A stretch of 64,000 nt of DNA from a virus. Under the pieces are notes generated by a model. That model saw only the letters and a program-made list of their open reading frames with translations. It was not told where the DNA came from and did not search any database. The stretch covers positions 3,493-67,492 of IMG/VR virus record IMGVR_UViG_3300045257_000190, one strand, 5' to 3'. The translations under genes and the position numbers were made by a program. Positions within the stretch are counted from its first letter, which is position 1; each line of letters opens with the position of its first letter. Of the stretch, positions 1 to 64,000 are shown in pieces.

Positions 1-173
1 CTGTCCGCCACCGATAACCGCCAGAAGCCGGTGGCTGGCGTGGGCGGCGGGGGTAGTTCGCCGGACGAGCGTGATGACGACTACCCCCGCCTGCGCTCAC
101 CCACGAGGGTTCTTGCGCGTGCACACACAGCCTAGCAATGTGAGCGTAGCATTTCACTCCGGGAGTAAGCCAG

Positions 174-2105
174 ATGATTATCACGGGTGACTGGGAAACT
201 TATTACGATAACGATTATTCCCTGTCCCGTATGAGCGAAACCGACTACATACTTTCCCCGTTGTTCCAGCCCCACATGCTCGCCCTGAAGCTGGGCGACG
301 GTCCGGTGATCACCTATGTGGGCGACGAAGCGATACGCGCGGCGGTTACCGCGATCGACTGGTCGCAGGTGGCGTTTCTCTCGCACAACGCACGCTTCGA
401 CGGGAGCATCCTGGCGTGGCGCTACGGGTGCTACCCCAAGTTATACCTGGATACCTTCTCGATGGCCCGCGCGCTCACCCATGCACAGATGGGCTCGTCC
501 TCGCTGAAGGCGGTGGCGAACTACTTCGGCATGGCGCCCAAGGGCGACTACGTGGTGAACGCCAAGGGTAAGCGCATCGAGCATTTCCTGGAGGGCGACC
601 CCGCCGAGCTGGCGCTTTACGTGTCCTACTGCGAGCACGATACCCAGTTGTGCTATGATATCTTCAACCAGTTCCGCCTCGCCGGGTTCCCCAACTCGGA
701 ATTGCAGGTGATCGACATCATGCTGCGCATGTTCATCCAGCCGCAGGCCAAACTCAACCCGTTCGCCCTGGCTGAGCACCTGCACATGGTCCAGCAGGAG
801 AAGCAGCGACTGCTCGCGAACGTCGAGGCAATGGCGCACGGCAAGCAGCTATCCTCCAATCCACAGTTCGCCCAGCTGCTCGAGGGGTTGGGCGTGGACG
901 TGCCACGCAAGATCTCCCCCACCACCGGCAAGGAGACCTGGGCGCTGGCGAAGAACGACCGGGGGTTCCGGGAACTGCTCAACGACCCGGACCAGCCCAG
1001 CACCGTTCAGGCGCTGCTGGCGGCCCGGGTGGGGGTGAAGTCCACCATCGAGGAGACGCGCGCGCTCACCCTGCTCAACCTCTCCCGGCAGGACTGGAGC
1101 GTCGTGGGGATACCCCCCGACCCGTGGATGCCGGTGCCCTACCGGTACTACGGCGCGCACACCGGCCGGCCCTCCGGTGATGGAGGTTACAACTTCACCA
1201 ACCTCAAGCGGGGCAGCCCGCTGCGGGGTGCCATCACGGCACCCGAGGGGTGTCGCGTGGTACACCGGGACAGCTCACAGATCGAGGCGCGTCTGGTGGC
1301 GTGGCTGGCCGGGTGCAGCTCGCTGGTGCACGCGTTCGCCGAGGGGCGGGACGTGTACTCCGAATTCGCCACGAGGTTCTACGGGGTCCCCGTCACCAAG
1401 GCGGACGTGCCGCGCCGGTTCGCGGGAAAGACCGCGATACTCTCATTGGGGTACGGCTGCGGTGCGCCCAAGTTCCGCAACGCGCTGTATATCGGTGCAG
1501 GTGGTGTGAGTTTGGATCTTAGGCCCGAGATCGCCGAAGAATTGGTGGGATTTTACCGAAGTTCCTATCCCGAGATCCCCCTGCTCTGGCGTCGGGGCGA
1601 GGGGGCGCTTCACCGAATGATCCGGCGGTTGGGCGGTACGGTATCCATGCATGTATCGCAGATTTCTAATCTGCCTGCCCTCCCTGTTGTGGTGGAAGGC
1701 GACGGGTTTTTCACGCTGCCCAACGGGTTGTATATACAATACCCCAAGCTGCGCCGGGAGTATGACCCGACCACGGGCAGCGACCAGACGGTCTACACAT
1801 CCGCCAAGGGTGGCGACATAAAGATCTATGGCGCCAAGGTCATCGAGAACGTCACCCAGGGACTGGCGCGCATCGTGATCACGGATATTATGGTTCGGGT
1901 ATTTAATCAAACTGGTTATCATCCTGCGTTGACAACATATGACAGCCTGGATTACGTGGTCCCCGAAACCGACGTAGATGCGTTCAATACAATCCTCGAG
2001 ACCGAGTTCGCGTTATGCCCCGAGTGGGCACCCGGCCTGCCGCTGGCGTCCGAAGGCGGGTATGGAAAGTCACTGCTGGACGCCGAGAAAGCGCTGAACA
2101 CCTAA
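174..2105 (+). CDS. Family A DNA polymerase with 3'-5' exonuclease
   Basis: Exo motifs DWET, HNARFD, YCEHD; YYGAHTGRPSG; motif A DSSQIEAR; motif B RFAGKTAILSLGYG; ENVTQG; motif C TYDS. Confidence 0.93.
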   Translation: MIITGDWETYYDNDYSLSRMSETDYILSPLFQPHMLALKLGDGPVITYVGDEAIRAAVTAIDWSQVAFLSHNARFDGSILAWRYGCYPKLYLDTFSMARALTHAQMGSSSLKAVANYFGMAPKGDYVVNAKGKRIEHFLEGDPAELALYVSYCEHDTQLCYDIFNQFRLAGFPNSELQVIDIMLRMFIQPQAKLNPFALAEHLHMVQQEKQRLLANVEAMAHGKQLSSNPQFAQLLEGLGVDVPRKISPTTGKETWALAKNDRGFRELLNDPDQPSTVQALLAARVGVKSTIEETRALTLLNLSRQDWSVVGIPPDPWMPVPYRYYGAHTGRPSGDGGYNFTNLKRGSPLRGAITAPEGCRVVHRDSSQIEARLVAWLAGCSSLVHAFAEGRDVYSEFATRFYGVPVTKADVPRRFAGKTAILSLGYGCGAPKFRNALYIGAGGVSLDLRPEIAEELVGFYRSSYPEIPLLWRRGEGALHRMIRRLGGTVSMHVSQISNLPALPVVVEGDGFFTLPNGLYIQYPKLRREYDPTTGSDQTVYTSAKGGDIKIYGAKVIENVTQGLARIVITDIMVRVFNQTGYHPALTTYDSLDYVVPETDVDAFNTILETEFALCPEWAPGLPLASEGGYGKSLLDAEKALNT

Positions 2106-2126
2106 ATCACTCCAGGAGTAACCCCT

Positions 2127-3089
2127 ATGCCTTCATCCAATGTCACCTCGAAGCTCGTCACCGTCACCCCGAAGATGGCCCAGGAGTGGCTCGACACCGA
2201 CCCGGAGGGTTCGGCCGACCGGATCAACCGCAAGTACCGTCCCGGCTGGTCGCGCTACCTCACCGAGCAGATGGACCAGGGTCGTTGGGAGGTGATCTCC
2301 GATGCGATCGGGTTCCGCGCCGACGGCACGCTGATCAACGGCCAGCACCGGTTGCGCGCGGTAATCATGCACGGCAAGCCCGTGCCGTTCCTCGTGGTGT
2401 ACGGCCTCACCGATGCTGCGTTCGCACTGACTGACCGTGGCGCGATGCGCAGTCTGCATGATGTGCTTCATATCCCGTCGACGCTGGCGTCCGATGCCAC
2501 GCTGGCGTTCTCGATCAGGACCAGCCTGACCGGTGGCCGGGTTGCCGAGATCGACGTGGCCGACACCGTGGCATGGTGGTCACCGGCGTACGACCGTCTG
2601 ATGGCGGGCGTGCAGCTGACCAGGGGGTTGTCGGCGGCGTTCGTGCGCATTGGCTTTGGTGCCCGCTGGGCTATCCAGATCACGGACATGCATCGGAACT
2701 ATGTGATGGGGCAGTACAAGGCGCTGCTGGCCAGCGACACCCAGGTGATGACCAAGGCGACCGCCATGCTGTGGAAGAAGCTCATCGAGCGGGGCGAGGT
2801 AGGGTCCCGGCTCGACCGTTCGCAGATGGCGGCGACATGCTTTTACTTCGCCAACCCGCAGCGTGCCGAGATCAAACCCCTTATCAAAGACCTGACGCTG
2901 CCCGCCGAGGAGCTGAAGCGCGTGCTGGAGAACATGGAGGCGGCCTTCATGGCAGCCCCCAAGGGTGCCGCACACCCTTATCAGTTCACCAGGGACGTGC
3001 TGCAGCGGAAGGTGGCACTGTATAAGTCGCGACCTACATCGACCCGGTCGAAGGTGAATACGAGCAACGGGGTGGAGCTGCAGGCGTGA
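2127..3089 (+). CDS. ParB/Srx (DGQHR-like) N-terminal domain protein
   Basis: VTPKMAQEWL...NR...GRW...IGF..DGTLINGQHRLRA pattern typical of phage ParB-like proteins; SD upstream. Confidence 0.7.
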   Translation: MPSSNVTSKLVTVTPKMAQEWLDTDPEGSADRINRKYRPGWSRYLTEQMDQGRWEVISDAIGFRADGTLINGQHRLRAVIMHGKPVPFLVVYGLTDAAFALTDRGAMRSLHDVLHIPSTLASDATLAFSIRTSLTGGRVAEIDVADTVAWWSPAYDRLMAGVQLTRGLSAAFVRIGFGARWAIQITDMHRNYVMGQYKALLASDTQVMTKATAMLWKKLIERGEVGSRLDRSQMAATCFYFANPQRAEIKPLIKDLTLPAEELKRVLENMEAAFMAAPKGAAHPYQFTRDVLQRKVALYKSRPTSTRSKVNTSNGVELQA

Positions 3090-3751
3090 CACCTAAGCCC
3101 TTCACCTGGAGCTACTCGGCGCTAAAAAATTACACCACCTGCCCGCGCCGGTACTACGAATACGACATCGCCAAGAGCATCACCGAGCCCGAGAGCGTGC
3201 ACCTGCGCGAGGGCCATCGGGTGCACGAGGCGTTCGCCGCGCGCATCCGGGACGGCACGCCCCTGCCTTTGGGCATGGGCATGCACGAGGGGATGCTCGC
3301 GCGCTTGGTCGAGGCACCGGGGGAGATCCACGTTGAACAACGCCTGGGGCTGACCAGTACGTTCCAGCCGGCCGAGTTCTTCGGCAAGAGCGTGTGGTTC
3401 CGCACCGTGCTTGACGTGGTCAAGCTACAGCCCAACGGCAAGGCGCTTATTATAGACTGGAAAACCGGCAAGGTTGCCGACGACATGACCCAGTTGGCGC
3501 TGTGCGCGGTCACGCTCATGGCGCACGACACGCGGGTGACCGACGTGAAGGCGGCGCTGATCTTCACAGCTTACGGTGAACATATAGAGGAAAGTTACTC
3601 CCGGAGTGACATCACCCTGATCTGGTCGCGCATGCTCCCTCGGGTGAACCAGCTGCTCGATGCGCATCAGACCCAGCACTACCCACCCAACCCGGGTGGC
3701 TTGTGCCGGCGGTGGTGTGCGGTAACGTCCTGTCCCTTCAACGGAAGGTAG
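3086..3751 (+). CDS. PD-(D/E)xK (Cas4/RecB-like) exonuclease
   Basis: WSYSALKNYTTCPRRY, G.RVH, LD...IIDWKTGK, QL, C-terminal CRRWC...CPF; GTG start overlapping upstream stop. Confidence 0.85.
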   Translation: MTPKPFTWSYSALKNYTTCPRRYYEYDIAKSITEPESVHLREGHRVHEAFAARIRDGTPLPLGMGMHEGMLARLVEAPGEIHVEQRLGLTSTFQPAEFFGKSVWFRTVLDVVKLQPNGKALIIDWKTGKVADDMTQLALCAVTLMAHDTRVTDVKAALIFTAYGEHIEESYSRSDITLIWSRMLPRVNQLLDAHQTQHYPPNPGGLCRRWCAVTSCPFNGR

Positions 3752-3753
3752 CA

Positions 3754-4155
3754 ATGGGCATGGCCTCGGTCCCACTTACACCGATCCTCGGTGGCGGCCT
3801 GCATAGTTTGCTGGGTGGACATTCATTGCCGGCAGCAATGCGGCTGAACTCGCAGCTGGCTGCGCAGGCAGCGACTAATTCCTGGCTCAGCGGCCAGCGA
3901 AACGTGACAGATAACTTCCGCAACGATATTCTGAGTGTAGTGGACCCGACGCAGACCAGCATGAACGCCAAGCTGCTCAAGCTCAGCGTGGCACTGCCGA
4001 TGCGGCTGACCGTGGAGATCGAGAGTGTGTCCCTGTATCGCGACCCGCTGCGGATCGAGGTGCGCTTCACCAAGGGCAAAACTATCATCTTCGAGGACGT
4101 GGATGCCTTCCCCTCCGACGAACACGTCGCGCGAATTGCCTTGGAGTGTCCGTGA
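3754..4155 (+). CDS. Hypothetical protein
   Basis: ATG just after exonuclease stop; fills operon gap. Confidence 0.6.
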   Translation: MGMASVPLTPILGGGLHSLLGGHSLPAAMRLNSQLAAQAATNSWLSGQRNVTDNFRNDILSVVDPTQTSMNAKLLKLSVALPMRLTVEIESVSLYRDPLRIEVRFTKGKTIIFEDVDAFPSDEHVARIALECP

Positions 4156-4213
4156 ACTTTACGTAATATCCACCGGCGCCGGACGCGCTTACGTGTGTTC
4201 GGGAGGGTGGACT

Positions 4214-4462
4214 ATGTCCGACAAGATGGTTGAGGGTGCCGTCTCGGTTGCCAAATCACTGGTCACCGGCTGGCCACCGTCGCTGCTGGCGGTGATCGTG
4301 CTCAACGTGCTGATGGTCGGCGCCATATGGTGGCATGAGAATAACGTGGTCGCCAGCGAAGAAAAAGTAATGGTTCAACGTATCCTCTCAATGGAAAACC
4401 TACTCAAGGTATGCGTGGATGACAACAACCCCCGAAGGTCGAATCAAATTCAAGATCAATAA
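4214..4462 (+). CDS. Small single-pass membrane protein
   Basis: GGGAGGG SD; hydrophobic LLAVIVLNVLMVGAIWW. Confidence 0.6.
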   Translation: MSDKMVEGAVSVAKSLVTGWPPSLLAVIVLNVLMVGAIWWHENNVVASEEKVMVQRILSMENLLKVCVDDNNPRRSNQIQDQ

Positions 4463-4730
4463 GCTGCTTAGATCCTACGAGAACCTCTACTACTTCATGC
4501 CCGTGCCCTCCGGCTACGGGGCGACGACCGTCGATTATCTGTGCTGCTACCGGGGGCACTTCTTCGGCATCGAGGCCAAGGCTCCCGGCAAAGTTCCTAC
4601 CCCGCGACAGGATTACGTGCTAGAACAAATCAGACTAGCGGGAGGTAGCACCTTCGTGATCGCCGGCGAGGCGGATCTCGACGGGCTGATCGTGCTGCTG
4701 GATGACCTGACCCAGGAGAGTGAGACGTGA
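4419..4730 (+). CDS. VRR-NUC domain nuclease
   Basis: TPEGRIK...D...GHFFGIEAKAPGKVPTPRQ...GG. Confidence 0.85.
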   Translation: MTTTPEGRIKFKINKLLRSYENLYYFMPVPSGYGATTVDYLCCYRGHFFGIEAKAPGKVPTPRQDYVLEQIRLAGGSTFVIAGEADLDGLIVLLDDLTQESET

Positions 4731-6307
4731 ACGCCAACACCCCGGCAACCCAGACCTTCGTCGTCAACGGCGGGCAGTACGTGGCGGTAGCACACTCGCC
4801 GGCGCTCGCGGCGATCGTGCCCCACGCCAAGATCTTCGAGTGGCGGGGCATGAAGATGCTCTTGTTACCCAACATGCCCGAGGAGGCGCGCGTCGCGCGC
4901 AACCTGGGGGTGATGGTGCCGAGCCCGATCCTCACGCGCTATGATTGGAGGGGCACCAAGCCCTGGGATATCCAGCGCACCACCGCCGCGCTCTTGGCTG
5001 AGAGCGCGCGCTGCTATGTGCTATCTTCTATGGGCACAGGGAAAACCCGGGCGGTGATATACGCCGCCGACTACCTGATACGCATGGGGTTCGCCCATCG
5101 TATCCTGGTGGTCGCACCATTATCCACACTCACACCAGTATGGGAGAAGGAGTTCTTCGATCTCGGGCTATCCTCCGAGGTGCGTATTCTGTACGGGAAC
5201 AAGGACAAGCGCCTCAAGGTGCTGCGCGAACAGAAGCGCATATGCGTCATCAACCATCACGGGCTGCGGGTGATGGGCGATGACATACTACGCGGCGGGT
5301 TTGATATCGTGGTGTTCGATGAGCTGGCGATCTACCGCAACCGTACCACGCAGCTCTGGAAGTTCGCCGCCCAGCTGGTGAACAGCACCACCACGAAGTT
5401 CGCCTGGGGGCTGACAGGATCACCCACCCCCAACGCACCCACCGATGCCTGGGCGCAGATGAGATTGCTCACGCCGGCGAACACCACGCGGTCGTTCGTC
5501 GCGTTCCGTGATCAAACCATGCGCCGCATCACCAGCTTCAAGTGGGTGCCCCGGCCCGAGGCCAATGAGATCGTGCACACGGGCATGAACCCCAGCGTGC
5601 GCTACACCCGCGAGGACGTCATGGAGCTGCCCGAGTGCAGCTACGTGGATCGTCACGTGCAGCTCGAGGCGGACGCCGCGAAAGCCTATCGCTTAATGTA
5701 CGATCGCTCGCGCATGATCACGCACACGGGCAAAGAGATCACCGCCGTCAACGAAGGGGTGCTGCAGAACAAACTGCTTCAGGTATCCTGCGGATACCTC
5801 TACGCCAACGACAAGACGGTGTACGCGCTACCCTCGGGCGGCAGGTTATCCGCGTTGGAGGAAGTGCTCGACGAGACCGATCACAAGTCCATCGTGATGG
5901 TGCCCTACCTGCACGCGCTCGATGGCGTCGCGGCGCATCTCACCAAGCGTGGCTATGATATCGCCGTCGTGCACGGTGGGGTAGGACGTTCCGCACGTGA
6001 TACAATCTTTAATGATTTTCAGGCTGGACCTTCGCCGCATATTCTGGTAGCACACCCGCAATGTCTGGCACACGGGCTGACGCTCACACAGGCCGACACC
6101 ATCGTCTGGTATTCGCCCACGCAATCCCTCGAGATCTACGAACAGGCCAACGCACGCATCAACCGACCGGGACAAAAGAACGTCACGTACATCGTGCACA
6201 TGATAGGCACTCACGTCGAACGCGCCACCTATGCAAGGCTCAAGAATAAGCAAACCATGCAATCTTGTTTGTTGCAGCTTTTCAAGGAACAACCACTCGC
6301 CTTCTAA
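4727..6307 (+). CDS. SNF2-family SF2 helicase
   Basis: MGTGKT, VVFDE, LTGSP, HGLTLT, QANARINRPGQ. Confidence 0.9.
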   Translation: MNANTPATQTFVVNGGQYVAVAHSPALAAIVPHAKIFEWRGMKMLLLPNMPEEARVARNLGVMVPSPILTRYDWRGTKPWDIQRTTAALLAESARCYVLSSMGTGKTRAVIYAADYLIRMGFAHRILVVAPLSTLTPVWEKEFFDLGLSSEVRILYGNKDKRLKVLREQKRICVINHHGLRVMGDDILRGGFDIVVFDELAIYRNRTTQLWKFAAQLVNSTTTKFAWGLTGSPTPNAPTDAWAQMRLLTPANTTRSFVAFRDQTMRRITSFKWVPRPEANEIVHTGMNPSVRYTREDVMELPECSYVDRHVQLEADAAKAYRLMYDRSRMITHTGKEITAVNEGVLQNKLLQVSCGYLYANDKTVYALPSGGRLSALEEVLDETDHKSIVMVPYLHALDGVAAHLTKRGYDIAVVHGGVGRSARDTIFNDFQAGPSPHILVAHPQCLAHGLTLTQADTIVWYSPTQSLEIYEQANARINRPGQKNVTYIVHMIGTHVERATYARLKNKQTMQSCLLQLFKEQPLAF

Positions 6308-6326
6308 CTCCAGGAGTATCAACCCC

Positions 6327-6761
6327 ATGTCTGATGTTATCCACAGACCACGCATGACCGCCGACACGATGATCGACAAATACGTCCGATTGCGCGACAA
6401 GGTGAAGGAGATCAAAGCCCGACACACCGAGGAGCTTGCGCCCTACGGTGACGCAATGAATGTGCTTGAGGGGTGGATGCTCGAAGCGATGAACCAAGCC
6501 GGGCTCAAGTCGATGAAGTCCGTGCATGGCACCGCGTATAAGTCGCTGCGCACCAGCACCAAGGTGGTAGACTGGACCGAGGCGCTGCGTTACATCCGCG
6601 AGAACGAGGCCTGGGATTTGCTGGAGGCCCGTGTGTCCAAGTCGGCGGCCGCTGTCGTCGTCGAGGAGACAGGCGCACCGATCCCCGGTGTGGAGACCAC
6701 GTCTGAAATCACCGTCAACGTCAGACGCGCATCCGCGACCGCCGGCAGCAATGATGAATAG
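6327..6761 (+). CDS. Conserved phage replication-module protein (coiled-coil N-terminus)
   Basis: GGAG SD; YVRLRDK coiled coil then GTAYKS..VVDW pattern. Confidence 0.7.
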   Translation: MSDVIHRPRMTADTMIDKYVRLRDKVKEIKARHTEELAPYGDAMNVLEGWMLEAMNQAGLKSMKSVHGTAYKSLRTSTKVVDWTEALRYIRENEAWDLLEARVSKSAAAVVVEETGAPIPGVETTSEITVNVRRASATAGSNDE

Positions 6762-6770
6762 GAGCATGTC

Positions 6771-7979
6771 ATGAGTAACGCACTATCCAACAACCTCACC
6801 AATGTCCCCGCGCACCTGCAGCAGGCACAGCGGTTCAACCTCAACGCGTCCGCCTCGCAGAACCTGACCACGCCGTTCGCGATCGTGTCGATCAAGGGCA
6901 AGGTCTGGCGCATCAAGCACCGTGGCATCGAGACGGTCCAGCAGACATCGGCGGGCACCGACCATCGCGGCCGGCCCTTGCCCGTGCAGCCGGTGCAGAC
7001 CATCGACGTCGTCGTCGTGGGTCTCGCATCAGGTGTGAGCAAAACCTACTACCCCGGCCAGTACACCGAGGGTTCCGTCGAGAAGCCGGATTGCATGTCG
7101 GCCAACGGCGTGACGCCCGACGTGGGTGTGCCCAATCGGCAGAGCACGCACTGCGCTACGTGCCCGCAGAACCAGTGGGGTTCGCGCACCACGGCGCAGG
7201 GCAAGCGCGCCAAGGCATGCCAGGATGCCCGCCGGCTGGCCGTAGTACCATCAGGTGACGAGGCCAACGACACGTACGGTGGGCCGATGCTGTTTCGCAT
7301 CCCTGCCATGAGCCTGGGTGCGCTGGATCGCTACTGCCGCGACCTGGAACGCATGAACGTAGATATTTCTCAGGTCGTAACGAGGCTTGGCTTCGTATCC
7401 TCGCTGGCGTACCCCTCGATCACCTTCGAGGCGGTGGGCTGGGTCGAGAGTGCTGAGGCCTACGCGATCGTGGCGGAACACGTCACGTCCGAGGCGGTCC
7501 ACCGCATCGTCAACGAGAGTGGGCTGGAGCCGGCAGGTACAGTGGACCAGCCGGTAACCACCAGCGCGCTGGCGCAGGCACCGAGGCCGGTGTTCGCACC
7601 GATGCGGGCGATCCTGCCGGTCGAACCGGTGGCCTCGGCACCCGCGCCCCGTCCGCCCCAGCCGGCAGCCTCGCCGTTCCGGCAGGCGGCGCCCCAGCCG
7701 GCACCCGAGCCGGAGGCCGAGCCCGAGCCGGAGCCCACGCCCGCCCCTGCGCCACAGCCACCAGCGCCTCCGCCAGCGCCTCCGCCGGCGCCTCCGTCCC
7801 CGCCCCCGGCGGCAGCGTCAGCCGCCCCAGCGCGCCCCAGGGCGCCAAAAGTGGCGCTTGCGCAGAGCCCGCAGATGGGGGCGCCAACGCCCCGGCCGGC
7901 ACCCACGAACGGCGCCGGGCCCGTGGTGACCGGCGCACCCGAGGACATGACGGATGTGATCAACAACCTCCTGGCGTAA
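6771..7979 (+). CDS. Putative ssDNA-binding/annealing protein with Pro/Ala-rich tail
   Basis: PDC.S.NG..PD, CATCPQNQWGS, KAC...RRLAV motifs; position between helicase and primase; low-complexity C-terminus. Confidence 0.6.
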   Translation: MSNALSNNLTNVPAHLQQAQRFNLNASASQNLTTPFAIVSIKGKVWRIKHRGIETVQQTSAGTDHRGRPLPVQPVQTIDVVVVGLASGVSKTYYPGQYTEGSVEKPDCMSANGVTPDVGVPNRQSTHCATCPQNQWGSRTTAQGKRAKACQDARRLAVVPSGDEANDTYGGPMLFRIPAMSLGALDRYCRDLERMNVDISQVVTRLGFVSSLAYPSITFEAVGWVESAEAYAIVAEHVTSEAVHRIVNESGLEPAGTVDQPVTTSALAQAPRPVFAPMRAILPVEPVASAPAPRPPQPAASPFRQAAPQPAPEPEAEPEPEPTPAPAPQPPAPPPAPPPAPPSPPPAAASAAPARPRAPKVALAQSPQMGAPTPRPAPTNGAGPVVTGAPEDMTDVINNLLA

Positions 7980-7988
7980 CCCCTGCGG

Positions 7989-8029
7989 AGATCGCCGTCG
8001 GGGCACTGGCACCCCGGCGGCGATCTTTT
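7989..8029 (+). terminator. Intrinsic terminator-like hairpin
   Basis: AGATCGCCGTCGGGG / CCCCGGCGGCGATCT stem followed by a short T run. Confidence 0.6.
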
Positions 8030-8046
8030 CAAAGGAGGTTACGGCC

Positions 8047-11004
8047 ATGGATCTGCCGACCACGCTCGCCCGTATCGTCCCCACCACCCCTGGCACGTAT
8101 CTTATCGTCGTCTATAAAACACCCAGAGGTATCACTTACCGATCCTTCCCGGCCGACACCGGCCACCTGAGTGCCGCTGCGCTGATGGAGCGCATGTCCG
8201 CCCAGGGGTTTGATACGTATTTCGCCATCAGCGGGTTCACCGCGCCCCGCCGTCTGCGCACCAACGTCGCGGGCAGTCGCGCGCTCTACATCGACGCCGA
8301 CGTGGCACGCCCTGGCGACGGCAAGGATCCCGCCAAGGTATTCCCGGACCGCAAGGCGGCCTGGACGTGGCTGACGCGGTTCACCAAGGGCACGGGATTG
8401 CCCTTGCCGAACGTCACCATCGACTCGGGCTACGGGTATCACTGGTACTGGGTGCTGGACGAGGTGCTCGACCTGGACCGGTGGCAGGCGCTGGCCGACG
8501 CGTTTTTGGCGGCCATGATCGCGCATGGCTGGACCGGAGACACCGCGCCGACGATCGATGGCGCAAGAATATTACGCCCGCCGGGTCTGCTGAACCACAA
8601 GGAGCCAAGCACCCCCGCGCCGACCAGCGTGTTCACCCACGTACTTTTCCCGTCAGACGATCATCCCCTTAAACTTATAGAAAATAGTCTACAGGCCTAC
8701 CGGAATTCCACTCCGACTCGGCCGGGAAGCCTGTCAAGCGGGAAAACGAGCGCCCATCGAAGTGTCGCCAGTTCGTTGGGCACTCCGCCGGCGCACGTTA
8801 CTCCGGGAGTAAACCAGGGTCTGAACGCTGCCGCCCATGCCAACATGGGCAACCTGCACGAGCCTCACTGGTTCGAACACATCGCCACCCGCTGCCTGCA
8901 AGCCAAGCAATCCCTGGACACCAACGGCGCGGGTGATTCCTACCAGCTCTGGTACCTGGGCTGGATCACCCTGCTGGCCTTCTGCGAGGACGGGGACGAC
9001 TTCATCCACCTCGTGTCCAGCGCGCACCCGAAATACGCCCAGGCCAACGTCGACGCGCATTTCACCCAGGCCCAGCACGAGATCGCCACCAAGGGCCTCG
9101 GCCCGCCCACCTGTGCGGCCCTGGATCTGGCCAACCCCGGCGTGTGCGCCGGCTGTCCCTTCCGGGTCAAGGTCAAATCCCCCATCGCCCTCGGCTATCC
9201 TGCCGATCCGCTGGGGGATCTCCCGCAAAACTACCGGCGCACCGGCACCCACATCGAGGGGCTGGTCGGTCAGGGGAAAACGCAGCGCTGGGCGAAGCTG
9301 ATGCCCGGCGACGTAACCAACCCCTGGCTCGAGCAGGTAACCATCGGCGGCCAGCGGTTGCACTTCGAGTATCTGTTCGGTGGCGAGGTCATACCGATCA
9401 ACGCGCTGGCTGAAGCAGTCAGCATGGGTGGCGTTGCCATCGTGCAGCATCTGACGCGCCTGGGTATCACCGCGACCAAGCTCGAGTTCGAACGCATAGG
9501 GGACTTCCTCGTGGCCTGGATCAAGCAGCTCCGCGACCGGCGTGTGATCAACCGCGACGGGCTGCGGCCCTTTGGTTGGACCCATGACGAACAGGGCAGG
9601 CACCTGGGCTTCGCGGTCGCCGGCACGCACTACCTTGCCGACGGCAGCGAGCAGATGATCGCCGCCGGCGATGCGACGATTGCTTCGTACTATCGACCGG
9701 CGGGGGATTATAGCGAGTGGCTCAAACCGGGCGCGCTATTCCAGAACAGCGAGCCGGCGGCGCAGCTGATCATCGCCACGGCGTTCGCGGCACCCCTGAT
9801 ATCGCTGGCCAGCATGGTCAAAGGGGTGAGCTGGAACTTCTGGTCGAGCAACTCGGGCGTGCAAAAAACCGCCGCGATGGATTACGCCCAGTCGGTGTGG
9901 GGCGATCCGGTGCAGAAGTCCTCGCAGTCGGATACCTACAACGCCGTGGTGAACCTGCTGGGCACCACGCGCGTGCTGCCACGGTACTGGGACGACATGC
10001 TCTGTGACGACAAGGAGTCACAGGAAACCTTTAACGCATTGGTGCGCAGCATCACCCAGGGCGCCGAGAAGAACCGCCTGAGCGCATCCGCGCAGCTGCA
10101 GCGACGGCACGAGTGGGAGACCATGCTGGTAATCTCATCCAACCGGTCCCTGAGTGACCTACTGGCGGCCAACGACACGACCGATAGCGGATACCAGCGC
10201 CTGATCCAAGTGAAGTTTGAGCGACAGGCCACGCCGCATAATGCGCAGGTGGGTCTCACGCTGAACCTGATCAAGAACAACTACGGCCACGCGGGGCGCA
10301 TCTACGCCAAGCACATCGCCATGCATCACGATCCTATCCAGCAGGAGATCGTCGAGTCGATGGACGTGCTGGGTCAGAAGTTCAGCGTCCAGCAGGCCGA
10401 GCGTCACTTCGTCACCGCGATGGCGTGCATCCTTGTGGGCGCACGCCATGCCGAGAAACTCGGGCTGTTCACCTTCGACCATCGCGGCATGCTGAACTGC
10501 ATGCGGTTGTCACTAGGGGATCTGCGCAGCGCCACCGGTGCGCAGGTGCTGGTGGGCAACACCGGCGTGTTCGACCATGTGGAAGTGCTGGCACGCTACG
10601 CACACTACGAAGCAGCGCGTCGGGTACGCACGGATATTCTTGGCACGCCGGGTAGCATGAAGCCGAACATCCTCGGGTCGCCTACCGCCAACAACATCAA
10701 CGTGCAGATCGCCCAGCGGGCAGCTATCCTGCGCATCAACCGGTCGGATTTCCGCAAGTGGATGACGGCCAACAACATCCCCGCCAATGACCTGATCAAG
10801 CAGATCAGCCAGCTACCCAACGTACGCCAGACCCGCGAACATATCGGCGGGGGAACGCCATGGGCTACCGTGAAGCTGTGGGTGCTGGACATACCCCTGG
10901 TAGGACCATTGGCGAGCTTCCTCGATTCGATCGACCAGCAGCCCATCCATGGGCTGACCCACCTGCAGAACCTGCGGCAGGATGCGCCCACGTCCACGCC
11001 ATAG
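8047..11004 (+). CDS. AEP (RepB-like) primase fused to DUF927/helicase-like domain
   Basis: YIDAD, SGYGYHWYW, DGARILRPPG; Cys cluster C...CAGCPF; FGW; FAAPL; degenerate P-loop SNSGVQKT; NNYGHAG. Confidence 0.82.
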   Translation: MDLPTTLARIVPTTPGTYLIVVYKTPRGITYRSFPADTGHLSAAALMERMSAQGFDTYFAISGFTAPRRLRTNVAGSRALYIDADVARPGDGKDPAKVFPDRKAAWTWLTRFTKGTGLPLPNVTIDSGYGYHWYWVLDEVLDLDRWQALADAFLAAMIAHGWTGDTAPTIDGARILRPPGLLNHKEPSTPAPTSVFTHVLFPSDDHPLKLIENSLQAYRNSTPTRPGSLSSGKTSAHRSVASSLGTPPAHVTPGVNQGLNAAAHANMGNLHEPHWFEHIATRCLQAKQSLDTNGAGDSYQLWYLGWITLLAFCEDGDDFIHLVSSAHPKYAQANVDAHFTQAQHEIATKGLGPPTCAALDLANPGVCAGCPFRVKVKSPIALGYPADPLGDLPQNYRRTGTHIEGLVGQGKTQRWAKLMPGDVTNPWLEQVTIGGQRLHFEYLFGGEVIPINALAEAVSMGGVAIVQHLTRLGITATKLEFERIGDFLVAWIKQLRDRRVINRDGLRPFGWTHDEQGRHLGFAVAGTHYLADGSEQMIAAGDATIASYYRPAGDYSEWLKPGALFQNSEPAAQLIIATAFAAPLISLASMVKGVSWNFWSSNSGVQKTAAMDYAQSVWGDPVQKSSQSDTYNAVVNLLGTTRVLPRYWDDMLCDDKESQETFNALVRSITQGAEKNRLSASAQLQRRHEWETMLVISSNRSLSDLLAANDTTDSGYQRLIQVKFERQATPHNAQVGLTLNLIKNNYGHAGRIYAKHIAMHHDPIQQEIVESMDVLGQKFSVQQAERHFVTAMACILVGARHAEKLGLFTFDHRGMLNCMRLSLGDLRSATGAQVLVGNTGVFDHVEVLARYAHYEAARRVRTDILGTPGSMKPNILGSPTANNINVQIAQRAAILRINRSDFRKWMTANNIPANDLIKQISQLPNVRQTREHIGGGTPWATVKLWVLDIPLVGPLASFLDSIDQQPIHGLTHLQNLRQDAPTSTP

Positions 11005-11020
11005 CGAGGAGCACCAGAGA

Positions 11021-12781
11021 GTGGCGATAGAGAACTCGATCACGATCACGGTCACCGGATACGTCAACCATGACGGACCCATAGACGCGCAGTTCGTGTT
11101 GCAGGTGCCCGCACCAGAGCCGCCTAACCCCACACCCACGCCCACCCCAACGCCGACACCCACTCCAACACCGACACCACCGCCCAGTGGCGACACCACG
11201 CCGCTGAGCGTGCGCATCGACTATCAGGGTACCAGCCACGTGTTCAACGAAACGGCGGGTGTGGACCTGGGTGACTACCGCGAGACGGGCGGGCACTTCA
11301 CCCAGCGCTGCGTGCTTTGCACGCTGCCCGAGCTACCTGGGTTCCGCGTCATGTTCCGCCGCGATCGTGGCGGTGCGCCGCGCGACGAGGTGGTGTTCGA
11401 ACTGGGGACGCTGTTCACCGGCACACCGGCGAACATGCCGGCCTACATCGCGACGATCCTGCGCGACGGGAATACGCTCGCGGTGGTCGACGCGTCGCTG
11501 GGGCACTACTGGAACGCGTGCTGGCGCTGGCAGTCGGCGCCACGGCCGATCATCTACCCCGCTGCCGGGCTGATGGGGACGATGCTGCCGGCGTACTCGG
11601 ACGCATTGTTCGGATCGAAGATCCCCCTCTCGGCGCCGCGCCACTATGCCGGGCCGATGGATCTGGCGGGGATAACAGCTTACATCCCTAGCACCGGCGA
11701 GCGCGACGAGATCGGTCCGTGCACGGAAGCACAGGCAGAGTTTCTGTGTACTGGCAGCGACGCAGCGTGGGCCTCGACGCTGGCGCAGCTCGAGGGAGCG
11801 GGCACGATCCCGCTGCGGTTCCGCGATGAGCATACCAACGCGCCGCTGGACTGGGCTGCTTACCCCCAAGCGACGATGTATTCGCCCAACGGGGCAAACC
11901 CCTACATCAAGAACCCGACCAGCCCGGTGACCCTGGACTCTGCTCACATGGGAAGTTTTGCGTACGTCCCGTTCGTGCTGACCGGCGATCCCTACGCCCT
12001 TGAATGGGTGCAGTTCTGTGCGGTCTACAACGTCGTCTGCCTGAGCCCCGGCGCACGCGCGAACTTCTCTCTCGGCAACGCAATCCGCGCGGTGGCATGG
12101 GCGCTGCGCTCGCTGGTACAGGCGGCCACCGTGACGCCCGACAATGTGCCGGGATGGTTGTTGCCGAAAACGATCTTCCAGTCACGCTTCGACGATCAGC
12201 GCCAGTGGTTTCTCGACAAGTATGTCAACGGCACGACCAAGCCCTGCAGCGATCTATGGATCTTGCAGACGCCCGAGAACTCGCCTGGGTCGCCGACATC
12301 GAAGCCACCGGCGAACACCTACGTGTCGATATGGATGGAGGACTTCCTTACCACGGTGCTCGGTTGGGTTGTCGCAATGGGTCACAGCGACTGGCAGTCC
12401 ATTCTCGAGTGGAAAGCCAAGGACACGATGGCGCGCACCAACGGTACATCGGGTTGGGTGCGCGCGGTGCCCACGATGTATCAGTGCATGACGCGCGAAG
12501 GGCCTACCGGTCTCTCGGTAACGAGTTGGCATGACGCATGGAACCTCAACGCACGCCTGCTGCCCGACGTGTGCGCCTACGACGATCCGAACGTGATCCC
12601 CGCACAGGTGGATATCACCTACCCGTCCTACACGCTGGGCGCGCTGGCGCTGGGCGCGCATGCGGGCGTGGACGGTGTAGCTGAGTGCTATGACTGGCTG
12701 CTCAGGCAGCTGCAGGCCAACACCACGACCAGCAAATACCCCCGACGTAAGTGGGCGATCAGTACCACGACGAACCATTAA
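11021..12781 (+). CDS. PT-linker protein, possible carbohydrate-active (alpha-helical barrel) protein
   Basis: GAGGAG SD plus GTG; (PT)n linker at about 11125-11185; Trp/Tyr-rich large domain. Confidence 0.55.
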   Translation: MAIENSITITVTGYVNHDGPIDAQFVLQVPAPEPPNPTPTPTPTPTPTPTPTPPPSGDTTPLSVRIDYQGTSHVFNETAGVDLGDYRETGGHFTQRCVLCTLPELPGFRVMFRRDRGGAPRDEVVFELGTLFTGTPANMPAYIATILRDGNTLAVVDASLGHYWNACWRWQSAPRPIIYPAAGLMGTMLPAYSDALFGSKIPLSAPRHYAGPMDLAGITAYIPSTGERDEIGPCTEAQAEFLCTGSDAAWASTLAQLEGAGTIPLRFRDEHTNAPLDWAAYPQATMYSPNGANPYIKNPTSPVTLDSAHMGSFAYVPFVLTGDPYALEWVQFCAVYNVVCLSPGARANFSLGNAIRAVAWALRSLVQAATVTPDNVPGWLLPKTIFQSRFDDQRQWFLDKYVNGTTKPCSDLWILQTPENSPGSPTSKPPANTYVSIWMEDFLTTVLGWVVAMGHSDWQSILEWKAKDTMARTNGTSGWVRAVPTMYQCMTREGPTGLSVTSWHDAWNLNARLLPDVCAYDDPNVIPAQVDITYPSYTLGALALGAHAGVDGVAECYDWLLRQLQANTTTSKYPRRKWAISTTTNH

Positions 12782-12798
12782 GATAAGGGATACACACG

Positions 12799-14133
12799 AT
12801 GTCCGACACGGTGACCCGTGAGGAATTTGACGCGCTCGAGGCCCGTGTCACGGCGCTCGAGGAGGAGATGGGTGACCTCGGGCCCGATCCGATACCACCG
12901 GATCCGATACCGCCAGAGGAGGGCATCCAGGCCAAGCGCATCGTCGACCTGATCGAGCGGTTCGGTGTGAACACGTTCAGCTCGATGGACGAGAACAATA
13001 CTTGGGGCAGCTGGCCGGCGGATTATTCGCCGCCGTCCACCGTCGCGGCACTGAGATACCTCGTCGGCGATAGCGGGTTCACCCTGGGCATCCGCGAGTA
13101 CCACTACGTCGGCCGCTACGACATGCAGAAGCAATGGTTCGCGGCGATCCTGACGGAGTTCCCCGACACGCGGTTCACCGTGTGCCCTGGCGCCAACGCC
13201 AGCGTCACCGATGTGCCCACCATGTTGCTGCTGCCGCACACCTGGGTGGAAGGGTTAAACGAACCCAACACCGACTTCGGTTCCGGCGAGGTTCCCTTCG
13301 AGACGACCCTCGCCATCCAGGATGCCATCATCGCTGGCGAAGATCATGGCATCATGGGGCCCAGCATCGTGGCGGGTACGCCACATCCCGAAGGTTGGAT
13401 AACGGGTTACTGCGGAACACCGGAGAACCTTGCGAAGCTTAACGAAAAGCTGGATCTCGGCAACGGGCACTACTATCCGCCCGCGTCACCCGACGTGCCC
13501 GGCACAGGTTACTCGGTGAACGAGTATGTGGGTGGGCTGTGGGGGGTGTACGGACATGATCTGGTCCACCTGACCGAGTTCCATCCCACGTTGTACAACG
13601 CGCGGGGTTTCAAGCCCGACCAGAAGGGCTGGGACGGACATCGTGACGCGTATTACACGCTATGCACGTGGCTGCGCTGCTGCCAGAACGGCACGCAGGG
13701 CCTGTGGTGGTACGCGCTGTTCGACTACGGCACCGTCTACAAGTGCGGCCTGTTCCCGCAGAAATACGCCAATGACCCACGACCGGTGGCCGAGGCGATC
13801 CGCAACCTGTGTACGATTTGCACCGACAAGGGTAACCGGCATGAGTTCATGCCCGGTGTGCTGGGCATAACGGTTAACGGGATGACCGACGCGATGGACT
13901 ACGACGTGTATCAGGCGAGCGATGGTAGATATCTCGTGCCGGTGTGGCACGCCGCCGAGGAACTCGGGCAGGGCGATGCGGTGACGGTCACCTTCGAGTT
14001 CGACACACCTGTGAAAAGCATCAACCTGTACAACCCGCTCGCCGGTGCCGCTTCGGTCGAGACGCGTCACGACGTCATACAGATGACGTTCGCCCTGCCA
14101 CCGGGCGTAGTCGTGTTCGAGATCCATCCGTAA
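12799..14133 (+). CDS. Clan GH-A-like glycoside hydrolase with N-terminal coiled coil
   Basis: EGLNEP (acid/base), HYYP, HLTEF (nucleophile), WYALFD; PDPIP linker; beta-rich C-terminus. Confidence 0.65.
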   Translation: MSDTVTREEFDALEARVTALEEEMGDLGPDPIPPDPIPPEEGIQAKRIVDLIERFGVNTFSSMDENNTWGSWPADYSPPSTVAALRYLVGDSGFTLGIREYHYVGRYDMQKQWFAAILTEFPDTRFTVCPGANASVTDVPTMLLLPHTWVEGLNEPNTDFGSGEVPFETTLAIQDAIIAGEDHGIMGPSIVAGTPHPEGWITGYCGTPENLAKLNEKLDLGNGHYYPPASPDVPGTGYSVNEYVGGLWGVYGHDLVHLTEFHPTLYNARGFKPDQKGWDGHRDAYYTLCTWLRCCQNGTQGLWWYALFDYGTVYKCGLFPQKYANDPRPVAEAIRNLCTICTDKGNRHEFMPGVLGITVNGMTDAMDYDVYQASDGRYLVPVWHAAEELGQGDAVTVTFEFDTPVKSINLYNPLAGAASVETRHDVIQMTFALPPGVVVFEIHP

Positions 14134-14145
14134 AGGAATTGTACG

Positions 14146-14247
14146 ATGCCGCCCGCTGACGACGTGACTGTAATCATCTCCCTGTGGATCACCGGCGGTG
14201 CTGCTGCCGGCCTGCTGATCTGCTGGCTGTTCGATAAAATACGATGA
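14146..14247 (+). CDS. 33-aa membrane peptide (below ORF-track cutoff)
   Basis: AAGGA SD; MPPADDVTVIISLWITGGAAAGLLICWLFDKIR; ATGA overlap with next ORF. Confidence 0.5.
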   Translation: MPPADDVTVIISLWITGGAAAGLLICWLFDKIR

Positions 14248-14420
14248 CCCGTCAGGAGTTCATCGACGAGGCCAAGCGCAAGCAAGATATCTATGCCGCG
14301 CAGCGCCTGTGTCACACCGACATGATGCGCCTGGAGATCCAGGCCGCCCGTGAATACGAAGTGATCTGGCAGCGCATTGTATGCGACTTCCACCAGGAAT
14401 GGAGTGCGAAGCATGGTTAG
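14244..14420 (+). CDS. 58-aa hypothetical protein (below cutoff)
   Basis: MTRQEFIDEAKRKQD...SAKHG; translationally coupled; GC-rich third positions. Confidence 0.55.
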   Translation: MTRQEFIDEAKRKQDIYAAQRLCHTDMMRLEIQAAREYEVIWQRIVCDFHQEWSAKHG

Positions 14421-14637
14421 CACATGCCTGCGGCACAACTATCTATACAAGGGTAACAACTGCCCTCAATGCAGCAAGGACGAACTGATCATGCAGTGGG
14501 GTGCGTCAGCTACCATCGTCCCCCAGCAGGAATACCTGCGAGTGGTAACAGATAACCGACGAGCACGAGCACCAGGATCAGCAACAGGATCAACCGCACA
14601 ATCAACGGGAACGGTGGTGGCAATGGTATCAAGGTGA
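14413..14637 (+). CDS. Small Cys-containing hypothetical protein
   Basis: GGAG SD; C..H and CPQC; 3' end overlaps the convergent membrane gene. Confidence 0.35.
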   Translation: MVSTCLRHNYLYKGNNCPQCSKDELIMQWGASATIVPQQEYLRVVTDNRRARAPGSATGSTAQSTGTVVAMVSR

Positions 14638-14701
14638 TGATGTAGAAGATCACCCCGAAGATCAGCAGGATGATCAGCAGATGTATGAGAAGGGTGATCA
14701 T
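14510..14701 (-). CDS. Two-TM small membrane protein, holin candidate
   Basis: Two hydrophobic helices split by IPLPPPF; last gene of the late operon; GGGAG SD. Confidence 0.65.
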   Translation of the reverse strand: MITLLIHLLIILLIFGVIFYIITLIPLPPPFPLIVRLILLLILVLVLVGYLLPLAGIPAGGRW

Positions 14702-14743
14702 CGATCGTACTTCTCCCTATTCGCCTTGTGACTGGCGGCACCT

Positions 14744-17700
14744 TTACGGGGCATTGGCGAACGCTCCCGCGCCCATGAGTGCTGCCGCCGACTGCTTAGG
14801 CAACCGCAGGCCGAAGGTGGCGCTGGACTTCTTCGAGGCTTTCTCCTGCTGCAGCAGCTGCTCGCGGGTGATCCGCGCGTGGGGGTTGGCCGCGTTATAC
14901 GCCACGATGGCCTGCCACGCCGCCGCACGGTCCGCTGGGCTGCCCTCGAGCCAGCTTGTGGTCAGCTGCGAGCGCTCGGCGGACTGCTCCTGGCGGGCCT
15001 CCAGGACCGCCGCGCGCCCCTCGCGGGTCTCGGACACCCGGGCCGGGTTGAACCCCACCGCGCGCAGCCCGACGTCGCTGTAGGAGATCTTGGACGGCGG
15101 CAGGATGGTGTGCCCCTTGGAGTCCACCACGCCCTTGCGGGCCAGATTGATCGCGTCCATCGGGTCACGGACGATGCGGGGGATCAGGGCGCGAGTGCCA
15201 CCGAGATCGCCCTGCAGCAGCTTCGTCGCGCCCTCCACGGCCTTGGTGAGGTTGTCGCCGGTGGCGCCGGTGACCAGATGCATCAGCACCTCGCCGATAC
15301 CCTTCGCGCCGAAGTTGGACAGCTCGGGCATCTCGAGCAGGTTGTTCAGCGCCACGCGCCGGTGCACGTCGAACCCCAGCGCATGCGGCAGGCCGCGCGA
15401 TATGAGTTCGCCCGCTGTCTTGCCGAACACGCTGGCGATCGCGCCTCGCATGCTGTTCTCGTAGTTATGCGGGGCGCGCCCGTGGAACAGATCCCAGGCG
15501 CCGCCCAGGTAGCGGATCGCGTCGGTGGTGGGCAGCCCCAGCACGCCGGCCATCATGGCGTGCGTGCCCATCAGATACGCCAGTGACTTGCGTGCTTCCC
15601 AGCGCTCGGCGGAGGTGCCGGCACGCATGCTCTCTTTCACCAGCGTGCCCATCATCGCGTACATATGCAGGCCGTAGCGCTTGAACTGCATCAGCGGCGC
15701 GCCCGCCCACTTCAAGGGCCCCATCGGCGAGGTGAGCAGTTCCCGATTCCCCGAGGTGTAGTTGGGCGCCACCCGCCGGGCGGTCTTCTCGGCGTACTCA
15801 ATGGCGCCCGCCACGTCGCCCTTATTCTTCGCCAGCTCGAGATCGAACGCCGACTTCGCCGAGACGTAGCGGTTAATCGCGTCCACGTAGTGCGCCACGA
15901 TCGCGTTGGTGTCGGCGACGCGCTCCCACATGCCGGCGATCTTGCCGTCGAACACGCCGTCGGGGTTCATCTGCCGGCGCATATCGCTCATCTGCGTATG
16001 GTCGATCACGCCCGACTGGGCCAGCATGTCGTGCAGCGCCTGGATATGCGCCTTGTTGGCACCGGGCGCGTCCTGGAACTGCTTGGTCAGCATGTCCAGC
16101 ACGTTCCAGTTGGACGATTGCAGGTTGTGGCGCATCGCCTGCAGCATGCCGTCGCCTGATTTACCCAGCACGGGTGCCGCCCGCGCGAGGTTCCGGGCAA
16201 CCGCCGACGTCGCCCTGAAGATCCCATGCCGCCCGCCCAGCAGGGCGATGCTGTTAGTGTGCGCCTCCATGGTGGACGTCACCATGTGCGAGGGCGACAT
16301 CAGGCTCATCGCGTAGTTGAACGCGTTCACGTGCGCCAGATTGCGCTGCACCGAGTTGTTCATGTCCTCGGGCCGCTGGATGCGCTTCTCGAGCGACTGG
16401 ATCACCATCGCCGCCCGGGTCGCGTCCCCCGGGTCGGCACCCGGTCGCTCGAGGTCGCGCTGCTGCGCCCAGAGATTATCCAGGGTTGCTTGTCTCTCAG
16501 CGCCGTGGCGCAGGTAACCCAGCCGGTTCACGTGGTTGACGAACTCGTTGGCCAGCACGCGGGAATGGTTGGTCTCGGCACCCACGATACCCTGGCGGCG
16601 CAACCGCTGGCGCGCCGCCTGGGTGTCGGACATATGGTTGACCAGGATGCTGGCCAGCACGTCCCGCGCGTGCTCGGCCTGCGCGGCGGTGAAACCCTTG
16701 CGCGCAAGCGCGCTCTCGAGTTCGCCCACCGCCGGGTGGGTGGCCAGGATGTCCTTGGTGAACTTCTGGTTGTGGCGGGTAACCTGCCACACGTCCTTCT
16801 CGCCGTATTGCTTGACCAGCTCGGCGCGCCGGTCCAGCGCTTTGCTCTTGCGGTCGAAGAACTCGACGCCCCGGTTTTCATCGGTGCCATAGTGCACCAC
16901 GTATTTCCCGTAGCGACGCTGGGGAAAGTAATCCCCCTTGGTGTAACCATACGAGTGCGCCTTGGCGACGATCTTCGCCAGATCGCGGTTCTCGGCCCAC
17001 TTGGTGCCGAACGCCTTGGCGATCTCGGAGTTGTCGGGGTCTTTCATGTACGCCTCGAGGGACTCCTGATTGCGCAGCGCATGCACGAATGCGCTTTGCT
17101 GATCGGGCGTGACATCGGGTATCACCGACTTCAATGATCCCGAAAGTTCAGCCTCCCGTGTCTCCTTGTAGAACTGCTTGTACAGATCTCTGGCTTTGTT
17201 ATAAAAATCTTTGGCTCCGGACGACAGCTTCGCATACTCGGCCTGCGCCGATCGTAGTTCAGCCTGCTGCTCCGGGGATTTCAGATGCGCATTGGCGTCG
17301 GGCTTTACCCCCTCGCCCAGATGCATCTCCCCGATCGAGGCCTTGTTCATCAGCTGCCCCAGTTCCTTCTGGTCCGACAGCTTCCCCCATTGCTTGATCA
17401 GCGCGCGCGTAGCATCCCCGAAGCGCTGCGCCGCCTCAGTGCCGGTGCGGGCAATGGTGTCGCGGATGCGCCGGTAGTCCTCCAGCCCGGGGAGAATATC
17501 CTTGTGGAAGCTGGTAAGTGCGTCGACGTTGGTAGCACCATATACGGCGTTGCGTAATCGATCAGGCAGATTGCTTGGACGAATCCGCTCGACAATGCCT
17601 CGTCCAGCGTCACGAAGGTAATCAACGGAAGCTTGGCGCAGAGGCTCGGCATGGGCGCGCAAGACCGGGTCACTGGGGTTTACCCTTTCATTGTGCTTGA

Positions 17701-20700
17701 TCGACTCATCGAGGATGTCCGTCACCGGCTGCATGATGTGATCGAGCAGCGTGTATTCGCTGGCGCTCTTAGGCTTGTCGAACCCAAGCGCATGCCGCGT
17801 CCAGTCGACGAAGTACCGCCAGATCGAATTGCCCTGCTTACGGGGTTCGTAGCCCAGCTGCGACATGATGCGCCGGAACTGCGGGCTCGCCTGTTTCGAG
17901 GCGGCGAACGCCTGCACCTCGGGGTTGGTCATCAGCCATGTGTGTACCTCACGGACGTCACTGGTCGCGTGGCGCAGTAGATTCCACACCCTCGGATCGA
18001 CCGTCTCCCTGTTCAGCCTTGCATGGTTGGCCAGCTCGGTGCCGATCGTGCGCAGCGCGTGAAGCTCACGATGGTTCGGATCGGTCTTGAGAAGATTGTT
18101 CAGGCGGTCAGTGGTAACCGAGTGGGCGATCTCGTGCAGTATGGTCTGCGCGGTTGACGGCGTATCCAGGTTGATGCCGATGTGGCGCTGGCCGTCACTG
18201 CGCATGCCCTCATGCGTGTAATATCCGTGCGTGCCACGGGGACCGCTCTCAAGGTTGTAGTGTATACTCCTGTAGCCACGACGTACAGCTTCCCCGAACG
18301 ATATGATGGGTATGTTATCGTTCACACGATCATAGAGTTTACGCGCCAGCTCCCATAATGGACGTTGCTCTGTCTTGAGCGCGCTGCTGCGCAGGATCGT
18401 CTCGAGTGCTGCCTTGGGTGTGTAGTCAACACCGTGTTCCTCGGAGGCGCGTATGTCCCGCCGCAGATCCTCGTGCAGACGCGGGTCGTTGGCCATGCGC
18501 ACGTAACGCGAGGCAAGCGGATCACGCAGGCCTTCGGGTCTGACACCCTCCTGGCGCAGCACTCCACCCAGCCCGTGCCGGCGTTCCAGCTCCGCCTCGA
18601 TCTGCGCGCGGGTGCGCTTCGGCAATGCCTCGAGGCGTTTGTGGATAACCTCGATGTCCTCAGGCGTTACCCCGCGCCGGTGCAGGATTGCGTTCTCGTA
18701 GCGCGCCCGGTCCTCGGCAGTGGCGCCTTCGGGCAGGCGTGCCCCAAGGCCCTCGATCTCGTACATCGCGCGCAGCACGCTGCGGGTATGTCCGCCGCCC
18801 GCTTCGACCTTGGCGACGTGCTTCTCGATCTGCGACTTCGGTATCGACGCGTTCTCGACCGCGTGCCCGACCGGGTCGTTGATCGCCTTCAGTGCGTTCT
18901 CGAGGTTCTCAATCCGCTCGGGATCGAAATGCGACAGCAGCTCGTGCAACTCCTCGGTGCGGTGCTGCTTCTGCCGGGGTGACAGCTCGGGGTCAGGCGC
19001 GCGCTCATGTTCCTGCTGCTGGCGTAGTAACTCTAGTTCAAGTTCCTTGTTCTTAGCCTGCTCGAGCCGGCGGGTGAGCCCCTCGGCAATCGTGTCATAC
19101 CCCTCGCGCCGCTGCCGCCCACCCTGGCGGCGGTCCAGCTCGTATTCCGCGTGCGCCTCGGGGCCGGTGATCTCGCCGGAGGCGACCTTGTCCACCAGAT
19201 CGTTCTGAATGCGCTCGCGATCGGTGGTGCCGGCGGCGCGTTCTTTCTCCTTGGCCTCGCCGAACACCTGCGTGGCAATCGGTGCCTCGCCTGCCTCACC
19301 TTCATGCGCGGTGGGAACCGTTTCGCCTTCCTCGGCGGCCCGATGCTCGGCGACGCCCTCGAGTTCAGTCGTGCTGCCGCTTGTCTCGGCAACACGATCC
19401 TCGGTCTCGGCAGTCCGTGCGCCGCGCTCGGTCTCGACCGCGAAGCGCTCACCCGATGCCGCGCGCATCGCCTGGATCTTCCTGGCCTCCACGCGTGCCT
19501 TGCCCGCCTTGACCTCGGCCGCGCGCTCCTTGATCTGCGCGAGCTTCTCGGCGGCGGCCTCCTTCTTGGCCTTCTCGGCGGCCTGCAGCTCCGCCTCGCG
19601 CGTGGCCTTGGCGCGCGCGACGGCCTCGGCATCCACCGGCTTGGCTTCGGGGAGCTTGGCCTTGGCGGCGGCCTCGGCGGCGGCGGGCGCCCGCAAGGGC
19701 CCGGGCGGTGGCTCCTCGCGCTTTTGTTCGCGTATGGCCAGCACGTCGGCGAGCTTGGAGGGAGCCTTCGCCGCAGGCTTAGCAGCCGGCTTAGACAGGA
19801 TATCGTGGGCTTCCTGCGGCTTCATATCGAGAAGCTGCTCAGGGGTGTAACCCCGCGCCGCAAGATCACGATACATCGCCTTCGTAATCATGAAGGGCAC
19901 GCTGGCCTTGGTGTCCGGCGCCTTCGCCTCGCCCTCGACCTTGGTGATCTTATTGCCGAAGTGTACGCGCTTGCCGTCCTGCCACACCTCGACGGGGATC
20001 GCGCCCACCGTGGGGTGCTCGGACACCTGGGTCATAGTGCGCCGTTCAAACTTACCGGCGCCCGGGCCCGAGGTGTATTTAACTCCCCACGCACCACTCG
20101 AGTGCTGGGCCAGAACTTTATCGGGGCCGCCCCGGGTCTGGAATTCACCTAGCTTATTAACGTCCCCTTCCGACACGTAGAACGTGCGATCGGAACGTGG
20201 CTGGGGTCCCTGCTCGGCGGCACCGTGCTCGGGGCGATACGCCTTGTCGCGCGTCGTCGTGCCGTCCTCGTGCACCTTGTAGGTCGAACCTTTGGCGGTG
20301 GTGAACCCGCCGGTGACCCTGGGCTCGGGCCCGGGTGTGGGCGCCACCCCTGCCGCTGCCTCTCCCGATGGTGCAGCTGGCCGCGCACCGACAGGTTCGG
20401 CAGGGGTGGCTTCAGCCTGAGGGGAGAGCGAACCCCCAGGCCGATCGGGTCGCGGCTCGACACCTACTCCCGGAGTAACCGTCTCAACGGGTTTGACAGG
20501 TGCTTCGGTGCCGGCAGGCCGGGGTTCACCCTCGAGCTTCGCACTTTCGCGCGCGTGCATCATCGCGATCTGCGGGGTGCTCATCCCCTTGAAGCTGTCC
20601 TCCGACCGGCCGGTCATGCCCATCAGGTCGCTGATCATGTCGGGGCGCTTGATGCCCTGCGTCGGCTTGATCGGTGCCCGTGCTTTTGACGCGGCTACGG

Positions 20701-22480
20701 CGGCCGCTGCAGGCTGCGTGGCGGCCGCCGCGACCCTGGCGGTGTCCACAGGGGGTGCGGCGGTCGCGGCCGTCTGCGCGGCCGCTGACGTGGCGGCAGG
20801 CGGGCCTGCGGGCGTGCCGCCCCCACCCGGCGGGGGCGGGGGCGGTGGCTCCCCCGGGCGCCGTGGCGGGTTGGCCTCGGGCAGCGAGGGGAACATCTCC
20901 CCCTGCCCCGTCGTGGGAACGATCGTGGGCGGTGCCTGATTGATCGGCAGTTCGTCCTGCCGGGCGCCGGGCATGCCCTGCGTGGGCGTGTTCATCGGCT
21001 GCGGTGGCGGCGTGGGTTCACCGGTCATTCGCCGCCCGGGCGCGTTGGCCTGCTGCACCTGTTGCAGTAACTCGCCCTGTGTGCCGCCCGGTGGGATACT
21101 CGGGGGCGCATTCTGCAAATCAAATTGCCCCTGCGGGGGCGGTATCGGACCGACAGGCTCGGTGTAAATCTGTCGCCCTGGCCCGGCTTCAGGTGGCCCG
21201 AGGGCTTCCTTCAGCGCCGCGCGTTCGTCAGGCGGTGTCTGCCCGACGTCGCGGGTATCCTCGATGCCCTTGGCGGGACCCTTGTGCGCGAGACCACCAA
21301 TGGCGCCGAAGAACAACCCCGGGATCGCACCCGACGCGAACATCTTGGCGACCTTGGTGGGGTCGAATTCTTCGTTCAGGCCTGTCTGGATACCTGCGCT
21401 CTGGCTTAGAGCCTCATTGGTGGCTCCTTGAGTGCCCATCAGGGCACCACCCTCGGCAGCACCAATGCCGGCCCGGGCCAGTCTGCCACGCCCGGCGGTA
21501 CCTAGCGCACCATGCACCAGCGTGCCTGACACACCCGCACCGGTAGCGGCACCGACCACACCACCCGCTGCCACCAGTAAACTGGCGGTCTGCTGGATAA
21601 CCTTCTCTTTAGCCGCGACGATGCTCATGCCCTGCTTGCGGTTCTCCGCATAGCCGGGCGCCTGCATCATCTCATCATCGGAGGCAGCGGTAACCTGCTT
21701 GACGATATCGTTGTAGACCGCACCACCACCCTGTGCGCCAAAGAACGCCCCTGACCCGGCCATACCGCCACGCGTGGCAACGGTACCCAACGCAGCCTTA
21801 CCCGCAGCAGCGATCTCCTCGGCAGTCTTACCGGCCGCCGTTGCCGCAGCGACTGCCTTCTCGGCGGTGCCGGCATATTTCGCAGCGGTAAGTGCTACCT
21901 TGGCGCCGATCGAGCTGGGCAGCACGAACGACAGCAGCATGGGTATCTGCGCGGTAAGATTGATCGCCGCGTAACGTGCGGCATCGCCGAAGCTGTCTAT
22001 CGACGGGGCTTTAGGGTCATCACTGAACAGGCTGGTCAACGTAGCCTTGCGTGCCCCAGGCGTCATGCTCTGGATCGACGCCTCGATATCATGCTCAAGC
22101 GACTGTTGGGCACGGCGGAAGATATTCTGCGAATCAGGATCGGAGCTTAGCTGTTGGGTTGCGTAAGCTGCCGCACCCATAAGATCAGCACCCATCGAGC
22201 GGGCGCCGTTCCACGCGGTCTTGGCGAAATCCGAGAAGTATAACCCGTGATCCTCGGGCGCAGTGTCAGGCGGGCGAAAGCCGAACGACTCACCGTTCGG
22301 ATCATACCCGGCGATATCTTCGATGCTTTGAGTCGGTGGCCTGACTGGCGGTTGGTAATGACTGACTGTGCGCGACGATGGAGCCGGCGGAGTGTATGCC
22401 CGCGTGGTGGGTGTAATACCCGACGGAATACCGTCGAGCTGGTCCTGATAAAGCCCCTGTTCGAAATCATCGAGCGGCAT
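14744..22480 (-). CDS. Giant internal virion/ejection protein (2578 aa)
   Basis: Size and position; Gly/Ala-rich hydrophobic N-terminus; HEIAH zincin-like motif; YFPQRRYG (PLxRFG-like); helical C-terminus. Confidence 0.75.
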   Translation of the reverse strand: MPLDDFEQGLYQDQLDGIPSGITPTTRAYTPPAPSSRTVSHYQPPVRPPTQSIEDIAGYDPNGESFGFRPPDTAPEDHGLYFSDFAKTAWNGARSMGADLMGAAAYATQQLSSDPDSQNIFRRAQQSLEHDIEASIQSMTPGARKATLTSLFSDDPKAPSIDSFGDAARYAAINLTAQIPMLLSFVLPSSIGAKVALTAAKYAGTAEKAVAAATAAGKTAEEIAAAGKAALGTVATRGGMAGSGAFFGAQGGGAVYNDIVKQVTAASDDEMMQAPGYAENRKQGMSIVAAKEKVIQQTASLLVAAGGVVGAATGAGVSGTLVHGALGTAGRGRLARAGIGAAEGGALMGTQGATNEALSQSAGIQTGLNEEFDPTKVAKMFASGAIPGLFFGAIGGLAHKGPAKGIEDTRDVGQTPPDERAALKEALGPPEAGPGRQIYTEPVGPIPPPQGQFDLQNAPPSIPPGGTQGELLQQVQQANAPGRRMTGEPTPPPQPMNTPTQGMPGARQDELPINQAPPTIVPTTGQGEMFPSLPEANPPRRPGEPPPPPPPGGGGTPAGPPAATSAAAQTAATAAPPVDTARVAAAATQPAAAAVAASKARAPIKPTQGIKRPDMISDLMGMTGRSEDSFKGMSTPQIAMMHARESAKLEGEPRPAGTEAPVKPVETVTPGVGVEPRPDRPGGSLSPQAEATPAEPVGARPAAPSGEAAAGVAPTPGPEPRVTGGFTTAKGSTYKVHEDGTTTRDKAYRPEHGAAEQGPQPRSDRTFYVSEGDVNKLGEFQTRGGPDKVLAQHSSGAWGVKYTSGPGAGKFERRTMTQVSEHPTVGAIPVEVWQDGKRVHFGNKITKVEGEAKAPDTKASVPFMITKAMYRDLAARGYTPEQLLDMKPQEAHDILSKPAAKPAAKAPSKLADVLAIREQKREEPPPGPLRAPAAAEAAAKAKLPEAKPVDAEAVARAKATREAELQAAEKAKKEAAAEKLAQIKERAAEVKAGKARVEARKIQAMRAASGERFAVETERGARTAETEDRVAETSGSTTELEGVAEHRAAEEGETVPTAHEGEAGEAPIATQVFGEAKEKERAAGTTDRERIQNDLVDKVASGEITGPEAHAEYELDRRQGGRQRREGYDTIAEGLTRRLEQAKNKELELELLRQQQEHERAPDPELSPRQKQHRTEELHELLSHFDPERIENLENALKAINDPVGHAVENASIPKSQIEKHVAKVEAGGGHTRSVLRAMYEIEGLGARLPEGATAEDRARYENAILHRRGVTPEDIEVIHKRLEALPKRTRAQIEAELERRHGLGGVLRQEGVRPEGLRDPLASRYVRMANDPRLHEDLRRDIRASEEHGVDYTPKAALETILRSSALKTEQRPLWELARKLYDRVNDNIPIISFGEAVRRGYRSIHYNLESGPRGTHGYYTHEGMRSDGQRHIGINLDTPSTAQTILHEIAHSVTTDRLNNLLKTDPNHRELHALRTIGTELANHARLNRETVDPRVWNLLRHATSDVREVHTWLMTNPEVQAFAASKQASPQFRRIMSQLGYEPRKQGNSIWRYFVDWTRHALGFDKPKSASEYTLLDHIMQPVTDILDESIKHNERVNPSDPVLRAHAEPLRQASVDYLRDAGRGIVERIRPSNLPDRLRNAVYGATNVDALTSFHKDILPGLEDYRRIRDTIARTGTEAAQRFGDATRALIKQWGKLSDQKELGQLMNKASIGEMHLGEGVKPDANAHLKSPEQQAELRSAQAEYAKLSSGAKDFYNKARDLYKQFYKETREAELSGSLKSVIPDVTPDQQSAFVHALRNQESLEAYMKDPDNSEIAKAFGTKWAENRDLAKIVAKAHSYGYTKGDYFPQRRYGKYVVHYGTDENRGVEFFDRKSKALDRRAELVKQYGEKDVWQVTRHNQKFTKDILATHPAVGELESALARKGFTAAQAEHARDVLASILVNHMSDTQAARQRLRRQGIVGAETNHSRVLANEFVNHVNRLGYLRHGAERQATLDNLWAQQRDLERPGADPGDATRAAMVIQSLEKRIQRPEDMNNSVQRNLAHVNAFNYAMSLMSPSHMVTSTMEAHTNSIALLGGRHGIFRATSAVARNLARAAPVLGKSGDGMLQAMRHNLQSSNWNVLDMLTKQFQDAPGANKAHIQALHDMLAQSGVIDHTQMSDMRRQMNPDGVFDGKIAGMWERVADTNAIVAHYVDAINRYVSAKSAFDLELAKNKGDVAGAIEYAEKTARRVAPNYTSGNRELLTSPMGPLKWAGAPLMQFKRYGLHMYAMMGTLVKESMRAGTSAERWEARKSLAYLMGTHAMMAGVLGLPTTDAIRYLGGAWDLFHGRAPHNYENSMRGAIASVFGKTAGELISRGLPHALGFDVHRRVALNNLLEMPELSNFGAKGIGEVLMHLVTGATGDNLTKAVEGATKLLQGDLGGTRALIPRIVRDPMDAINLARKGVVDSKGHTILPPSKISYSDVGLRAVGFNPARVSETREGRAAVLEARQEQSAERSQLTTSWLEGSPADRAAAWQAIVAYNAANPHARITREQLLQQEKASKKSSATFGLRLPKQSAAALMGAGAFANAP

Positions 22481-22483
22481 GGC

Positions 22484-25400
22484 TCATGCTGCCTGCGACA
22501 CAGGCGTGATACCTGCGAGATTGGTCTGATACCTGCCCGCCATACGTGGGTCGTTCAGCCCTGCGCCAACCGCCGAAGTGTGCTGGGTATTAGGCGGCGG
22601 CGGTGGCGTCGTGACGGTAACTTTCCCGCCAACCGGTATAGCCCCCATCAACCCGCGAACACGTGAGCCACGCTCGGGGCTCAGCAGGGCATAGGCGCGA
22701 GAGGGGTCAGCTTTATTAGCGTCAGTGCCGGCATCATACACGCCGTAACGCTGCGTGCCGTCGCGCATGACAACCGACGAGATTATCTTTTTACCGTGAG
22801 TAAGTTCCCCTGCCAACGTATCCGCTGCTGGCCCGGCCATGCCCCAGCCACCTTGCACGACAGGGATACGCAACTCACGACTGATCTGAGATTCATTGCC
22901 GAGACGCGTATACTCAGCCTGCACCGTCGCAAGTTTTTCCTGCAGGGATTTATCGTTGGGATCCGCATTCAGCGCCGTCTGTGCATCGTCGATCGCCTCG
23001 CGGGCCTTCGTCATACGCGGGTTGAAATCCGTGTTCACTGCTTGGTTGGCCGCCTGTTCAACAGTGACCGCATTACCAGCGGCACCGGCAGTTTTCAGCT
23101 CGTCGGCATGCCTAAACCGCTCCTCCTGCATGTCGCGCTGGAACTGCTCCTTCTGGTCCAGCAGCGCTTGCTTGATACCCGGCTGAGCGTTGTAGAAATT
23201 CGCATGCGCCAGCGTCTGCGCGATCGTCGCGTTGTTTTTCTGATGTTCGTCCAGCACCTGGGTAAAGGTGTTCGGATGCTGTAATGCAATGATTTGTGTC
23301 ATGACCAGCTCAGGAGTAAGCAATTTCCCCGGGCCCATCTGTAAGCCAGTGTGCTCGTCGAACTGCACCGCGCCCAGCCGGCCCTGCTTGTCGACACCGA
23401 ACCGGGCATAGGTGCCATCCGGGAAGAATGCATGCGCCTTGGCAAACGCACCGGCGGCACCCACCATGTCACCAGCCTGCATCGCGGTGTAACCCGCGAT
23501 GAGGTTGCTTACCGTACCTTGATGCGCGACCTGCGCGATGTATTCGCCAACATGCCCCACGAGATCGATGCGCCCGTGCGCCATGGCTGAGCCTTCCATC
23601 ATCGCCTGCAGATGCCGCCAGCGATCGGTCATACCCAGACCCGCCGGCCCCATCGTCGCCATCGTGCTGAGTGCACCATCGGGCGTGGTCTGCTGGACGA
23701 CCGTGCGCATATAGTCCGACTCATTGCCGGATGTAGCGCCGGGGTTCATTGCGCTCGCGTTGATTACGACCCTGCCGTCGTACATAGCGTCGAGGGACTG
23801 CAGCTTCTTTCGGAAAACCGGATTCGCCAACTCAGCGGACCAGTTACCCCGGGCGCGCGCAGGTGCGCCTTCACCAGCCATGTAGGCATAGTTCGTGGCA
23901 ATCGAGCCAGCACCGAGACCCTTATCGTTCGCCAGATAACGCATATAAAGAATGCCTGCCGCCATCGCATCCTTTGGATCGTTCGGGTTCAAATTGTAGT
24001 GGAACAGCCGGTTCATCGTGTCGAACGTCTGCGGCATGACCTGGATCGGACCGTATTCACCGTCAGCACCCCGACCGGGGTTCCACTTGAACCCACCCTC
24101 ACGCCACCAAGTAGCGGCAACCTGATCGTCGCGCACCACGCCACCACCGAAGCGCTGCACCAGATCGTGCATAACCTGGAAATCCTGCGGACGCTCGTGC
24201 TGTAGATGGGTCAGGAACATCGGGTGCACCGGCGGCGCATACGCCGGCTCGGTCGGCTGGGACTGCAGCGAAGGGCTCACCTGATTGGGTAGCACCTGAC
24301 CATCGCCGCCTTTCACCGGCACCGGTGGCGGCGTCTGCTCGGTACCGGAGGACTTCGTTGGCGCAGCAGGCGTGGCGGGCTTGTCGAGCACCGTGCCGAA
24401 CCCGGTGGTACCGCTCGCATCTGTCGGCGTGATACCCGATGCAGGCGCAGGTGTTGCCGGCGGTTGCGCATAGGCCGGCGGTGTCGGCGTCGGCGAAGGG
24501 GCGCCCGCGCCCGCGCCCGCACCAGCAACAGGCGGCGCGGGCGCAGCAGGAGGCGCGGGCGCGGCAGGAGGCGCAGGCGCGGCAGGAGGCGCGGGTGCAC
24601 CCTCGGTTTGCGCAGCTGGTAGCAATGCACGATCGGCTGCTGTGGGTGTACCTGCCGCCGCCTTCGGGATCAGCATGTCCAACGCGCTGGAGACGATACC
24701 CCCGCCACCACCTCCCTGCGATGGTGTTGCATCCGAACGCTGCTGGCCCGGCGCGGATATCGTCGCGCCGACCGGGCGATTGGTAATCGCTGACGGACGC
24801 TGCAACGCTGACGTCGGTATGGGTAGCCATTGCTGCGTGCCCGCATCGTAGTAGTGCCCCCGATCGTCGACCGGCATGCCCGGCGAATAGGGCGTCACCG
24901 AAGGCGGCGGCGGGGGGCCTGCCTGTTGAGGCTGCGGTTGTCCAGGACGGGTAACAGTACCACCAACCGGACGGTTGGTGATCTGCGACGGCTGGGTTAG
25001 CCGCGACGGTGCGGGCGTTACAACCGGCGGCGGCGGTTGCGGCGTGGGTATCTGCGATTCCAATGTCGCCGGTGGTCGCAAGTTAACCGGCGGCGGTGGT
25101 TGCGGCGTAGGATATGGCGATGGCATGTATGGAGCTGCCACCGACGGGATCACTCCACCTAATCCAGGTGTACGTTGTGTAACCGGTGCAACCGGCTCAA
25201 CGGGTGCAACGGGTGCAACAGGCGCAGCTTGATTCGGGGTGCGCCATTGACCTGTCGTCGGGTCAAACGGCAACAGATCCTTAGTTCTCCTCCAGCCCTC
25301 GCGCAACTGTTCGATGGTCGTCGGCATAGTGTCCGGTGGCCGAGATTCATCGGAGCCCTTAGGCTGCGATGCAACCGTCACACCAGATGACAGTCCCCGG

Positions 25401-25867
25401 TTAACCCGGTCGATGTCAGCAGCCAATGGTGTCGGTCGGTTAGTATCCTCGTATTGCGGCGCGGATATGCCCTTACCCGGAGGTGGTGCCGGTGGACCAC
25501 CGACGTTCTTAATCTTTTCAGGGGATACCGGGCCCGAGCCAGTGCCGGCGCTTGGCGGCGTTGTACCCTCTGCACCGGGTGCTGGTGCTCCACCTTTACG
25601 CGTGCTGGGGGAAAGATAGGGCCCACCAGAGGGCGAACCGGAGACGTCACCCTCCGGAATCACCACACCCGGCGGATGCTCCATGCCCGACTGCCAACCC
25701 GGTACGTTCTGGTTGGCACGGTCCAGCGCCTCGGTTTTCAACCGATACTCTTGCATCTCATAGTCTTTATCGGTTTGCCGGATACCCTGGTAAGCCGAGT
25801 ACGCGGTAAACGCGCTCTGCGCGCCATTGAACAAACCATTAGCAAACGATCCAAGATAGAAGGGCAT
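22484..25867 (-). CDS. Ejection protein with lytic transglycosylase (SLT) domain
   Basis: REGG...GEYGPIQVMPQT...DP..AMAAGILYM...AYMAGEG; long Pro-rich region. Confidence 0.75.
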   Translation of the reverse strand: MPFYLGSFANGLFNGAQSAFTAYSAYQGIRQTDKDYEMQEYRLKTEALDRANQNVPGWQSGMEHPPGVVIPEGDVSGSPSGGPYLSPSTRKGGAPAPGAEGTTPPSAGTGSGPVSPEKIKNVGGPPAPPPGKGISAPQYEDTNRPTPLAADIDRVNRGLSSGVTVASQPKGSDESRPPDTMPTTIEQLREGWRRTKDLLPFDPTTGQWRTPNQAAPVAPVAPVEPVAPVTQRTPGLGGVIPSVAAPYMPSPYPTPQPPPPVNLRPPATLESQIPTPQPPPPVVTPAPSRLTQPSQITNRPVGGTVTRPGQPQPQQAGPPPPPSVTPYSPGMPVDDRGHYYDAGTQQWLPIPTSALQRPSAITNRPVGATISAPGQQRSDATPSQGGGGGGIVSSALDMLIPKAAAGTPTAADRALLPAAQTEGAPAPPAAPAPPAAPAPPAAPAPPVAGAGAGAGAPSPTPTPPAYAQPPATPAPASGITPTDASGTTGFGTVLDKPATPAAPTKSSGTEQTPPPVPVKGGDGQVLPNQVSPSLQSQPTEPAYAPPVHPMFLTHLQHERPQDFQVMHDLVQRFGGGVVRDDQVAATWWREGGFKWNPGRGADGEYGPIQVMPQTFDTMNRLFHYNLNPNDPKDAMAAGILYMRYLANDKGLGAGSIATNYAYMAGEGAPARARGNWSAELANPVFRKKLQSLDAMYDGRVVINASAMNPGATSGNESDYMRTVVQQTTPDGALSTMATMGPAGLGMTDRWRHLQAMMEGSAMAHGRIDLVGHVGEYIAQVAHQGTVSNLIAGYTAMQAGDMVGAAGAFAKAHAFFPDGTYARFGVDKQGRLGAVQFDEHTGLQMGPGKLLTPELVMTQIIALQHPNTFTQVLDEHQKNNATIAQTLAHANFYNAQPGIKQALLDQKEQFQRDMQEERFRHADELKTAGAAGNAVTVEQAANQAVNTDFNPRMTKAREAIDDAQTALNADPNDKSLQEKLATVQAEYTRLGNESQISRELRIPVVQGGWGMAGPAADTLAGELTHGKKIISSVVMRDGTQRYGVYDAGTDANKADPSRAYALLSPERGSRVRGLMGAIPVGGKVTVTTPPPPPNTQHTSAVGAGLNDPRMAGRYQTNLAGITPVSQAA
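24520..24600 (-). repeat. 18-bp coding tandem repeat (PAAPAP x about 4)
   Basis: GCAGGAGGCGCGGGCGCG-like units. Confidence 0.7.
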
Positions 25868-25870
25868 AGA

Positions 25871-26662
25871 CTAGCTCTCCACTTCCCGCTTCAGGTCTGC
25901 CAACGAACCGGCGATCTCGCTCACCACCACTTGCAGACGTCGGTCGTAATCCGCCCATAATAACGGATGATGCCGCTTCAGATAACTGGCACGACGTTCC
26001 CCCCACCACGCCGAACAGCGCGCGCACTCGGGTGAATTAGTTACATAATCATACACCCGGGGCACCGGTATCTTATGCAGTGCGAGATAGGAGAACACCT
26101 GCTCATGCGTCCAATCCACGATGGGCAGCCAGAGCGTGATCCGATCAGCGATAACCTCGAGGTTCTCGGCGGGCAGTACGGGCATGTCCACGCGCTTGGT
26201 GCCACGTATCAACAGGGTAATCCCGTCATCGTAGACACGCTGCATGGCAGGCGCCATCAGGTTCGCCCAGCAGCAATCATAGCGGGATACCAATTTAGCG
26301 CCCGACTGGCCCATCACTCGCGCCACAGGGTGCGCCGAGTAGGGCATGAGATCGGTGGGTAACCCATTCGCATCGATCCATTCGGACACATGCGTCTCGA
26401 CGCGCACGAACTTGGGTACCATGGCCTCGATGCGCGCGACACTCGCCATCATCTCAGGGAGCAGATCACCCGTGTCGATGTGGTAGACCGTGATCCGGTC
26501 GAGATACTCCCGGAGTAAGTGCACACACGTGAGCGAATCCTTACCCCCGCTCGCGAGCAGGGCGATCTTCTCGTGCTGATCGAGGATGCTGAAATCTATC
26601 ATATACAGATCGGTCGGGTGATACTCTCTGCAGTACAGTCGCCAACCCAAAACAGAGAGCAC
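25871..26662 (-). CDS. PAPS/APS reductase-family (PP-loop) protein
   Basis: LASGGKDS, IDTG, DCC, LIRG.K..D, PIVDWT..QV..YL, ECARC; alternative start at 26602. Confidence 0.8.
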   Translation of the reverse strand: MLSVLGWRLYCREYHPTDLYMIDFSILDQHEKIALLASGGKDSLTCVHLLREYLDRITVYHIDTGDLLPEMMASVARIEAMVPKFVRVETHVSEWIDANGLPTDLMPYSAHPVARVMGQSGAKLVSRYDCCWANLMAPAMQRVYDDGITLLIRGTKRVDMPVLPAENLEVIADRITLWLPIVDWTHEQVFSYLALHKIPVPRVYDYVTNSPECARCSAWWGERRASYLKRHHPLLWADYDRRLQVVVSEIAGSLADLKREVES

Positions 26663-26705
26663 CCCCTCCCCGCTACCTCACTCATTCGAGATCTTGGTGC
26701 GACCC

Positions 26706-27368
26706 TCACGCGCGTACGGCTTTCCATAAGACGGGCCGAAGCTCGTGGAATATCTGTGTGTATTCCTCGTCGTTGCCGTAGAGCCTACGGAAGATCGTAT
26801 CGTCGCCTGTGGGGTTCTCCCGTACCATGACATTCCAGCCCGCCACATCGGCGATCTCCCGCATCATCTCAAACTTGACAGCGCGCGCGTAGAGCCGATG
26901 CAAGAGTAAATAGTTGTTACCCTCCAGGCGTTCATAGTCATACACGAACAGCTCGCCGCCCGGCTTGGTCACACGGGCAGCCTCACACAGCGTCTTGCCC
27001 AGGCTGTCCGCCTGACACAGCGAATAGAGGAACATACACCCGTCAAACGTAGCGGTCGGAAGGGGCATATCCTCCATCTTGCTGTAGACCTTCGTGTAGC
27101 CATCCGGACAATGATCCAGCTGGAACCCGCTATTGTTCAGCAAAGTGAAAGTTAAATCCGGACGCAGCTCACGCATCAACCGCGCCGCCTCGCCGAACCC
27201 GCAGCCCACATCCAGCCAGTTGGTATCCAACTTGGGACACATGAAATCGAGCAGCTTCGCAACGTGTCCCAGATCCGTTTCGGCTAACCTGTGCCCCTGC
27301 AGCAGGCGCAGATCCTGCGCCAAGGCCCACTGCGACGAACGGATCAACACGTCGACCGGGATCGTCAT
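26706..27368 (-). CDS. Class I SAM-dependent methyltransferase
   Basis: WLDVGCGFG, MPLPTATFD, EAARVTKPGG; ATGA overlap with upstream gene. Confidence 0.85.
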   Translation of the reverse strand: MTIPVDVLIRSSQWALAQDLRLLQGHRLAETDLGHVAKLLDFMCPKLDTNWLDVGCGFGEAARLMRELRPDLTFTLLNNSGFQLDHCPDGYTKVYSKMEDMPLPTATFDGCMFLYSLCQADSLGKTLCEAARVTKPGGELFVYDYERLEGNNYLLLHRLYARAVKFEMMREIADVAGWNVMVRENPTGDDTIFRRLYGNDEEYTQIFHELRPVLWKAVRA

Positions 27369-28189
27369 ATGATCGCAGCCGCGCCGATGCCGGCACCCAC
27401 CAGCGAGCCGATACCCGACGCTTGGTTTTGCGCGATCGCCGCGTTGGCGTTGAACCCGGCCATCTGGTTCTGGAAGCCCTGGTTCATCAGGTTGCCGGCA
27501 CCGGCGATGTTGCTGGACTGGATGCCCGCCCACTGCGTGGGCGAGCCCATCATGTTGCCGTAGGTACTCGACGTATTCAGTCCCGACGCGATGCCCGCGT
27601 TACCCGCCTGCGTGGCGGTGCCATAGGCCTGAGCCACCTGTCCCGGATAACCACGGCCGATATTGATTGCCTCACCCTCCAGGGCCAGCCCGGTGGCCTC
27701 ACTCTGGTTACGCGACTGAGTGCCGGCGCCAGCCTGCGCCGCAGCCTGCGAAATGCGCGTCCCCAGATCCAGCGCGCCATACCGAGTCTGACTAGGATCA
27801 ATGCCGTAGCCCTCGAGTGATTGGAGTGCCGCCTGTCGCTGCGTGCCCATCGCCGTGGCCACGTCCGCCTGCGCGGCGGCCGAGCGCTGCGCGGCCCGTG
27901 CGGGATCGTTATAGCCCTGTGCCTCGGCGGCGAACTTGTTCTCGATCGGGTAGTAGGTCTGCTGCAGGCGCTGCTGGGCCTGCTGGGCGTTCTGGATATT
28001 CTGGTTGGAGCTGTCGATCATCGACTGCATGTACTGCTTCGTGATCGGCGCCTGATCGGCGTATTGCTGCTTCGCCCAGTCCAGCTGGTCCTTGGAAGTC
28101 TGCCCGGCGATCTTCGCCGCCTCGGTGGAGGACGCGATCAGCGGGCCATAATCTGGCGCGGGAGGTGCGCCACCCTTGCCACCGCCCAT
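27365..28189 (-). CDS. DNA ejection/pilot protein
   Basis: MGGGKGGAPPAPDY N-terminus; Gln/Ala-rich; GIGSLVGAGIGAA C-terminus. Confidence 0.7.
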   Translation of the reverse strand: MGGGKGGAPPAPDYGPLIASSTEAAKIAGQTSKDQLDWAKQQYADQAPITKQYMQSMIDSSNQNIQNAQQAQQRLQQTYYPIENKFAAEAQGYNDPARAAQRSAAAQADVATAMGTQRQAALQSLEGYGIDPSQTRYGALDLGTRISQAAAQAGAGTQSRNQSEATGLALEGEAINIGRGYPGQVAQAYGTATQAGNAGIASGLNTSSTYGNMMGSPTQWAGIQSSNIAGAGNLMNQGFQNQMAGFNANAAIAQNQASGIGSLVGAGIGAAAII

Positions 28190-28190
28190 G

Positions 28191-28670
28191 TTACGTGTCC
28201 TCCGAGATACAACGAACGTCCGGCTCCGTGTTACTCCGGTAGTGACGCGGCGTGATCCTGAGCCACTTACAGTCAGCTTTCTTGAGCGTGAGGATCATGA
28301 TGTCGCCGCCATCGGCGAGCATGTCGGTGAGCTTGGCTTCGATGCGAAACCCCATGCGCAGATCGATCGACAGCGCACGCGAATTACTCGACGCAACCAA
28401 CCCCACGCATTTGCGCACGCCGAGCTGGTTGAATGCATAGTCGTAAACCATCCACAGGAAGTCCCGCGACGCCCAGTGGGTTTCGTTGCCTGCCATGTGC
28501 AGGATGATCGAGCCGTGCAGGAATCCGGTGAATACCACGCCACCCAGTACGGCGTTATCATCACCGTGACAGCTGACGCAGTGGTCAGTTTTATCATTGA
28601 ACACCCCACCCACGCGGGCCATCACCCAGTCGCCGGCGCCCGGCCAGTTGACCCGTATGCTGCGCGCCAT
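28191..28670 (-). CDS. GNAT (RimJ/RimL-like) acetyltransferase
   Basis: YAFNQLGV, V..SNSRAL....RMGF..E. Confidence 0.78.
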   Translation of the reverse strand: MARSIRVNWPGAGDWVMARVGGVFNDKTDHCVSCHGDDNAVLGGVVFTGFLHGSIILHMAGNETHWASRDFLWMVYDYAFNQLGVRKCVGLVASSNSRALSIDLRMGFRIEAKLTDMLADGGDIMILTLKKADCKWLRITPRHYRSNTEPDVRCISEDT

Positions 28671-28891
28671 CAGGGACCTCGCAGCACGGCAAGCACCTGA
28701 TCCTCGGAGACCAGTCCGAGGAGTACCAGATCCCGCAAGGTGGCCGCGCGATCGAGCGAGCCGCCACGGATACCCCCGAGCGACTCGACGCCCTGACGCA
28801 GCCGGTCCGTCACCAGGGTCAGCGCGGTCACGTCCGCCAGGGGCACAGGCACCGCCGGCACGTTCGGGTTATGGAAGGTCTTGCCTGCCAT
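28670..28891 (-). CDS. Small tail-associated protein
   Basis: Coupled ORF after nozzle gene; LRQGVESL.G.RG...DRA.T.RDL. Confidence 0.6.
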   Translation of the reverse strand: MAGKTFHNPNVPAVPVPLADVTALTLVTDRLRQGVESLGGIRGGSLDRAATLRDLVLLGLVSEDQVLAVLRGP

Positions 28892-30654
28892 CAGGTCTGC
28901 TTCAGTTCTTTCATCGTGGTCGCGAGCTGCACCGAGTGGATCGCCACACGGGACAGGATATCGAACTGCCAGTTGAAGGACTTCACCCCCGAAGGTAGTC
29001 GAAAAATCTCGAGCGGCTGAGTCAGGTATCGCGTGAACACCAAGTTAAGCGCGTCACCGGGACCCGCATAGAGCCGGAACAGCGCGTTCACGCCGGGAGG
29101 TAGCACCAGCCCGGGGATGCCCTGGCCCGGCTGGGGATCCGTGTCGGGTGGTGCCGGGTCCATCACCTCGGGGCCCAGCGATATCTGGCAGCAGCCTAGG
29201 TTGGTCGGCGCCGGCAGGTAGAATTCCTTAGACTTCCAGTAGTACGTCTGCGGCGGTGTATCAGGCGAATCCCAGAGGTATATTTTCTGATCCGCCATCA
29301 CGTACGGATCGCCGGTGAACACGTCGTTCCATAACGAGGTCGCATCGGCGAACGAGGAGGTTTTCATCACCCCCATGCGTTCCTCGGTGTAGTCGATCAG
29401 GAAGCCCGTACCCGTGCCGTTGATCGCGAGATACTGTGCCCTGTGCCGGCAGGCGATGATGTTCTCGGCCTGATAATCCTTGAGCCAGATGTTCTTGGTG
29501 AAATTGCTCAGGCTCTGGTTCTGCATGCCGTAGTAATTCAACGCCACGAGGCCGTTCTCACTGGCGTAGTACACCCCCGCCAGATCGGTCACCACCGACC
29601 CGCGCGAGATACAGGGCTCGGGCGCCTGCACCTGGGCGAAGAAGAACTGCGCCGGAGAAGATCCCGATCCGGTCGACGGGAACCCGTGGGTGAGCACGAC
29701 CAGCTGCTGCTGCCAGACCGCGAGGGCGACGATCTGATATAACAAACTTTGGTCGTAACCCGGTGGCCACGCATGCGGGCGATTGGGTTCGCAAAAATGT
29801 ATCGTGTTTCCCGTGAAACCCATCATCATGCCGCCGGGCATCGCGGTCAGCCCGTCCAGCCCGGCAATGGGGGGCGCCCAGCCGGTGCTCTCGAGCAGGT
29901 TGTTGCCGACGATGTTCACGTCGGGGATCGTGTCCACGTAGGTGCTGGACCCAAAAGGTAGGTCTACTACGAAGTAAAACTGTGCCCCCGTGCTGGCGCC
30001 CGTGATGGTGCGATACAGGCGCATCTTGGTGACCACGGGATAGAACGTCCCCGCAGGGTTCGACGGTGCCGCCGTGGGTAATCCCGAAACCGTCCAGGTC
30101 GCATCGGGGGGACCGTCCACCACCGCTGACGGGTTCGCCGGCGAGGTCTCCAGCCCATACTCGTCGATGTAGGTGAACGTATACGAGCGCGAGATCGCCG
30201 GCACGGTGGTGTCACCGCCGGTGGGCACCACAGAGATAATAATCGCCGGATCAGGCGGGATGAACCCCAGCGTATATCTCTGCTGGTTCGCCGCCAGCCG
30301 CGCATAGGTATTCCAGAACACGCCTGGATCGGGCTCGTTGGGTGGGTTCGACCAATACACCCGGTGCAGCGTGTCGTTCGCCAAGGGTGATCGCACAACC
30401 TCTGAGAACGCGCTCGGCAGGGGTATCCACACCTCGGGATCCCCCGGTGTGGGTCCCGGCACCCGGTAGGATTTCTTGACGGTGAAGCTCGCTGTGTCCG
30501 CCATGTCGAGCACGAACAACGGCTGGGGTAGTCCATCTAAGGGGCCCGACGCCAGATCGCAGTTATACGCATCCTCGGCCATGTTGGGCGGCAGCAGGAA
30601 GCTCTCCCGCCGGGGTACCAATCCGCCCATGTCCTGTGTGGCGAACGCGACCAT
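28891..30654 (-). CDS. Tail nozzle/stabilisation protein
   Basis: GG..PR...LLP...A..A.N N-terminus; FCEP..PHAWP; CISRGSVV; YYWKSKEF. Confidence 0.75.
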   Translation of the reverse strand: MVAFATQDMGGLVPRRESFLLPPNMAEDAYNCDLASGPLDGLPQPLFVLDMADTASFTVKKSYRVPGPTPGDPEVWIPLPSAFSEVVRSPLANDTLHRVYWSNPPNEPDPGVFWNTYARLAANQQRYTLGFIPPDPAIIISVVPTGGDTTVPAISRSYTFTYIDEYGLETSPANPSAVVDGPPDATWTVSGLPTAAPSNPAGTFYPVVTKMRLYRTITGASTGAQFYFVVDLPFGSSTYVDTIPDVNIVGNNLLESTGWAPPIAGLDGLTAMPGGMMMGFTGNTIHFCEPNRPHAWPPGYDQSLLYQIVALAVWQQQLVVLTHGFPSTGSGSSPAQFFFAQVQAPEPCISRGSVVTDLAGVYYASENGLVALNYYGMQNQSLSNFTKNIWLKDYQAENIIACRHRAQYLAINGTGTGFLIDYTEERMGVMKTSSFADATSLWNDVFTGDPYVMADQKIYLWDSPDTPPQTYYWKSKEFYLPAPTNLGCCQISLGPEVMDPAPPDTDPQPGQGIPGLVLPPGVNALFRLYAGPGDALNLVFTRYLTQPLEIFRLPSGVKSFNWQFDILSRVAIHSVQLATTMKELKQT

Positions 30655-30656
30655 CG

Positions 30657-31331
30657 TCAGCCCTCAACCCCGATCCGTGCCATCGACAGCGTCGTACTGG
30701 TGAATGCGTTGGTGCCACCGGTTATGCTGTTGTTAACTAGCTGAATGGTATCTCCCGCAACCAGTCGGATGATCTCCACCGCACCGTTATCCAGCGTATA
30801 GTTCACACTCGCTGGACCCGTAATTGACTGGTTGGTCTGCGAGAACCGCTGCGTGCCATTGATCAGCAGACCCATGCCTAGCGTAGTGGCTTGGTTACCC
30901 GACCCGCTGGACCACCCGGCGAAGATATAAATCCCATCCAGCCCAGAGGGCACCGTGACGGTATCGAACGGCATGGTAATCGGCGTGAACCCGTGGCTGT
31001 CGAAGTCCACCGTATCGAACTTCAGGAGACCGCCGTTAGGCACTGCGTTGTTAAGCGTCGGATTTATCGTGCGAATGCGCACGTACTGCGCCACCGCCAC
31101 TGCGTTGATGTTCGCCTGCAGCGCGTTATCGGCGGCGATGCGCTCAGCTTTCTCCTCATTATCGGCAGCAATACGCGCCGCCGTTTCGGCCTCCACCCCG
31201 GTCGCATGGCTCAGATCCGCCGGCGTCGTCTTGAACTGCATGGGGTATCCGGTCTGCTGGATACGCACCACGGTGTCAGGACCCGGATTGGGCAGATAAC
31301 TCGGGATGAAAATCTTGCGCTCAACGGGCAA
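30657..31331 (-). CDS. Virion protein with short coiled coil and C1q/TNF-like domain
   Basis: E.AARIAADN repeats; FDTV.FD, GIY, L.AGDTIQL. Confidence 0.6.
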   Translation of the reverse strand: MPVERKIFIPSYLPNPGPDTVVRIQQTGYPMQFKTTPADLSHATGVEAETAARIAADNEEKAERIAADNALQANINAVAVAQYVRIRTINPTLNNAVPNGGLLKFDTVDFDSHGFTPITMPFDTVTVPSGLDGIYIFAGWSSGSGNQATTLGMGLLINGTQRFSQTNQSITGPASVNYTLDNGAVEIIRLVAGDTIQLVNNSITGGTNAFTSTTLSMARIGVEG

Positions 31332-31488
31332 CCTTACCCCCTTTAGCTTTGCCCTTGTTGCGACGCTCGGCGTTCAAGGCGATCGCGATGGCCTGCTTCT
31401 TATCCTTCACCACCGGACCGCCCGGCCCGCTATGCAGCTTGCCAGCTTTGAACTCGTCGAACGCCTGCTTCTTCGAGCGCAGCGGCAC
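31321..31488 (-). CDS. 55-aa basic protein, DUF6496-like (below cutoff)
   Basis: GTG start; EFKAGKLHSGPGGPVVKDKKQAIAIALN...KAKGGKVAR. Confidence 0.7.
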   Translation of the reverse strand: MPLRSKKQAFDEFKAGKLHSGPGGPVVKDKKQAIAIALNAERRNKGKAKGGKVAR

Positions 31489-31821
31489 CTACTTCACCCA
31501 CACCCAGAGGCCGTTCAGGTAGCGCATGCTGATCTCGGTGAAGGCAACCGTAGTGGTTGGCGCACCGGCAATCGCGCCACCGGCAGCGGTCTGTAGCGTG
31601 AACGTGGTGATCACCGCGTTCGGGATAAGGTTCACCACCTGCCCGGCCGAAGGGCTAGGCGGCATCTTCACAGTGAGCGCGGCGATCGCGCCGGTGTTCA
31701 GGAATACCGTGCTCTGTCCCTTAGACAGGGTGACCGTGGCACCCGTGGCTGGCGCCAGCACCGCTGGTGCCACACCCCCCGGCGGGAAGAAGCTACTCGT
31801 CTGTTGCAGGAAACTGGGCAT
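31489..31821 (-). CDS. Hypothetical virion protein
   Basis: Beta-rich; AGG SD; in operon. Confidence 0.65.
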   Translation of the reverse strand: MPSFLQQTSSFFPPGGVAPAVLAPATGATVTLSKGQSTVFLNTGAIAALTVKMPPSPSAGQVVNLIPNAVITTFTLQTAAGGAIAGAPTTTVAFTEISMRYLNGLWVWVK

Positions 31822-31834
31822 GGAATTTTTCCTT

Positions 31835-32059
31835 TCAGCGTGCGCGCACGTTGGGCTTCAGCGAACCAGCATACCCCGTGGCGTTGCCACGCGGGCTCTT
31901 TTTAGCCAGGGCCTTTTTCATCGAAGCGGGTGGGCCCGGGCTCGTGGGTCCCGGCATGGGCGACTGGGCGAACGTGTGCCCCGGACCGCCCGCCACCACC
32001 CGTGTGGGTGAGCTGCCCCGGGAACTCTGGTTGACGTTCTTCGGACCTGACTTGGCCAT
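31835..32059 (-). CDS. Small basic Gly/Pro-rich protein
   Basis: Palindrome-embedded GGAG SD upstream. Confidence 0.6.
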   Translation of the reverse strand: MAKSGPKNVNQSSRGSSPTRVVAGGPGHTFAQSPMPGPTSPGPPASMKKALAKKSPRGNATGYAGSLKPNVRAR

Positions 32060-32079
32060 GGTGGGTGTTACTCCCGGAG

Positions 32080-34167
32080 TTAACGTGCCTCGAGGGCTTG
32101 TAGGCGTAGATGCAGTTCCTTGATGGCGTTGATCGCCGCCGCAAGGATCGGCGTGTCGGTAATCGCCAGGGTCGAACTTCCCGGACCGTCGAGCGACATA
32201 TCCAGCACCGCCTCAGGGATCACCTCGCGCACCTCCTCAATGATGAACCCGAGATCCATGCGGTTGATATCGGACAACCGACGAAACGTCTTGGGCATCA
32301 GCTTGAGCACCTGCGCGAGACCCTGGGTGGCGTCCGTAATATCGGTTTTCAATCGCACACTGCAGTCCAGGTTCGCGTAGGCGCCGTGACCACCGACAAA
32401 ACCGATGTTGTTATAACAGAAATTACTGTTCGCCTGATCCATCACCCAGAACGAGGTGGCAGTCCCCCCGAAATCTTTCATCCAGTCGAGCCGCCCGGTG
32501 TCGCTATGCCAGTCCCAGTACCACCGGGCCTGGAACTGCATGATCCGCCCGGAGCCACCGTTGCCGAACGCCATTTGCTGACCGGACGCAAACAACGAAC
32601 CACCGGCGGACACGTCATTCCCCGCCGTGATACCGGTGGTCGCGCTGACGGTGGTCCTCACACTGAGGCTCTGCCCGCTGATCGTCCCAGTGGTCCCTAC
32701 GGCCTGGAAGGAGCCGAAGCAGCCCATCGAGTTGCCGTTCACCACATCCGCCGACAGCGTGCCAGTGGTTGACACGTCGACACCGGTAAGCGTGCCGGTC
32801 AGGGTGAGCGTCTTCGCAGTGATATCCGTGCCCACCGCGAGCGAGGTGGTCACTTTGAGCGAAGTACCCGCCAAGATATTGGCCGAGGTAGACAGCGTGC
32901 CGGTGATATCAACGCCGCTGCTGGATACCGAGGTCCAGGTGGTGACAGGTGCACCATAACCATCCGATTGACCAAGCCGGATCGTACCCGTTGGGCCGAG
33001 CCAGAACCCACTGGCAACGTTATGTGAGAGATCCCAAGCGACCACTGAGGGGATCGACGCGTCGATGGTCTTGGATACCACCCGCCCGGTGGTGCTGGTC
33101 ATCGTGCCAGTCACGTTGACCGCACCCGGTGCGTTGAGCGAGCCGTCTCCGAAGAACCCCCAGATCTTAGCTGTCGCACGAGGGCCCGCGTAGATATTCA
33201 CGGCGTTGGGACCGCCAGCGAAGGTCGGGCCGAACAGCTGCACCGCGCCGCCGTCGCCCACCGCCCCGGTGCTGGTGCGCCGTGCCGCGAGGGTGAACAG
33301 ATCGGTCGCCGCGCTGAACGGCGTGAACATGCCCGTCAGGGTGGGCGTGTTGGCGGCGTTCCCGTCGGTCACCCGCACGTCTACGATGGTCGGACCCACG
33401 GCGGGCACGCCACGGATCCACGCGCCATTGGAGCGCACGTAACCGTAGATGTTGGTCGGCGCCTCCTCGGTGACCTTCGACCAGGACAGCGCGTGCCGGC
33501 CGTAATAGAACGTATCGTTGGGCGCGTCGTGCAACGAGGAACCTGTCTGCACATCCACGTAGTTCTTGGTCGCCGCCTGGAGCGGCTGCACGGGATCCTG
33601 GTAGAGGGTCAGGAACCCGGCCATGTTGTCACCCGAGCGGTTGACCTTGCTGTCCACCTGCAACAGCGAAACCGCGTAGTCCACGTATTGCTTGGTGGAC
33701 GCTTCGCTGGGGTAGCCCGGGTCATGATAGAGATACAGCGGCCCCAGCATCTGACCGCCATAGATGCTCAGCCCACCCGACGGGACTGGCGCCGGGACGA
33801 CAGGCGTAGCAGCGGGTGCCGGACCGGTGATCTGTACGCCCACCTCAAACGTCACCTCGCGCAGTGACGAGCCGGCAATCTCGAACTGGCAGGTGTAGAC
33901 GTTCCCCGGCGTGCCGAGCAGCACGTACACCTCGATCATCGTGCCGCTGTCCATCAGCTTCACTTCGCTGAACAGCAGCGGCGTCGGATCATAAGGCGGC
34001 GGTGCACCGGGTACCGGGAAGGGCGTATTGGACCAGCCTGTGGTACCCAGCGTGATCGTATGCGTCAGGATCGACGTCACCACTTCGCCGTCGTCCAGCC
34101 ACTCGGACAGATCCACGCTGAACCGCGAGACGTCCGGGTTCGCTTTGTTGATACGACCGACGAACAT
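32080..34167 (-). CDS. Tail fibre with C-terminal intramolecular chaperone (peptidase S74-like)
   Basis: A.TK.YVD repeats; beta-repeat shaft; RLKTDI...GFI.EEV.EV.PEAV...AIKEL. Confidence 0.8.
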   Translation of the reverse strand: MFVGRINKANPDVSRFSVDLSEWLDDGEVVTSILTHTITLGTTGWSNTPFPVPGAPPPYDPTPLLFSEVKLMDSGTMIEVYVLLGTPGNVYTCQFEIAGSSLREVTFEVGVQITGPAPAATPVVPAPVPSGGLSIYGGQMLGPLYLYHDPGYPSEASTKQYVDYAVSLLQVDSKVNRSGDNMAGFLTLYQDPVQPLQAATKNYVDVQTGSSLHDAPNDTFYYGRHALSWSKVTEEAPTNIYGYVRSNGAWIRGVPAVGPTIVDVRVTDGNAANTPTLTGMFTPFSAATDLFTLAARRTSTGAVGDGGAVQLFGPTFAGGPNAVNIYAGPRATAKIWGFFGDGSLNAPGAVNVTGTMTSTTGRVVSKTIDASIPSVVAWDLSHNVASGFWLGPTGTIRLGQSDGYGAPVTTWTSVSSSGVDITGTLSTSANILAGTSLKVTTSLAVGTDITAKTLTLTGTLTGVDVSTTGTLSADVVNGNSMGCFGSFQAVGTTGTISGQSLSVRTTVSATTGITAGNDVSAGGSLFASGQQMAFGNGGSGRIMQFQARWYWDWHSDTGRLDWMKDFGGTATSFWVMDQANSNFCYNNIGFVGGHGAYANLDCSVRLKTDITDATQGLAQVLKLMPKTFRRLSDINRMDLGFIIEEVREVIPEAVLDMSLDGPGSSTLAITDTPILAAAINAIKELHLRLQALEAR

Positions 34168-34443
34168 CTAGTAGCTCCAACTCTCTGGCGCCGGCAGCGC
34201 GAACGCATCCTCGAGGACCGGCACGGCGAACGTGTCGGGATACTCCGGGAGTAAGAACACCACCCGCCGGCGGTCCGGTATGGGTACGAAGTACAAACCG
34301 ATCGGACTACGACCGATGCAGAACAGTCCGATCTTGCTCGAGTAGACGCTGCTGGTCAGCAGATCCCCCTCGATCGGGCTGATCCCCGTGGTGAAGTCAC
34401 CGATGTCGGAGATCGACGAATTATCGAGGTCCTCGGCCATCAC
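34168..34443 (-). CDS. Small acidic hypothetical protein
   Basis: Fills gap between fibre genes. Confidence 0.55.
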   Translation of the reverse strand: MMAEDLDNSSISDIGDFTTGISPIEGDLLTSSVYSSKIGLFCIGRSPIGLYFVPIPDRRRVVFLLPEYPDTFAVPVLEDAFALPAPESWSY

Positions 34444-34445
34444 AC

Positions 34446-36362
34446 CTACTGCTGCCCCATTGCAGTTATACCGAGCTGCACCGAGAAATTCACCGGTGAC
34501 GCGGCGGGCGCCACGTCCGTCGTCACCGTGTAGTTATTCGCATCCGCCGTGATCCAGACGCGCGTGGCCGGCGTGATGTTACCCATTGCCGTGACGTTCA
34601 TCACTCCCGGCGCAAAGCCAAGCCCGTGCGGTTGCGTGGTGGTCGCGATAGACCCGAACCCCAGCGAGCACGAAGAATTAAACATTGCTACGTCCTTGAT
34701 CGCGTGGCCGCCTGTCAGACTGCTGTTCATGCTGGAGTACATCCAGGTCGAAGCATCGGCACGGATAATGTTGCCCGCCCCGCTGGCGGTAAGTGCCGGG
34801 TTACCGTGCCCCACCTTATCCCACTCGGTAAGCTTGCAGTTGGAGAGCATGATATAATTGGCTGGCCCGGTGGCATCGATCGAAGCGGAGCTTCCATCAT
34901 GCCAGGAGATATCACATTGAGTGAGCAGCACGATCGCGTTCGAGGTCACACCGGTAATATAAACCCCAGAGGCGTTGTCTCCGTTAAACCCTTGATTATA
35001 GCAGCCGGTAAAGTAGACAGTGTGTTGGGCGTTCGCGGTGCTATCGTTTATCTGGCACATATAATTCGTATGATCGAACCCACAGCCGACAAACTGCGCA
35101 ATGCTGGTGTGACCATTCGATGTCACCTGCACCAGCACGCCAATGTGATAATTGTAAGCGAAATCGTTGGTGAAACACGGGTTGTCCACCCGGCCCAGGT
35201 CATACACCGCACCGAACACCTGCTGGTACTGCAACACATACGGATCGAGTGACCAGAACACCCACCAGTGGTTGTCGTGGAACCGCAACGTGTCCGTGAG
35301 GTAGTCCAGAAACGCCACCCGTGCGATCGGCTGGCCCTTACAGTGATGCACCGTAAGGCGATCGGTGCGATTGCTCGCGGCACTGCCATAGGGGTATGTC
35401 GAGAATGCGATGAACGGATTGAGCAGCATCAGGTGATGCAGCTCGATGTCCATCACGCTGTCGAAGTAGAACGTCGGCGGATACTGCGTCGGCGCCCAGG
35501 ACACGCCGAGCGTTGCCTGCTTGTACACGAAACCGATGTGATGGATCTCGACGCCGAACACCCGGTTGTTGACCGACGGTGAGCCGACCGGGCGCAACAT
35601 AAATGCCGACACCATCGAACCGTTGTTGACCAGCCATGTGCCGTTGCCTGGTACGATCTGGTTTGCGCCAAACACGCCGACGGACGAGGTGAACTCGCAC
35701 ACATCGCCGTAGATGTGCACACTGCGCTGGATGTTCAGCTGTGCGCTGTAAAGATATTTGCCGGCTGGAATATACAGCGCCTGCTGCACGGCAGTCGCAG
35801 CGTTGATCGCTGTCTGCAGCCGCGCTGTATCGTTAGTGCCGGTAATGGTCATATCCGTGGCGTTCGATGTGACGACCGCATCACCCTTGCAACCGAACCA
35901 TTCGGCGCTGATCGATCCATCCTGCCAGCCAAGGCGGTGCCACCGCCGGCTGGAGGCGTCCACGATGATGAAGCCGTCATTGTCGGCCGACGTGGTATCC
36001 GTTGCAACATACGCGAAGTTGCCCTGGCCTTTGCTAGACGTAGCGTCATACCCGGCAATGAACGCTTGGCCCTGAGTCAACGTCGCCGTGGTAGCAGCCC
36101 GCAAGGCAGCAATGCTGATGAATACCGGAAGCACGATCCGGTCGGCGTACTGTTTGGTCGCCGCCTGCAACGCCAGCGTAGGGTCAGCCGCCAGCGTGAC
36201 CGTCGAGCCAAAGGTAACAGCACCCGTAACGGTGCCGCCTGTCAGAGATAAAAAACCACCGGTGCCCGTGGTGACCCACTTGGTGCCATCCCAGCGATAG
36301 CTGCCGTTCGGCGCCGTGGCGATCTGACCGGTGGTCGGGGCATTAGGAAAATCGAATGCCAT
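34446..36362 (-). CDS. Tailspike, pectate-lyase-like beta-helix
   Basis: Likely start MAFDFPNAP at 36362; WFGCKGD...NDTARLQTAI...LYIPAGKY. Confidence 0.78.
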   Translation of the reverse strand: MAFDFPNAPTTGQIATAPNGSYRWDGTKWVTTGTGGFLSLTGGTVTGAVTFGSTVTLAADPTLALQAATKQYADRIVLPVFISIAALRAATTATLTQGQAFIAGYDATSSKGQGNFAYVATDTTSADNDGFIIVDASSRRWHRLGWQDGSISAEWFGCKGDAVVTSNATDMTITGTNDTARLQTAINAATAVQQALYIPAGKYLYSAQLNIQRSVHIYGDVCEFTSSVGVFGANQIVPGNGTWLVNNGSMVSAFMLRPVGSPSVNNRVFGVEIHHIGFVYKQATLGVSWAPTQYPPTFYFDSVMDIELHHLMLLNPFIAFSTYPYGSAASNRTDRLTVHHCKGQPIARVAFLDYLTDTLRFHDNHWWVFWSLDPYVLQYQQVFGAVYDLGRVDNPCFTNDFAYNYHIGVLVQVTSNGHTSIAQFVGCGFDHTNYMCQINDSTANAQHTVYFTGCYNQGFNGDNASGVYITGVTSNAIVLLTQCDISWHDGSSASIDATGPANYIMLSNCKLTEWDKVGHGNPALTASGAGNIIRADASTWMYSSMNSSLTGGHAIKDVAMFNSSCSLGFGSIATTTQPHGLGFAPGVMNVTAMGNITPATRVWITADANNYTVTTDVAPAASPVNFSVQLGITAMGQQ

Positions 36363-38986
36363 CAGATTAGCAACCCGCGAGCGGTCAGCGTGCCGGAGTA
36401 GGTGATCCTCACCGTCGCCCAAGGCGGGATCAAAACGTAGACGTTCGTGTTGGCGGCTACGGCACCACCTAGGAGGAACACGCCACCAATATCGACCATG
36501 TTGATGATCCCGGTTGAATAGAGCGTCAGAGACTCCGGCCTGGACCCAGCCCGATGTGTCCACGGCGACGCCGTAATCTGCGCAGCCCAGTCGAGCGCTA
36601 TGGGCGGCAGCCCGAGATTGCTGTCGATGACGTTCCCCGTTCCATTGTCAGCGATCGGCGTTGGACAGGTAACGAAGCTATTGCCGCTGATGGTAAAGCC
36701 ACCACTTCCAGGGGCCATATTGATGGCCGGCTGCGGCAGATTATAGAAGCTATTGCCAACGATGGTGCCGCCGAGTTGCGCGCCGGCAGCCACGACGATC
36801 CCCTGTCCAGTGGTAGGACTGGTCAGCGTTGACGTGAAACAGTTGGCGGTGATGTTTAGCTGCGCCTCACCGGTCACCTGCATCCCCACCCCGGTAGCCG
36901 GGATGAGGAACAACGAGGTGGTGACCATCACGGAGAAGATCGGCGTAGAGAGGTAAATCCCGGTGATGCAATTGAACTGGCAGTTAGTTACGGAAAGCTG
37001 CGCCTCGCCAGTCAACGGAGGCGCACTGATGCCGATGCCGCATCCGGTGAAGTTACAATTTACACACGCTACTCCCTGTATCCAGTTTCCGTAATTGATC
37101 CCGGTCCCGAGGTTGTTGAAGGTGCAGGAGTCGAAGTTGTAGAGCACGCCCGGCACCGAACTCGTGGCCTCCAAATCCAGGCCAATGCCGGTCGTCTCAT
37201 AGGCTCCCTGGTCAGTATGTCCCAGCACCAGCACGTTGAGGAACGAAATCTGGGTCAGCGCTGATACCTTAATCGCTGTCCCCCAGAAATGCGTCAGCAG
37301 CGCCCCGTCGCTCCCCATGAAGCTGACATTGGACACGTCCGACTGCGGTGAATTCGGAAAGCTAACGCTGGCAATTGTCAGGTTCAGCGCGAGGCCGATG
37401 GTGGCGCCACCGTTTGCCCCGGTGCAAAATGTCATGTCGCGCACATGCGCTGAATTGGTCAGGCCCGGCAGGTTGATCGCCAGACCACCGCCAGCGGCCC
37501 AGGTCAGCTTGGTGATGTCCGCACCGGCCCCCAATATGCTGATGACCGCGTTGGTGCCGAGGGTGACGGAGATGGCGGCCGTCAGCCGATAGTTACCGGC
37601 CGGGATGATCAACGCGCCGCCGGCTATGCGTATGGCGTTGAAGGCGGCGTTGAAGGCAGCGGTGTCATCCGTAGTGTTATCACCGACGGCACCGAACCAG
37701 TTCACATTGACCGGCTCGTTCTGCCAGCCGTCGCGATACCAGCGCCGCCCCGAGGCGTCGATAATTATGGTGCCACCATTGTCGGCGCCGGTGGTGTCAG
37801 TGCTCACATAAACAAATCTGCCACCACCTTTCGTGCCAGTCCCGGCATAGCTCCGCACCTGCACATCCGAGTTCGGTAGCGTAGCGGCGGTCATCGCCCG
37901 TAGCGCAGCGAGGGTCGCAACGGTTGCTGTTACGCGATCGGCGTATTGCTTGGTCGCCGCCTGCAACGCGAGCGCCGGATCGGCTGGCAGGGTCACGGTG
38001 CCGGTGAATGTCGGCGATGCGATCGGCGCGCCGCCCGCTCCGGTCACGTCGGCCAGCAGCAGGGTCACCGCGCCCGTGCGGGTGTTGAAACTATTCACAT
38101 CGACGTCGGACGTGGACGGGCTGTTGGTCAGCACCCACTGCGTCGAGTTGCCATCGTTGTAGGAAACGTAGAGTCCGGTCCCGGCGCTGTCCCACCAGAG
38201 CGCACCGGGCAGGATACCCGATGGTGGTGTATCGCTCACCGCAACCACGCCGGCGTGCGCGTCGGTGTATTGCTTGGTGGTCGCCATCAACGCGGTCGTA
38301 GGGTCGCGGTTCAGGGTGATGTCGGTGGCCGCCGCCATCGTAAGGCCGGCCGTGTTGACCGTGACCTTATCGACCCCGCCGACGGTGAGAACGTGGGCGG
38401 CAGTAGCGGGTACCACGTAGTTGGCGCGGTTGGAAGTAATGCTCATCCCAAACGTCGTGGCGTACAGCGCAATGTGCCTGCTCAGATCCGTGACGCCACC
38501 CGGCGCGACAACGCTGCCGAAATTAACACCACTCGAGAAACTCGTCGGCGTGTAGGAGGTATTCCCGGCAGCACTCAGGCTCAGCAGGTTAACCGGTGCC
38601 GTGGTGGAATTGGTGTAAGCCGGCATGCCGACAACTCGCAGCACCCCTGCGGCATTAGCTACAGCGACGAGGTTAGCACCGGCATTATCGGTGATACCGA
38701 GCGCTGGGTTGTTACCGGATCCAGTAAGCAACAGCTGCTTACCGTAATTGGCTGAACTCCAGCTACCCAGTGACGTGGTAAGAACCCCGCCGTTGAGCGG
38801 CAGGAACGCCCCCGAGCCAGCGATCGGCACAACCGACGTAGCCGTGCCACCGGACCCGCCAGTGCCCTCGCCGTAATACAGCGTATGGCTGGCCTCGTTA
38901 TAGGCCAGCTCAGCGTTCGCCAGCGAGGTCGGCGCTCCCACCCCATCCACCGCAAGACGACGTTTTACGCGAAGGGTGGCAACCAT
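36362..38986 (-). CDS. Tailspike, pectate-lyase-like beta-helix
   Basis: VNVNWFGAVGDNTTDDTAAFNAA...IPAGNY; I.GN.F repeats. Confidence 0.8.
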   Translation of the reverse strand: MVATLRVKRRLAVDGVGAPTSLANAELAYNEASHTLYYGEGTGGSGGTATSVVPIAGSGAFLPLNGGVLTTSLGSWSSANYGKQLLLTGSGNNPALGITDNAGANLVAVANAAGVLRVVGMPAYTNSTTAPVNLLSLSAAGNTSYTPTSFSSGVNFGSVVAPGGVTDLSRHIALYATTFGMSITSNRANYVVPATAAHVLTVGGVDKVTVNTAGLTMAAATDITLNRDPTTALMATTKQYTDAHAGVVAVSDTPPSGILPGALWWDSAGTGLYVSYNDGNSTQWVLTNSPSTSDVDVNSFNTRTGAVTLLLADVTGAGGAPIASPTFTGTVTLPADPALALQAATKQYADRVTATVATLAALRAMTAATLPNSDVQVRSYAGTGTKGGGRFVYVSTDTTGADNGGTIIIDASGRRWYRDGWQNEPVNVNWFGAVGDNTTDDTAAFNAAFNAIRIAGGALIIPAGNYRLTAAISVTLGTNAVISILGAGADITKLTWAAGGGLAINLPGLTNSAHVRDMTFCTGANGGATIGLALNLTIASVSFPNSPQSDVSNVSFMGSDGALLTHFWGTAIKVSALTQISFLNVLVLGHTDQGAYETTGIGLDLEATSSVPGVLYNFDSCTFNNLGTGINYGNWIQGVACVNCNFTGCGIGISAPPLTGEAQLSVTNCQFNCITGIYLSTPIFSVMVTTSLFLIPATGVGMQVTGEAQLNITANCFTSTLTSPTTGQGIVVAAGAQLGGTIVGNSFYNLPQPAINMAPGSGGFTISGNSFVTCPTPIADNGTGNVIDSNLGLPPIALDWAAQITASPWTHRAGSRPESLTLYSTGIINMVDIGGVFLLGGAVAANTNVYVLIPPWATVRITYSGTLTARGLLI

Positions 38987-38989
38987 GGT

Positions 38990-40900
38990 TCAGAACGACC
39001 CGCCATCCAGCTGGATGCCGTCGATCGTGCCGCCGGTGATCGCCACCGCAGTGGCGTTCTGCAGCGCCATCGTGCCCAGGCCCGAAATGTCGGTCGAAGC
39101 AAGCTGCGCCTGCGCGGTAAACGCCGACGTGCCATTACCCTTGAGGAACCCGGTCAGTGTGGTCGCACCCGAACCACCGCGTGCCACTGATATCGTCGTG
39201 GCGTTCCAGGTACCGGTGCCGATCGTCCCAACCGTTGTGATGCTCGCCTGACCGACATAGGTGGCGTCAATGTCCACGTTGTCGGCGAACACCGCGATCC
39301 GCCCGGCGGTGCCGATCACGTCGAACGAATTACCCGTGCGGGTCATACCGCCGCCGGCGGTGACCTGAGCTGCCTGGGAGAACTGCACCCAGGTGATCGC
39401 CGTGGTACCCAGCGTGCCGCCGATCGCCGAGTTGCACACCCACGAGCTGTTGGAATTCAGCGTGCCGTTGACGACGAACACGTAGGCCTGTGGCACTTCC
39501 GCCCAGGCGTCCATGTCGGTGGCACGCACCCAGGCAGTACTCGCCGCGACGTAGATGCCGTTGTTCTGCGCGAGCGTCTGGTCCTTCACCAGCACCCGGT
39601 CGTTGGCGACCATGGTATAGCCGTCGAGGCTCTGCAGCCCGGACAGCGTGATGTTCGCACCCACCGTGGCGACCTGAACGGCACCCTTGGCCAGCAGGCC
39701 GGTGGCGCTCTGGTCCACATAACGCTTGGTCGCTGCGTCTCCCGCACTGATGGGATCCGCGAGGTTGTTCAGCAGTTGGTTGTTCCAGCTCACCGCAGCG
39801 GTCGGCACCGCCTGCTGGTCCTGCCGGACACCCATCGCGAACGCCGTGGTGGCAATCTGCGTGGTGTTGGTGCCCGACGCCGCTGTCGGCGCGGTCGGCG
39901 TGCCGGTGACCGCCGGGGACACCAGGGGCGCAAAGTTCGTCGAGACAAATGCAGTGGTCGCCACCTGCGTGGTGCTGTTGGGATAGGTCGCGGTCGGTGC
40001 CGCCGGCACGCCGGTGAACGTCGGCGACGCCAGATTGGCTTTCGAGGTGTCCGACGGGTGAACGTGGTCGCCCCTGGCATAGGTCGTCAGCGCCCCAATG
40101 GCGGCCGTCCCGTCCATCACCGGCGTGGTGGAGGACGCCACCGGCAGCGCCGCCGTGGTGGCGTAGCTCTGGGCTTTGACGAACGCCGTGGTCGCTATGC
40201 TGGTATCGTTGTCGGCAGTCAGCGGTGTCGGCGCCTGCGGGTCGCCGGTGAATACAGGCGAGGCCAGAGGCGCGCGCGACGTATCGGTGGGGTGCGCGTG
40301 GTCGTTGCGCGCATACGTGGTGCCGACACCGACCGAACCCAGGCCTGCATCTACCAGCGGCGTAGTGCTCGACGGGTTCGGTACCGCCCCGCCCGTAGCG
40401 TAACCCTGGGCCTTCACGAAGGCCGTGGTCGCTATGCTCGTGTCATTATCGGCGGTGGCCGGCGTGGGTGCCTGCGGGTCGCCGGTGAACACCGGCGAGG
40501 CCAGCGTGGCGTAGCCCTGGTTTTTCACATACGCCGTGGTTGCCACGCTCGTGTCGTTGTCGGCGGTGGCTGGCGTGGGTGCCTGCGGATCACCGGTAAA
40601 CACCGGGTTGGCCAGAGGCGCCCGCGTGGTGTCGGTCGGGTGCACGTGGTCCGCGCGCGACCATGTCGTCGCGGTGCCGGCCAGGGCAACCGTCGCATCT
40701 TGCAGGGGTAAGCTCGTCGAGGATAACCCCTGCCCGGCGATCCCCACGATAACCGACGCGGTGCCGCCGGCACCGCCCGTGCCCTCGCCGTAATACAGGA
40801 TATGATCCTGTTCGTTGTAGGCCAGCTCAGCGTTGGCCAGCGAACTCGGGGCACCCGGCGCACCCGTCGTGCGACGCTTGATGCGCAGGACATCAGTCAT
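38990..40900 (-). CDS. Tail fibre with internal repeats
   Basis: ASPVFTGDPQAPTP.TADNDTSIATTAFV x3-5; DRVLVKDQT...NGIY. Confidence 0.8.
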   Translation of the reverse strand: MTDVLRIKRRTTGAPGAPSSLANAELAYNEQDHILYYGEGTGGAGGTASVIVGIAGQGLSSTSLPLQDATVALAGTATTWSRADHVHPTDTTRAPLANPVFTGDPQAPTPATADNDTSVATTAYVKNQGYATLASPVFTGDPQAPTPATADNDTSIATTAFVKAQGYATGGAVPNPSSTTPLVDAGLGSVGVGTTYARNDHAHPTDTSRAPLASPVFTGDPQAPTPLTADNDTSIATTAFVKAQSYATTAALPVASSTTPVMDGTAAIGALTTYARGDHVHPSDTSKANLASPTFTGVPAAPTATYPNSTTQVATTAFVSTNFAPLVSPAVTGTPTAPTAASGTNTTQIATTAFAMGVRQDQQAVPTAAVSWNNQLLNNLADPISAGDAATKRYVDQSATGLLAKGAVQVATVGANITLSGLQSLDGYTMVANDRVLVKDQTLAQNNGIYVAASTAWVRATDMDAWAEVPQAYVFVVNGTLNSNSSWVCNSAIGGTLGTTAITWVQFSQAAQVTAGGGMTRTGNSFDVIGTAGRIAVFADNVDIDATYVGQASITTVGTIGTGTWNATTISVARGGSGATTLTGFLKGNGTSAFTAQAQLASTDISGLGTMALQNATAVAITGGTIDGIQLDGGSF

Positions 40901-40926
40901 TTATTGGGTTCCTTGTCGTTGCCATA

Positions 40927-41253
40927 TCAAAAGTTTCCGCCATCGATTAGATCAGTGGTAACCACCACCCAGGCGGCGGTGTTCCGCCCGTATGTGTTGC
41001 CGTCTTGCGGTGCATCCGGCAGACCCCCGTCACCACTATGCGCATCCACGTAACCCTTGTTCGCTGCGTCGTACTGGCCGACGGGATCCCCCGTCTGTAG
41101 CGTCAGCGTGCCGAGCATCACGCCGCCCATGAGCGACAGGAACGGCCCACCGATCACCGCCGGGTCGCTGTTGTCCAGCTTCCTGGCGAACCAGGAATTC
41201 CACTCGTCCGCTGATGGGATGTATCCCTTGTGCCAGTTGGGTTGTTCGCTCAC
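40927..41253 (-). CDS. Short fibre/adaptor module protein
   Basis: PNW..GY.PSA.EWN.W, AANKGYVD, DAPQDG..YGR, IDGGNF. Confidence 0.65.
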   Translation of the reverse strand: MSEQPNWHKGYIPSADEWNSWFARKLDNSDPAVIGGPFLSLMGGVMLGTLTLQTGDPVGQYDAANKGYVDAHSGDGGLPDAPQDGNTYGRNTAAWVVVTTDLIDGGNF

Positions 41254-41256
41254 GGC

Positions 41257-41442
41257 TTACTCGTTGCTGACGAGCTTCATCGGGGGGTTGTCGGATACGT
41301 TGGCATCGATGATTTCTTGCAGCGCCTGCATGACCTGCATGAACACCGGGGCCTCGCCGCCCTTAATGTCCGTGCGGGACAACAGGACCATGGCGTTACG
41401 GGCAATCTCTGGGGACATTGAATTCTCCTGATGGTGGTTCAC
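41257..41442 (-). CDS. Small hypothetical protein
   Basis: In operon; possible internal start MSPE. Confidence 0.5.
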   Translation of the reverse strand: MNHHQENSMSPEIARNAMVLLSRTDIKGGEAPVFMQVMQALQEIIDANVSDNPPMKLVSNE

Positions 41443-43658
41443 GCCAGCACCATAGCGCGCGCTTGCACCCCTGTGGACGTGAGTTCTTGCAGCTCGATAT
41501 TAGACAGCACGCGCGGCCAGTAGCGGATGCGCGATTTGAAGCCGTTCTGTGTGGCCTGCCGGATCGCGCTCAGATTCAGTCGGTTGCTCGAGACGGGCGG
41601 GGTGCCCGTACTCGTCACCACCGCGCCGCCGTTCAGTGCTCCGGTGAGTACGCCGGCATTGTATGTCATCGCCGCTCTAAACGGCACACCAGGGACGATC
41701 GTATTCTGAGTGTTCGCCGACGCCTGACCCACGCCCGCGCTTGCCTCGATGATATAAAACGAATTAGCGGTGCATCGGGCGATGGTGCAGTTGTTGATGC
41801 TGCCGTCATCGAACCCGACGATGTCCTGATTGCCCGCGTTGACCTGTTGCATCGTCGCGTCCACCGCGAACGACCCCAGCGTGGGACTGTACCAGGGCGC
41901 GCCAGCCGGCATCGAGCACACGTCAGCCGTACGGGTCACGGCCCCAGCCGTTGTTGGGATGTAGCTAGTGGGCGCCGTCACAAACGCCGACGTCTCGACC
42001 TGTGGACCCCAGGCGAAGATGCCGAGGCCGGTGCTGGCGGGGGTGTAGTTTTGAGCAACAACGGTTACGGTAGCCGGGGCTGGGAAGAAACCAAAAACAT
42101 AAGACCCACCAGTGCCGGTACTGGTAGCCGTCGCCGACACACGATACCAACCGTTCGGGTAGGGCACGATCGTGCAGACGGTAGCCCCACTTGTTGCCAC
42201 GATGGTGCCAGCCGCCAAGTCAAACAGCCCGCCAGTATTTCCCGCAGGAAATGCCGTATTACCAAAAGCCATCGATACACGCGTATAAGCGTTGGCCTTC
42301 ACAAACACACTGCCAACGTAGGTCGTATTTATCGCTCCGTTATATGGTCTATATATAAGGTGAGCACTGGCTACCGTGTCGTTAGTCACTACGCTCGACG
42401 CGTTGGTGGTGCCGTCCGGCGACACGGTCACATTGTCAGTCGTCAGCAAACAAGCTGCGGGTGAAACGGACCAACCCGCCAGGGCAACGCTCGTGGTTTC
42501 TAAATTGGTCCGCGTCTCCTCGATCAACAGGCCCAGCGGCGCGAGCGTGCTTGGGTGATAACCGAACCGTGGCGCGTTGATCGCGGCGGTTCGTATGGTG
42601 CCGGTGTTATCGACGTAGGTGCCGGTGGTGCTGCGGGTGAGCGTGAGCTTAGGATCGAGCGTAGGACCAGTAAGATTTAGATCCAGCACCGGCGCCAGCG
42701 TGATGGCTTGCAGATCGGCATTGGCCAGATCGGTCGGCCAGTAGCGAGCGCGGTAGATCGTGCCGCAGAGAAAAAGACTGCTGTTCGCAGAGCCAACCCC
42801 CAGCGTGGTTAAACCGCTCTGGATGCTTGCCGCAACTCCAACAGCCGCAGCCCCGCCATTAAGGCTGCCCGACTGCCTACCGTTGCGAAATGCACCGGCG
42901 GCCTGATAGATGACGCCAAGCGGTGGCACGCCTCCGGGTAGATCCACAACTCCTGCAACTGCGTCACTTAACGAGATGTTGCCAGAAGCACGATGCAATA
43001 GACCGGAGCGGCTAGCACCGACATAGGCGCCAAAGGGCACGCAGGCGTTGATGTTCAAGAAGGACTCTGACGCTTGGACGTAGTATGTGCTCGCCGCCGG
43101 ATTGAACCAGACGTCCAGCGGCATCGTGCAGAGATCCGCCCCGCGTGCAACGAAGGTGCCGGTGGTCGGGATGTAGGATGTCGGAAACGAAACACCACTC
43201 GTGGAACTCGCGCGCTCCAGTTGAAACCGCGTCAACGAGCCGGTTACGGTAACCACCATGGTGCCGGCAGTCGTCAGAACAAAGGACGCCGGGTTACCGG
43301 CGGTGGCAGTGATGGGAAGGGTGGTGGAGGAAATTCCAGTGCCGGCAGTCACGGTGGCGCTGCCGGTGCCGATCACCCAGAGGATATACACATTGTTTGC
43401 CGGCGCCCCGAGTGACGCAAGTGTTTGGGTTGCCGGCGCGTCGCTATTCAGCAAGAAATTAGTGCGGGTTTCTTCGGTATAGAGGCCGCCGCCGATGAAG
43501 CGCGGCACACTCGCCGCATAACTGGTATAAGTCGACCCGGGCGCATCGGTATAAAAACTGTTGGTTCCAACGCTGTTGCGAAAGAACGTCAGCCCAGCCG
43601 GCAGCACGCCCTGCGTGAAGTCCAGATCGAGCGACGGTGTGCTGAGACTGCCCGACAT
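41439..43658 (-). CDS. Virion spike protein with duplicated ConA/LamG-like units
   Basis: Two copies of LDL...R...PRF...EETRTN...Q.E...PTSYIPTT...R.AD. Confidence 0.7.
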   Translation of the reverse strand: MSGSLSTPSLDLDFTQGVLPAGLTFFRNSVGTNSFYTDAPGSTYTSYAASVPRFIGGGLYTEETRTNFLLNSDAPATQTLASLGAPANNVYILWVIGTGSATVTAGTGISSTTLPITATAGNPASFVLTTAGTMVVTVTGSLTRFQLERASSTSGVSFPTSYIPTTGTFVARGADLCTMPLDVWFNPAASTYYVQASESFLNINACVPFGAYVGASRSGLLHRASGNISLSDAVAGVVDLPGGVPPLGVIYQAAGAFRNGRQSGSLNGGAAAVGVAASIQSGLTTLGVGSANSSLFLCGTIYRARYWPTDLANADLQAITLAPVLDLNLTGPTLDPKLTLTRSTTGTYVDNTGTIRTAAINAPRFGYHPSTLAPLGLLIEETRTNLETTSVALAGWSVSPAACLLTTDNVTVSPDGTTNASSVVTNDTVASAHLIYRPYNGAINTTYVGSVFVKANAYTRVSMAFGNTAFPAGNTGGLFDLAAGTIVATSGATVCTIVPYPNGWYRVSATATSTGTGGSYVFGFFPAPATVTVVAQNYTPASTGLGIFAWGPQVETSAFVTAPTSYIPTTAGAVTRTADVCSMPAGAPWYSPTLGSFAVDATMQQVNAGNQDIVGFDDGSINNCTIARCTANSFYIIEASAGVGQASANTQNTIVPGVPFRAAMTYNAGVLTGALNGGAVVTSTGTPPVSSNRLNLSAIRQATQNGFKSRIRYWPRVLSNIELQELTSTGVQARAMVLA

Positions 43659-45181
43659 TACACGCGCGCCGCCAGCACGGTGATCCCCACGTCCGCCAAC
43701 GTGGCGTCCTGCGTCGTAGGCGCCACCATCTGCAGGATGTCACCCACCGCCAACGAGCCGCCGGCACCCGCCAATGTGGCGCTGGTGGCCGAAGTGGTGG
43801 TGATGGTGATGGTGCCAAGCGCCGACGTCACACCAGCGACGGTGATCTTGTTCAGCGTGAACACGGCATTCGCCGTGGCCCTGGTCACGTCATACACCAC
43901 AGTGCCGGCAAGGTTGGCGGGCACGGTTATCGCCATCGCCGTGGGCATGTTCACTACCGCGCTGGCGGTGGGCCGGCCGGCGAACGGGAAGCTGATCGGA
44001 AGTTGTTGTACTTCGGTAGGGAGCGAAGCGTAACCGATAGCCCCCGCCGGGAACGTGATGCCGCCGGTGCCAGTCTGCGCGAAAACGATCGGGTTACCCG
44101 CCGTTGCGCCGCCCGTAATCATAAGTCTGTTGCCAGCAGCGGGTCCAATCGTCACCGGCGTGATCGTTGCGCTGAAGGTGATGGCACCGCTATAGGTATG
44201 GTTACTGGAAAATGTGCCAGTGAAAACGCCGCCCCCGTTCAGCGTTGTTGTGCCGGTCACCGTCAGCGCATTACCCACCGCCGTCGTGGCGCTGGACACC
44301 GTCAGGATGTCGGTAGAACCAACCATCATCACATGCGATGTGAGGGCGTTATAATTCAGCCGAAAACCACTCGCTACGCTAAACCCGATTTGTCCCGCAT
44401 ATAGATTAATGTGCTGCGAGAGATCGGTGGTGCTGGCAGCTTGGCGGTTGCCGAACGCGATGCCGGCACCGAACGTGCTCAGTCCGGTTGCACGGGTGAT
44501 CGTCAAAGGAGCGGGCGTTAAGGCGACGCCGGTGTCACTGTAACGGGTAAGCGAGAAGTCCGACCCAGCATTGCTGCCGCTCTCAGCAGTGGTATCCCCA
44601 AGCACCAGCATCCAGCGGTTCAATACGTTTCGCTTGGAGATGAGATAGCCCGCCGCCAGACCGGCTTGTCCGTCCATAATCACGCCCGGCCAGCTAGGGC
44701 CGATGCTGGTGATATACAGTCTGGAATCGGCACCGGTGATTGTGATCGGACTGGACGACCCGGTGAACGTCACCGGGCCAGTGACAGTCTGCCCACCGAT
44801 CAGCTTAAGGAAGGGCCCGCCTTGCGCGCCCGTGGTGTCGTTGAGCTGCTGCAGGGTGATCGCCTGCTGCGGGTTGGTCGCCGGCGGCCCGGTGAGCAGC
44901 AGGGGCCCCAGCATGGTGTCGCCGGCGACATGCAGGTAGGGCGCGTCGGTGAGCTGCTGCAGCGTGGCCGGCTCCAGCGGCGTCATCGCCGGACCCGCCA
45001 GGACCAGCGTGCCCTGCATGGTGCCGCCCACCAAACGTAAATAGGGCGCCAATGCGATCGTGGCGTCGGACGCGTCGAGCTTCATCGCCCACCACGCGTT
45101 CCACTCGGCGGCCGAAGGCACGTACCCATCCAGCCAGTTCGGCGATTTACCGACAATCAGATTGGTGGAGCCATCCAGCAC
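43658..45181 (-). CDS. Tail fibre protein
   Basis: [18 protein letters not shown]; GG.M.G.L repeats; [10 protein letters not shown]. Confidence 0.7.
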
Positions 45182-45819
45182 TACTGCTTCCTCCGGCCGT
45201 GCGCGTAGTACGGGTAGATACGCCGGGGCGATTGTTGATCGGTGTGCAACCGCTCAGAGATGTCACGCGCCCGGTTCAGTCCCATACGGAACCGCTGTCC
45301 GTGGTATTGCGCAAGCTGTGCCGAGGACCAGGGTTTCGCCGGCTGGCCGGTCAGGCGAAACATCGTGCCGTCCAGCATGGTCTCGAACCACGTGCTCCAG
45401 AGTTCCGGAAACGCGTTCTGCTGTTGCACCGCCTGGAACGAGGTCGGCTTGAGCACCACCCACGCCCAGCCGGTGCGTGCCGCCAGCGGTGGCACCTGAA
45501 GATCCTCGAGGATCGCCGGAGGTACTACGCGGAAATTGGTCAGCCCGTATTGTGAGAGCACCCAGGTCACCAGCTGGGTCGAGCTGAACGGGTTGAAATC
45601 CACCTGAAAGACGCCCGGCGCCATCTGCCAGTAAGCTTTCTCGCGGAAATACAGGCTGCGAATGCAGAACTCGTCCACGGCGTTCCACAGTGCCAGCTGG
45701 ATCAGCGGCTGCGTGGTCGCCGGCAGCGTCGCGAGCACGTTGTCATACACGCGTTCCACGCCAGAATTGGTGCCCAGCGTCGCGCGCATATCATCCGATG
45801 GTGTGACAGTCGCACTCAT
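45181..45819 (-). CDS. Head-tail adaptor / tail tubular protein A-like
   Basis: A..EFC.RS...R; G...RL..QP.KPWS..LA.Y...F. Confidence 0.65.
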
Positions 45820-46199
45820 GACGCCACCTGTAATAGCTGCGAAATACTCTTATTCATCAAAGTAACAGCGCGACTGTCATCGCTATAAGGATCATCACGT
45901 AGCTCACAACGGCCAACCACGTAGTAAACGAAAGCGTTGTAAACACTGTAATCCAGTGGGAAAGGCAGATCCATATCTGTTGCCGGATTGTAGTACGGCG
46001 CGCCATTGCGCAATCCTATGAGCAGGAACACATCCGGGCGCTTCACCCGTACTTCGAGCATAAATCCGTTGATGCACTCGAACATCTCGGCGTCGCTGAA
46101 GCGCGTGCCCCCGGTATCAGGTCCCGTCGACGGCGGATCCTTGTCCTGCAACAAGGTGCGCGCCTCGAGGATGAGCGTGCGGAATGTGCGCCCGGCCAC
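45816..46199 (-). CDS. Head-tail connector-like protein
   Basis: AR.LLQD...RFSD.E....N......RPD. Confidence 0.6.
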   Translation of the reverse strand: MAGRTFRTLILEARTLLQDKDPPSTGPDTGGTRFSDAEMFECINGFMLEVRVKRPDVFLLIGLRNGAPYYNPATDMDLPFPLDYSVYNAFVYYVVGRCELRDDPYSDDSRAVTLMNKSISQLLQVAS

Positions 46200-46202
46200 G
46201 GA

Positions 46203-46619
46203 TCAGCGCCCCTTTCTCGCAGGTAAGCGGCCCTTGTTGATGGTGTTCAGCGCCTTGGTACCCAGCCGGTTCACCGCCGACTTGCGCACCACGAACTCGC
46301 CCTTCTGGGCAGGTATCAGCCCGTCGTCCTTGCCGATGCGGGGGCCCGAGGTGCGCTTGATCTTGCCCCCGCGCGCCAGCCCACCGGTCTGCTGGTCGGG
46401 CGGCGGAGGCGTATAGCCGGCACCACTGGGCGGACCCGGCGCGCCCAGCTTGGCTTTCGCCTGATCGGTCAGCTCGTCGTAGTACTTGCCCCGCTTATAG
46501 GCGGCGTACGCCGACGTCACGCCGCCGAAGCCCTTGGAGATGCTGTCGCCGAGCGAGGACGAGCTGATCTGCCCGCCCTCGTCGAAGCCCTTGCGCCGGG
46601 GTTTGGGTTTACTTGCCAC
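46203..46619 (-). CDS. Small basic virion protein
   Basis: GFDEGGQI; GLARGGKI..GP...D..IPAQ.GEFVVR..AV...G...L..IN.G. Confidence 0.7.
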   Translation of the reverse strand: MASKPKPRRKGFDEGGQISSSSLGDSISKGFGGVTSAYAAYKRGKYYDELTDQAKAKLGAPGPPSGAGYTPPPPDQQTGGLARGGKIKRTSGPRIGKDDGLIPAQKGEFVVRKSAVNRLGTKALNTINKGRLPARKGR

Positions 46620-46833
46620 GGCGGATCACCTTGCGGACCTTGCCGCCACGCGCCTTACCTTCGTCCGAGAACGGCGTGGCCTCCCGGCCTTGCAACGCAT
46701 TCTGCCGCGCACGGTACTGAAGGTAATCGTTGTATGACTCCATATCGTCGTCCTTTTTCGGTGGCGCACTAACCTGCCCACCCTCAGCATAGCCCTTGCG
46801 CTTCGGCACAGATTTCTTGATGGGACGCTTCAC
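46609..46833 (-). CDS. Small basic protein
   Basis: GTG start overlapping upstream TGA; GYAEGGQV, GKARGGKV. Confidence 0.6.
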   Translation of the reverse strand: MKRPIKKSVPKRKGYAEGGQVSAPPKKDDDMESYNDYLQYRARQNALQGREATPFSDEGKARGGKVRKVIRRGK

Positions 46834-47057
46834 CGGCGTTTCGCCTTCTTCTTGGCGCCCACCTTGCCGCCTCGGGCGAACCCCATCGGCGAGGCGCCGC
46901 CGCCCATACCCCCGCCAATGCCCGGAGGAGCCCCTGGAGGCCCTGCGGCGGGTGGGGTCTGCACCGGAGGCGGCGGCAAGGGAGGCGGTCCCTTGCGCTT
47001 CGGAGGGGCCTTGCCGGCGCTCTTGCCGGCGCCCCCGAACGGTGGCGGACGTGCCAT
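46830..47057 (-). CDS. Small basic Pro/Gly-rich protein
   Basis: GFARGGKV; coupled ORF. Confidence 0.6.
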   Translation of the reverse strand: MARPPPFGGAGKSAGKAPPKRKGPPPLPPPPVQTPPAAGPPGAPPGIGGGMGGGASPMGFARGGKVGAKKKAKRR

Positions 47058-47242
47058 CAGCGTTTCCCCTTCCCGAACATCGTGCGCTGGTTCGGCCGGC
47101 CCATGTTGCTCTGGCCGGCCTTGTCCTCAGCCTTGTCCTTCCCGGTGCGCTCATAGGCCTTCAGCGAGACGCCCAGCTTGCGGGCGCCTGCCTTGTCCTG
47201 ACGAACGTCCTTGGGCGACCCCTCGTACGTGCGCTTGGCCAT
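47057..47242 (-). CDS. Small basic protein
   Basis: YEGSPKD..QD...A.K.G.S.K.YE; SD inside palindrome. Confidence 0.65.
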   Translation of the reverse strand: MAKRTYEGSPKDVRQDKAGARKLGVSLKAYERTGKDKAEDKAGQSNMGRPNQRTMFGKGKR

Positions 47243-47271
47243 CCCGGTTACTCCCGGAGTAAGGGTGAGAG

Positions 47272-48213
47272 TTAACCCCGGATCGCGTAAAGCTCCGCGA
47301 TGGCGATGCCGTCCAGCACCTTCGCGCCGTACACCTGCAGCCCGCGCAAAAGCGTGGAGAAGCTGCGCTCCGAACGCATCGTCTCCATCTTGGTGATCTG
47401 GCTGGCGAAGGTGAGACCATGTGGGTGACCGGCGAAGATCCGGAACGCGTTCGTCGCACCCTCGGTCGCGGTCGGCAGCAGGTTCGAGCTGTAGAGCGTG
47501 AACCGGTCGATCATGCCCAGCCGCCCGTTGCGCATCAGCGAGACCCCATCACCCGAGATACTCGCGTTGCGCAGATCGGACTTCTTGATCAGCGCCGCCA
47601 CCCAGGGTGGTATCACCAGCCAGCGGCCGGTCTCCGGGATGTTCTGTTCATCGAGGCAGGTGCCCAGGTCAACGATGCTGTCCAGCACGTTCACCGGGGT
47701 GAGCGAGATCGGCGCGCCGGAAGCGCCCAGGTTGATGTTCAGCGAGATCTTCCCCGCCGTGGCGCCCTTGTTGGCGGCGTTCACGCCGGGATCGATCAAC
47801 GTGAGCACGCCGGTGTCGATCACGATCTTCATCTGCTCGGCGGCGTCGTCGGACCACAGCGAGAGCATGTTGATGTCCGACTGCACCTCCATCACGTCGT
47901 CCAGCGCCTCGTTGAAGTACTTGGCGAAGTCGATCGTGAGGTCGATGATATTCGAGCTGGGGCGCTCGACCAGCAGATCCTGGTTGACCTGATAGTCACG
48001 GATCGTGATCGTGGGCTTGGTGCGGATATGCACCGTGTCGCCCATGTTCTTGATCTCGCCTTCGTAGTCGGTGTTGGCGATCGCGGAGAGCACCGTCGCC
48101 GCGTAGAACTTCTCGATCAGCTTACCCGACCAGATCTCCGGAATGAACGTACCATGGTAAGCGGGGTTCTGGTTTGCCCCCACCCAGGGCGTCGTGGCAA
48201 TGGTAATTGCCAT
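47272..48213 (-). CDS. Major capsid protein (P22 gp5-like, HK97 fold)
   Basis: FIPEIWSGKL, YEGEIK..GDTVHI, G.LG.IDRF..Y.SN, RGLQVYG.KV; follows scaffold. Confidence 0.88.
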   Translation of the reverse strand: MAITIATTPWVGANQNPAYHGTFIPEIWSGKLIEKFYAATVLSAIANTDYEGEIKNMGDTVHIRTKPTITIRDYQVNQDLLVERPSSNIIDLTIDFAKYFNEALDDVMEVQSDINMLSLWSDDAAEQMKIVIDTGVLTLIDPGVNAANKGATAGKISLNINLGASGAPISLTPVNVLDSIVDLGTCLDEQNIPETGRWLVIPPWVAALIKKSDLRNASISGDGVSLMRNGRLGMIDRFTLYSSNLLPTATEGATNAFRIFAGHPHGLTFASQITKMETMRSERSFSTLLRGLQVYGAKVLDGIAIAELYAIRG

Positions 48214-48239
48214 GTTGAGCTGCTCCTATGAGACATTGG

Positions 48240-49307
48240 TTACTGTCTCACACGGCCCTCCCGACCCGCAGCGATGATGTCGGCCTCGATCCTGTCAGCG
48301 TCCGCTTCGCGGCCGCGCCATTCACCCCGACCCTTGCGCCGGTAGAACTGTGTGATCTCCGCGCCTGTCCATATCCGCCTGTCAGGAGCGCCCGGCGCTG
48401 GTGGCGTGGTCGGACCACGCCCAGGTGCCGCCAATTCCTCGAGGGGTAACCGGTCCGCAGGTGGGGAGCTGCCACCTGTCTGGCCCAGTTGTGTCCCGCG
48501 TGACGGATCCACCAGGGTCTGCTCGTTCTTGTAGGCCTGGAAAAACGCGATAGTACGCGCGGCATCGCCGCGCGTGTGGGCATCAGTGATCATAGACTTG
48601 CGCGTATTACCACTGAAAGGGTCGATCTGGCCAAGCCACGTGATGAAGCCAGGATCCACATTGACAACCTGCCAGTCGGGAACCGCGCGATCGAGCGCCT
48701 GCTCGACCGACTGGGCAGCGGATCGTGTCTCGATGCGGTGGGTGTTGCCCTCAAGCTGACGGATGCGCGTCTCGAGCTGCTGTACCACCGGCGAATAATG
48801 TGCCTCCGCCCAGCGCTGGGTGCCCTTGATGAGATCCTCGCCGTAGGCCTCGATGTCCTCCTCGGGGATCTTCATCGTGCTGCCCGGCGGCATGGATGCG
48901 AACGTGGGTGATGGTGGCGGCGAGGGATCGGCCGGCGGCGCCGTGCGCATGCTGCCGATCAGGTTCTCCAGCGAGCGGACCTGTCCGCGCAGCTCCGCAA
49001 TCTCCGTGTTATACTTGCCCTGAAGCGTGCTGTAGCGCTGCTCCCAGTCGGTGGCGGGAGGTGCTGGTGCGGGCGAAGATCCCGGAACGCTTGCATCAGG
49101 TCGATCAGAAAAAAGATCCCGGCTATCCCCAGAATTATCCCCAGGATCAGCAGTGGCACCGCCATCGGGATCTCCCCCATTGCCCTGCGTGGTGGCAGCG
49201 GCGGCAGCGGCGGCAGCCTCGGCATGAAGCTCGTCGGCACGCGCCGACGATCGCCGCACGGCGTCGGGTATATGATTCGCATAGAGTTCGGCGTTGCTCT
49301 CAGACAC
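48240..49307 (-). CDS. Capsid scaffolding protein
   Basis: WEQRYSTLQGKY coiled coil; I..A..EGR C-terminus; between portal and capsid genes. Confidence 0.75.
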   Translation of the reverse strand: MSESNAELYANHIPDAVRRSSARADELHAEAAAAAAAATTQGNGGDPDGGATADPGDNSGDSRDLFSDRPDASVPGSSPAPAPPATDWEQRYSTLQGKYNTEIAELRGQVRSLENLIGSMRTAPPADPSPPPSPTFASMPPGSTMKIPEEDIEAYGEDLIKGTQRWAEAHYSPVVQQLETRIRQLEGNTHRIETRSAAQSVEQALDRAVPDWQVVNVDPGFITWLGQIDPFSGNTRKSMITDAHTRGDAARTIAFFQAYKNEQTLVDPSRGTQLGQTGGSSPPADRLPLEELAAPGRGPTTPPAPGAPDRRIWTGAEITQFYRRKGRGEWRGREADADRIEADIIAAGREGRVRQ

Positions 49308-49575
49308 GGGCGGGTTCTCCCTTGCCCACGGTCTGGCGTGGTTTCACCTGCGCCACGTGCGTGCCGTACATATGCGAGTGGATAGCAAGCCAGACATCGT
49401 ATAGGCCGCGAACGTAGGCGGTGGTGTCCACGCGGTCCGGATGGGGCGAGTTGAGCGCGGCCACCGTCCGGATGGACACAAAATCACCCAGGGCGTCCAC
49501 GAACCGTCGGAAGTCCGCGTTGCCGCGTAGGTCGGTGACGCATTGCAGCGCATCGTTGCCAAGATTGATCGCCAT
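49300..49575 (-). CDS. Hypothetical head-module protein
   Basis: Coupled ORF. Confidence 0.6.
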   Translation of the reverse strand: MAINLGNDALQCVTDLRGNADFRRFVDALGDFVSIRTVAALNSPHPDRVDTTAYVRGLYDVWLAIHSHMYGTHVAQVKPRQTVGKGEPARV

Positions 49576-49578
49576 CGC

Positions 49579-49881
49579 CTATTCGAGATCCGCATTGGTC
49601 ATGGAGTAGTCCTTGCTCGACCCGGGCTGGCCCATGCGTCCGGGGCCCAGGCCCCCGTGTATGCGCTTCATGCCCCCCATGCCGCCCCGGATCTGCTTGA
49701 GCGGCGAGCCGGCTTTGCCATAGTGGTTGCCTGAGCGCGCCAGGGTGTCCCCTGGGGTGAGCGTGCTCAGCTGACCCGAGTGCGGGCCCGGCAGGTGCAC
49801 CGACTGGCTGTTCTTGCCCCCCAGCGTCGCGCCGACCTGGGGCAGCGAACCGATCGCACCGATGTCCACCGGGCCCGCCAT
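49579..49881 (-). CDS. Gly-rich hypothetical protein
   Basis: Coupled ORF. Confidence 0.55.
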   Translation of the reverse strand: MAGPVDIGAIGSLPQVGATLGGKNSQSVHLPGPHSGQLSTLTPGDTLARSGNHYGKAGSPLKQIRGGMGGMKRIHGGLGPGRMGQPGSSKDYSMTNADLE

Positions 49882-49884
49882 GAA

Positions 49885-50085
49885 TCACACCCCGCAGATG
49901 CCGTAAGTGCTGGCCTTCATCTTCTGTGGGTTCCAGTTGGTGTTGTGCGCCGAGCCCTTGCCCTTGGGGTATGAACGCGACGATCCGGTAGGTCCCGAGG
50001 AGCCCGAGGTGGCGGCGCCGCCGGAGACTTTCATGCTCGAGCCGGACGAGGATGATTCGACTTTGGAGTAGCTGCTGCTGGCCAT
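49885..50085 (-). CDS. Ser/Gly-rich small protein
   Basis: TAATG coupling to portal gene. Confidence 0.55.
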   Translation of the reverse strand: MASSSYSKVESSSSGSSMKVSGGAATSGSSGPTGSSRSYPKGKGSAHNTNWNPQKMKASTYGICGV

Positions 50086-52289
50086 TACCGGGGTATCCCC
50101 TGTGCAAAAGAGTTAACGGGAGGCACGCTGGGCGGCGCCGGCTTGCCCGCCGACGCGGTGGGCGCGCCGGGCGGTTTCGCCGGTTGTCCGGGTGGTCCCT
50201 GCGGCCCCTGGGGCCCAGGCGATCCGGGATGCCCCGGCGGGTTGGCAGCACCCGGCTGCGGCGGCTGTCCCTGCGCCTGACCGTGCGCCGCGATCGCCTG
50301 CCCTGCCGCCATCATGCGCTTCTGGGCGTCCAGCTGGGCTTGCAGGGTTTCATCGTCGGGCACGATATCGTCGGGCATGCCGAGATCGGATGAGATCGCC
50401 CGCAGGATCCTCGCACGGCCGATCTCACCAACGATTTGCATATCAATAGGATTCGCGGTGATCTGCAGGAACTGTAGCTGCTTCTGGCGTTCGGTTTCGC
50501 GCTGGATTGCTACTGTCGTGCCACGGACGCGTATCTGCTCCTCGCCCGTCAGGATACCCGACGTGTCGGTGAGCATGATCATATCATACAGGTAGCTGAG
50601 CAGCGGGTCCATCACGTCCTCATCCACGTTGGACGCGACGGTCTGTAATACTTTCTGGGCGTTGTTCATCAGCATCGCGAGCCCCGAGGAGGTGCGTCCT
50701 GCACCGCCTGAGAGGGATTCGCCGGTGAGATATCTGGGGATCGCGCTGAGTTCGTCCGCCATGGTGTTCATGGCGTTGAGGATCTGGAGCAGTTCCCCCA
50801 CGTTTGAGTTGGGCTGAAAGAACGATATAGGCTCACGCTGGTTACCCAGGGGGTCACCCTGCACATGCCAGCGTTTCCATGGGTAAAGCTCATCGCCCGA
50901 CTCGGTGGGCGACACCATTTCGTCGTTGATCACCACCTGCGGGCCCGACGATATGCTCGCGTTGTTCACCAGCGAGCGAAACGTGGCGTTCTGCACCTCC
51001 TGGATATCCTCGAGGATGTCGGTCAGCGAGTGACCCGCGACAGTGCCGGGGACTTTCTCGAACGAGGTGAGGAAATAGGGCACACGCTGGCGCGGGCTGG
51101 GGTTGATCTGCGTCTTGATCGTGTGGCGCCCGACCACCCAGGACTGCACCATGTAGTCACGATCCGGGTCGGGTACGAAGTTTTTCGTCACCCCCTGGTC
51201 CAGCAGAAGCGATCCCTGGACATTGCCGTTGAATTCCAGGCCATCGATGAACTGCGAGCGGTTGAGGTTGGGGTCTTCGCGACCTTCGTTGATCGCCTGC
51301 TCCGGGTCGGGCGCATCAAGCCATTCCCGAAGGCCGTTTGCATAATCTTCCAGGCAAAGACGGACTTTGTCCTCGTTATACCCGGGCAACCCGATCAGGT
51401 CGTTGAGGTCGGCTCGGGTGTAGCGTTTGCGCTCGAGCGTGCTGGCCTCGGTTATGGTTGACGCACCGGGCGACCAGTAGAAATCGAACGGGTTAACCCG
51501 CTCCCAGAACATCTGCGGCGTGTTCTGCAGGAAGGGTTTGCCCTGGGTCCAGGAGAGCTTGGGCACCATGCGCACCACGGGACCCTTCAATACCGCGAAG
51601 GGGAACATGGTGAGGTCCAGCAAGAACTCGCCCAGTGCCTGATAGAACCTTCCCGCGACGAGAATGTCCTCCACCTTGTCCGACGCCGCGTCTGCCTGCG
51701 TCATGGCGTTGCGACGTGCTGCCTGCTGTGCCGCGTGAAGCAGGGAAACGTAGCGCATATGCGCCTGATCGGGGTCGACGGGTGCGCCCGCCATCTGCTG
51801 GTTTTGTACCTCGGTGGATATCAGCTGGATGATGTTGGCGCGCACCTCGGGAGGTATCGGCGGATCGGGCTGCGGCTCGATCGACCACGGCCGCTGCGGG
51901 CTCAGGTAGATATCCCGCAGCAGGGACGTAGCCCCCCGGCACTTGCCGGCGGTCATGCGGGAATACACCTCCGAGCCGCCGAACATCTGGATCTGCGCCA
52001 GCTTCTCGGGATCGTATTTGCCCTCGAAGGTGCGCTGGGCACGCAGCAGGCGCTGGTTGATCGGGTTGGCGCCCAGGTTGCGATGATCGCGGAAGATCAT
52101 CCACTGCTGGCGTATCCATGAACCGAGATCGGGCGGATCGTTGTTCTTCAGCGCGTCCACGCGGCGCTGCATCGCGGCGCGATCCTGATCGTCGCGCTGG
52201 CTTGGTGATATGACCCGCAGGAATCCCGCCGCTGAGCGAGAGCTGGCGGGTGGTGTACTCACCGAGAGACCTGCCTGCGCAATAGGCAT
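50085..52289 (-). CDS. Portal protein
   Basis: 734 aa; AVLKGP, ERVNPFDFY, N.S.SSGPQ, GRTSSGL.MLM; first gene of the head operon. Confidence 0.85.
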   Translation of the reverse strand: MPIAQAGLSVSTPPASSRSAAGFLRVISPSQRDDQDRAAMQRRVDALKNNDPPDLGSWIRQQWMIFRDHRNLGANPINQRLLRAQRTFEGKYDPEKLAQIQMFGGSEVYSRMTAGKCRGATSLLRDIYLSPQRPWSIEPQPDPPIPPEVRANIIQLISTEVQNQQMAGAPVDPDQAHMRYVSLLHAAQQAARRNAMTQADAASDKVEDILVAGRFYQALGEFLLDLTMFPFAVLKGPVVRMVPKLSWTQGKPFLQNTPQMFWERVNPFDFYWSPGASTITEASTLERKRYTRADLNDLIGLPGYNEDKVRLCLEDYANGLREWLDAPDPEQAINEGREDPNLNRSQFIDGLEFNGNVQGSLLLDQGVTKNFVPDPDRDYMVQSWVVGRHTIKTQINPSPRQRVPYFLTSFEKVPGTVAGHSLTDILEDIQEVQNATFRSLVNNASISSGPQVVINDEMVSPTESGDELYPWKRWHVQGDPLGNQREPISFFQPNSNVGELLQILNAMNTMADELSAIPRYLTGESLSGGAGRTSSGLAMLMNNAQKVLQTVASNVDEDVMDPLLSYLYDMIMLTDTSGILTGEEQIRVRGTTVAIQRETERQKQLQFLQITANPIDMQIVGEIGRARILRAISSDLGMPDDIVPDDETLQAQLDAQKRMMAAGQAIAAHGQAQGQPPQPGAANPPGHPGSPGPQGPQGPPGQPAKPPGAPTASAGKPAPPSVPPVNSFAQGIPR

Positions 52290-52349
52290 AATCGGCTATC
52301 TAGCGCAGGATCATGGGTGCCGGCAACCATTGCTTGTAGGGACAGGGTT

Positions 52350-52952
52350 ATGGACGACGAGATCATCGACGAGTTGCTGGACGGGATCACCGTGGTCGGC
52401 GCCGAGCCCGACATGGACAAAGCCACGCTATATGCGTTCTGCATCGACACCGCCCAGCGGATCCATGATTACGACGTGATCGCCCGGCGGTATGGGTTCG
52501 GCGATGAGGCGGGGATGGTGGAGTTCCTGCGCACCCACCCGCCGGTGGTGAAGCGGGTGAAGGAATTGCGGGCGGTCTGGGAGAGCGACGAGAGCGTCGA
52601 GCTTCGGTTGAGGAAGCTGGCGGGGCATAGCCTGCTGGAGGCGCTCCCCGATACTGCTTCCATCATGTTCGACAAGCAGGTTACTCCCGGAGTGAGGCTC
52701 GAGGCGCTCAGGGCGCATGCCAGGATAGCGGGTGTAGATACACCCCCACACGTGCCGGCCGGCGGTGCGGGGGGTATCGGCGGGGGTAGTGGTGGCGGAC
52801 GGTTCTCAGTGCAGATTGTGTTTAACAATTCCGGGCGGGTGGAGACGATCACCGCGTCGGAGCGGCATTTGAAGGAGATCGAGAGCGAGACGGAGATGAC
52901 CCGCGAGATGGACACGGAGGAAAGCTTTGATACGATTACGGGTGATACATAA
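52350..52952 (+). CDS. Terminase small subunit (putative)
   Basis: Directly upstream of and coupled to terL; helical, ends GG.FSVQI. Confidence 0.6.
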   Translation: MDDEIIDELLDGITVVGAEPDMDKATLYAFCIDTAQRIHDYDVIARRYGFGDEAGMVEFLRTHPPVVKRVKELRAVWESDESVELRLRKLAGHSLLEALPDTASIMFDKQVTPGVRLEALRAHARIAGVDTPPHVPAGGAGGIGGGSGGGRFSVQIVFNNSGRVETITASERHLKEIESETEMTREMDTEESFDTITGDT

Positions 52953-54352
52953 TGAGCATTATGTATGTGCCGCCCCCGACGATCGAGCGGTTCATGCTCG
53001 ATGACAGCTTAGTCAGGTTTTTATTAGGACCCATCGGCTCGGGCAAGTCGATGGGATGTATCATGGAGATCCTGCGACGCGCGCGTCAGCAGGCGCCCAA
53101 CGGAGATGGGGTCAGGCAAACCAAGTGGGTCGCGGTCAGGAATACCATGTCGCAGTTGAGGTTAACGGTGCTGGCGGATATCCAGCAGTACCTCGCGCCC
53201 ATGATATCCTATTTTGTTACCGATTCGACGATCCGCGTGCGCGCGGGACTGGAGGATGGTAGTCGGATCGAGTGCGATATCATATTAATTCCGTTGGATA
53301 CGAAACAGGATGTGCAGCGATTGCTGTCCATGCAGCTGACGGGTGCGTGGATCAACGAGGTGCGTGAAGTTCCCATCGATGTGGTGTCGGCGCTGATCGG
53401 TCGGTTAGGGCGTTATCCCTCGAAGATCTCGGGGGGACCGACGTGGTTCGGGCTGATCGCGGATAGCAACCCGTGGGATATCGATAGCCCGTATCACGAG
53501 CGGGTTTTGATAGCGCCTGAGGCCAACTGGAAGCTGTTCCACCAGCCGTCAGGTATCGGTCCTTATGCCGAGAACCTGGATAACCTGCCGCCGGGGTATT
53601 ACGAAAATCTGTTATCGGAACGCGACGAGGGCTGGTCCGAGGTGCATATACGCTCGGAATTTGGTAGCAGTAATGCCGGGCAGGCGGTGTTCCGCCGGTC
53701 GTTCGACATGGCGACGCACGCGAAGGATATGCATGCGGTGGTCAACCCGCAGCGCCCGATCGCGATCGGCATGGATTTCGGACGTACGCCGTGCGCGCTG
53801 ATCGCCCAGGTGGATGTGTTCGGCAGGTTACTCGTGTTCGAGGAGATAGTTACCGATGATATTGGTTTGCATCAGATGCTGGGGGAAAGGCTAAAACCTC
53901 GGTTATTGTCGGATCCCTACGTCGGTAAAAGGTCGTTCGTGGTCGCCGATCCCGCCGGCAACCAGAAATCCCAGCTTACCGAGGAGAATGCGTTCGATGT
54001 GCTGAAAAGCAACGGGTTCACCTCGTATCCGGCCCCCACCAACGATATCGGCCCCAGGTTGCTCGCGGTGGAGAAGATGCTGCGCCAGACGATCGCCGGG
54101 GAGCCGGCGATCCAGATCTCTCGGATGGGCGCGCCGACGCTGATCAGGGCACTCGCCAGCGGGTATAAATATAGAAGGCGGCGCGACGGCGGGCTGGATG
54201 ACAAGCCAGATAAAACCCACCCGTACTCCGACGTGTGTGATTGCCTGCAATACCTGTGTCTGGCGGTATCCTCGGATATGAGCACGCGGGTGATACGCCG
54301 GTTCCAGCCCAAGCCGGCGGTGAAGCGGTTTTCCTCGATGGCATGGACGTGA
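52952..54352 (+). CDS. terL: Terminase large subunit
   Basis: GPIGSGKS, RNT, WINE, DSNP, GMDFG, DPAG, SD..D.LQY. Confidence 0.92.
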   Translation: MSIMYVPPPTIERFMLDDSLVRFLLGPIGSGKSMGCIMEILRRARQQAPNGDGVRQTKWVAVRNTMSQLRLTVLADIQQYLAPMISYFVTDSTIRVRAGLEDGSRIECDIILIPLDTKQDVQRLLSMQLTGAWINEVREVPIDVVSALIGRLGRYPSKISGGPTWFGLIADSNPWDIDSPYHERVLIAPEANWKLFHQPSGIGPYAENLDNLPPGYYENLLSERDEGWSEVHIRSEFGSSNAGQAVFRRSFDMATHAKDMHAVVNPQRPIAIGMDFGRTPCALIAQVDVFGRLLVFEEIVTDDIGLHQMLGERLKPRLLSDPYVGKRSFVVADPAGNQKSQLTEENAFDVLKSNGFTSYPAPTNDIGPRLLAVEKMLRQTIAGEPAIQISRMGAPTLIRALASGYKYRRRRDGGLDDKPDKTHPYSDVCDCLQYLCLAVSSDMSTRVIRRFQPKPAVKRFSSMAWT

Positions 54353-54363
54353 TAAGTAGGGTT

Positions 54364-54615
54364 ATGATTAAGACCAAGTCGTTCCAAAAGAGTTCCAAGA
54401 AGCGGTATGAATTACTTCAGCAAGTGTTCCGCGACGCGCGTATGGCGCGCGGGATAAGCCAGCAGGTACTGGCCGAGGATCTGGGCGCGGCGCAGACGCA
54501 GGTGTCCAGGGTCGAGCGCGGGGCGGACGTGCCCGACGTGGTGGAGTTCCTCGAGTGGTGCCGGCAGCTGGAGCTGGATCCCCGGGTGGTGATCGCGAAG
54601 CTGATGTCGGCATAA
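54364..54615 (+). CDS. XRE-family HTH regulator
   Basis: R.ARGISQ..LA..LG..Q..VSRVERG...PDVVE. Confidence 0.85.
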   Translation: MIKTKSFQKSSKKRYELLQQVFRDARMARGISQQVLAEDLGAAQTQVSRVERGADVPDVVEFLEWCRQLELDPRVVIAKLMSA

Positions 54616-54736
54616 TTTACACTCGTACGTGGGCGATACGAATTGGCGGTGGGCAAGCCGTTGATATCGGCCGGTGCGCGGGGTTGGCCCCGATCGTGAA
54701 TGCGGGGGCTGGGGAGCACTGGTGCTCCTGGAGGTT

Positions 54737-55399
54737 ATGATGGTAAAACAAACTCTGCTCTACGGCGTGGTGGCGGGGCTGCTCGCCGCGACACCAGCGA
54801 GTGCGACGCTGATATCCTCGGCGGCAGCGCCCGGCCAGCTGGCGGCGGGCGCGTGCGCGGGCAACGACGGTGGCGTGGGCTCATTGAATGTGAGTTGCTC
54901 AGGCGGGATATACTCGTCTATCGCCATCTCGGCGGCAGGTCCGCCGTTGCTGAACGCGCCGGATCTGTCGGCGACGACGCTGACAGTGAAGACGACGGGC
55001 CTGGGGGCGGGCAGCTCGACGCTGGATATCAATATCGATTCGTCGGGCTTCGCGTTCGCCGGCGGGCCGGTGACCGCCATCTTCACGGTGAACAACCTGA
55101 TCGGCGGAGGTGTGGGTCCCTTCGTGCTCACCGCGTCGGCACCGGTGGGCACGCTGACGCATACGTTCACCGCGTCGGGCAGTGCGCAAGACGGCCCGAC
55201 GATCCTCGGGGCGTTCACCAACGACCACGCAGAGTTCCAGTTGACGTTCGCTGGCAACACCGTGCAGTCGCTCGACGCGACCATCGAGATCGTCGGCGCG
55301 CCCGAGCCCATCTCGCTGGCCCTGCTGGGGACCGGGTTGCTGGGTCTCGGGCTCGTCAGGCGTTCGCGCCGCGTGAGCGACGCTACGCTGGCGGGCTAA
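54737..55399 (+). CDS. PEP-CTERM sorting-domain secreted protein
   Basis: Signal peptide ending PASA; C-terminal APEPISLALLGTGLLGLGLVRRSRR. Confidence 0.85.
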   Translation: MMVKQTLLYGVVAGLLAATPASATLISSAAAPGQLAAGACAGNDGGVGSLNVSCSGGIYSSIAISAAGPPLLNAPDLSATTLTVKTTGLGAGSSTLDINIDSSGFAFAGGPVTAIFTVNNLIGGGVGPFVLTASAPVGTLTHTFTASGSAQDGPTILGAFTNDHAEFQLTFAGNTVQSLDATIEIVGAPEPISLALLGTGLLGLGLVRRSRRVSDATLAG

Positions 55400-56241
55400 G
55401 AGGTCACCACCACGGCGTTCGACACGGGCGCCGTGGTGTAGCCGGCGGCGTTGGTCGCGGTGACCACGCAGGTGGCGGACTTACCCACGTCGCCGGGCTG
55501 CACCGCGCGATCGCCGGTGGCGAGCGCGGGCGGGGCGTCGACGCCGTCGAGCTGCCACAGGTAGCTGTAGCTGGTAGGCTCGCCCGACCAGTTGCCCATG
55601 GTGCAATTCAGGGTGGCGCCGGATTGGGTGACGTGAGGCGTATCCACGAGGGCTGGCGCCTCCCCTGAGGGCGTGCCGCCTTCGCCCGGGGGCACCTCCG
55701 GCGTCCCCACGACGTCCCCGGGCAGCGCCGCCAGCGTGTCGCCGGCGCGCATGTGGTTGATCACGTAGTGCATGGACGTCAGCGCGCCGTTCAGCGCCGC
55801 GAGATCGTTGGCGGCGAGCATGGGGGTGATAGCCGCGAGGGCGGCCTCGTAGTCACCGGCACCGGCTTCCAGGGAAGTCAGGTCCCCGCCGGCCTCCAGA
55901 AGGGCCAGGGAGGCCTCGAGCGCTGCCAGGACGTCGGCCGCCTCGGGATCCTCGGAGGCCTCCAGCGGGCTCCTGAGGGCCGGCACGGTGGTGTTCAGCG
56001 CGCGCCATGCATGTTCCTGCTCGACCTGGAGGCCCAGCAGCCGGTCCTCGGACGGCGTGCTGCTCGCGCCGACGGTCGGCTGGTGGGAGGTATTGGGGTT
56101 CAGCAAGGGTGGGCGGACGTCCTCGCCGACGTTGCGGGCGCCCCCGCGAGCCCCGAGCGGATCATGCAGGAATACAGCGCGAGGATCCCGCTGGCGGTCA
56201 CGCGAACGATCGCTCTGACGCTCAAGCACAGGTGCCGGCAT
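55396..56241 (-). CDS. Protein with C-terminal Ig-like domain
   Basis: GGAGG SD; TL.C..G.W.G.P..Y.Y.W...DVG....C.VTATN..G. Confidence 0.65.
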   Translation of the reverse strand: MPAPVLERQSDRSRDRQRDPRAVFLHDPLGARGGARNVGEDVRPPLLNPNTSHQPTVGASSTPSEDRLLGLQVEQEHAWRALNTTVPALRSPLEASEDPEAADVLAALEASLALLEAGGDLTSLEAGAGDYEAALAAITPMLAANDLAALNGALTSMHYVINHMRAGDTLAALPGDVVGTPEVPPGEGGTPSGEAPALVDTPHVTQSGATLNCTMGNWSGEPTSYSYLWQLDGVDAPPALATGDRAVQPGDVGKSATCVVTATNAAGYTTAPVSNAVVVTS

Positions 56242-56730
56242 GATGACCTCCCATGGTTAAAAGGGGGCAGGCCCACTGACGACCTGCCCCGAGTTCGGAG
56301 ATTACTCGCGTGTCTCGACGGGATCGTAGGGCCTGCCCCCTGCCGGGGCAAGACTGTTCTACACACGTGTAGATGAATTACGATATCGAAACGAATAATC
56401 CCTGGGGAGGGAAAATTTTTCAAAACTGCTAGTGCTATGGATTTTAATACAAAATTAACTAAGACCGTTTGAGGTGTGGACGTGGCGATGGCTTACCTAA
56501 AGCGGCCGGCCCGGCACCACCCCCTTGGACAGCTCCCCCTCCCCCCGGGGGTGGGGATGGTTACTCCCGTAGTAAAATCCGTTCTGGCCCATATGAGAGA
56601 ACCGGAAAGCCGCTCCCGCTGGGGAGCATGTCGCTACCGGGGGACACATGGGCAAGAGCCAAATCCCCATGACGGTTTGATACGAGACCGGGAGTAGCGC
56701 GTCAGCCAAAGGCGCAAGCGTATAAATATC

Positions 56731-57000
56731 TGACACTCACCGCCCGGGGTTAGGAAGCCGGGATGAGGCACGATGCTTACCTTGCAGGCTGGCAAGTCGT
56801 TGCATCATCGCGTCTTGAATAGGTTTAGCGATGGTGTGGGGCCTAACGAACGGATAATCATCCGCAGGGGTTCATAACAGGAACCCCACAGGGACAACGG
56901 CAGAAGCGCCCATGTCTGCGCACTTGCGAGCATGGGAAATGCGGTCACCGGCATCACGGCCAAGAGAAGAAACCCCGACCAATCAACCCCTAGCGCCCAA
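56731..57000 (+). ncRNA. Candidate structured noncoding RNA
   Basis: At least six consecutive stem-loops after TATAAA (56721); no credible ORF; strand inferred. Confidence 0.4.
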
Positions 57001-57034
57001 GCATACCCGACCAAAACGACATACGACTGAGTGA

Positions 57035-57081
57035 TAACGAAGCCCTTGCGTAACGAAGCCCTTGTGATAACGAAGCCCTTG
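57035..57081. repeat. Three direct repeats of TAACGAAGCCCTTG
   Basis: 57035-57048, 57051-57064, 57068-57081. Confidence 0.9.
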
Positions 57082-57181
57082 CGCGGTGTTCACACATCGC
57101 GCGGGGCTTGCGTTGTTCCGGCAAGCGCCGCGATGCCGCGACGCTTTCCAGGGCAACCCCTAACACTCCCGGAGTAAACCA

Positions 57182-57457
57182 ATGGCTAACAAAACGAAAC
57201 GCGCCCCTAAGCCGGGCGACAAGCGCCCTGCGCTGGAAAACTTCCGCCCCGCGATGCTCGCGGCGCGTCCTGCCAGCGAGAAACTACCCACCATCTATCC
57301 CGCGTCCTATCGCGTGAAGTACCTGCCCGCCAAGGCGGCCTATGGCTCGAACACATGGGCCATCAAGGGCGGCATGTGTGGCGGCAGCACGGGATGCTGC
57401 CGTGGTGTCACGTCGAACAACGGCATGGGCATCGTGCCTGCCGCGTTCATCAAGTGA
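57182..57457 (+). CDS. Early basic hypothetical protein
   Basis: GGAG SD inside palindrome. Confidence 0.65.
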   Translation: MANKTKRAPKPGDKRPALENFRPAMLAARPASEKLPTIYPASYRVKYLPAKAAYGSNTWAIKGGMCGGSTGCCRGVTSNNGMGIVPAAFIK

Positions 57458-57486
57458 AAGGCTCGAGCGAAAGCGAGGTAATTATA

Positions 57487-57570
57487 ATGCGATACTTCAA
57501 GGTTGGCGGCCTGCGCTTCCTGCGCGTCGGCCGCTTGCAGATATCCTTCTGCATCTGCCGTCCCCGATAA
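57487..57570 (+). CDS. 27-aa peptide
   Basis: GAGG SD; MRYFKVGGLRFLRVGRLQISFCICRPR. Confidence 0.5.
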   Translation: MRYFKVGGLRFLRVGRLQISFCICRPR

Positions 57571-57593
57571 CCCTTACTGCGGAGTAAACCCCA

Positions 57594-57755
57594 ATGGACT
57601 TCTTCCTCGCCATGATGACGCGCGCTGCCAATGACAACGCGCCGCACGATCCGCGCGACTATGAGGATTTCGATCCGAGCGTGCTGCCCCACGATGCCGT
57701 GTGGGATGATGACACGCCCATCGCGGTCGACACGTTCATGTCGCTGCTCGCCTAG
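57594..57755 (+). CDS. 53-aa acidic peptide with AANDN motif (below cutoff)
   Basis: GGAG SD; MDFFLAMMTRAANDNAP...MSLLA. Confidence 0.6.
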   Translation: MDFFLAMMTRAANDNAPHDPRDYEDFDPSVLPHDAVWDDDTPIAVDTFMSLLA

Positions 57756-57766
57756 CAACGCCCCTA

Positions 57767-57794
57767 ATGCTGGCAGCGTACGCGCTGCCAGCAT
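57767..57794 (+). other. Perfect 12-bp hairpin with UACG loop
   Basis: ATGCTGGCAGCG-TACG-CGCTGCCAGCAT; no U-tract. Confidence 0.7.
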
Positions 57795-57858
57795 CATGAG
57801 CGCTGCAATCCCGCATCCCCGCTCACTTCGACTGAGTACAACGAAGGAGATTACCCCA

Positions 57859-58776
57859 ATGGCTAAGATTTCTGTCACCCTAACCGACGATCAGATGAAC
57901 CTCGCGTCGCGCATCCACGCCCTGGTATCGGGCGCGCTCTCGCAGTCCATCCGCGAGATGGCCGACGCATCGGACGCGCTACAAAGCGCAGCTGAAATCA
58001 CCAAAAATTCCGGCCGCTTGGCGCTCGCACGCCAGATCGCCGAACTCTCGGCTGCCGAGGATTGGAAGGGCAACGATATCGCCGCCGCATGCGAGCACGC
58101 CCGCAAGATCGGCAATGGCGATGACAAGACGGCCAAGACGCTGAACACCGCGATCAGCGAAATGCGCTTGTTCGCCAACCCGAACGTGCGCGCGGATGTC
58201 GGCCGCCTCGCGGACGCCTGCCAGCAGGCATGGGATAACGAAACGCTTGACGTGATGTGCGCGGACCCCGAAGACAAGTCCAGCGTGCCCACGCCCATCC
58301 GCAACTATGCGCCGCGCGTGTATCACCTGCTCACGTACGTCACGCGCGCCGTGAAGGATGGCAAGCTGGAAGTCTACAACGCCGACGATATCGTCTGGTG
58401 GGCAAAGGTCAACGATCCCGCGTTCAACCCCGCGAACACCGCCAAGAAAGTCAAGCAGATCATCAAGCAGCTGGATACTATCCGCGCCATCTACAAGCTG
58501 GCGGATCTGGACAGCGCATCGGATGTGCTGCGCGACGTGGACGAGAAGATGCTCGAAGCCGGGCTTACCCGCCCGGTCCATGTCAAGCCGGGGCACGCTG
58601 CCCCGGCGCTGCCGCCCAAGCCGGATTACATTGTCACTCCGGAAGTAAATCACCCGGTGATCCTGCCCGTCGAGGCGAGCACGCCCACGCCCGCGAGCGC
58701 GGGCGGCCCGGCCGATGGCGCCTACGATTACACCGACGGCAGCGAGGATGAGTTCAACCAGCTGCTCGCCGCCTGA
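57859..58776 (+). CDS. Early hypothetical protein
   Basis: AAGGAG SD; ends QLLAA. Confidence 0.75.
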   Translation: MAKISVTLTDDQMNLASRIHALVSGALSQSIREMADASDALQSAAEITKNSGRLALARQIAELSAAEDWKGNDIAAACEHARKIGNGDDKTAKTLNTAISEMRLFANPNVRADVGRLADACQQAWDNETLDVMCADPEDKSSVPTPIRNYAPRVYHLLTYVTRAVKDGKLEVYNADDIVWWAKVNDPAFNPANTAKKVKQIIKQLDTIRAIYKLADLDSASDVLRDVDEKMLEAGLTRPVHVKPGHAAPALPPKPDYIVTPEVNHPVILPVEASTPTPASAGGPADGAYDYTDGSEDEFNQLLAA

Positions 58777-59206
58777 TATCTTACACACCTATGGATGTGA
58801 ACGTCATCGCCCGCTGTACAAGGTTCTCCACGAACCGAATGATCCACGAATTGCCACGCGATATCAAGCACTTAGGCTCGCGCGGGACTCGAGTCTCGCG
58901 CGGGCAAAAAAGTTCTATTCAGAGCACATGCACGGGCTAACCCATTGATCCAAAAAATCGATCGGAAGCATACCCCTATTTTTCTTTTATTATAGAGTAT
59001 AGTAATAGGTAAGCGCGACCCTTTTCGCGCCGCCGTGAAAGCGTCTTCGGGGGAAGACAGTTTCACACGATCACGTGATCGCGTATTTGGGGCTCCTTCC
59101 CCCCTCCACTAATGCAACAATTAGGGGGGGTCACCTCGAAATTGTTATGGTTTATCAATGCCGGACAAGCGTTCGTGCCAGTATACTATTCACCGCCCGT
59201 CAACGC

Positions 59207-59235
59207 TTGACCAGCGTGCCCCATAGTGCTATGCA
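59207..59235 (+). promoter_or_regulatory. Putative sigma70-type promoter
   Basis: TTGACC-N17-TATGCA upstream of the RHH gene. Confidence 0.35.
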
Positions 59236-59268
59236 CATTTTACTAACTATTCACCTAAGGATGTGAAC

Positions 59269-59448
59269 ATGCCCGTCATCAGGGTCTCGATCCCCGATCC
59301 TTCTCTCCGGCTCGCGCAACAGACGGCACAGATGATAGGGGTCTCATTGTCGGAGTACGTCCGTATGCTCGTGATCCGCGACGTCCGCGACAACCCACCC
59401 GAGGCTCAACCTATTACTACGGGAGTGACAATAGAAAATGACCGCTAA
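59269..59448 (+). CDS. Ribbon-helix-helix DNA-binding protein
   Basis: VIRVSIP...A...GVSLSEYVRMLV. Confidence 0.65.
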   Translation: MPVIRVSIPDPSLRLAQQTAQMIGVSLSEYVRMLVIRDVRDNPPEAQPITTGVTIENDR

Positions 59449-59911
59449 TCGCATAGCGAGGCAACGCACTCGGATGGATCTCACCTTTAATGATGTGAAT
59501 TACAAGCGATGCATCGGGTGCAAGCTGCTCCGCCCCATCTCCGAGTATGCCACCAAACGTGTAAAAGTCTGCTTCAAGTGTCGCGGACTCGAGCGCAAGC
59601 CTGACGGCCGGATCATCGAGTTGGCCCCGTACAAGCCACAGCCCAAGCCGCGCGCAAACGCGGCGCCCTATCCGCTGGATAATTACCCGGCCTATCTCCG
59701 CTACATGCGCGAGCGTGCCCGCACGCGCTATGCCGCGAAGCGTGAGGAAGCGGGCAAGCCACCACCCAAGCCGCGCTTTCCGTCCCCGTTCCGCAAGTGC
59801 CGCCATTGCAAACAGACCATGCCCCGCCGGCACTTCCCTGAGAACAGCCGCATCTGCAAGCCCTGCCTCGATCGCGAACTCGAGCAGATCAACGCATATA
59901 CTCCGGAGTGA
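59438..59911 (+). CDS. Basic Zn-finger protein
   Basis: Four CxxC motifs. Confidence 0.65.
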   Translation: MTANRIARQRTRMDLTFNDVNYKRCIGCKLLRPISEYATKRVKVCFKCRGLERKPDGRIIELAPYKPQPKPRANAAPYPLDNYPAYLRYMRERARTRYAAKREEAGKPPPKPRFPSPFRKCRHCKQTMPRRHFPENSRICKPCLDRELEQINAYTPE

Positions 59912-59916
59912 TCGGC

Positions 59917-60231
59917 ATGTCCCGTATGCCTCGCGCACCTCGCAGGTATCCATTGTATGGCCAACCCGACACTTTCGGTCCGCCTATTTGCGGCAGGCTG
60001 GTAGGTGCGACATCCCGTCTTGCGCACCGCATCGGCTATGGCGAGAGCGGAGTGACCTCGCATATCATGGTGCGTAACATCAGCATAATTACTGATGTGT
60101 GGTATGACTACCGCGATATAGAACACTACTTCCACGTCTATGCTCAGAATAACAAGGGACCAAATATCCCATTGTTCGGAGGCACAATCGGCGATTACTT
60201 CCCCGATCAACTACGGAGTAAAACCGAATGA
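59917..60231 (+). CDS. Hypothetical protein
   Basis: SD inside palindrome; AT-richer codons. Confidence 0.45.
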   Translation: MSRMPRAPRRYPLYGQPDTFGPPICGRLVGATSRLAHRIGYGESGVTSHIMVRNISIITDVWYDYRDIEHYFHVYAQNNKGPNIPLFGGTIGDYFPDQLRSKTE

Positions 60232-60286
60232 TCCGCGCCGTCACGCTCGCCGCGACCATTGAGTGATAACGAAGGAAGATAACCCC

Positions 60287-60559
60287 ATGCAGAGCAAACC
60301 GAAACTGTACCTCCACCAACGCGGCTGGCATCGCTGGTTCGCATGGCGTCCGGTCACCGCCTACCACCGCGATGGCACGCACGCGCGCGTGTGGCTGGCT
60401 CCCGTCGACCGGCTGGTACGTCTCGGCTACTGCATCACCCTGCGCTATTACCGTATACCGGGCGAGCGCCTGCCCGGCGATGACGACATTCATAACTTCT
60501 ATGACAAGGAAACAACCCAATGCCCCGCTGCAACCACACACACTTCATCCTCGGAATGA
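60287..60559 (+). CDS. Hypothetical protein
   Basis: AAGGA SD; WHRWFAWRPV...VWL motif. Confidence 0.6.
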   Translation: MQSKPKLYLHQRGWHRWFAWRPVTAYHRDGTHARVWLAPVDRLVRLGYCITLRYYRIPGERLPGDDDIHNFYDKETTQCPAATTHTSSSE

Positions 60560-60708
60560 TTACCGCTGCAACCATCCTCGTCGGCGGCCACGTCACCTTT
60601 GCCTGGGCTGCATCCTACCTCTATGGCTGGACGGTCGAGATCGGCGGCGATGAGGTCTGCTCCGATCCGTACATGAACTCTGCTTCGCGCACCATCGAGT
60701 GCGATTAA
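60520..60708 (+). CDS. Small membrane protein
   Basis: AAGGA SD; hydrophobic segment. Confidence 0.5.
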   Translation: MPRCNHTHFILGMITAATILVGGHVTFAWAASYLYGWTVEIGGDEVCSDPYMNSASRTIECD

Positions 60709-60734
60709 CCAATTCACTCCGGAGTAACAATCCA

Positions 60735-61034
60735 ATGGCCAAATTCTACGCCGAGATCCAGGGGCAAAGAGGTCCGACCTCGCGTCTCGGGCACCAGCAC
60801 ATCCGCTCCACCACCAAATCATGGGACGGCGAGATCAACGTGATGATGTCCATCGGACCGGCACCCGACAACCACGCTTACGTGCGCGTCACCGCCTGCG
60901 ACCACGGCGGCGACAACCCCGTCACCCTCTACAGCGGCCGCGTCGGCGCGTGGCGCGAACTGGGACCCATGGGCCTGATGGCGCTCACCGAGTATCGCCG
61001 CGTGCTCGAGGGGCGTGCGGAGCAGGCGGCATGA
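60735..61034 (+). CDS. Hypothetical protein
   Basis: FYAEIQG.RG..SRLG......SW.G; SD inside palindrome. Confidence 0.7.
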   Translation: MAKFYAEIQGQRGPTSRLGHQHIRSTTKSWDGEINVMMSIGPAPDNHAYVRVTACDHGGDNPVTLYSGRVGAWRELGPMGLMALTEYRRVLEGRAEQAA

Positions 61035-61219
61035 CCGCCGCCAAGCTGATCGAGTTGCTGGCCACACACATCATACACCTTGGCCATGACGTCGAGGTAC
61101 ACCTGTGGCGCCCGCGTGATAGCAAGCCAGTCACCCATTGTTGGGTCGACGACGAGAACAACGTGATCAACCTTTACTCCGGAGTAACATCACATGAACC
61201 ACGATCAGGATCTGCGTGA
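61031..61219 (+). CDS. Hypothetical protein
   Basis: ATGA coupling. Confidence 0.5.
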   Translation: MTAAKLIELLATHIIHLGHDVEVHLWRPRDSKPVTHCWVDDENNVINLYSGVTSHEPRSGSA

Positions 61220-61385
61220 GGAATACGTTGTCGCCTTGCTGGATCTCGATGGCTTCATCACCCTCGCCTCCCGTCGCGTGTTCGCCAACCCCGAGGACGC
61301 GTACGCCTACGCTAAGACGCTCGCCATGGCATACCGCACATACATCATCAAAGGATGCTGGCGGGCGCTGAGGACAACCGAATGA
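61194..61385 (+). CDS. Hypothetical protein
   Basis: SD inside palindrome. Confidence 0.6.
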   Translation: MNHDQDLREEYVVALLDLDGFITLASRRVFANPEDAYAYAKTLAMAYRTYIIKGCWRALRTTE

Positions 61386-61450
61386 TCCGCAGCGGACCAC
61401 CGCGTAAGTGGCAACGTGCTTAACCTCTCACAAGCTAAGGAGACATACCT

Positions 61451-62626
61451 ATGAATTTGAATCAGGCGCTGGACGTGCTCATCCGCACCCATCTCATCGC
61501 CATCGAGCGCAACGAACGCCCGATATCCGCCGAGCTGCGCTCGGGCCCGGGCCTGGGCAAGTCATCCACCATCTTCGATTCCTGCTCGCACCTCGCGCGC
61601 GCCACCGACCAGCCCGTCGGGCTGGTCACCGAGATGCTCGCGACGTGGTTGTCCGTCGACGTACGCGGGTTCATGATCCCGCAGAAGGCCACCGACGGCA
61701 CGATACGCCCGGTCACCGTGTTCACCATCCCACCGTGGTATCCGGTGCGTCACAATACCACGGTGTTCTATCCCGATGGCACCTACGCCACACCCACCAC
61801 CTGGGATCATCCTGTCCCCACCATCGGCATCGTGTTCCTCGACGAATTCGGCCAAGGGGAAGACGACGTGAAGAAGGCCAGCGCTGAACTTCTCCTCAAC
61901 GGCCGCGTCGGCAACGACCAGCTGCCCGTGGGGTGGCGCGTGATCGCCGCCAGTAACCGCCTGAGCGATCGCTCGGGGGTGCTGCGCTCGCTGCCCTTCA
62001 TCACCAACCGGCGCATGGAGATAAATGTGTCTCCCGACCTGGACACCTGGAACGACTGGGTGAACCGCCTCGAGCCCGCCAAGCGTCCGCATCACATGAC
62101 GATCAGCTTCGCCAACAAGCATCCGGATCTCGTGTTCCGCGATGAAGTCCCGCCGGGCGACGCACCCTTCTGTACCCCGCGCACGCTCATGATGATGGAC
62201 CAGTCGCTCCAGTCACTCCGGAGTAAGGAGGATGTCACCGCCGATCGCATGCCCACCGATCCGATCGCCCGCGAGGTATGCACCGGCCTCATCGGCGGAT
62301 CGGAGGCGGCGCAGTTCTTCGTGCACATCAAGTACGCCGACGAGATCCCGGATATCGCCGAGATCGAGCGTGACCCGATGCGTGCCAAGCTCAACGAACG
62401 CCGCGACGTGCAGATGGTCACAAGTTTTATGCTGGCGCACCATCTCACCGCGAAGAACGGCCTGCAGATCATGCGCTACATCAGTCGCATGAACGTCGAG
62501 ATGGCCGCACTCGCGGTGCGCACCATCAGCAACCAGCCCGATCGCGCCGCCATGATGGTGAACAACCGCGACTTCAGCCAGTGGCTGATCACCAACAAGG
62601 ATGTGCTGATCGCGTCGCACACCTAA
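61451..62626 (+). CDS. AAA+ ATPase (MoxR/dynein-related type)
   Basis: GPGLGKS, DVRG, IVFLDE, AASNR, NR, TPR. Confidence 0.85.
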   Translation: MNLNQALDVLIRTHLIAIERNERPISAELRSGPGLGKSSTIFDSCSHLARATDQPVGLVTEMLATWLSVDVRGFMIPQKATDGTIRPVTVFTIPPWYPVRHNTTVFYPDGTYATPTTWDHPVPTIGIVFLDEFGQGEDDVKKASAELLLNGRVGNDQLPVGWRVIAASNRLSDRSGVLRSLPFITNRRMEINVSPDLDTWNDWVNRLEPAKRPHHMTISFANKHPDLVFRDEVPPGDAPFCTPRTLMMMDQSLQSLRSKEDVTADRMPTDPIAREVCTGLIGGSEAAQFFVHIKYADEIPDIAEIERDPMRAKLNERRDVQMVTSFMLAHHLTAKNGLQIMRYISRMNVEMAALAVRTISNQPDRAAMMVNNRDFSQWLITNKDVLIASHT

Positions 62627-62864
62627 CACCTATCCCCGGATAGAGGGCGCCTGACACTTTCCCTATGACGGGCGCGCATAGCGACATGACCAACCTCCCT
62701 AACCGACCGTCTCCCTCGAGGGGTGTGTTCCCCGTTCATTGGACGCCGGCATGGGCAAAGACAGTCAGGCCTAAGAAGTTAAATGTCTAAGGTTGGTCGC
62801 GCCCACCCTCGCTCTCCCCTACTATCCTCACTCCCGTAGTAACAGCCAACAGGATATCCACACC

Positions 62865-63788
62865 ATGCCAGATACCAACACTACCAACACATCTACCCAG
62901 ATCTCCCAGGATCTCGCCGACGCGGTGCGTGAGACCGCGATCCTCGTGGATCTCTCGATGGGCACATGGTCGGGCGAGCGCACCGATCGCGCCATCGGCG
63001 ACAAGGTGAAGGAGGACGCCGGCGCGGTGGGTAACACCGGGCGCTACCTGAAGAACCTGCTCGCGGGATGCGACACCAAGCTCAGGGAGGTTCGCGCCGC
63101 CTACGCCGTCGCGCGCACCACCCACTACACTCTCACCCTGCCCTGGGTCTCGGACCCGGCGGCGCAGCGTGCCATCGGCCCGCGCCTGTTACCTAATGCG
63201 CTGTTCGATCGCTACATGCGGGAGATGGGGCGCCTCCAGCGCACAGCCGTCGCCGCGCGCGATGAGTTCCTCACGGTGTATCCCGCTCTCGCGCAACAGG
63301 CGCAATCCAACCTGGGCGATCTCGCCAACGCCGACGAGTACCCCACCGTCGAGGAACTCGAAGCCGCGTTCCGTCTCAGGTTCGACTTCCAGCCTATCCC
63401 CGACACCAGCGCCTTCAAGGGCCTCCCCGAGGCGATGCTGGGCAAGCTGGGCGCGGCACTCGAGCGTCGCCAGCTGGCGGCCATCCAGGGCGCCCAGAAC
63501 GCCATGTGGAGCCGGGTGCGCGAGGGCGTCGAGCACCTCGTCGACCGGCTCGCCGAGCCCGACACGCGGTTTAAGGAAACTTCGATCGAGGGCGTGCGGG
63601 AACTGATAACCCTGCTGCCGGGGTTCAACTGCGCCGATGACCCGCGTGTCACCGAGATCACCGAGGATATCCGCAACATGCTGGACGGGATAACCGCCAA
63701 GGATATCCGCCTGGATACGCGTCTGCGCGAGGACGTGGTGACCAAGGCGCGCGCGATCAACGACCGGCTGCGCTCGTGGGGGCTGTGA
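62865..63788 (+). CDS. DUF3150-like helical protein
   Basis: W.G...D....V, HY..TLPW, RLL, F...YP, YP...EL...F...F.P.P. Confidence 0.6.
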   Translation: MPDTNTTNTSTQISQDLADAVRETAILVDLSMGTWSGERTDRAIGDKVKEDAGAVGNTGRYLKNLLAGCDTKLREVRAAYAVARTTHYTLTLPWVSDPAAQRAIGPRLLPNALFDRYMREMGRLQRTAVAARDEFLTVYPALAQQAQSNLGDLANADEYPTVEELEAAFRLRFDFQPIPDTSAFKGLPEAMLGKLGAALERRQLAAIQGAQNAMWSRVREGVEHLVDRLAEPDTRFKETSIEGVRELITLLPGFNCADDPRVTEITEDIRNMLDGITAKDIRLDTRLREDVVTKARAINDRLRSWGL

Positions 63789-63790
63789 TC

Positions 63791-63988
63791 ATGCCCGGAC
63801 CCTCGCGCGTCTATCTGCGCTGCAACGGATGCAGGCGGCGCATACGCATCGACCTGATCGACGGCAAAGAGGATTTCACTACCGGCGAAGTGACGCTGCT
63901 ATGCCGTCATTGCTACGGGCAGGGCTGGTCGCCCCTGCAAGTGGAATGGCTGGCGATTAATGATCCACCGCACATACTCCAGGAGTAA
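63791..63988 (+). CDS. Small Zn-ribbon protein
   Basis: CNGC...CRHC. Confidence 0.55.
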   Translation: MPGPSRVYLRCNGCRRRIRIDLIDGKEDFTTGEVTLLCRHCYGQGWSPLQVEWLAINDPPHILQE

Positions 63989-64000
63989 ACCCCAATGCCC

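Follow-up and report, generated by a model that had tools for sequence, protein, structure and literature searches.

The genome of the uncultivated soil phage analysed here carries along its whole length a 15-bp palindrome, TTACTCCNGGAGTAA (TTACTCC(N)GGAGTAA), and the evidence supports a selected, genome-wide element that is neither a product of chance nor solely a ribosome-binding site. Its copies are selected at the level of DNA, are old in the phage family and change together by lineage. We tentatively favor, at somewhat less than an even chance, the explanation that they are duplex-DNA recognition sites for a putative sequence-specific protein, which would act upon them as a multi-site regulator or roadblock.

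Abundance and Positional Classes

Within the window, by which we mean the entire 64,000-nt stretch under analysis, TTACTCCNGGAGTAA is matched 18 times with two or fewer mismatches, against an expectation of 0.03 (the mean of 100 dinucleotide-preserving shuffles, with a maximum of 1 and 0/100 reaching 18). Five further copies lack the centre base (57574, 59898, 60714, 61174, and 62213) and bring the window total to 23 (Table 1), while arms separated by a spacer of 2 or 3 bases yielded 0 copies. The whole 67.4-kb contig (G000) is a circular assembly whose initial 100 bases reappear 127 bases before its end, such that window site 63974 and genome site 101 are one and the same copy; it holds 27 unique copies, 20 with a one-base centre and seven without. 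Sequences flanking the copies are not conserved.

These copies fall into two classes. Fifteen of the 27 precede a start codon by 4–9 nt and share the orientation of the gene; the GGAG of these start-associated copies serves as a Shine-Dalgarno sequence, and translation alone could account for them. The remaining 12 comprise ten copies within genes and two that are intergenic. The 25.5-kb early/replication block holds 20 of the 27 copies (P 1.5e-4), a concentration attributable to the start-associated class, with non-start copies contributing 7 of their 12 (P 0.12). Non-start sites have C or G as the centre base in 77 of 80 instances, and A is found there only in start-associated copies, on the sense strand, in both G000 and its relative G001.

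Table 1. Copies of the palindrome in the 64,000-nt window, with their setting and their state in relatives.
Position	Copy	Setting	Gene (strand)	Remarks
154..168	TCACTCCGGGAGTAA	Start-associated, 5 nt before ATG	DNA polymerase, 174-2105 (+)	
2107..2121	TCACTCCAGGAGTAA	Start-associated, 5 nt before ATG	ORF 2127-3089	G000/G001 alignment break
3595..3609	TTACTCCCGGAGTGA	Within gene	Exonuclease, 3086-3751 (+)	Retained in G001; ordinary codons in G002/G003
6305..6319	TAACTCCAGGAGTAT	Start-associated, ATG 7 nt on	ORF to 6761	First TAA is the helicase stop
8798..8812	TTACTCCGGGAGTAA, perfect	Within gene	DUF927 primase/helicase, 8047-11004 (+)	Peptide V T P G V N
20464..20478	CTACTCCCGGAGTAA	Within gene	2578-aa virion protein, 14744-22480 (-)	V T P G V G; retained in G001
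26504..26518		Within gene	PAPS-reductase domain, 25871-26662 (-)	L L R E Y; retained in G003/G010, absent in G001
28231..28245	TTACTCCGGTAGTGA	Within gene	Acetyltransferase, 28191-28670 (-)	Same position in G001-G004, G010
32068..32082		Start-associated, 8 nt before ATG	ORF 31835-32059 (-)	Overlaps stop of tail-fibre gene (32080-34167)
34240..34254		Within gene	ORF 34168-34443 (-)	L L P E Y; identical in G001
47248..47262	TTACTCCCGGAGTAA, perfect	Start-associated, 5 nt before ATG	ORF 47057-47242 (-)	Just downstream of major head gene
52681..52695		Within gene	Presumed small terminase, 52317-52952 (+)	V T P G V R; TPNETR/QPAQTR with ordinary codons in G002/G003
56561..56575	TTACTCCCGTAGTAA	0.9-kb non-coding region		Region separates divergent gene blocks
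57163..57177	ACACTCCCGGAGTAA	Start-associated, 4 nt before ATG	ORF 57182-57457	
57574..57587	TTACTGCGGAGTAA, no centre base	Start-associated, ATG (57594) 6 nt on		
58634..58648	TCACTCCGGAAGTAA	Within gene	ORF 57631-58776 (+)	V T P E V N; retained in G001
59414..59428	TTACTACGGGAGTGA	Start-associated, ATG (59438) 9 nt on		
59898..59911	ATACTCCGGAGTGA, no centre base	Gene junction		Left edge of 368-nt cassette absent in soil variants X3-X5
60714..60727	TCACTCCGGAGTAA, no centre base	Start-associated (ATG 60735)		Left edge of 469-nt cassette absent in X2-X5
61174..61187	TTACTCCGGAGTAA, perfect, no centre base	Start-associated (ATG 61194)		Right edge of 469-nt cassette
62213..62226	TCACTCCGGAGTAA, no centre base	Within gene	MoxR-type AAA ATPase, 61451-62626 (+)	GCACTACGTAGTGA in G001, still a palindrome
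62828..62842	TCACTCCCGTAGTAA	22 nt before probable ATG (62865)	DUF3150-like	Retained in G001
63974..63988	ATACTCCAGGAGTAA	Start-associated, ATG (genome 122) 6 nt on		In 127-nt assembly overlap; genome site 101

Selection on Copies Within Genes

Shuffling synonymous codons within each gene of G000 (200 rounds) gave a mean of 0.385 intragenic copies and a maximum of 3, against 11 observed, and the corresponding figures for G001 were 0.39 expected and 14 observed. An excess over such a shuffle had been set beforehand as a check by an earlier note on this DNA, and much else in that description is borne out: each coordinate that it named carries the motif (our window count being 23, its own 24 at 0–3 mismatches), the nine sites given as within genes in Table 1 lie in ORFs with coding signal and family matches, and the codons GTT ACT CCG GGA GTA AAC are correct for site 8798. 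As it also claimed, the intragenic copies are read in different frames, in fact in all three, and favor codons ending in A or T, which occupy 29 of 53 third positions vs. 0.22 genome-wide. Four unrelated proteins contain the peptide VTPG/EV, in place of which relatives show other residues. Among truly intragenic asymmetric sites, a hand count gave about 8 in the sense and 6 in the antisense orientation with respect to the gene. Intragenic positions turn over rapidly among relatives and site numbers persist, a turnover more readily reconciled with a need for density than with local operators.

Relatives and Sister Lineages

The conservation that the earlier note had called for is found both near and far. 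G001 carries 25 copies, G002 14, G003 20, G004 7, and G010 10, with 0 copies for a reversed-pattern control, and identity between G000 and G001 is 86.1% over motif bases (242/281) vs. 75.2% over 20-nt flanks (602/801). Perfect palindromes also occur at one or no mismatch in more distant phages (G011, 12; G012, 8; G015, 6), whose lineages are separate from the G000 clade in helicase and polymerase trees; 18 of 20 non-start sites in these three phages, at the same threshold, are symmetric at positions 6/10. Sister lineages have related palindromes of their own, as would be expected if reader and sites change together: TTCCCTAC-NN-GTAGGGAA in G006 (28 copies) and CACTAC-(S or CG)-GTAGTG in about 22 places in G008. 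The centre of the G008 palindrome, like that of the G000 motif, differs in length by one base between copies. G005 and G007 have a related motif, ACTATAGG. The consensus of G002, G003, and G010 is truly asymmetric, with 26 of 31 non-start sites pairing A with G. Forms specific to starts are likewise seen: G002 and G003 place TTAATAC-S-GGAGTRA before ATG, and G012 has GAGAGTAAC directly 5′ of ATG in 32 copies vs. 1.4 expected.

Candidate Binding Proteins

A search of 61 ORFs against Pfam, PHROGs or both gave no above-threshold match to helix-turn-helix, ribbon-helix-helix or ParB families, and a comparison across relatives found no protein with the phyletic pattern of the motif. The best-fitting conserved candidate, a protein of 265 aa, has a confident structure model with no recognised fold. 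Two ORFs that had been proposed earlier as binders fared poorly: ORF 2127-3089 lacks a homologue in the motif-bearing G001-G003, and ORF 59263-59448 (previously given as 59269) has a sub-threshold DUF6290 match (E 0.013) and is present in G001 only. No integrase was found in the phage, and a lysogenic silencer is therefore not indicated.

Alternative Explanations

Action in RNA is an unlikely explanation. The motif would here be a translational operator or an element hiding the Shine-Dalgarno sequence, timing or coupling the translation of small early genes, either through base pairing between GGAGU and the left arm, ACUCC, or because early mRNAs are bound at the 15-mer by a phage protein, after the model of T4 RegA. 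The placement of the 15 start-associated copies, its recurrence in G002, G003, and G012, and the confinement of a centre A to the sense strand of such copies all favor it, and the “start-associated sequences” of Cluster K are a published precedent (PMC3203893). However, the 12 copies away from starts are still selected, asymmetric intragenic copies point both ways, the start-associated forms of G001, G002, and G003 are unable to pair (0 to -0.5 kcal/mol), and most of the perfect copies that G011, G012, and G015 carry are off starts (6/28 at starts, by automated classes). The earlier argument that a Shine-Dalgarno role is inadequate holds for non-start copies and understated the start-associated ones, where that role applies. 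For non-start copies, a hairpin or other mRNA-level reading fits poorly, given an RNA stability of -3.1 to 0 kcal/mol, the non-complementary A-with-G form in G002, G003, and G010, and an orientation independent of transcription; recognition in duplex DNA is consequently the best remaining reading, and to that extent the earlier interpretation is supported in part. Promoter function is highly improbable, whether as N4-like hairpin promoters for a virion-delivered RNA polymerase or as targets of a phage-specific transcription factor. N4 hairpin promoters have a 5–7 bp stem and 3-nt loop, and a perfect copy can fold to a 5–6 bp stem with a 3-nt loop; moreover, the 2578-aa virion protein is largely unassigned and kept throughout the family, and the G005/G007 motif is one that we take to resemble the core of T7-type promoters. 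Yet sequence searches against PHROGs, Pfam and PDB brought up no RNA polymerase, the sites lie 4–9 nt from start codons or deep within genes in both orientations, the flanks are not conserved, and G002 and G003 have lost the hairpin.

That a site-specific enzyme nicks (or cuts) the DNA at these copies is distinctly unlikely; the model would be phiKMV-like phages, phage tf and T5, whose DNA has localised single-strand interruptions. The nick consensus of the phiKMV group, CGACxxxxxCCTA/CTCCGG (PMC3517423, PMC3604761), has TACTCCGG in common with the G000 motif, and TACT is common to that motif and to TACT/RTGMC, the nick site of tf (PMC3517423). The four LUZ19 sites, examined directly, read CCTACTCCGG[G/C], TTACTCCGG stands on at least one strand of each copy that has a C/G centre or no centre base, and a 103-aa endonuclease-like ORF (4419-4730) is conserved in the ten relatives with contigs covering the region. 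However, the eight-base likeness is post hoc and amounts to a lead rather than a test; known nick sites are on a single strand only (PMC3517423), whereas the motif is palindromic and its centre base shows no strand bias; nicks 9 bp apart on both strands would break the genome; and the LUZ19 sites are non-palindromic and 33–58 nt upstream of genes. A binder supplied by the host, recruited or titrated by phages of one host group, is just as improbable. It would suit a helicase tree in which the exact motif occupies two separate clades, and the presence of that motif in G012, whose capsid and terminase are less identical to those of G000 than are those of motif-negative relatives, as well as a motif distribution matched by no phage gene; tail-fibre segments common to G012 and the G000 clade and absent in G005-G007 are weak evidence, because coverage is only 11–44%. 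Against it, the exact 15-mer occurs in 0/401 sampled Alphaproteobacteria genomes, the motif at one or no mismatch in 0/5 bacterial genomes with capsid relatives, and the matches listed (at least 120 genome-contig loci) are single per locus apart from those in two MAGs, one with a 12-nt tandem repeat and the other, of 23% GC, with a repeat; retention of an ancestral motif accounts for the tree equally well. Less probable again is that the junction repeat is mainly a recombination boundary for the gain, loss and swapping of small early genes, in the manner of the PeSL cassettes of T4-type phages, for which PeSL-mediated shuffling has been published (PMC2839356). Cassettes 59910-60277 and 60710-61178 are missing from soil variants X3-X5 and X2-X5, respectively, and their junctions fall within copies 59898, 60714, and 61174 or at most 5 nt away; a variant without the latter cassette carries one hybrid copy; and, of the 54 ends of blocks aligned between G000 and G001, five are no more than 12 nt from a copy vs. 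0.83 at random (P about 0.001). Nevertheless, block ends show no excess at motif starts (4/10 in the early block vs. 6/19 motif-free starts) and may reflect gene junctions as such, 15 nt is a short homology, and selected intragenic copies and perfect conservation in distant lineages are left unexplained.

A Proposed Multi-Site Regulator or Roadblock

We return to recognition of duplex DNA by a protein, where we infer the binding, the phage origin of the protein and the effect of its binding. What weighs against this explanation, besides the negative search for a binder and the turnover of intragenic positions, is that a rigid homodimer should accept neither a centre that may be 0 or 1 base long (G000, with the same one-base variation in G008) nor a preference for one A and one C half-site. 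The dimeric binder of the earlier note is accordingly doubtful, also in view of the asymmetric consensus of G002, G003, and G010, and its coating or loading along the whole genome is conjecture. “Undescribed” was too strong for the kind of element, since the literature already describes dispersed palindromes without a known function in Cluster O mycobacteriophages (PMC4351075); the G000 motif resembles these and would belong to a known, mostly unexplained kind.

In the mechanism that we propose, a sequence-specific protein, most likely phage-encoded and common to the whole family, would read the palindrome on double-stranded DNA, and the genome would maintain about 25–30 sites for it. Where genes abut, the site would be built into the junction, such that GGAG doubles as Shine-Dalgarno sequence and TAA often as stop codon; where there is no gap between genes, it would be placed in coding sequence, a placement paid for in rare codons and even altered residues. 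By analogy with stoperators, the conserved inverted repeats of phiC31 and KorB operators, the bound protein may thereby exert genome-wide control of expression, densest over the small early genes.

Genome Context and Placement of the Motif

The palindrome TTACTCC(N)GGAGTAA is a real element, under selection and old within its phage family. Its arms, TTACTCC and GGAGTAA, are about 7 bp long and enclose a centre of one base or none; centres of 2 or 3 bases do not occur in the contig. In the window, TTACTCCNGGAGTAA is present 18 times at up to two mismatches, against 0.03 on average and never more than 1 in dinucleotide-preserving shuffles, and the centre-less form accounts for seven copies in the contig, five of them within the window. 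All of the copy positions listed in an earlier note on this sequence were verified.

The contig that carries these copies measures 67,492 bases, 64 kb of them in the window, with a G+C content of 62%. Its first 100 bases are repeated 127 bases before its end, which makes it a circular assembly of 67,365 unique bases. To judge from its gene set, the virus is a podovirus-like phage. On the plus strand, genes for replication encode a DNA polymerase, an exonuclease, a 103-aa endonuclease-like protein, a helicase and a DUF927 primase/helicase. A long minus-strand block holds two large proteins (a virion protein of 2578 aa that includes LPD39 and DarB-like parts, and a protein of 1127 aa), several enzymes (a PAPS-reductase-domain protein, a class I methyltransferase and an acetyltransferase) and structural proteins (an internal virion protein, tail fibres and spikes, the major head protein and the portal). 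After this block come the terminase and then small plus-strand genes that continue across the contig junction. Searches of PHROGs, Pfam and PDB sequences found neither an RNA polymerase nor a tyrosine integrase among the genes (PF00589, 0 matches), and PDB sequence searches with the 2578-aa and 1127-aa virion proteins gave no useful match. Megablast against deposited phages returned no near relative; the closest deposited large terminase (TerL), that of Rhizobium phage RHph_TM3_14A, is 42% identical. The contig occurs in sequencing runs from metagenomes of soil and roots. No Rfam family was matched anywhere in the window, and a scan of 54300-64000 for sigma-70 promoters and terminators found no more than in shuffles. 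Features with coordinates are collected in the first table below.

Twenty-seven unique copies are present in the contig: 15 at gene starts, 10 intragenic and 2 intergenic. The 15 start-associated copies carry GGAGTAA on the coding strand, 4-9 nt upstream of the start codon and with GGAG in the Shine-Dalgarno position, and the stop codon of the preceding gene is often the motif's own TAA or a TAA that opens the left arm. Thirteen of them belong to the early/replication block, and two precede small genes that come directly after the head gene and a tail-fibre gene. In the start-associated copies the left arm is less strictly kept (TCACTCC, TAACTCC, ACACTCC) and 4 of 15 have A at the centre, while the 12 non-start copies are nearer to the perfect palindrome, with C or G in all ten that have a centre base. 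The early/replication block, at 25.5 kb, holds 20 of the 27 copies (P 1.5e-4) but only 7 of the 12 non-start copies (P 0.12), and the non-start class is therefore spread over the genome.

Features of the phage by position (G000, this phage; G001, a relative; X2-X5, soil-sample variants; L185, a locus)
Coordinates	Numbering	Feature	Observation
154	window	motif copy	lost between G000 and G001
8798	window	motif copy in the primase	read as V-T-P-G/E-V
20464	window	motif copy in the giant virion protein	read as V-T-P-G/E-V
26504	window	motif copy	lost between G000 and G001
52681	window	motif copy in the small terminase	read as V-T-P-G/E-V
58634	window	motif copy in ORF 57631-58776	read as V-T-P-G/E-V
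59898	window	motif copy	contains the left junction of cassette 59910-60277
62213	window	motif copy	symmetric double change from G000 to G001, TCACTCCGGAGTAA to GCACTACGTAGTGA
2127-3089	window	ORF	no homologue in any relative
25871-27533	window	PAPS-reductase-domain protein adjoining a class I SAM methyltransferase	lies among virion genes
54674-55399	window	ORF	C-terminal PEP-CTERM sorting motif (Pfam E 4.4e-5)
56242-57181	window	non-coding region	0.9 kb, gene-free
57031-57083	window	three direct repeats of 16-17 nt, GTGATAACGAAGCCCTTGCG, inside 56242-57181	copy number varies among soil variants (joints 57015>57077, 57051>57085); resemble iterons and may mark a replication origin
59263-59448	window	61-aa ORF	DUF6290, E 0.013; homologue in G001 only
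59910-60277	window	gene cassette	missing in 3 of 4 runs (X3-X5)
60710-61178	window	gene cassette	missing in 4 of 4 runs (X2-X5); flanked by copies 60714 and 61174
122-454	genome (L185)	pair of small genes in tandem (54 aa, 53 aa)	each ends in the motif's TAA; start contexts almost identical; probably a duplication
2650-3447	genome (L185)	265-aa protein, just outside the window	adjoins the polymerase gene; kept in most of the family

Selection Within Genes

Copies inside genes stand far above the codon-preserving expectation, in the test that the earlier note had asked for. When synonymous codons were shuffled within each gene (200 shuffles), a mean of 0.385 and a maximum of 3 intragenic copies arose, compared with 11 observed; under the same shuffle the relative G001 has 14 against 0.39. 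Within the intragenic copies, 29 of 53 third codon positions are A or T, compared with a fraction of 0.22 genome-wide, and the excess is comparable in G001 and in three more distant carriers (G011, G012 and G015). Intragenic copies occur in all three reading frames, and those in frame 0 have T for the last A, such that no in-frame stop arises. In frame 1 the motif encodes the peptide V-T-P-G/E-V (codons GTT/GTC ACT CCG/CCC GGA/GAA GTA/GTG), which is found in four unrelated proteins. At the small terminase position, the relatives G002/G003 instead read TPNETR/QPAQTR in ordinary codons, a difference indicating that the motif site has been written into the protein.

Conservation and Divergence Among Relatives

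Searches of IMG/VR with TerL yielded relatives at 51 loci, and further distant carriers were found by scanning IMG/VR for the exact pattern (second table). The motif is present in G001-G004, G010 and G011-G015, bearing out the conservation that the earlier note's proposal implied, while the reversed pattern, counted as a control in the whole records of the TerL relatives, was at 0 in every one.

Motif copies in related virus records (IMG/VR)
Record	Length	TerL identity	Copies	Mismatches allowed
G001	66.8 kb	93%	25	up to 2
G002	67.2 kb	67%	14	up to 2
G003	64.3 kb	68%	20	up to 2
G004	55 kb		7	up to 2
G010	34 kb		10	up to 2
G005-G009		58-62%	0	up to 2
G011	41 kb		12 (8 exact)	up to 1
G012	48 kb	40%	8-9 (7 exact)	up to 1
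G013			4	up to 1
G014			3	up to 1
G015			6	up to 1

The phage and G001 are 77.8% identical over 46 kb, with identity at motif bases of 86.1% and in the flanks of 75.2%, and the double change at site 62213 is the sole compensating case seen. These two genomes alone share most of the intragenic copies. The site in the acetyltransferase gene is retained in G001-G004 and G010 and that in the PAPS-reductase gene in G003 and G010, but most intragenic positions are confined to G000 and G001, and it follows that positions turn over as numbers persist.

Within this closer group the motif has also become asymmetric. In G002, G003 and G010, A at position 6 stands opposite G at position 10 in 26 of 31 non-start sites (32 of 39 when G004, a near twin of G002, is added), the remainder comprising two C/G-symmetric and three A/T-symmetric sites. 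This is far above what two independent half-sites would give, and the consensus in these three genomes is thus truly TTACTAC-S-GGAGTAA.

Farther afield, the replication genes of G011 and G015 are about 50% identical to those of this phage, and G012 is more distant still (capsid 57%). All three carry the perfect palindrome with a C/G centre, and 6 of their 28 copies are at gene starts by automated classification. In trees of helicase and polymerase, G011 and G015 cluster with G008 and G005/G007, and G000-G003 with G006 and G009, all 8 of the inner branches of the helicase tree being well supported; the exact motif accordingly occurs in two separate clades as well as in G012. Other lineages carry motifs of their own. 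G006 has 28 copies (up to four mismatches) of TTCCCTAC-NN-GTAGGGAA, a motif shared with G009 (L186-L191), which is dense in intergenic sites at contig ends and also lies within large structural genes. G008 (L181-L184) has CACTAC-S-GTAGTG and CACTAC-CG-GTAGTG in about 22 places, and hence two spacings there as well. G005 and G007 (L360-L365) carry ACTATAGG in 10 and 7 copies, against 0.7 expected. In G012 (L355-L357), GAGAGTAAC is a second, start-associated motif family, with 32 copies against 1.4 expected, mostly abutting ATG and following TTACTCT-like left arms. The core common to the arms of the lineage motifs is CTAC/GTAG or CTCC/GGAG. The simplest account of this distribution is an ancestral motif that was retained, with three later changes; transfer or a shared host factor may alternatively have produced it.

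Gene Cassettes in Soil Variants

Variant contigs from four other soil samples (X2-X5) were aligned to 54001-64000, and two cassettes present in this phage were missing from most or all of them, with junctions in or next to motif copies. Variants that lack 60710-61178 keep a single hybrid copy of the motif in its place. Between this phage and G001, 5 of 54 ends of aligned blocks lie near copies, compared with 0.83 at random; in the early block, block ends fall at 4 of 10 starts with a copy and 6 of 19 without, which is no excess. From the cassette junctions it follows that copies mark, at least in position, sites of cassette gain and loss.

Search for a Reader Protein and a Host

Across 61 ORFs run through Pfam, PHROGs or both, no DNA-binding family scored above threshold, and ParBc and repressor families had no match in the 47 ORFs run through Pfam. 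The DUF6290 match at 59263-59448 is the lone hint. Phyletic profiles found no gene with the motif's distribution, and ORF 2127-3089, which the earlier note had named for binding tests, has no homologue in any relative. Two further candidates were set aside on the same kind of evidence. The PAPS reductase and SAM methyltransferase are limited to G000-G004/G010 and are missing from the motif-bearing G011, G012 and G015. Genes for a MoxR ATPase, a DUF2201/VWA protein, a DUF3150-like protein and the 265-aa protein occur together in G000-G003, G011, G015 and G006, and partly in G012 and G009, but G008, on a contig that is 80% complete, has a palindrome without this set. For the 265-aa protein, a large protein database contains just 7 homologues. 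Its model is confident (pLDDT 86.7), and its fold has no Foldseek match at E<=0.001, the best VIA Z being 5.3, to helical bundles; Atlas gave nothing useful for it.

The host was approached through both the motif and the capsid. The exact 15-mer with a C/G centre was found in 0 of 401 sampled Alphaproteobacteria genomes and, at up to one mismatch, in 0 of the 5 bacterial genomes with capsid relatives, which come from two Bradyrhizobium isolates and from MAGs of Pseudolabrys, Acetobacteraceae and Rhodospirillales. The matches listed from genome contigs were single and scattered, apart from two repeats. Those in MAG CWP4-2.bin.134 belong to a tandem 12-nt repeat and not to the motif. Locus L297, from a Metamycoplasmataceae MAG of 23% G+C, holds six copies of TTACTCCNGGAGTAAGTGAAG.AATATTA within 8 kb, a different family that matches the same 15-mer by chance. 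The capsid relatives (loci L320, L327 and L322/L324) are 56-69% identical, and none bears the motif. In the two Bradyrhizobium isolates their contigs, at about 60 kb, are of phage size, and they occur twice in a 465-kb Pseudolabrys MAG contig, which suggests that they are resident or integrated in Hyphomicrobiales. Separately, the PEP-CTERM motif in ORF 54674-55399 is a hint that the host is Gram-negative and has an exosortase.

Comparison With Known Systems

The closest known match in kind comes from Cluster O mycobacteriophages, whose 17-bp dyad-symmetric repeat, TGTTCGGNNNCCGAACA, is present in Corndog in 34 copies between and inside genes (PMC4351075). Both systems consist of two 7-bp inverted arms around a short centre, in about 30 copies genome-wide between and within genes, without an orientation rule relative to transcription and without an assigned function (PMC4351075). 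They differ in the spacer, 3 bp in Cluster O as opposed to 0-1 bp here, and in the arms, which are invariant in Corndog (PMC4351075), whereas copies here decay into a start-associated class in which GGAG is embedded. In addition, intragenic selection was tested here by codon shuffle and lineage variants were traced. The arms, the tens of copies between and inside genes and the presence across the group are thus all found here, in a phage family and host phylum unrelated to those of Cluster O.

Stoperators are asymmetric 13-mers recognised by a monomeric immunity repressor, oriented with transcription and found in temperate phages, and the OB operators of plasmid RK2 are scattered over a replicon of about 60 kb, some far from promoters, as the sites here likewise are. 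Compared with stoperators, the present sites are near-palindromic, many lie deep in genes and they follow no orientation rule; an integrase and a repressor were not found (PF00589; 47 ORFs in Pfam). Cluster A stoperators (L5 gp71 type) do resemble them in forming tens of short sites across the genome, many in short gene-junction gaps, with a site sequence that varies among sub-lineages (PMC9283540, PMC6550527). KorB of RK2, a ParB-family CTPase whose OB operator is TTTAGCGGCTAAA, offers a working model of scattered sites that silence at a distance (PMC11790492). OB is likewise a short palindrome with a C/G centre, but the sequences are unrelated and no ParB-like protein was detected here in 47 ORFs with Pfam. 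Stoperators and KorB operators may therefore serve as working models for many-site regulation by analogy, their defining features being absent or not found in this phage.

Three other systems resemble parts of the pattern. The start-associated sequences of Cluster K, GGGATAGGAGCCC, are conserved 13-15-mers with GGAG that stand a few bases ahead of the starts of many unrelated genes, in gene orientation; they are not palindromic, and intragenic copies of them are not described (PMC3203893). Fifteen of the 27 copies here stand before starts in this way, at a spacing of 4-9 nt, and the other 12 do not. The nick consensus of phiKMV-like phages, CGACxxxxxCCTA/CTCCGG, at sites formerly annotated as phage promoters, includes the octamer TACTCCGG, in podoviruses that also have T7-like replication genes and about 62% G+C; those sites number four per genome, lie on one strand, are non-palindromic and require CGAC upstream (PMC3517423, PMC3604761). 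The octamer is common to the nick consensus, for which the LUZ19 sites were read directly from its record, and to CCTACTCCGG, but the upstream CGAC-N5 is absent here. Nick sites of the phiKMV/tf/T5 type lie on one strand, whereas the 27 sites here are palindromic, with the central G or C on either strand and no strand bias. Finally, the PeSL cassettes of T4-type phages are short regulatory repeats that border small non-essential early genes, gained and lost with junctions in the repeats; each PeSL consists of a promoter plus a terminator, spans tens of bases and does not lie inside genes (PMC2839356).

Interpretation and Implications

As an RNA hairpin, the perfect form of the motif would reach a predicted stability of -3.1 kcal/mol, the centre-less form -0.7, the intragenic form of G003 -0.9 and the start-associated forms of G001/G003 0 to -0.5 kcal/mol; a hairpin in RNA or single-stranded DNA was rejected on these low values, 0 to -3.1 kcal/mol in all, and on the A-G mispairs in 26 of 31 sites. 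The intragenic asymmetric sites in G002/G003 face both ways, about 8 sense to 6 antisense by hand count. For the non-start class, these observations speak against both a structure in RNA and a signal read in the direction of the mRNA. GGAGTAA/TTACTCC is the most over-represented heptamer (30 seen against 3.3 expected), and a Chi-like reading of it was dropped, as just 3 of the 30 GGAGTAA heptamers, on both strands of the contig, lie outside a palindromic context.

The likeliest account, which we offer tentatively and as a candidate, is that a specific protein recognises duplex DNA at many sites, with Shine-Dalgarno use of half of the copies layered on top. The earlier note had proposed that the protein be dimeric; the A/G asymmetry and the two spacings speak against a simple rigid homodimer. 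A further reading, which we regard as rather improbable, is that the family keeps a genome-wide density of one palindrome and not fixed positions, such that the motif would be a mark of "self" or a loading site for a whole-chromosome factor (a sliding clamp, a factor that shields the DNA from host nucleases, or a host protein that the phage has hijacked). It is drawn from selection that rewrites protein sequence, from fast turnover of sites at a held number, from the same 15-mer persisting through about 50% protein divergence and from sister lineages that switch to new palindromes. If true, the motif would be a counterpart in a dsDNA virus of Chi, KOPS and parS, with a reader of unknown fold.

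For annotation, the motif accounts for half of the "odd" Shine-Dalgarno contexts and for several rare-codon runs in the phage family. Dispersed palindromes have previously been noted in a few phage groups and are still unexplained. This family provides a handle on the problem: a motif with measurable intragenic selection, a natural lineage series in which it is kept, made asymmetric or replaced, and soil variants in which cassettes are gained or lost at its sites, which together make the question testable. With protein recognition of duplex DNA as the preferred account, identifying the reader protein would tell whether the motif serves silencing, protection, nicking or organisation of the phage chromosome, and might bring to light a DNA-binding fold with 14-base specificity.
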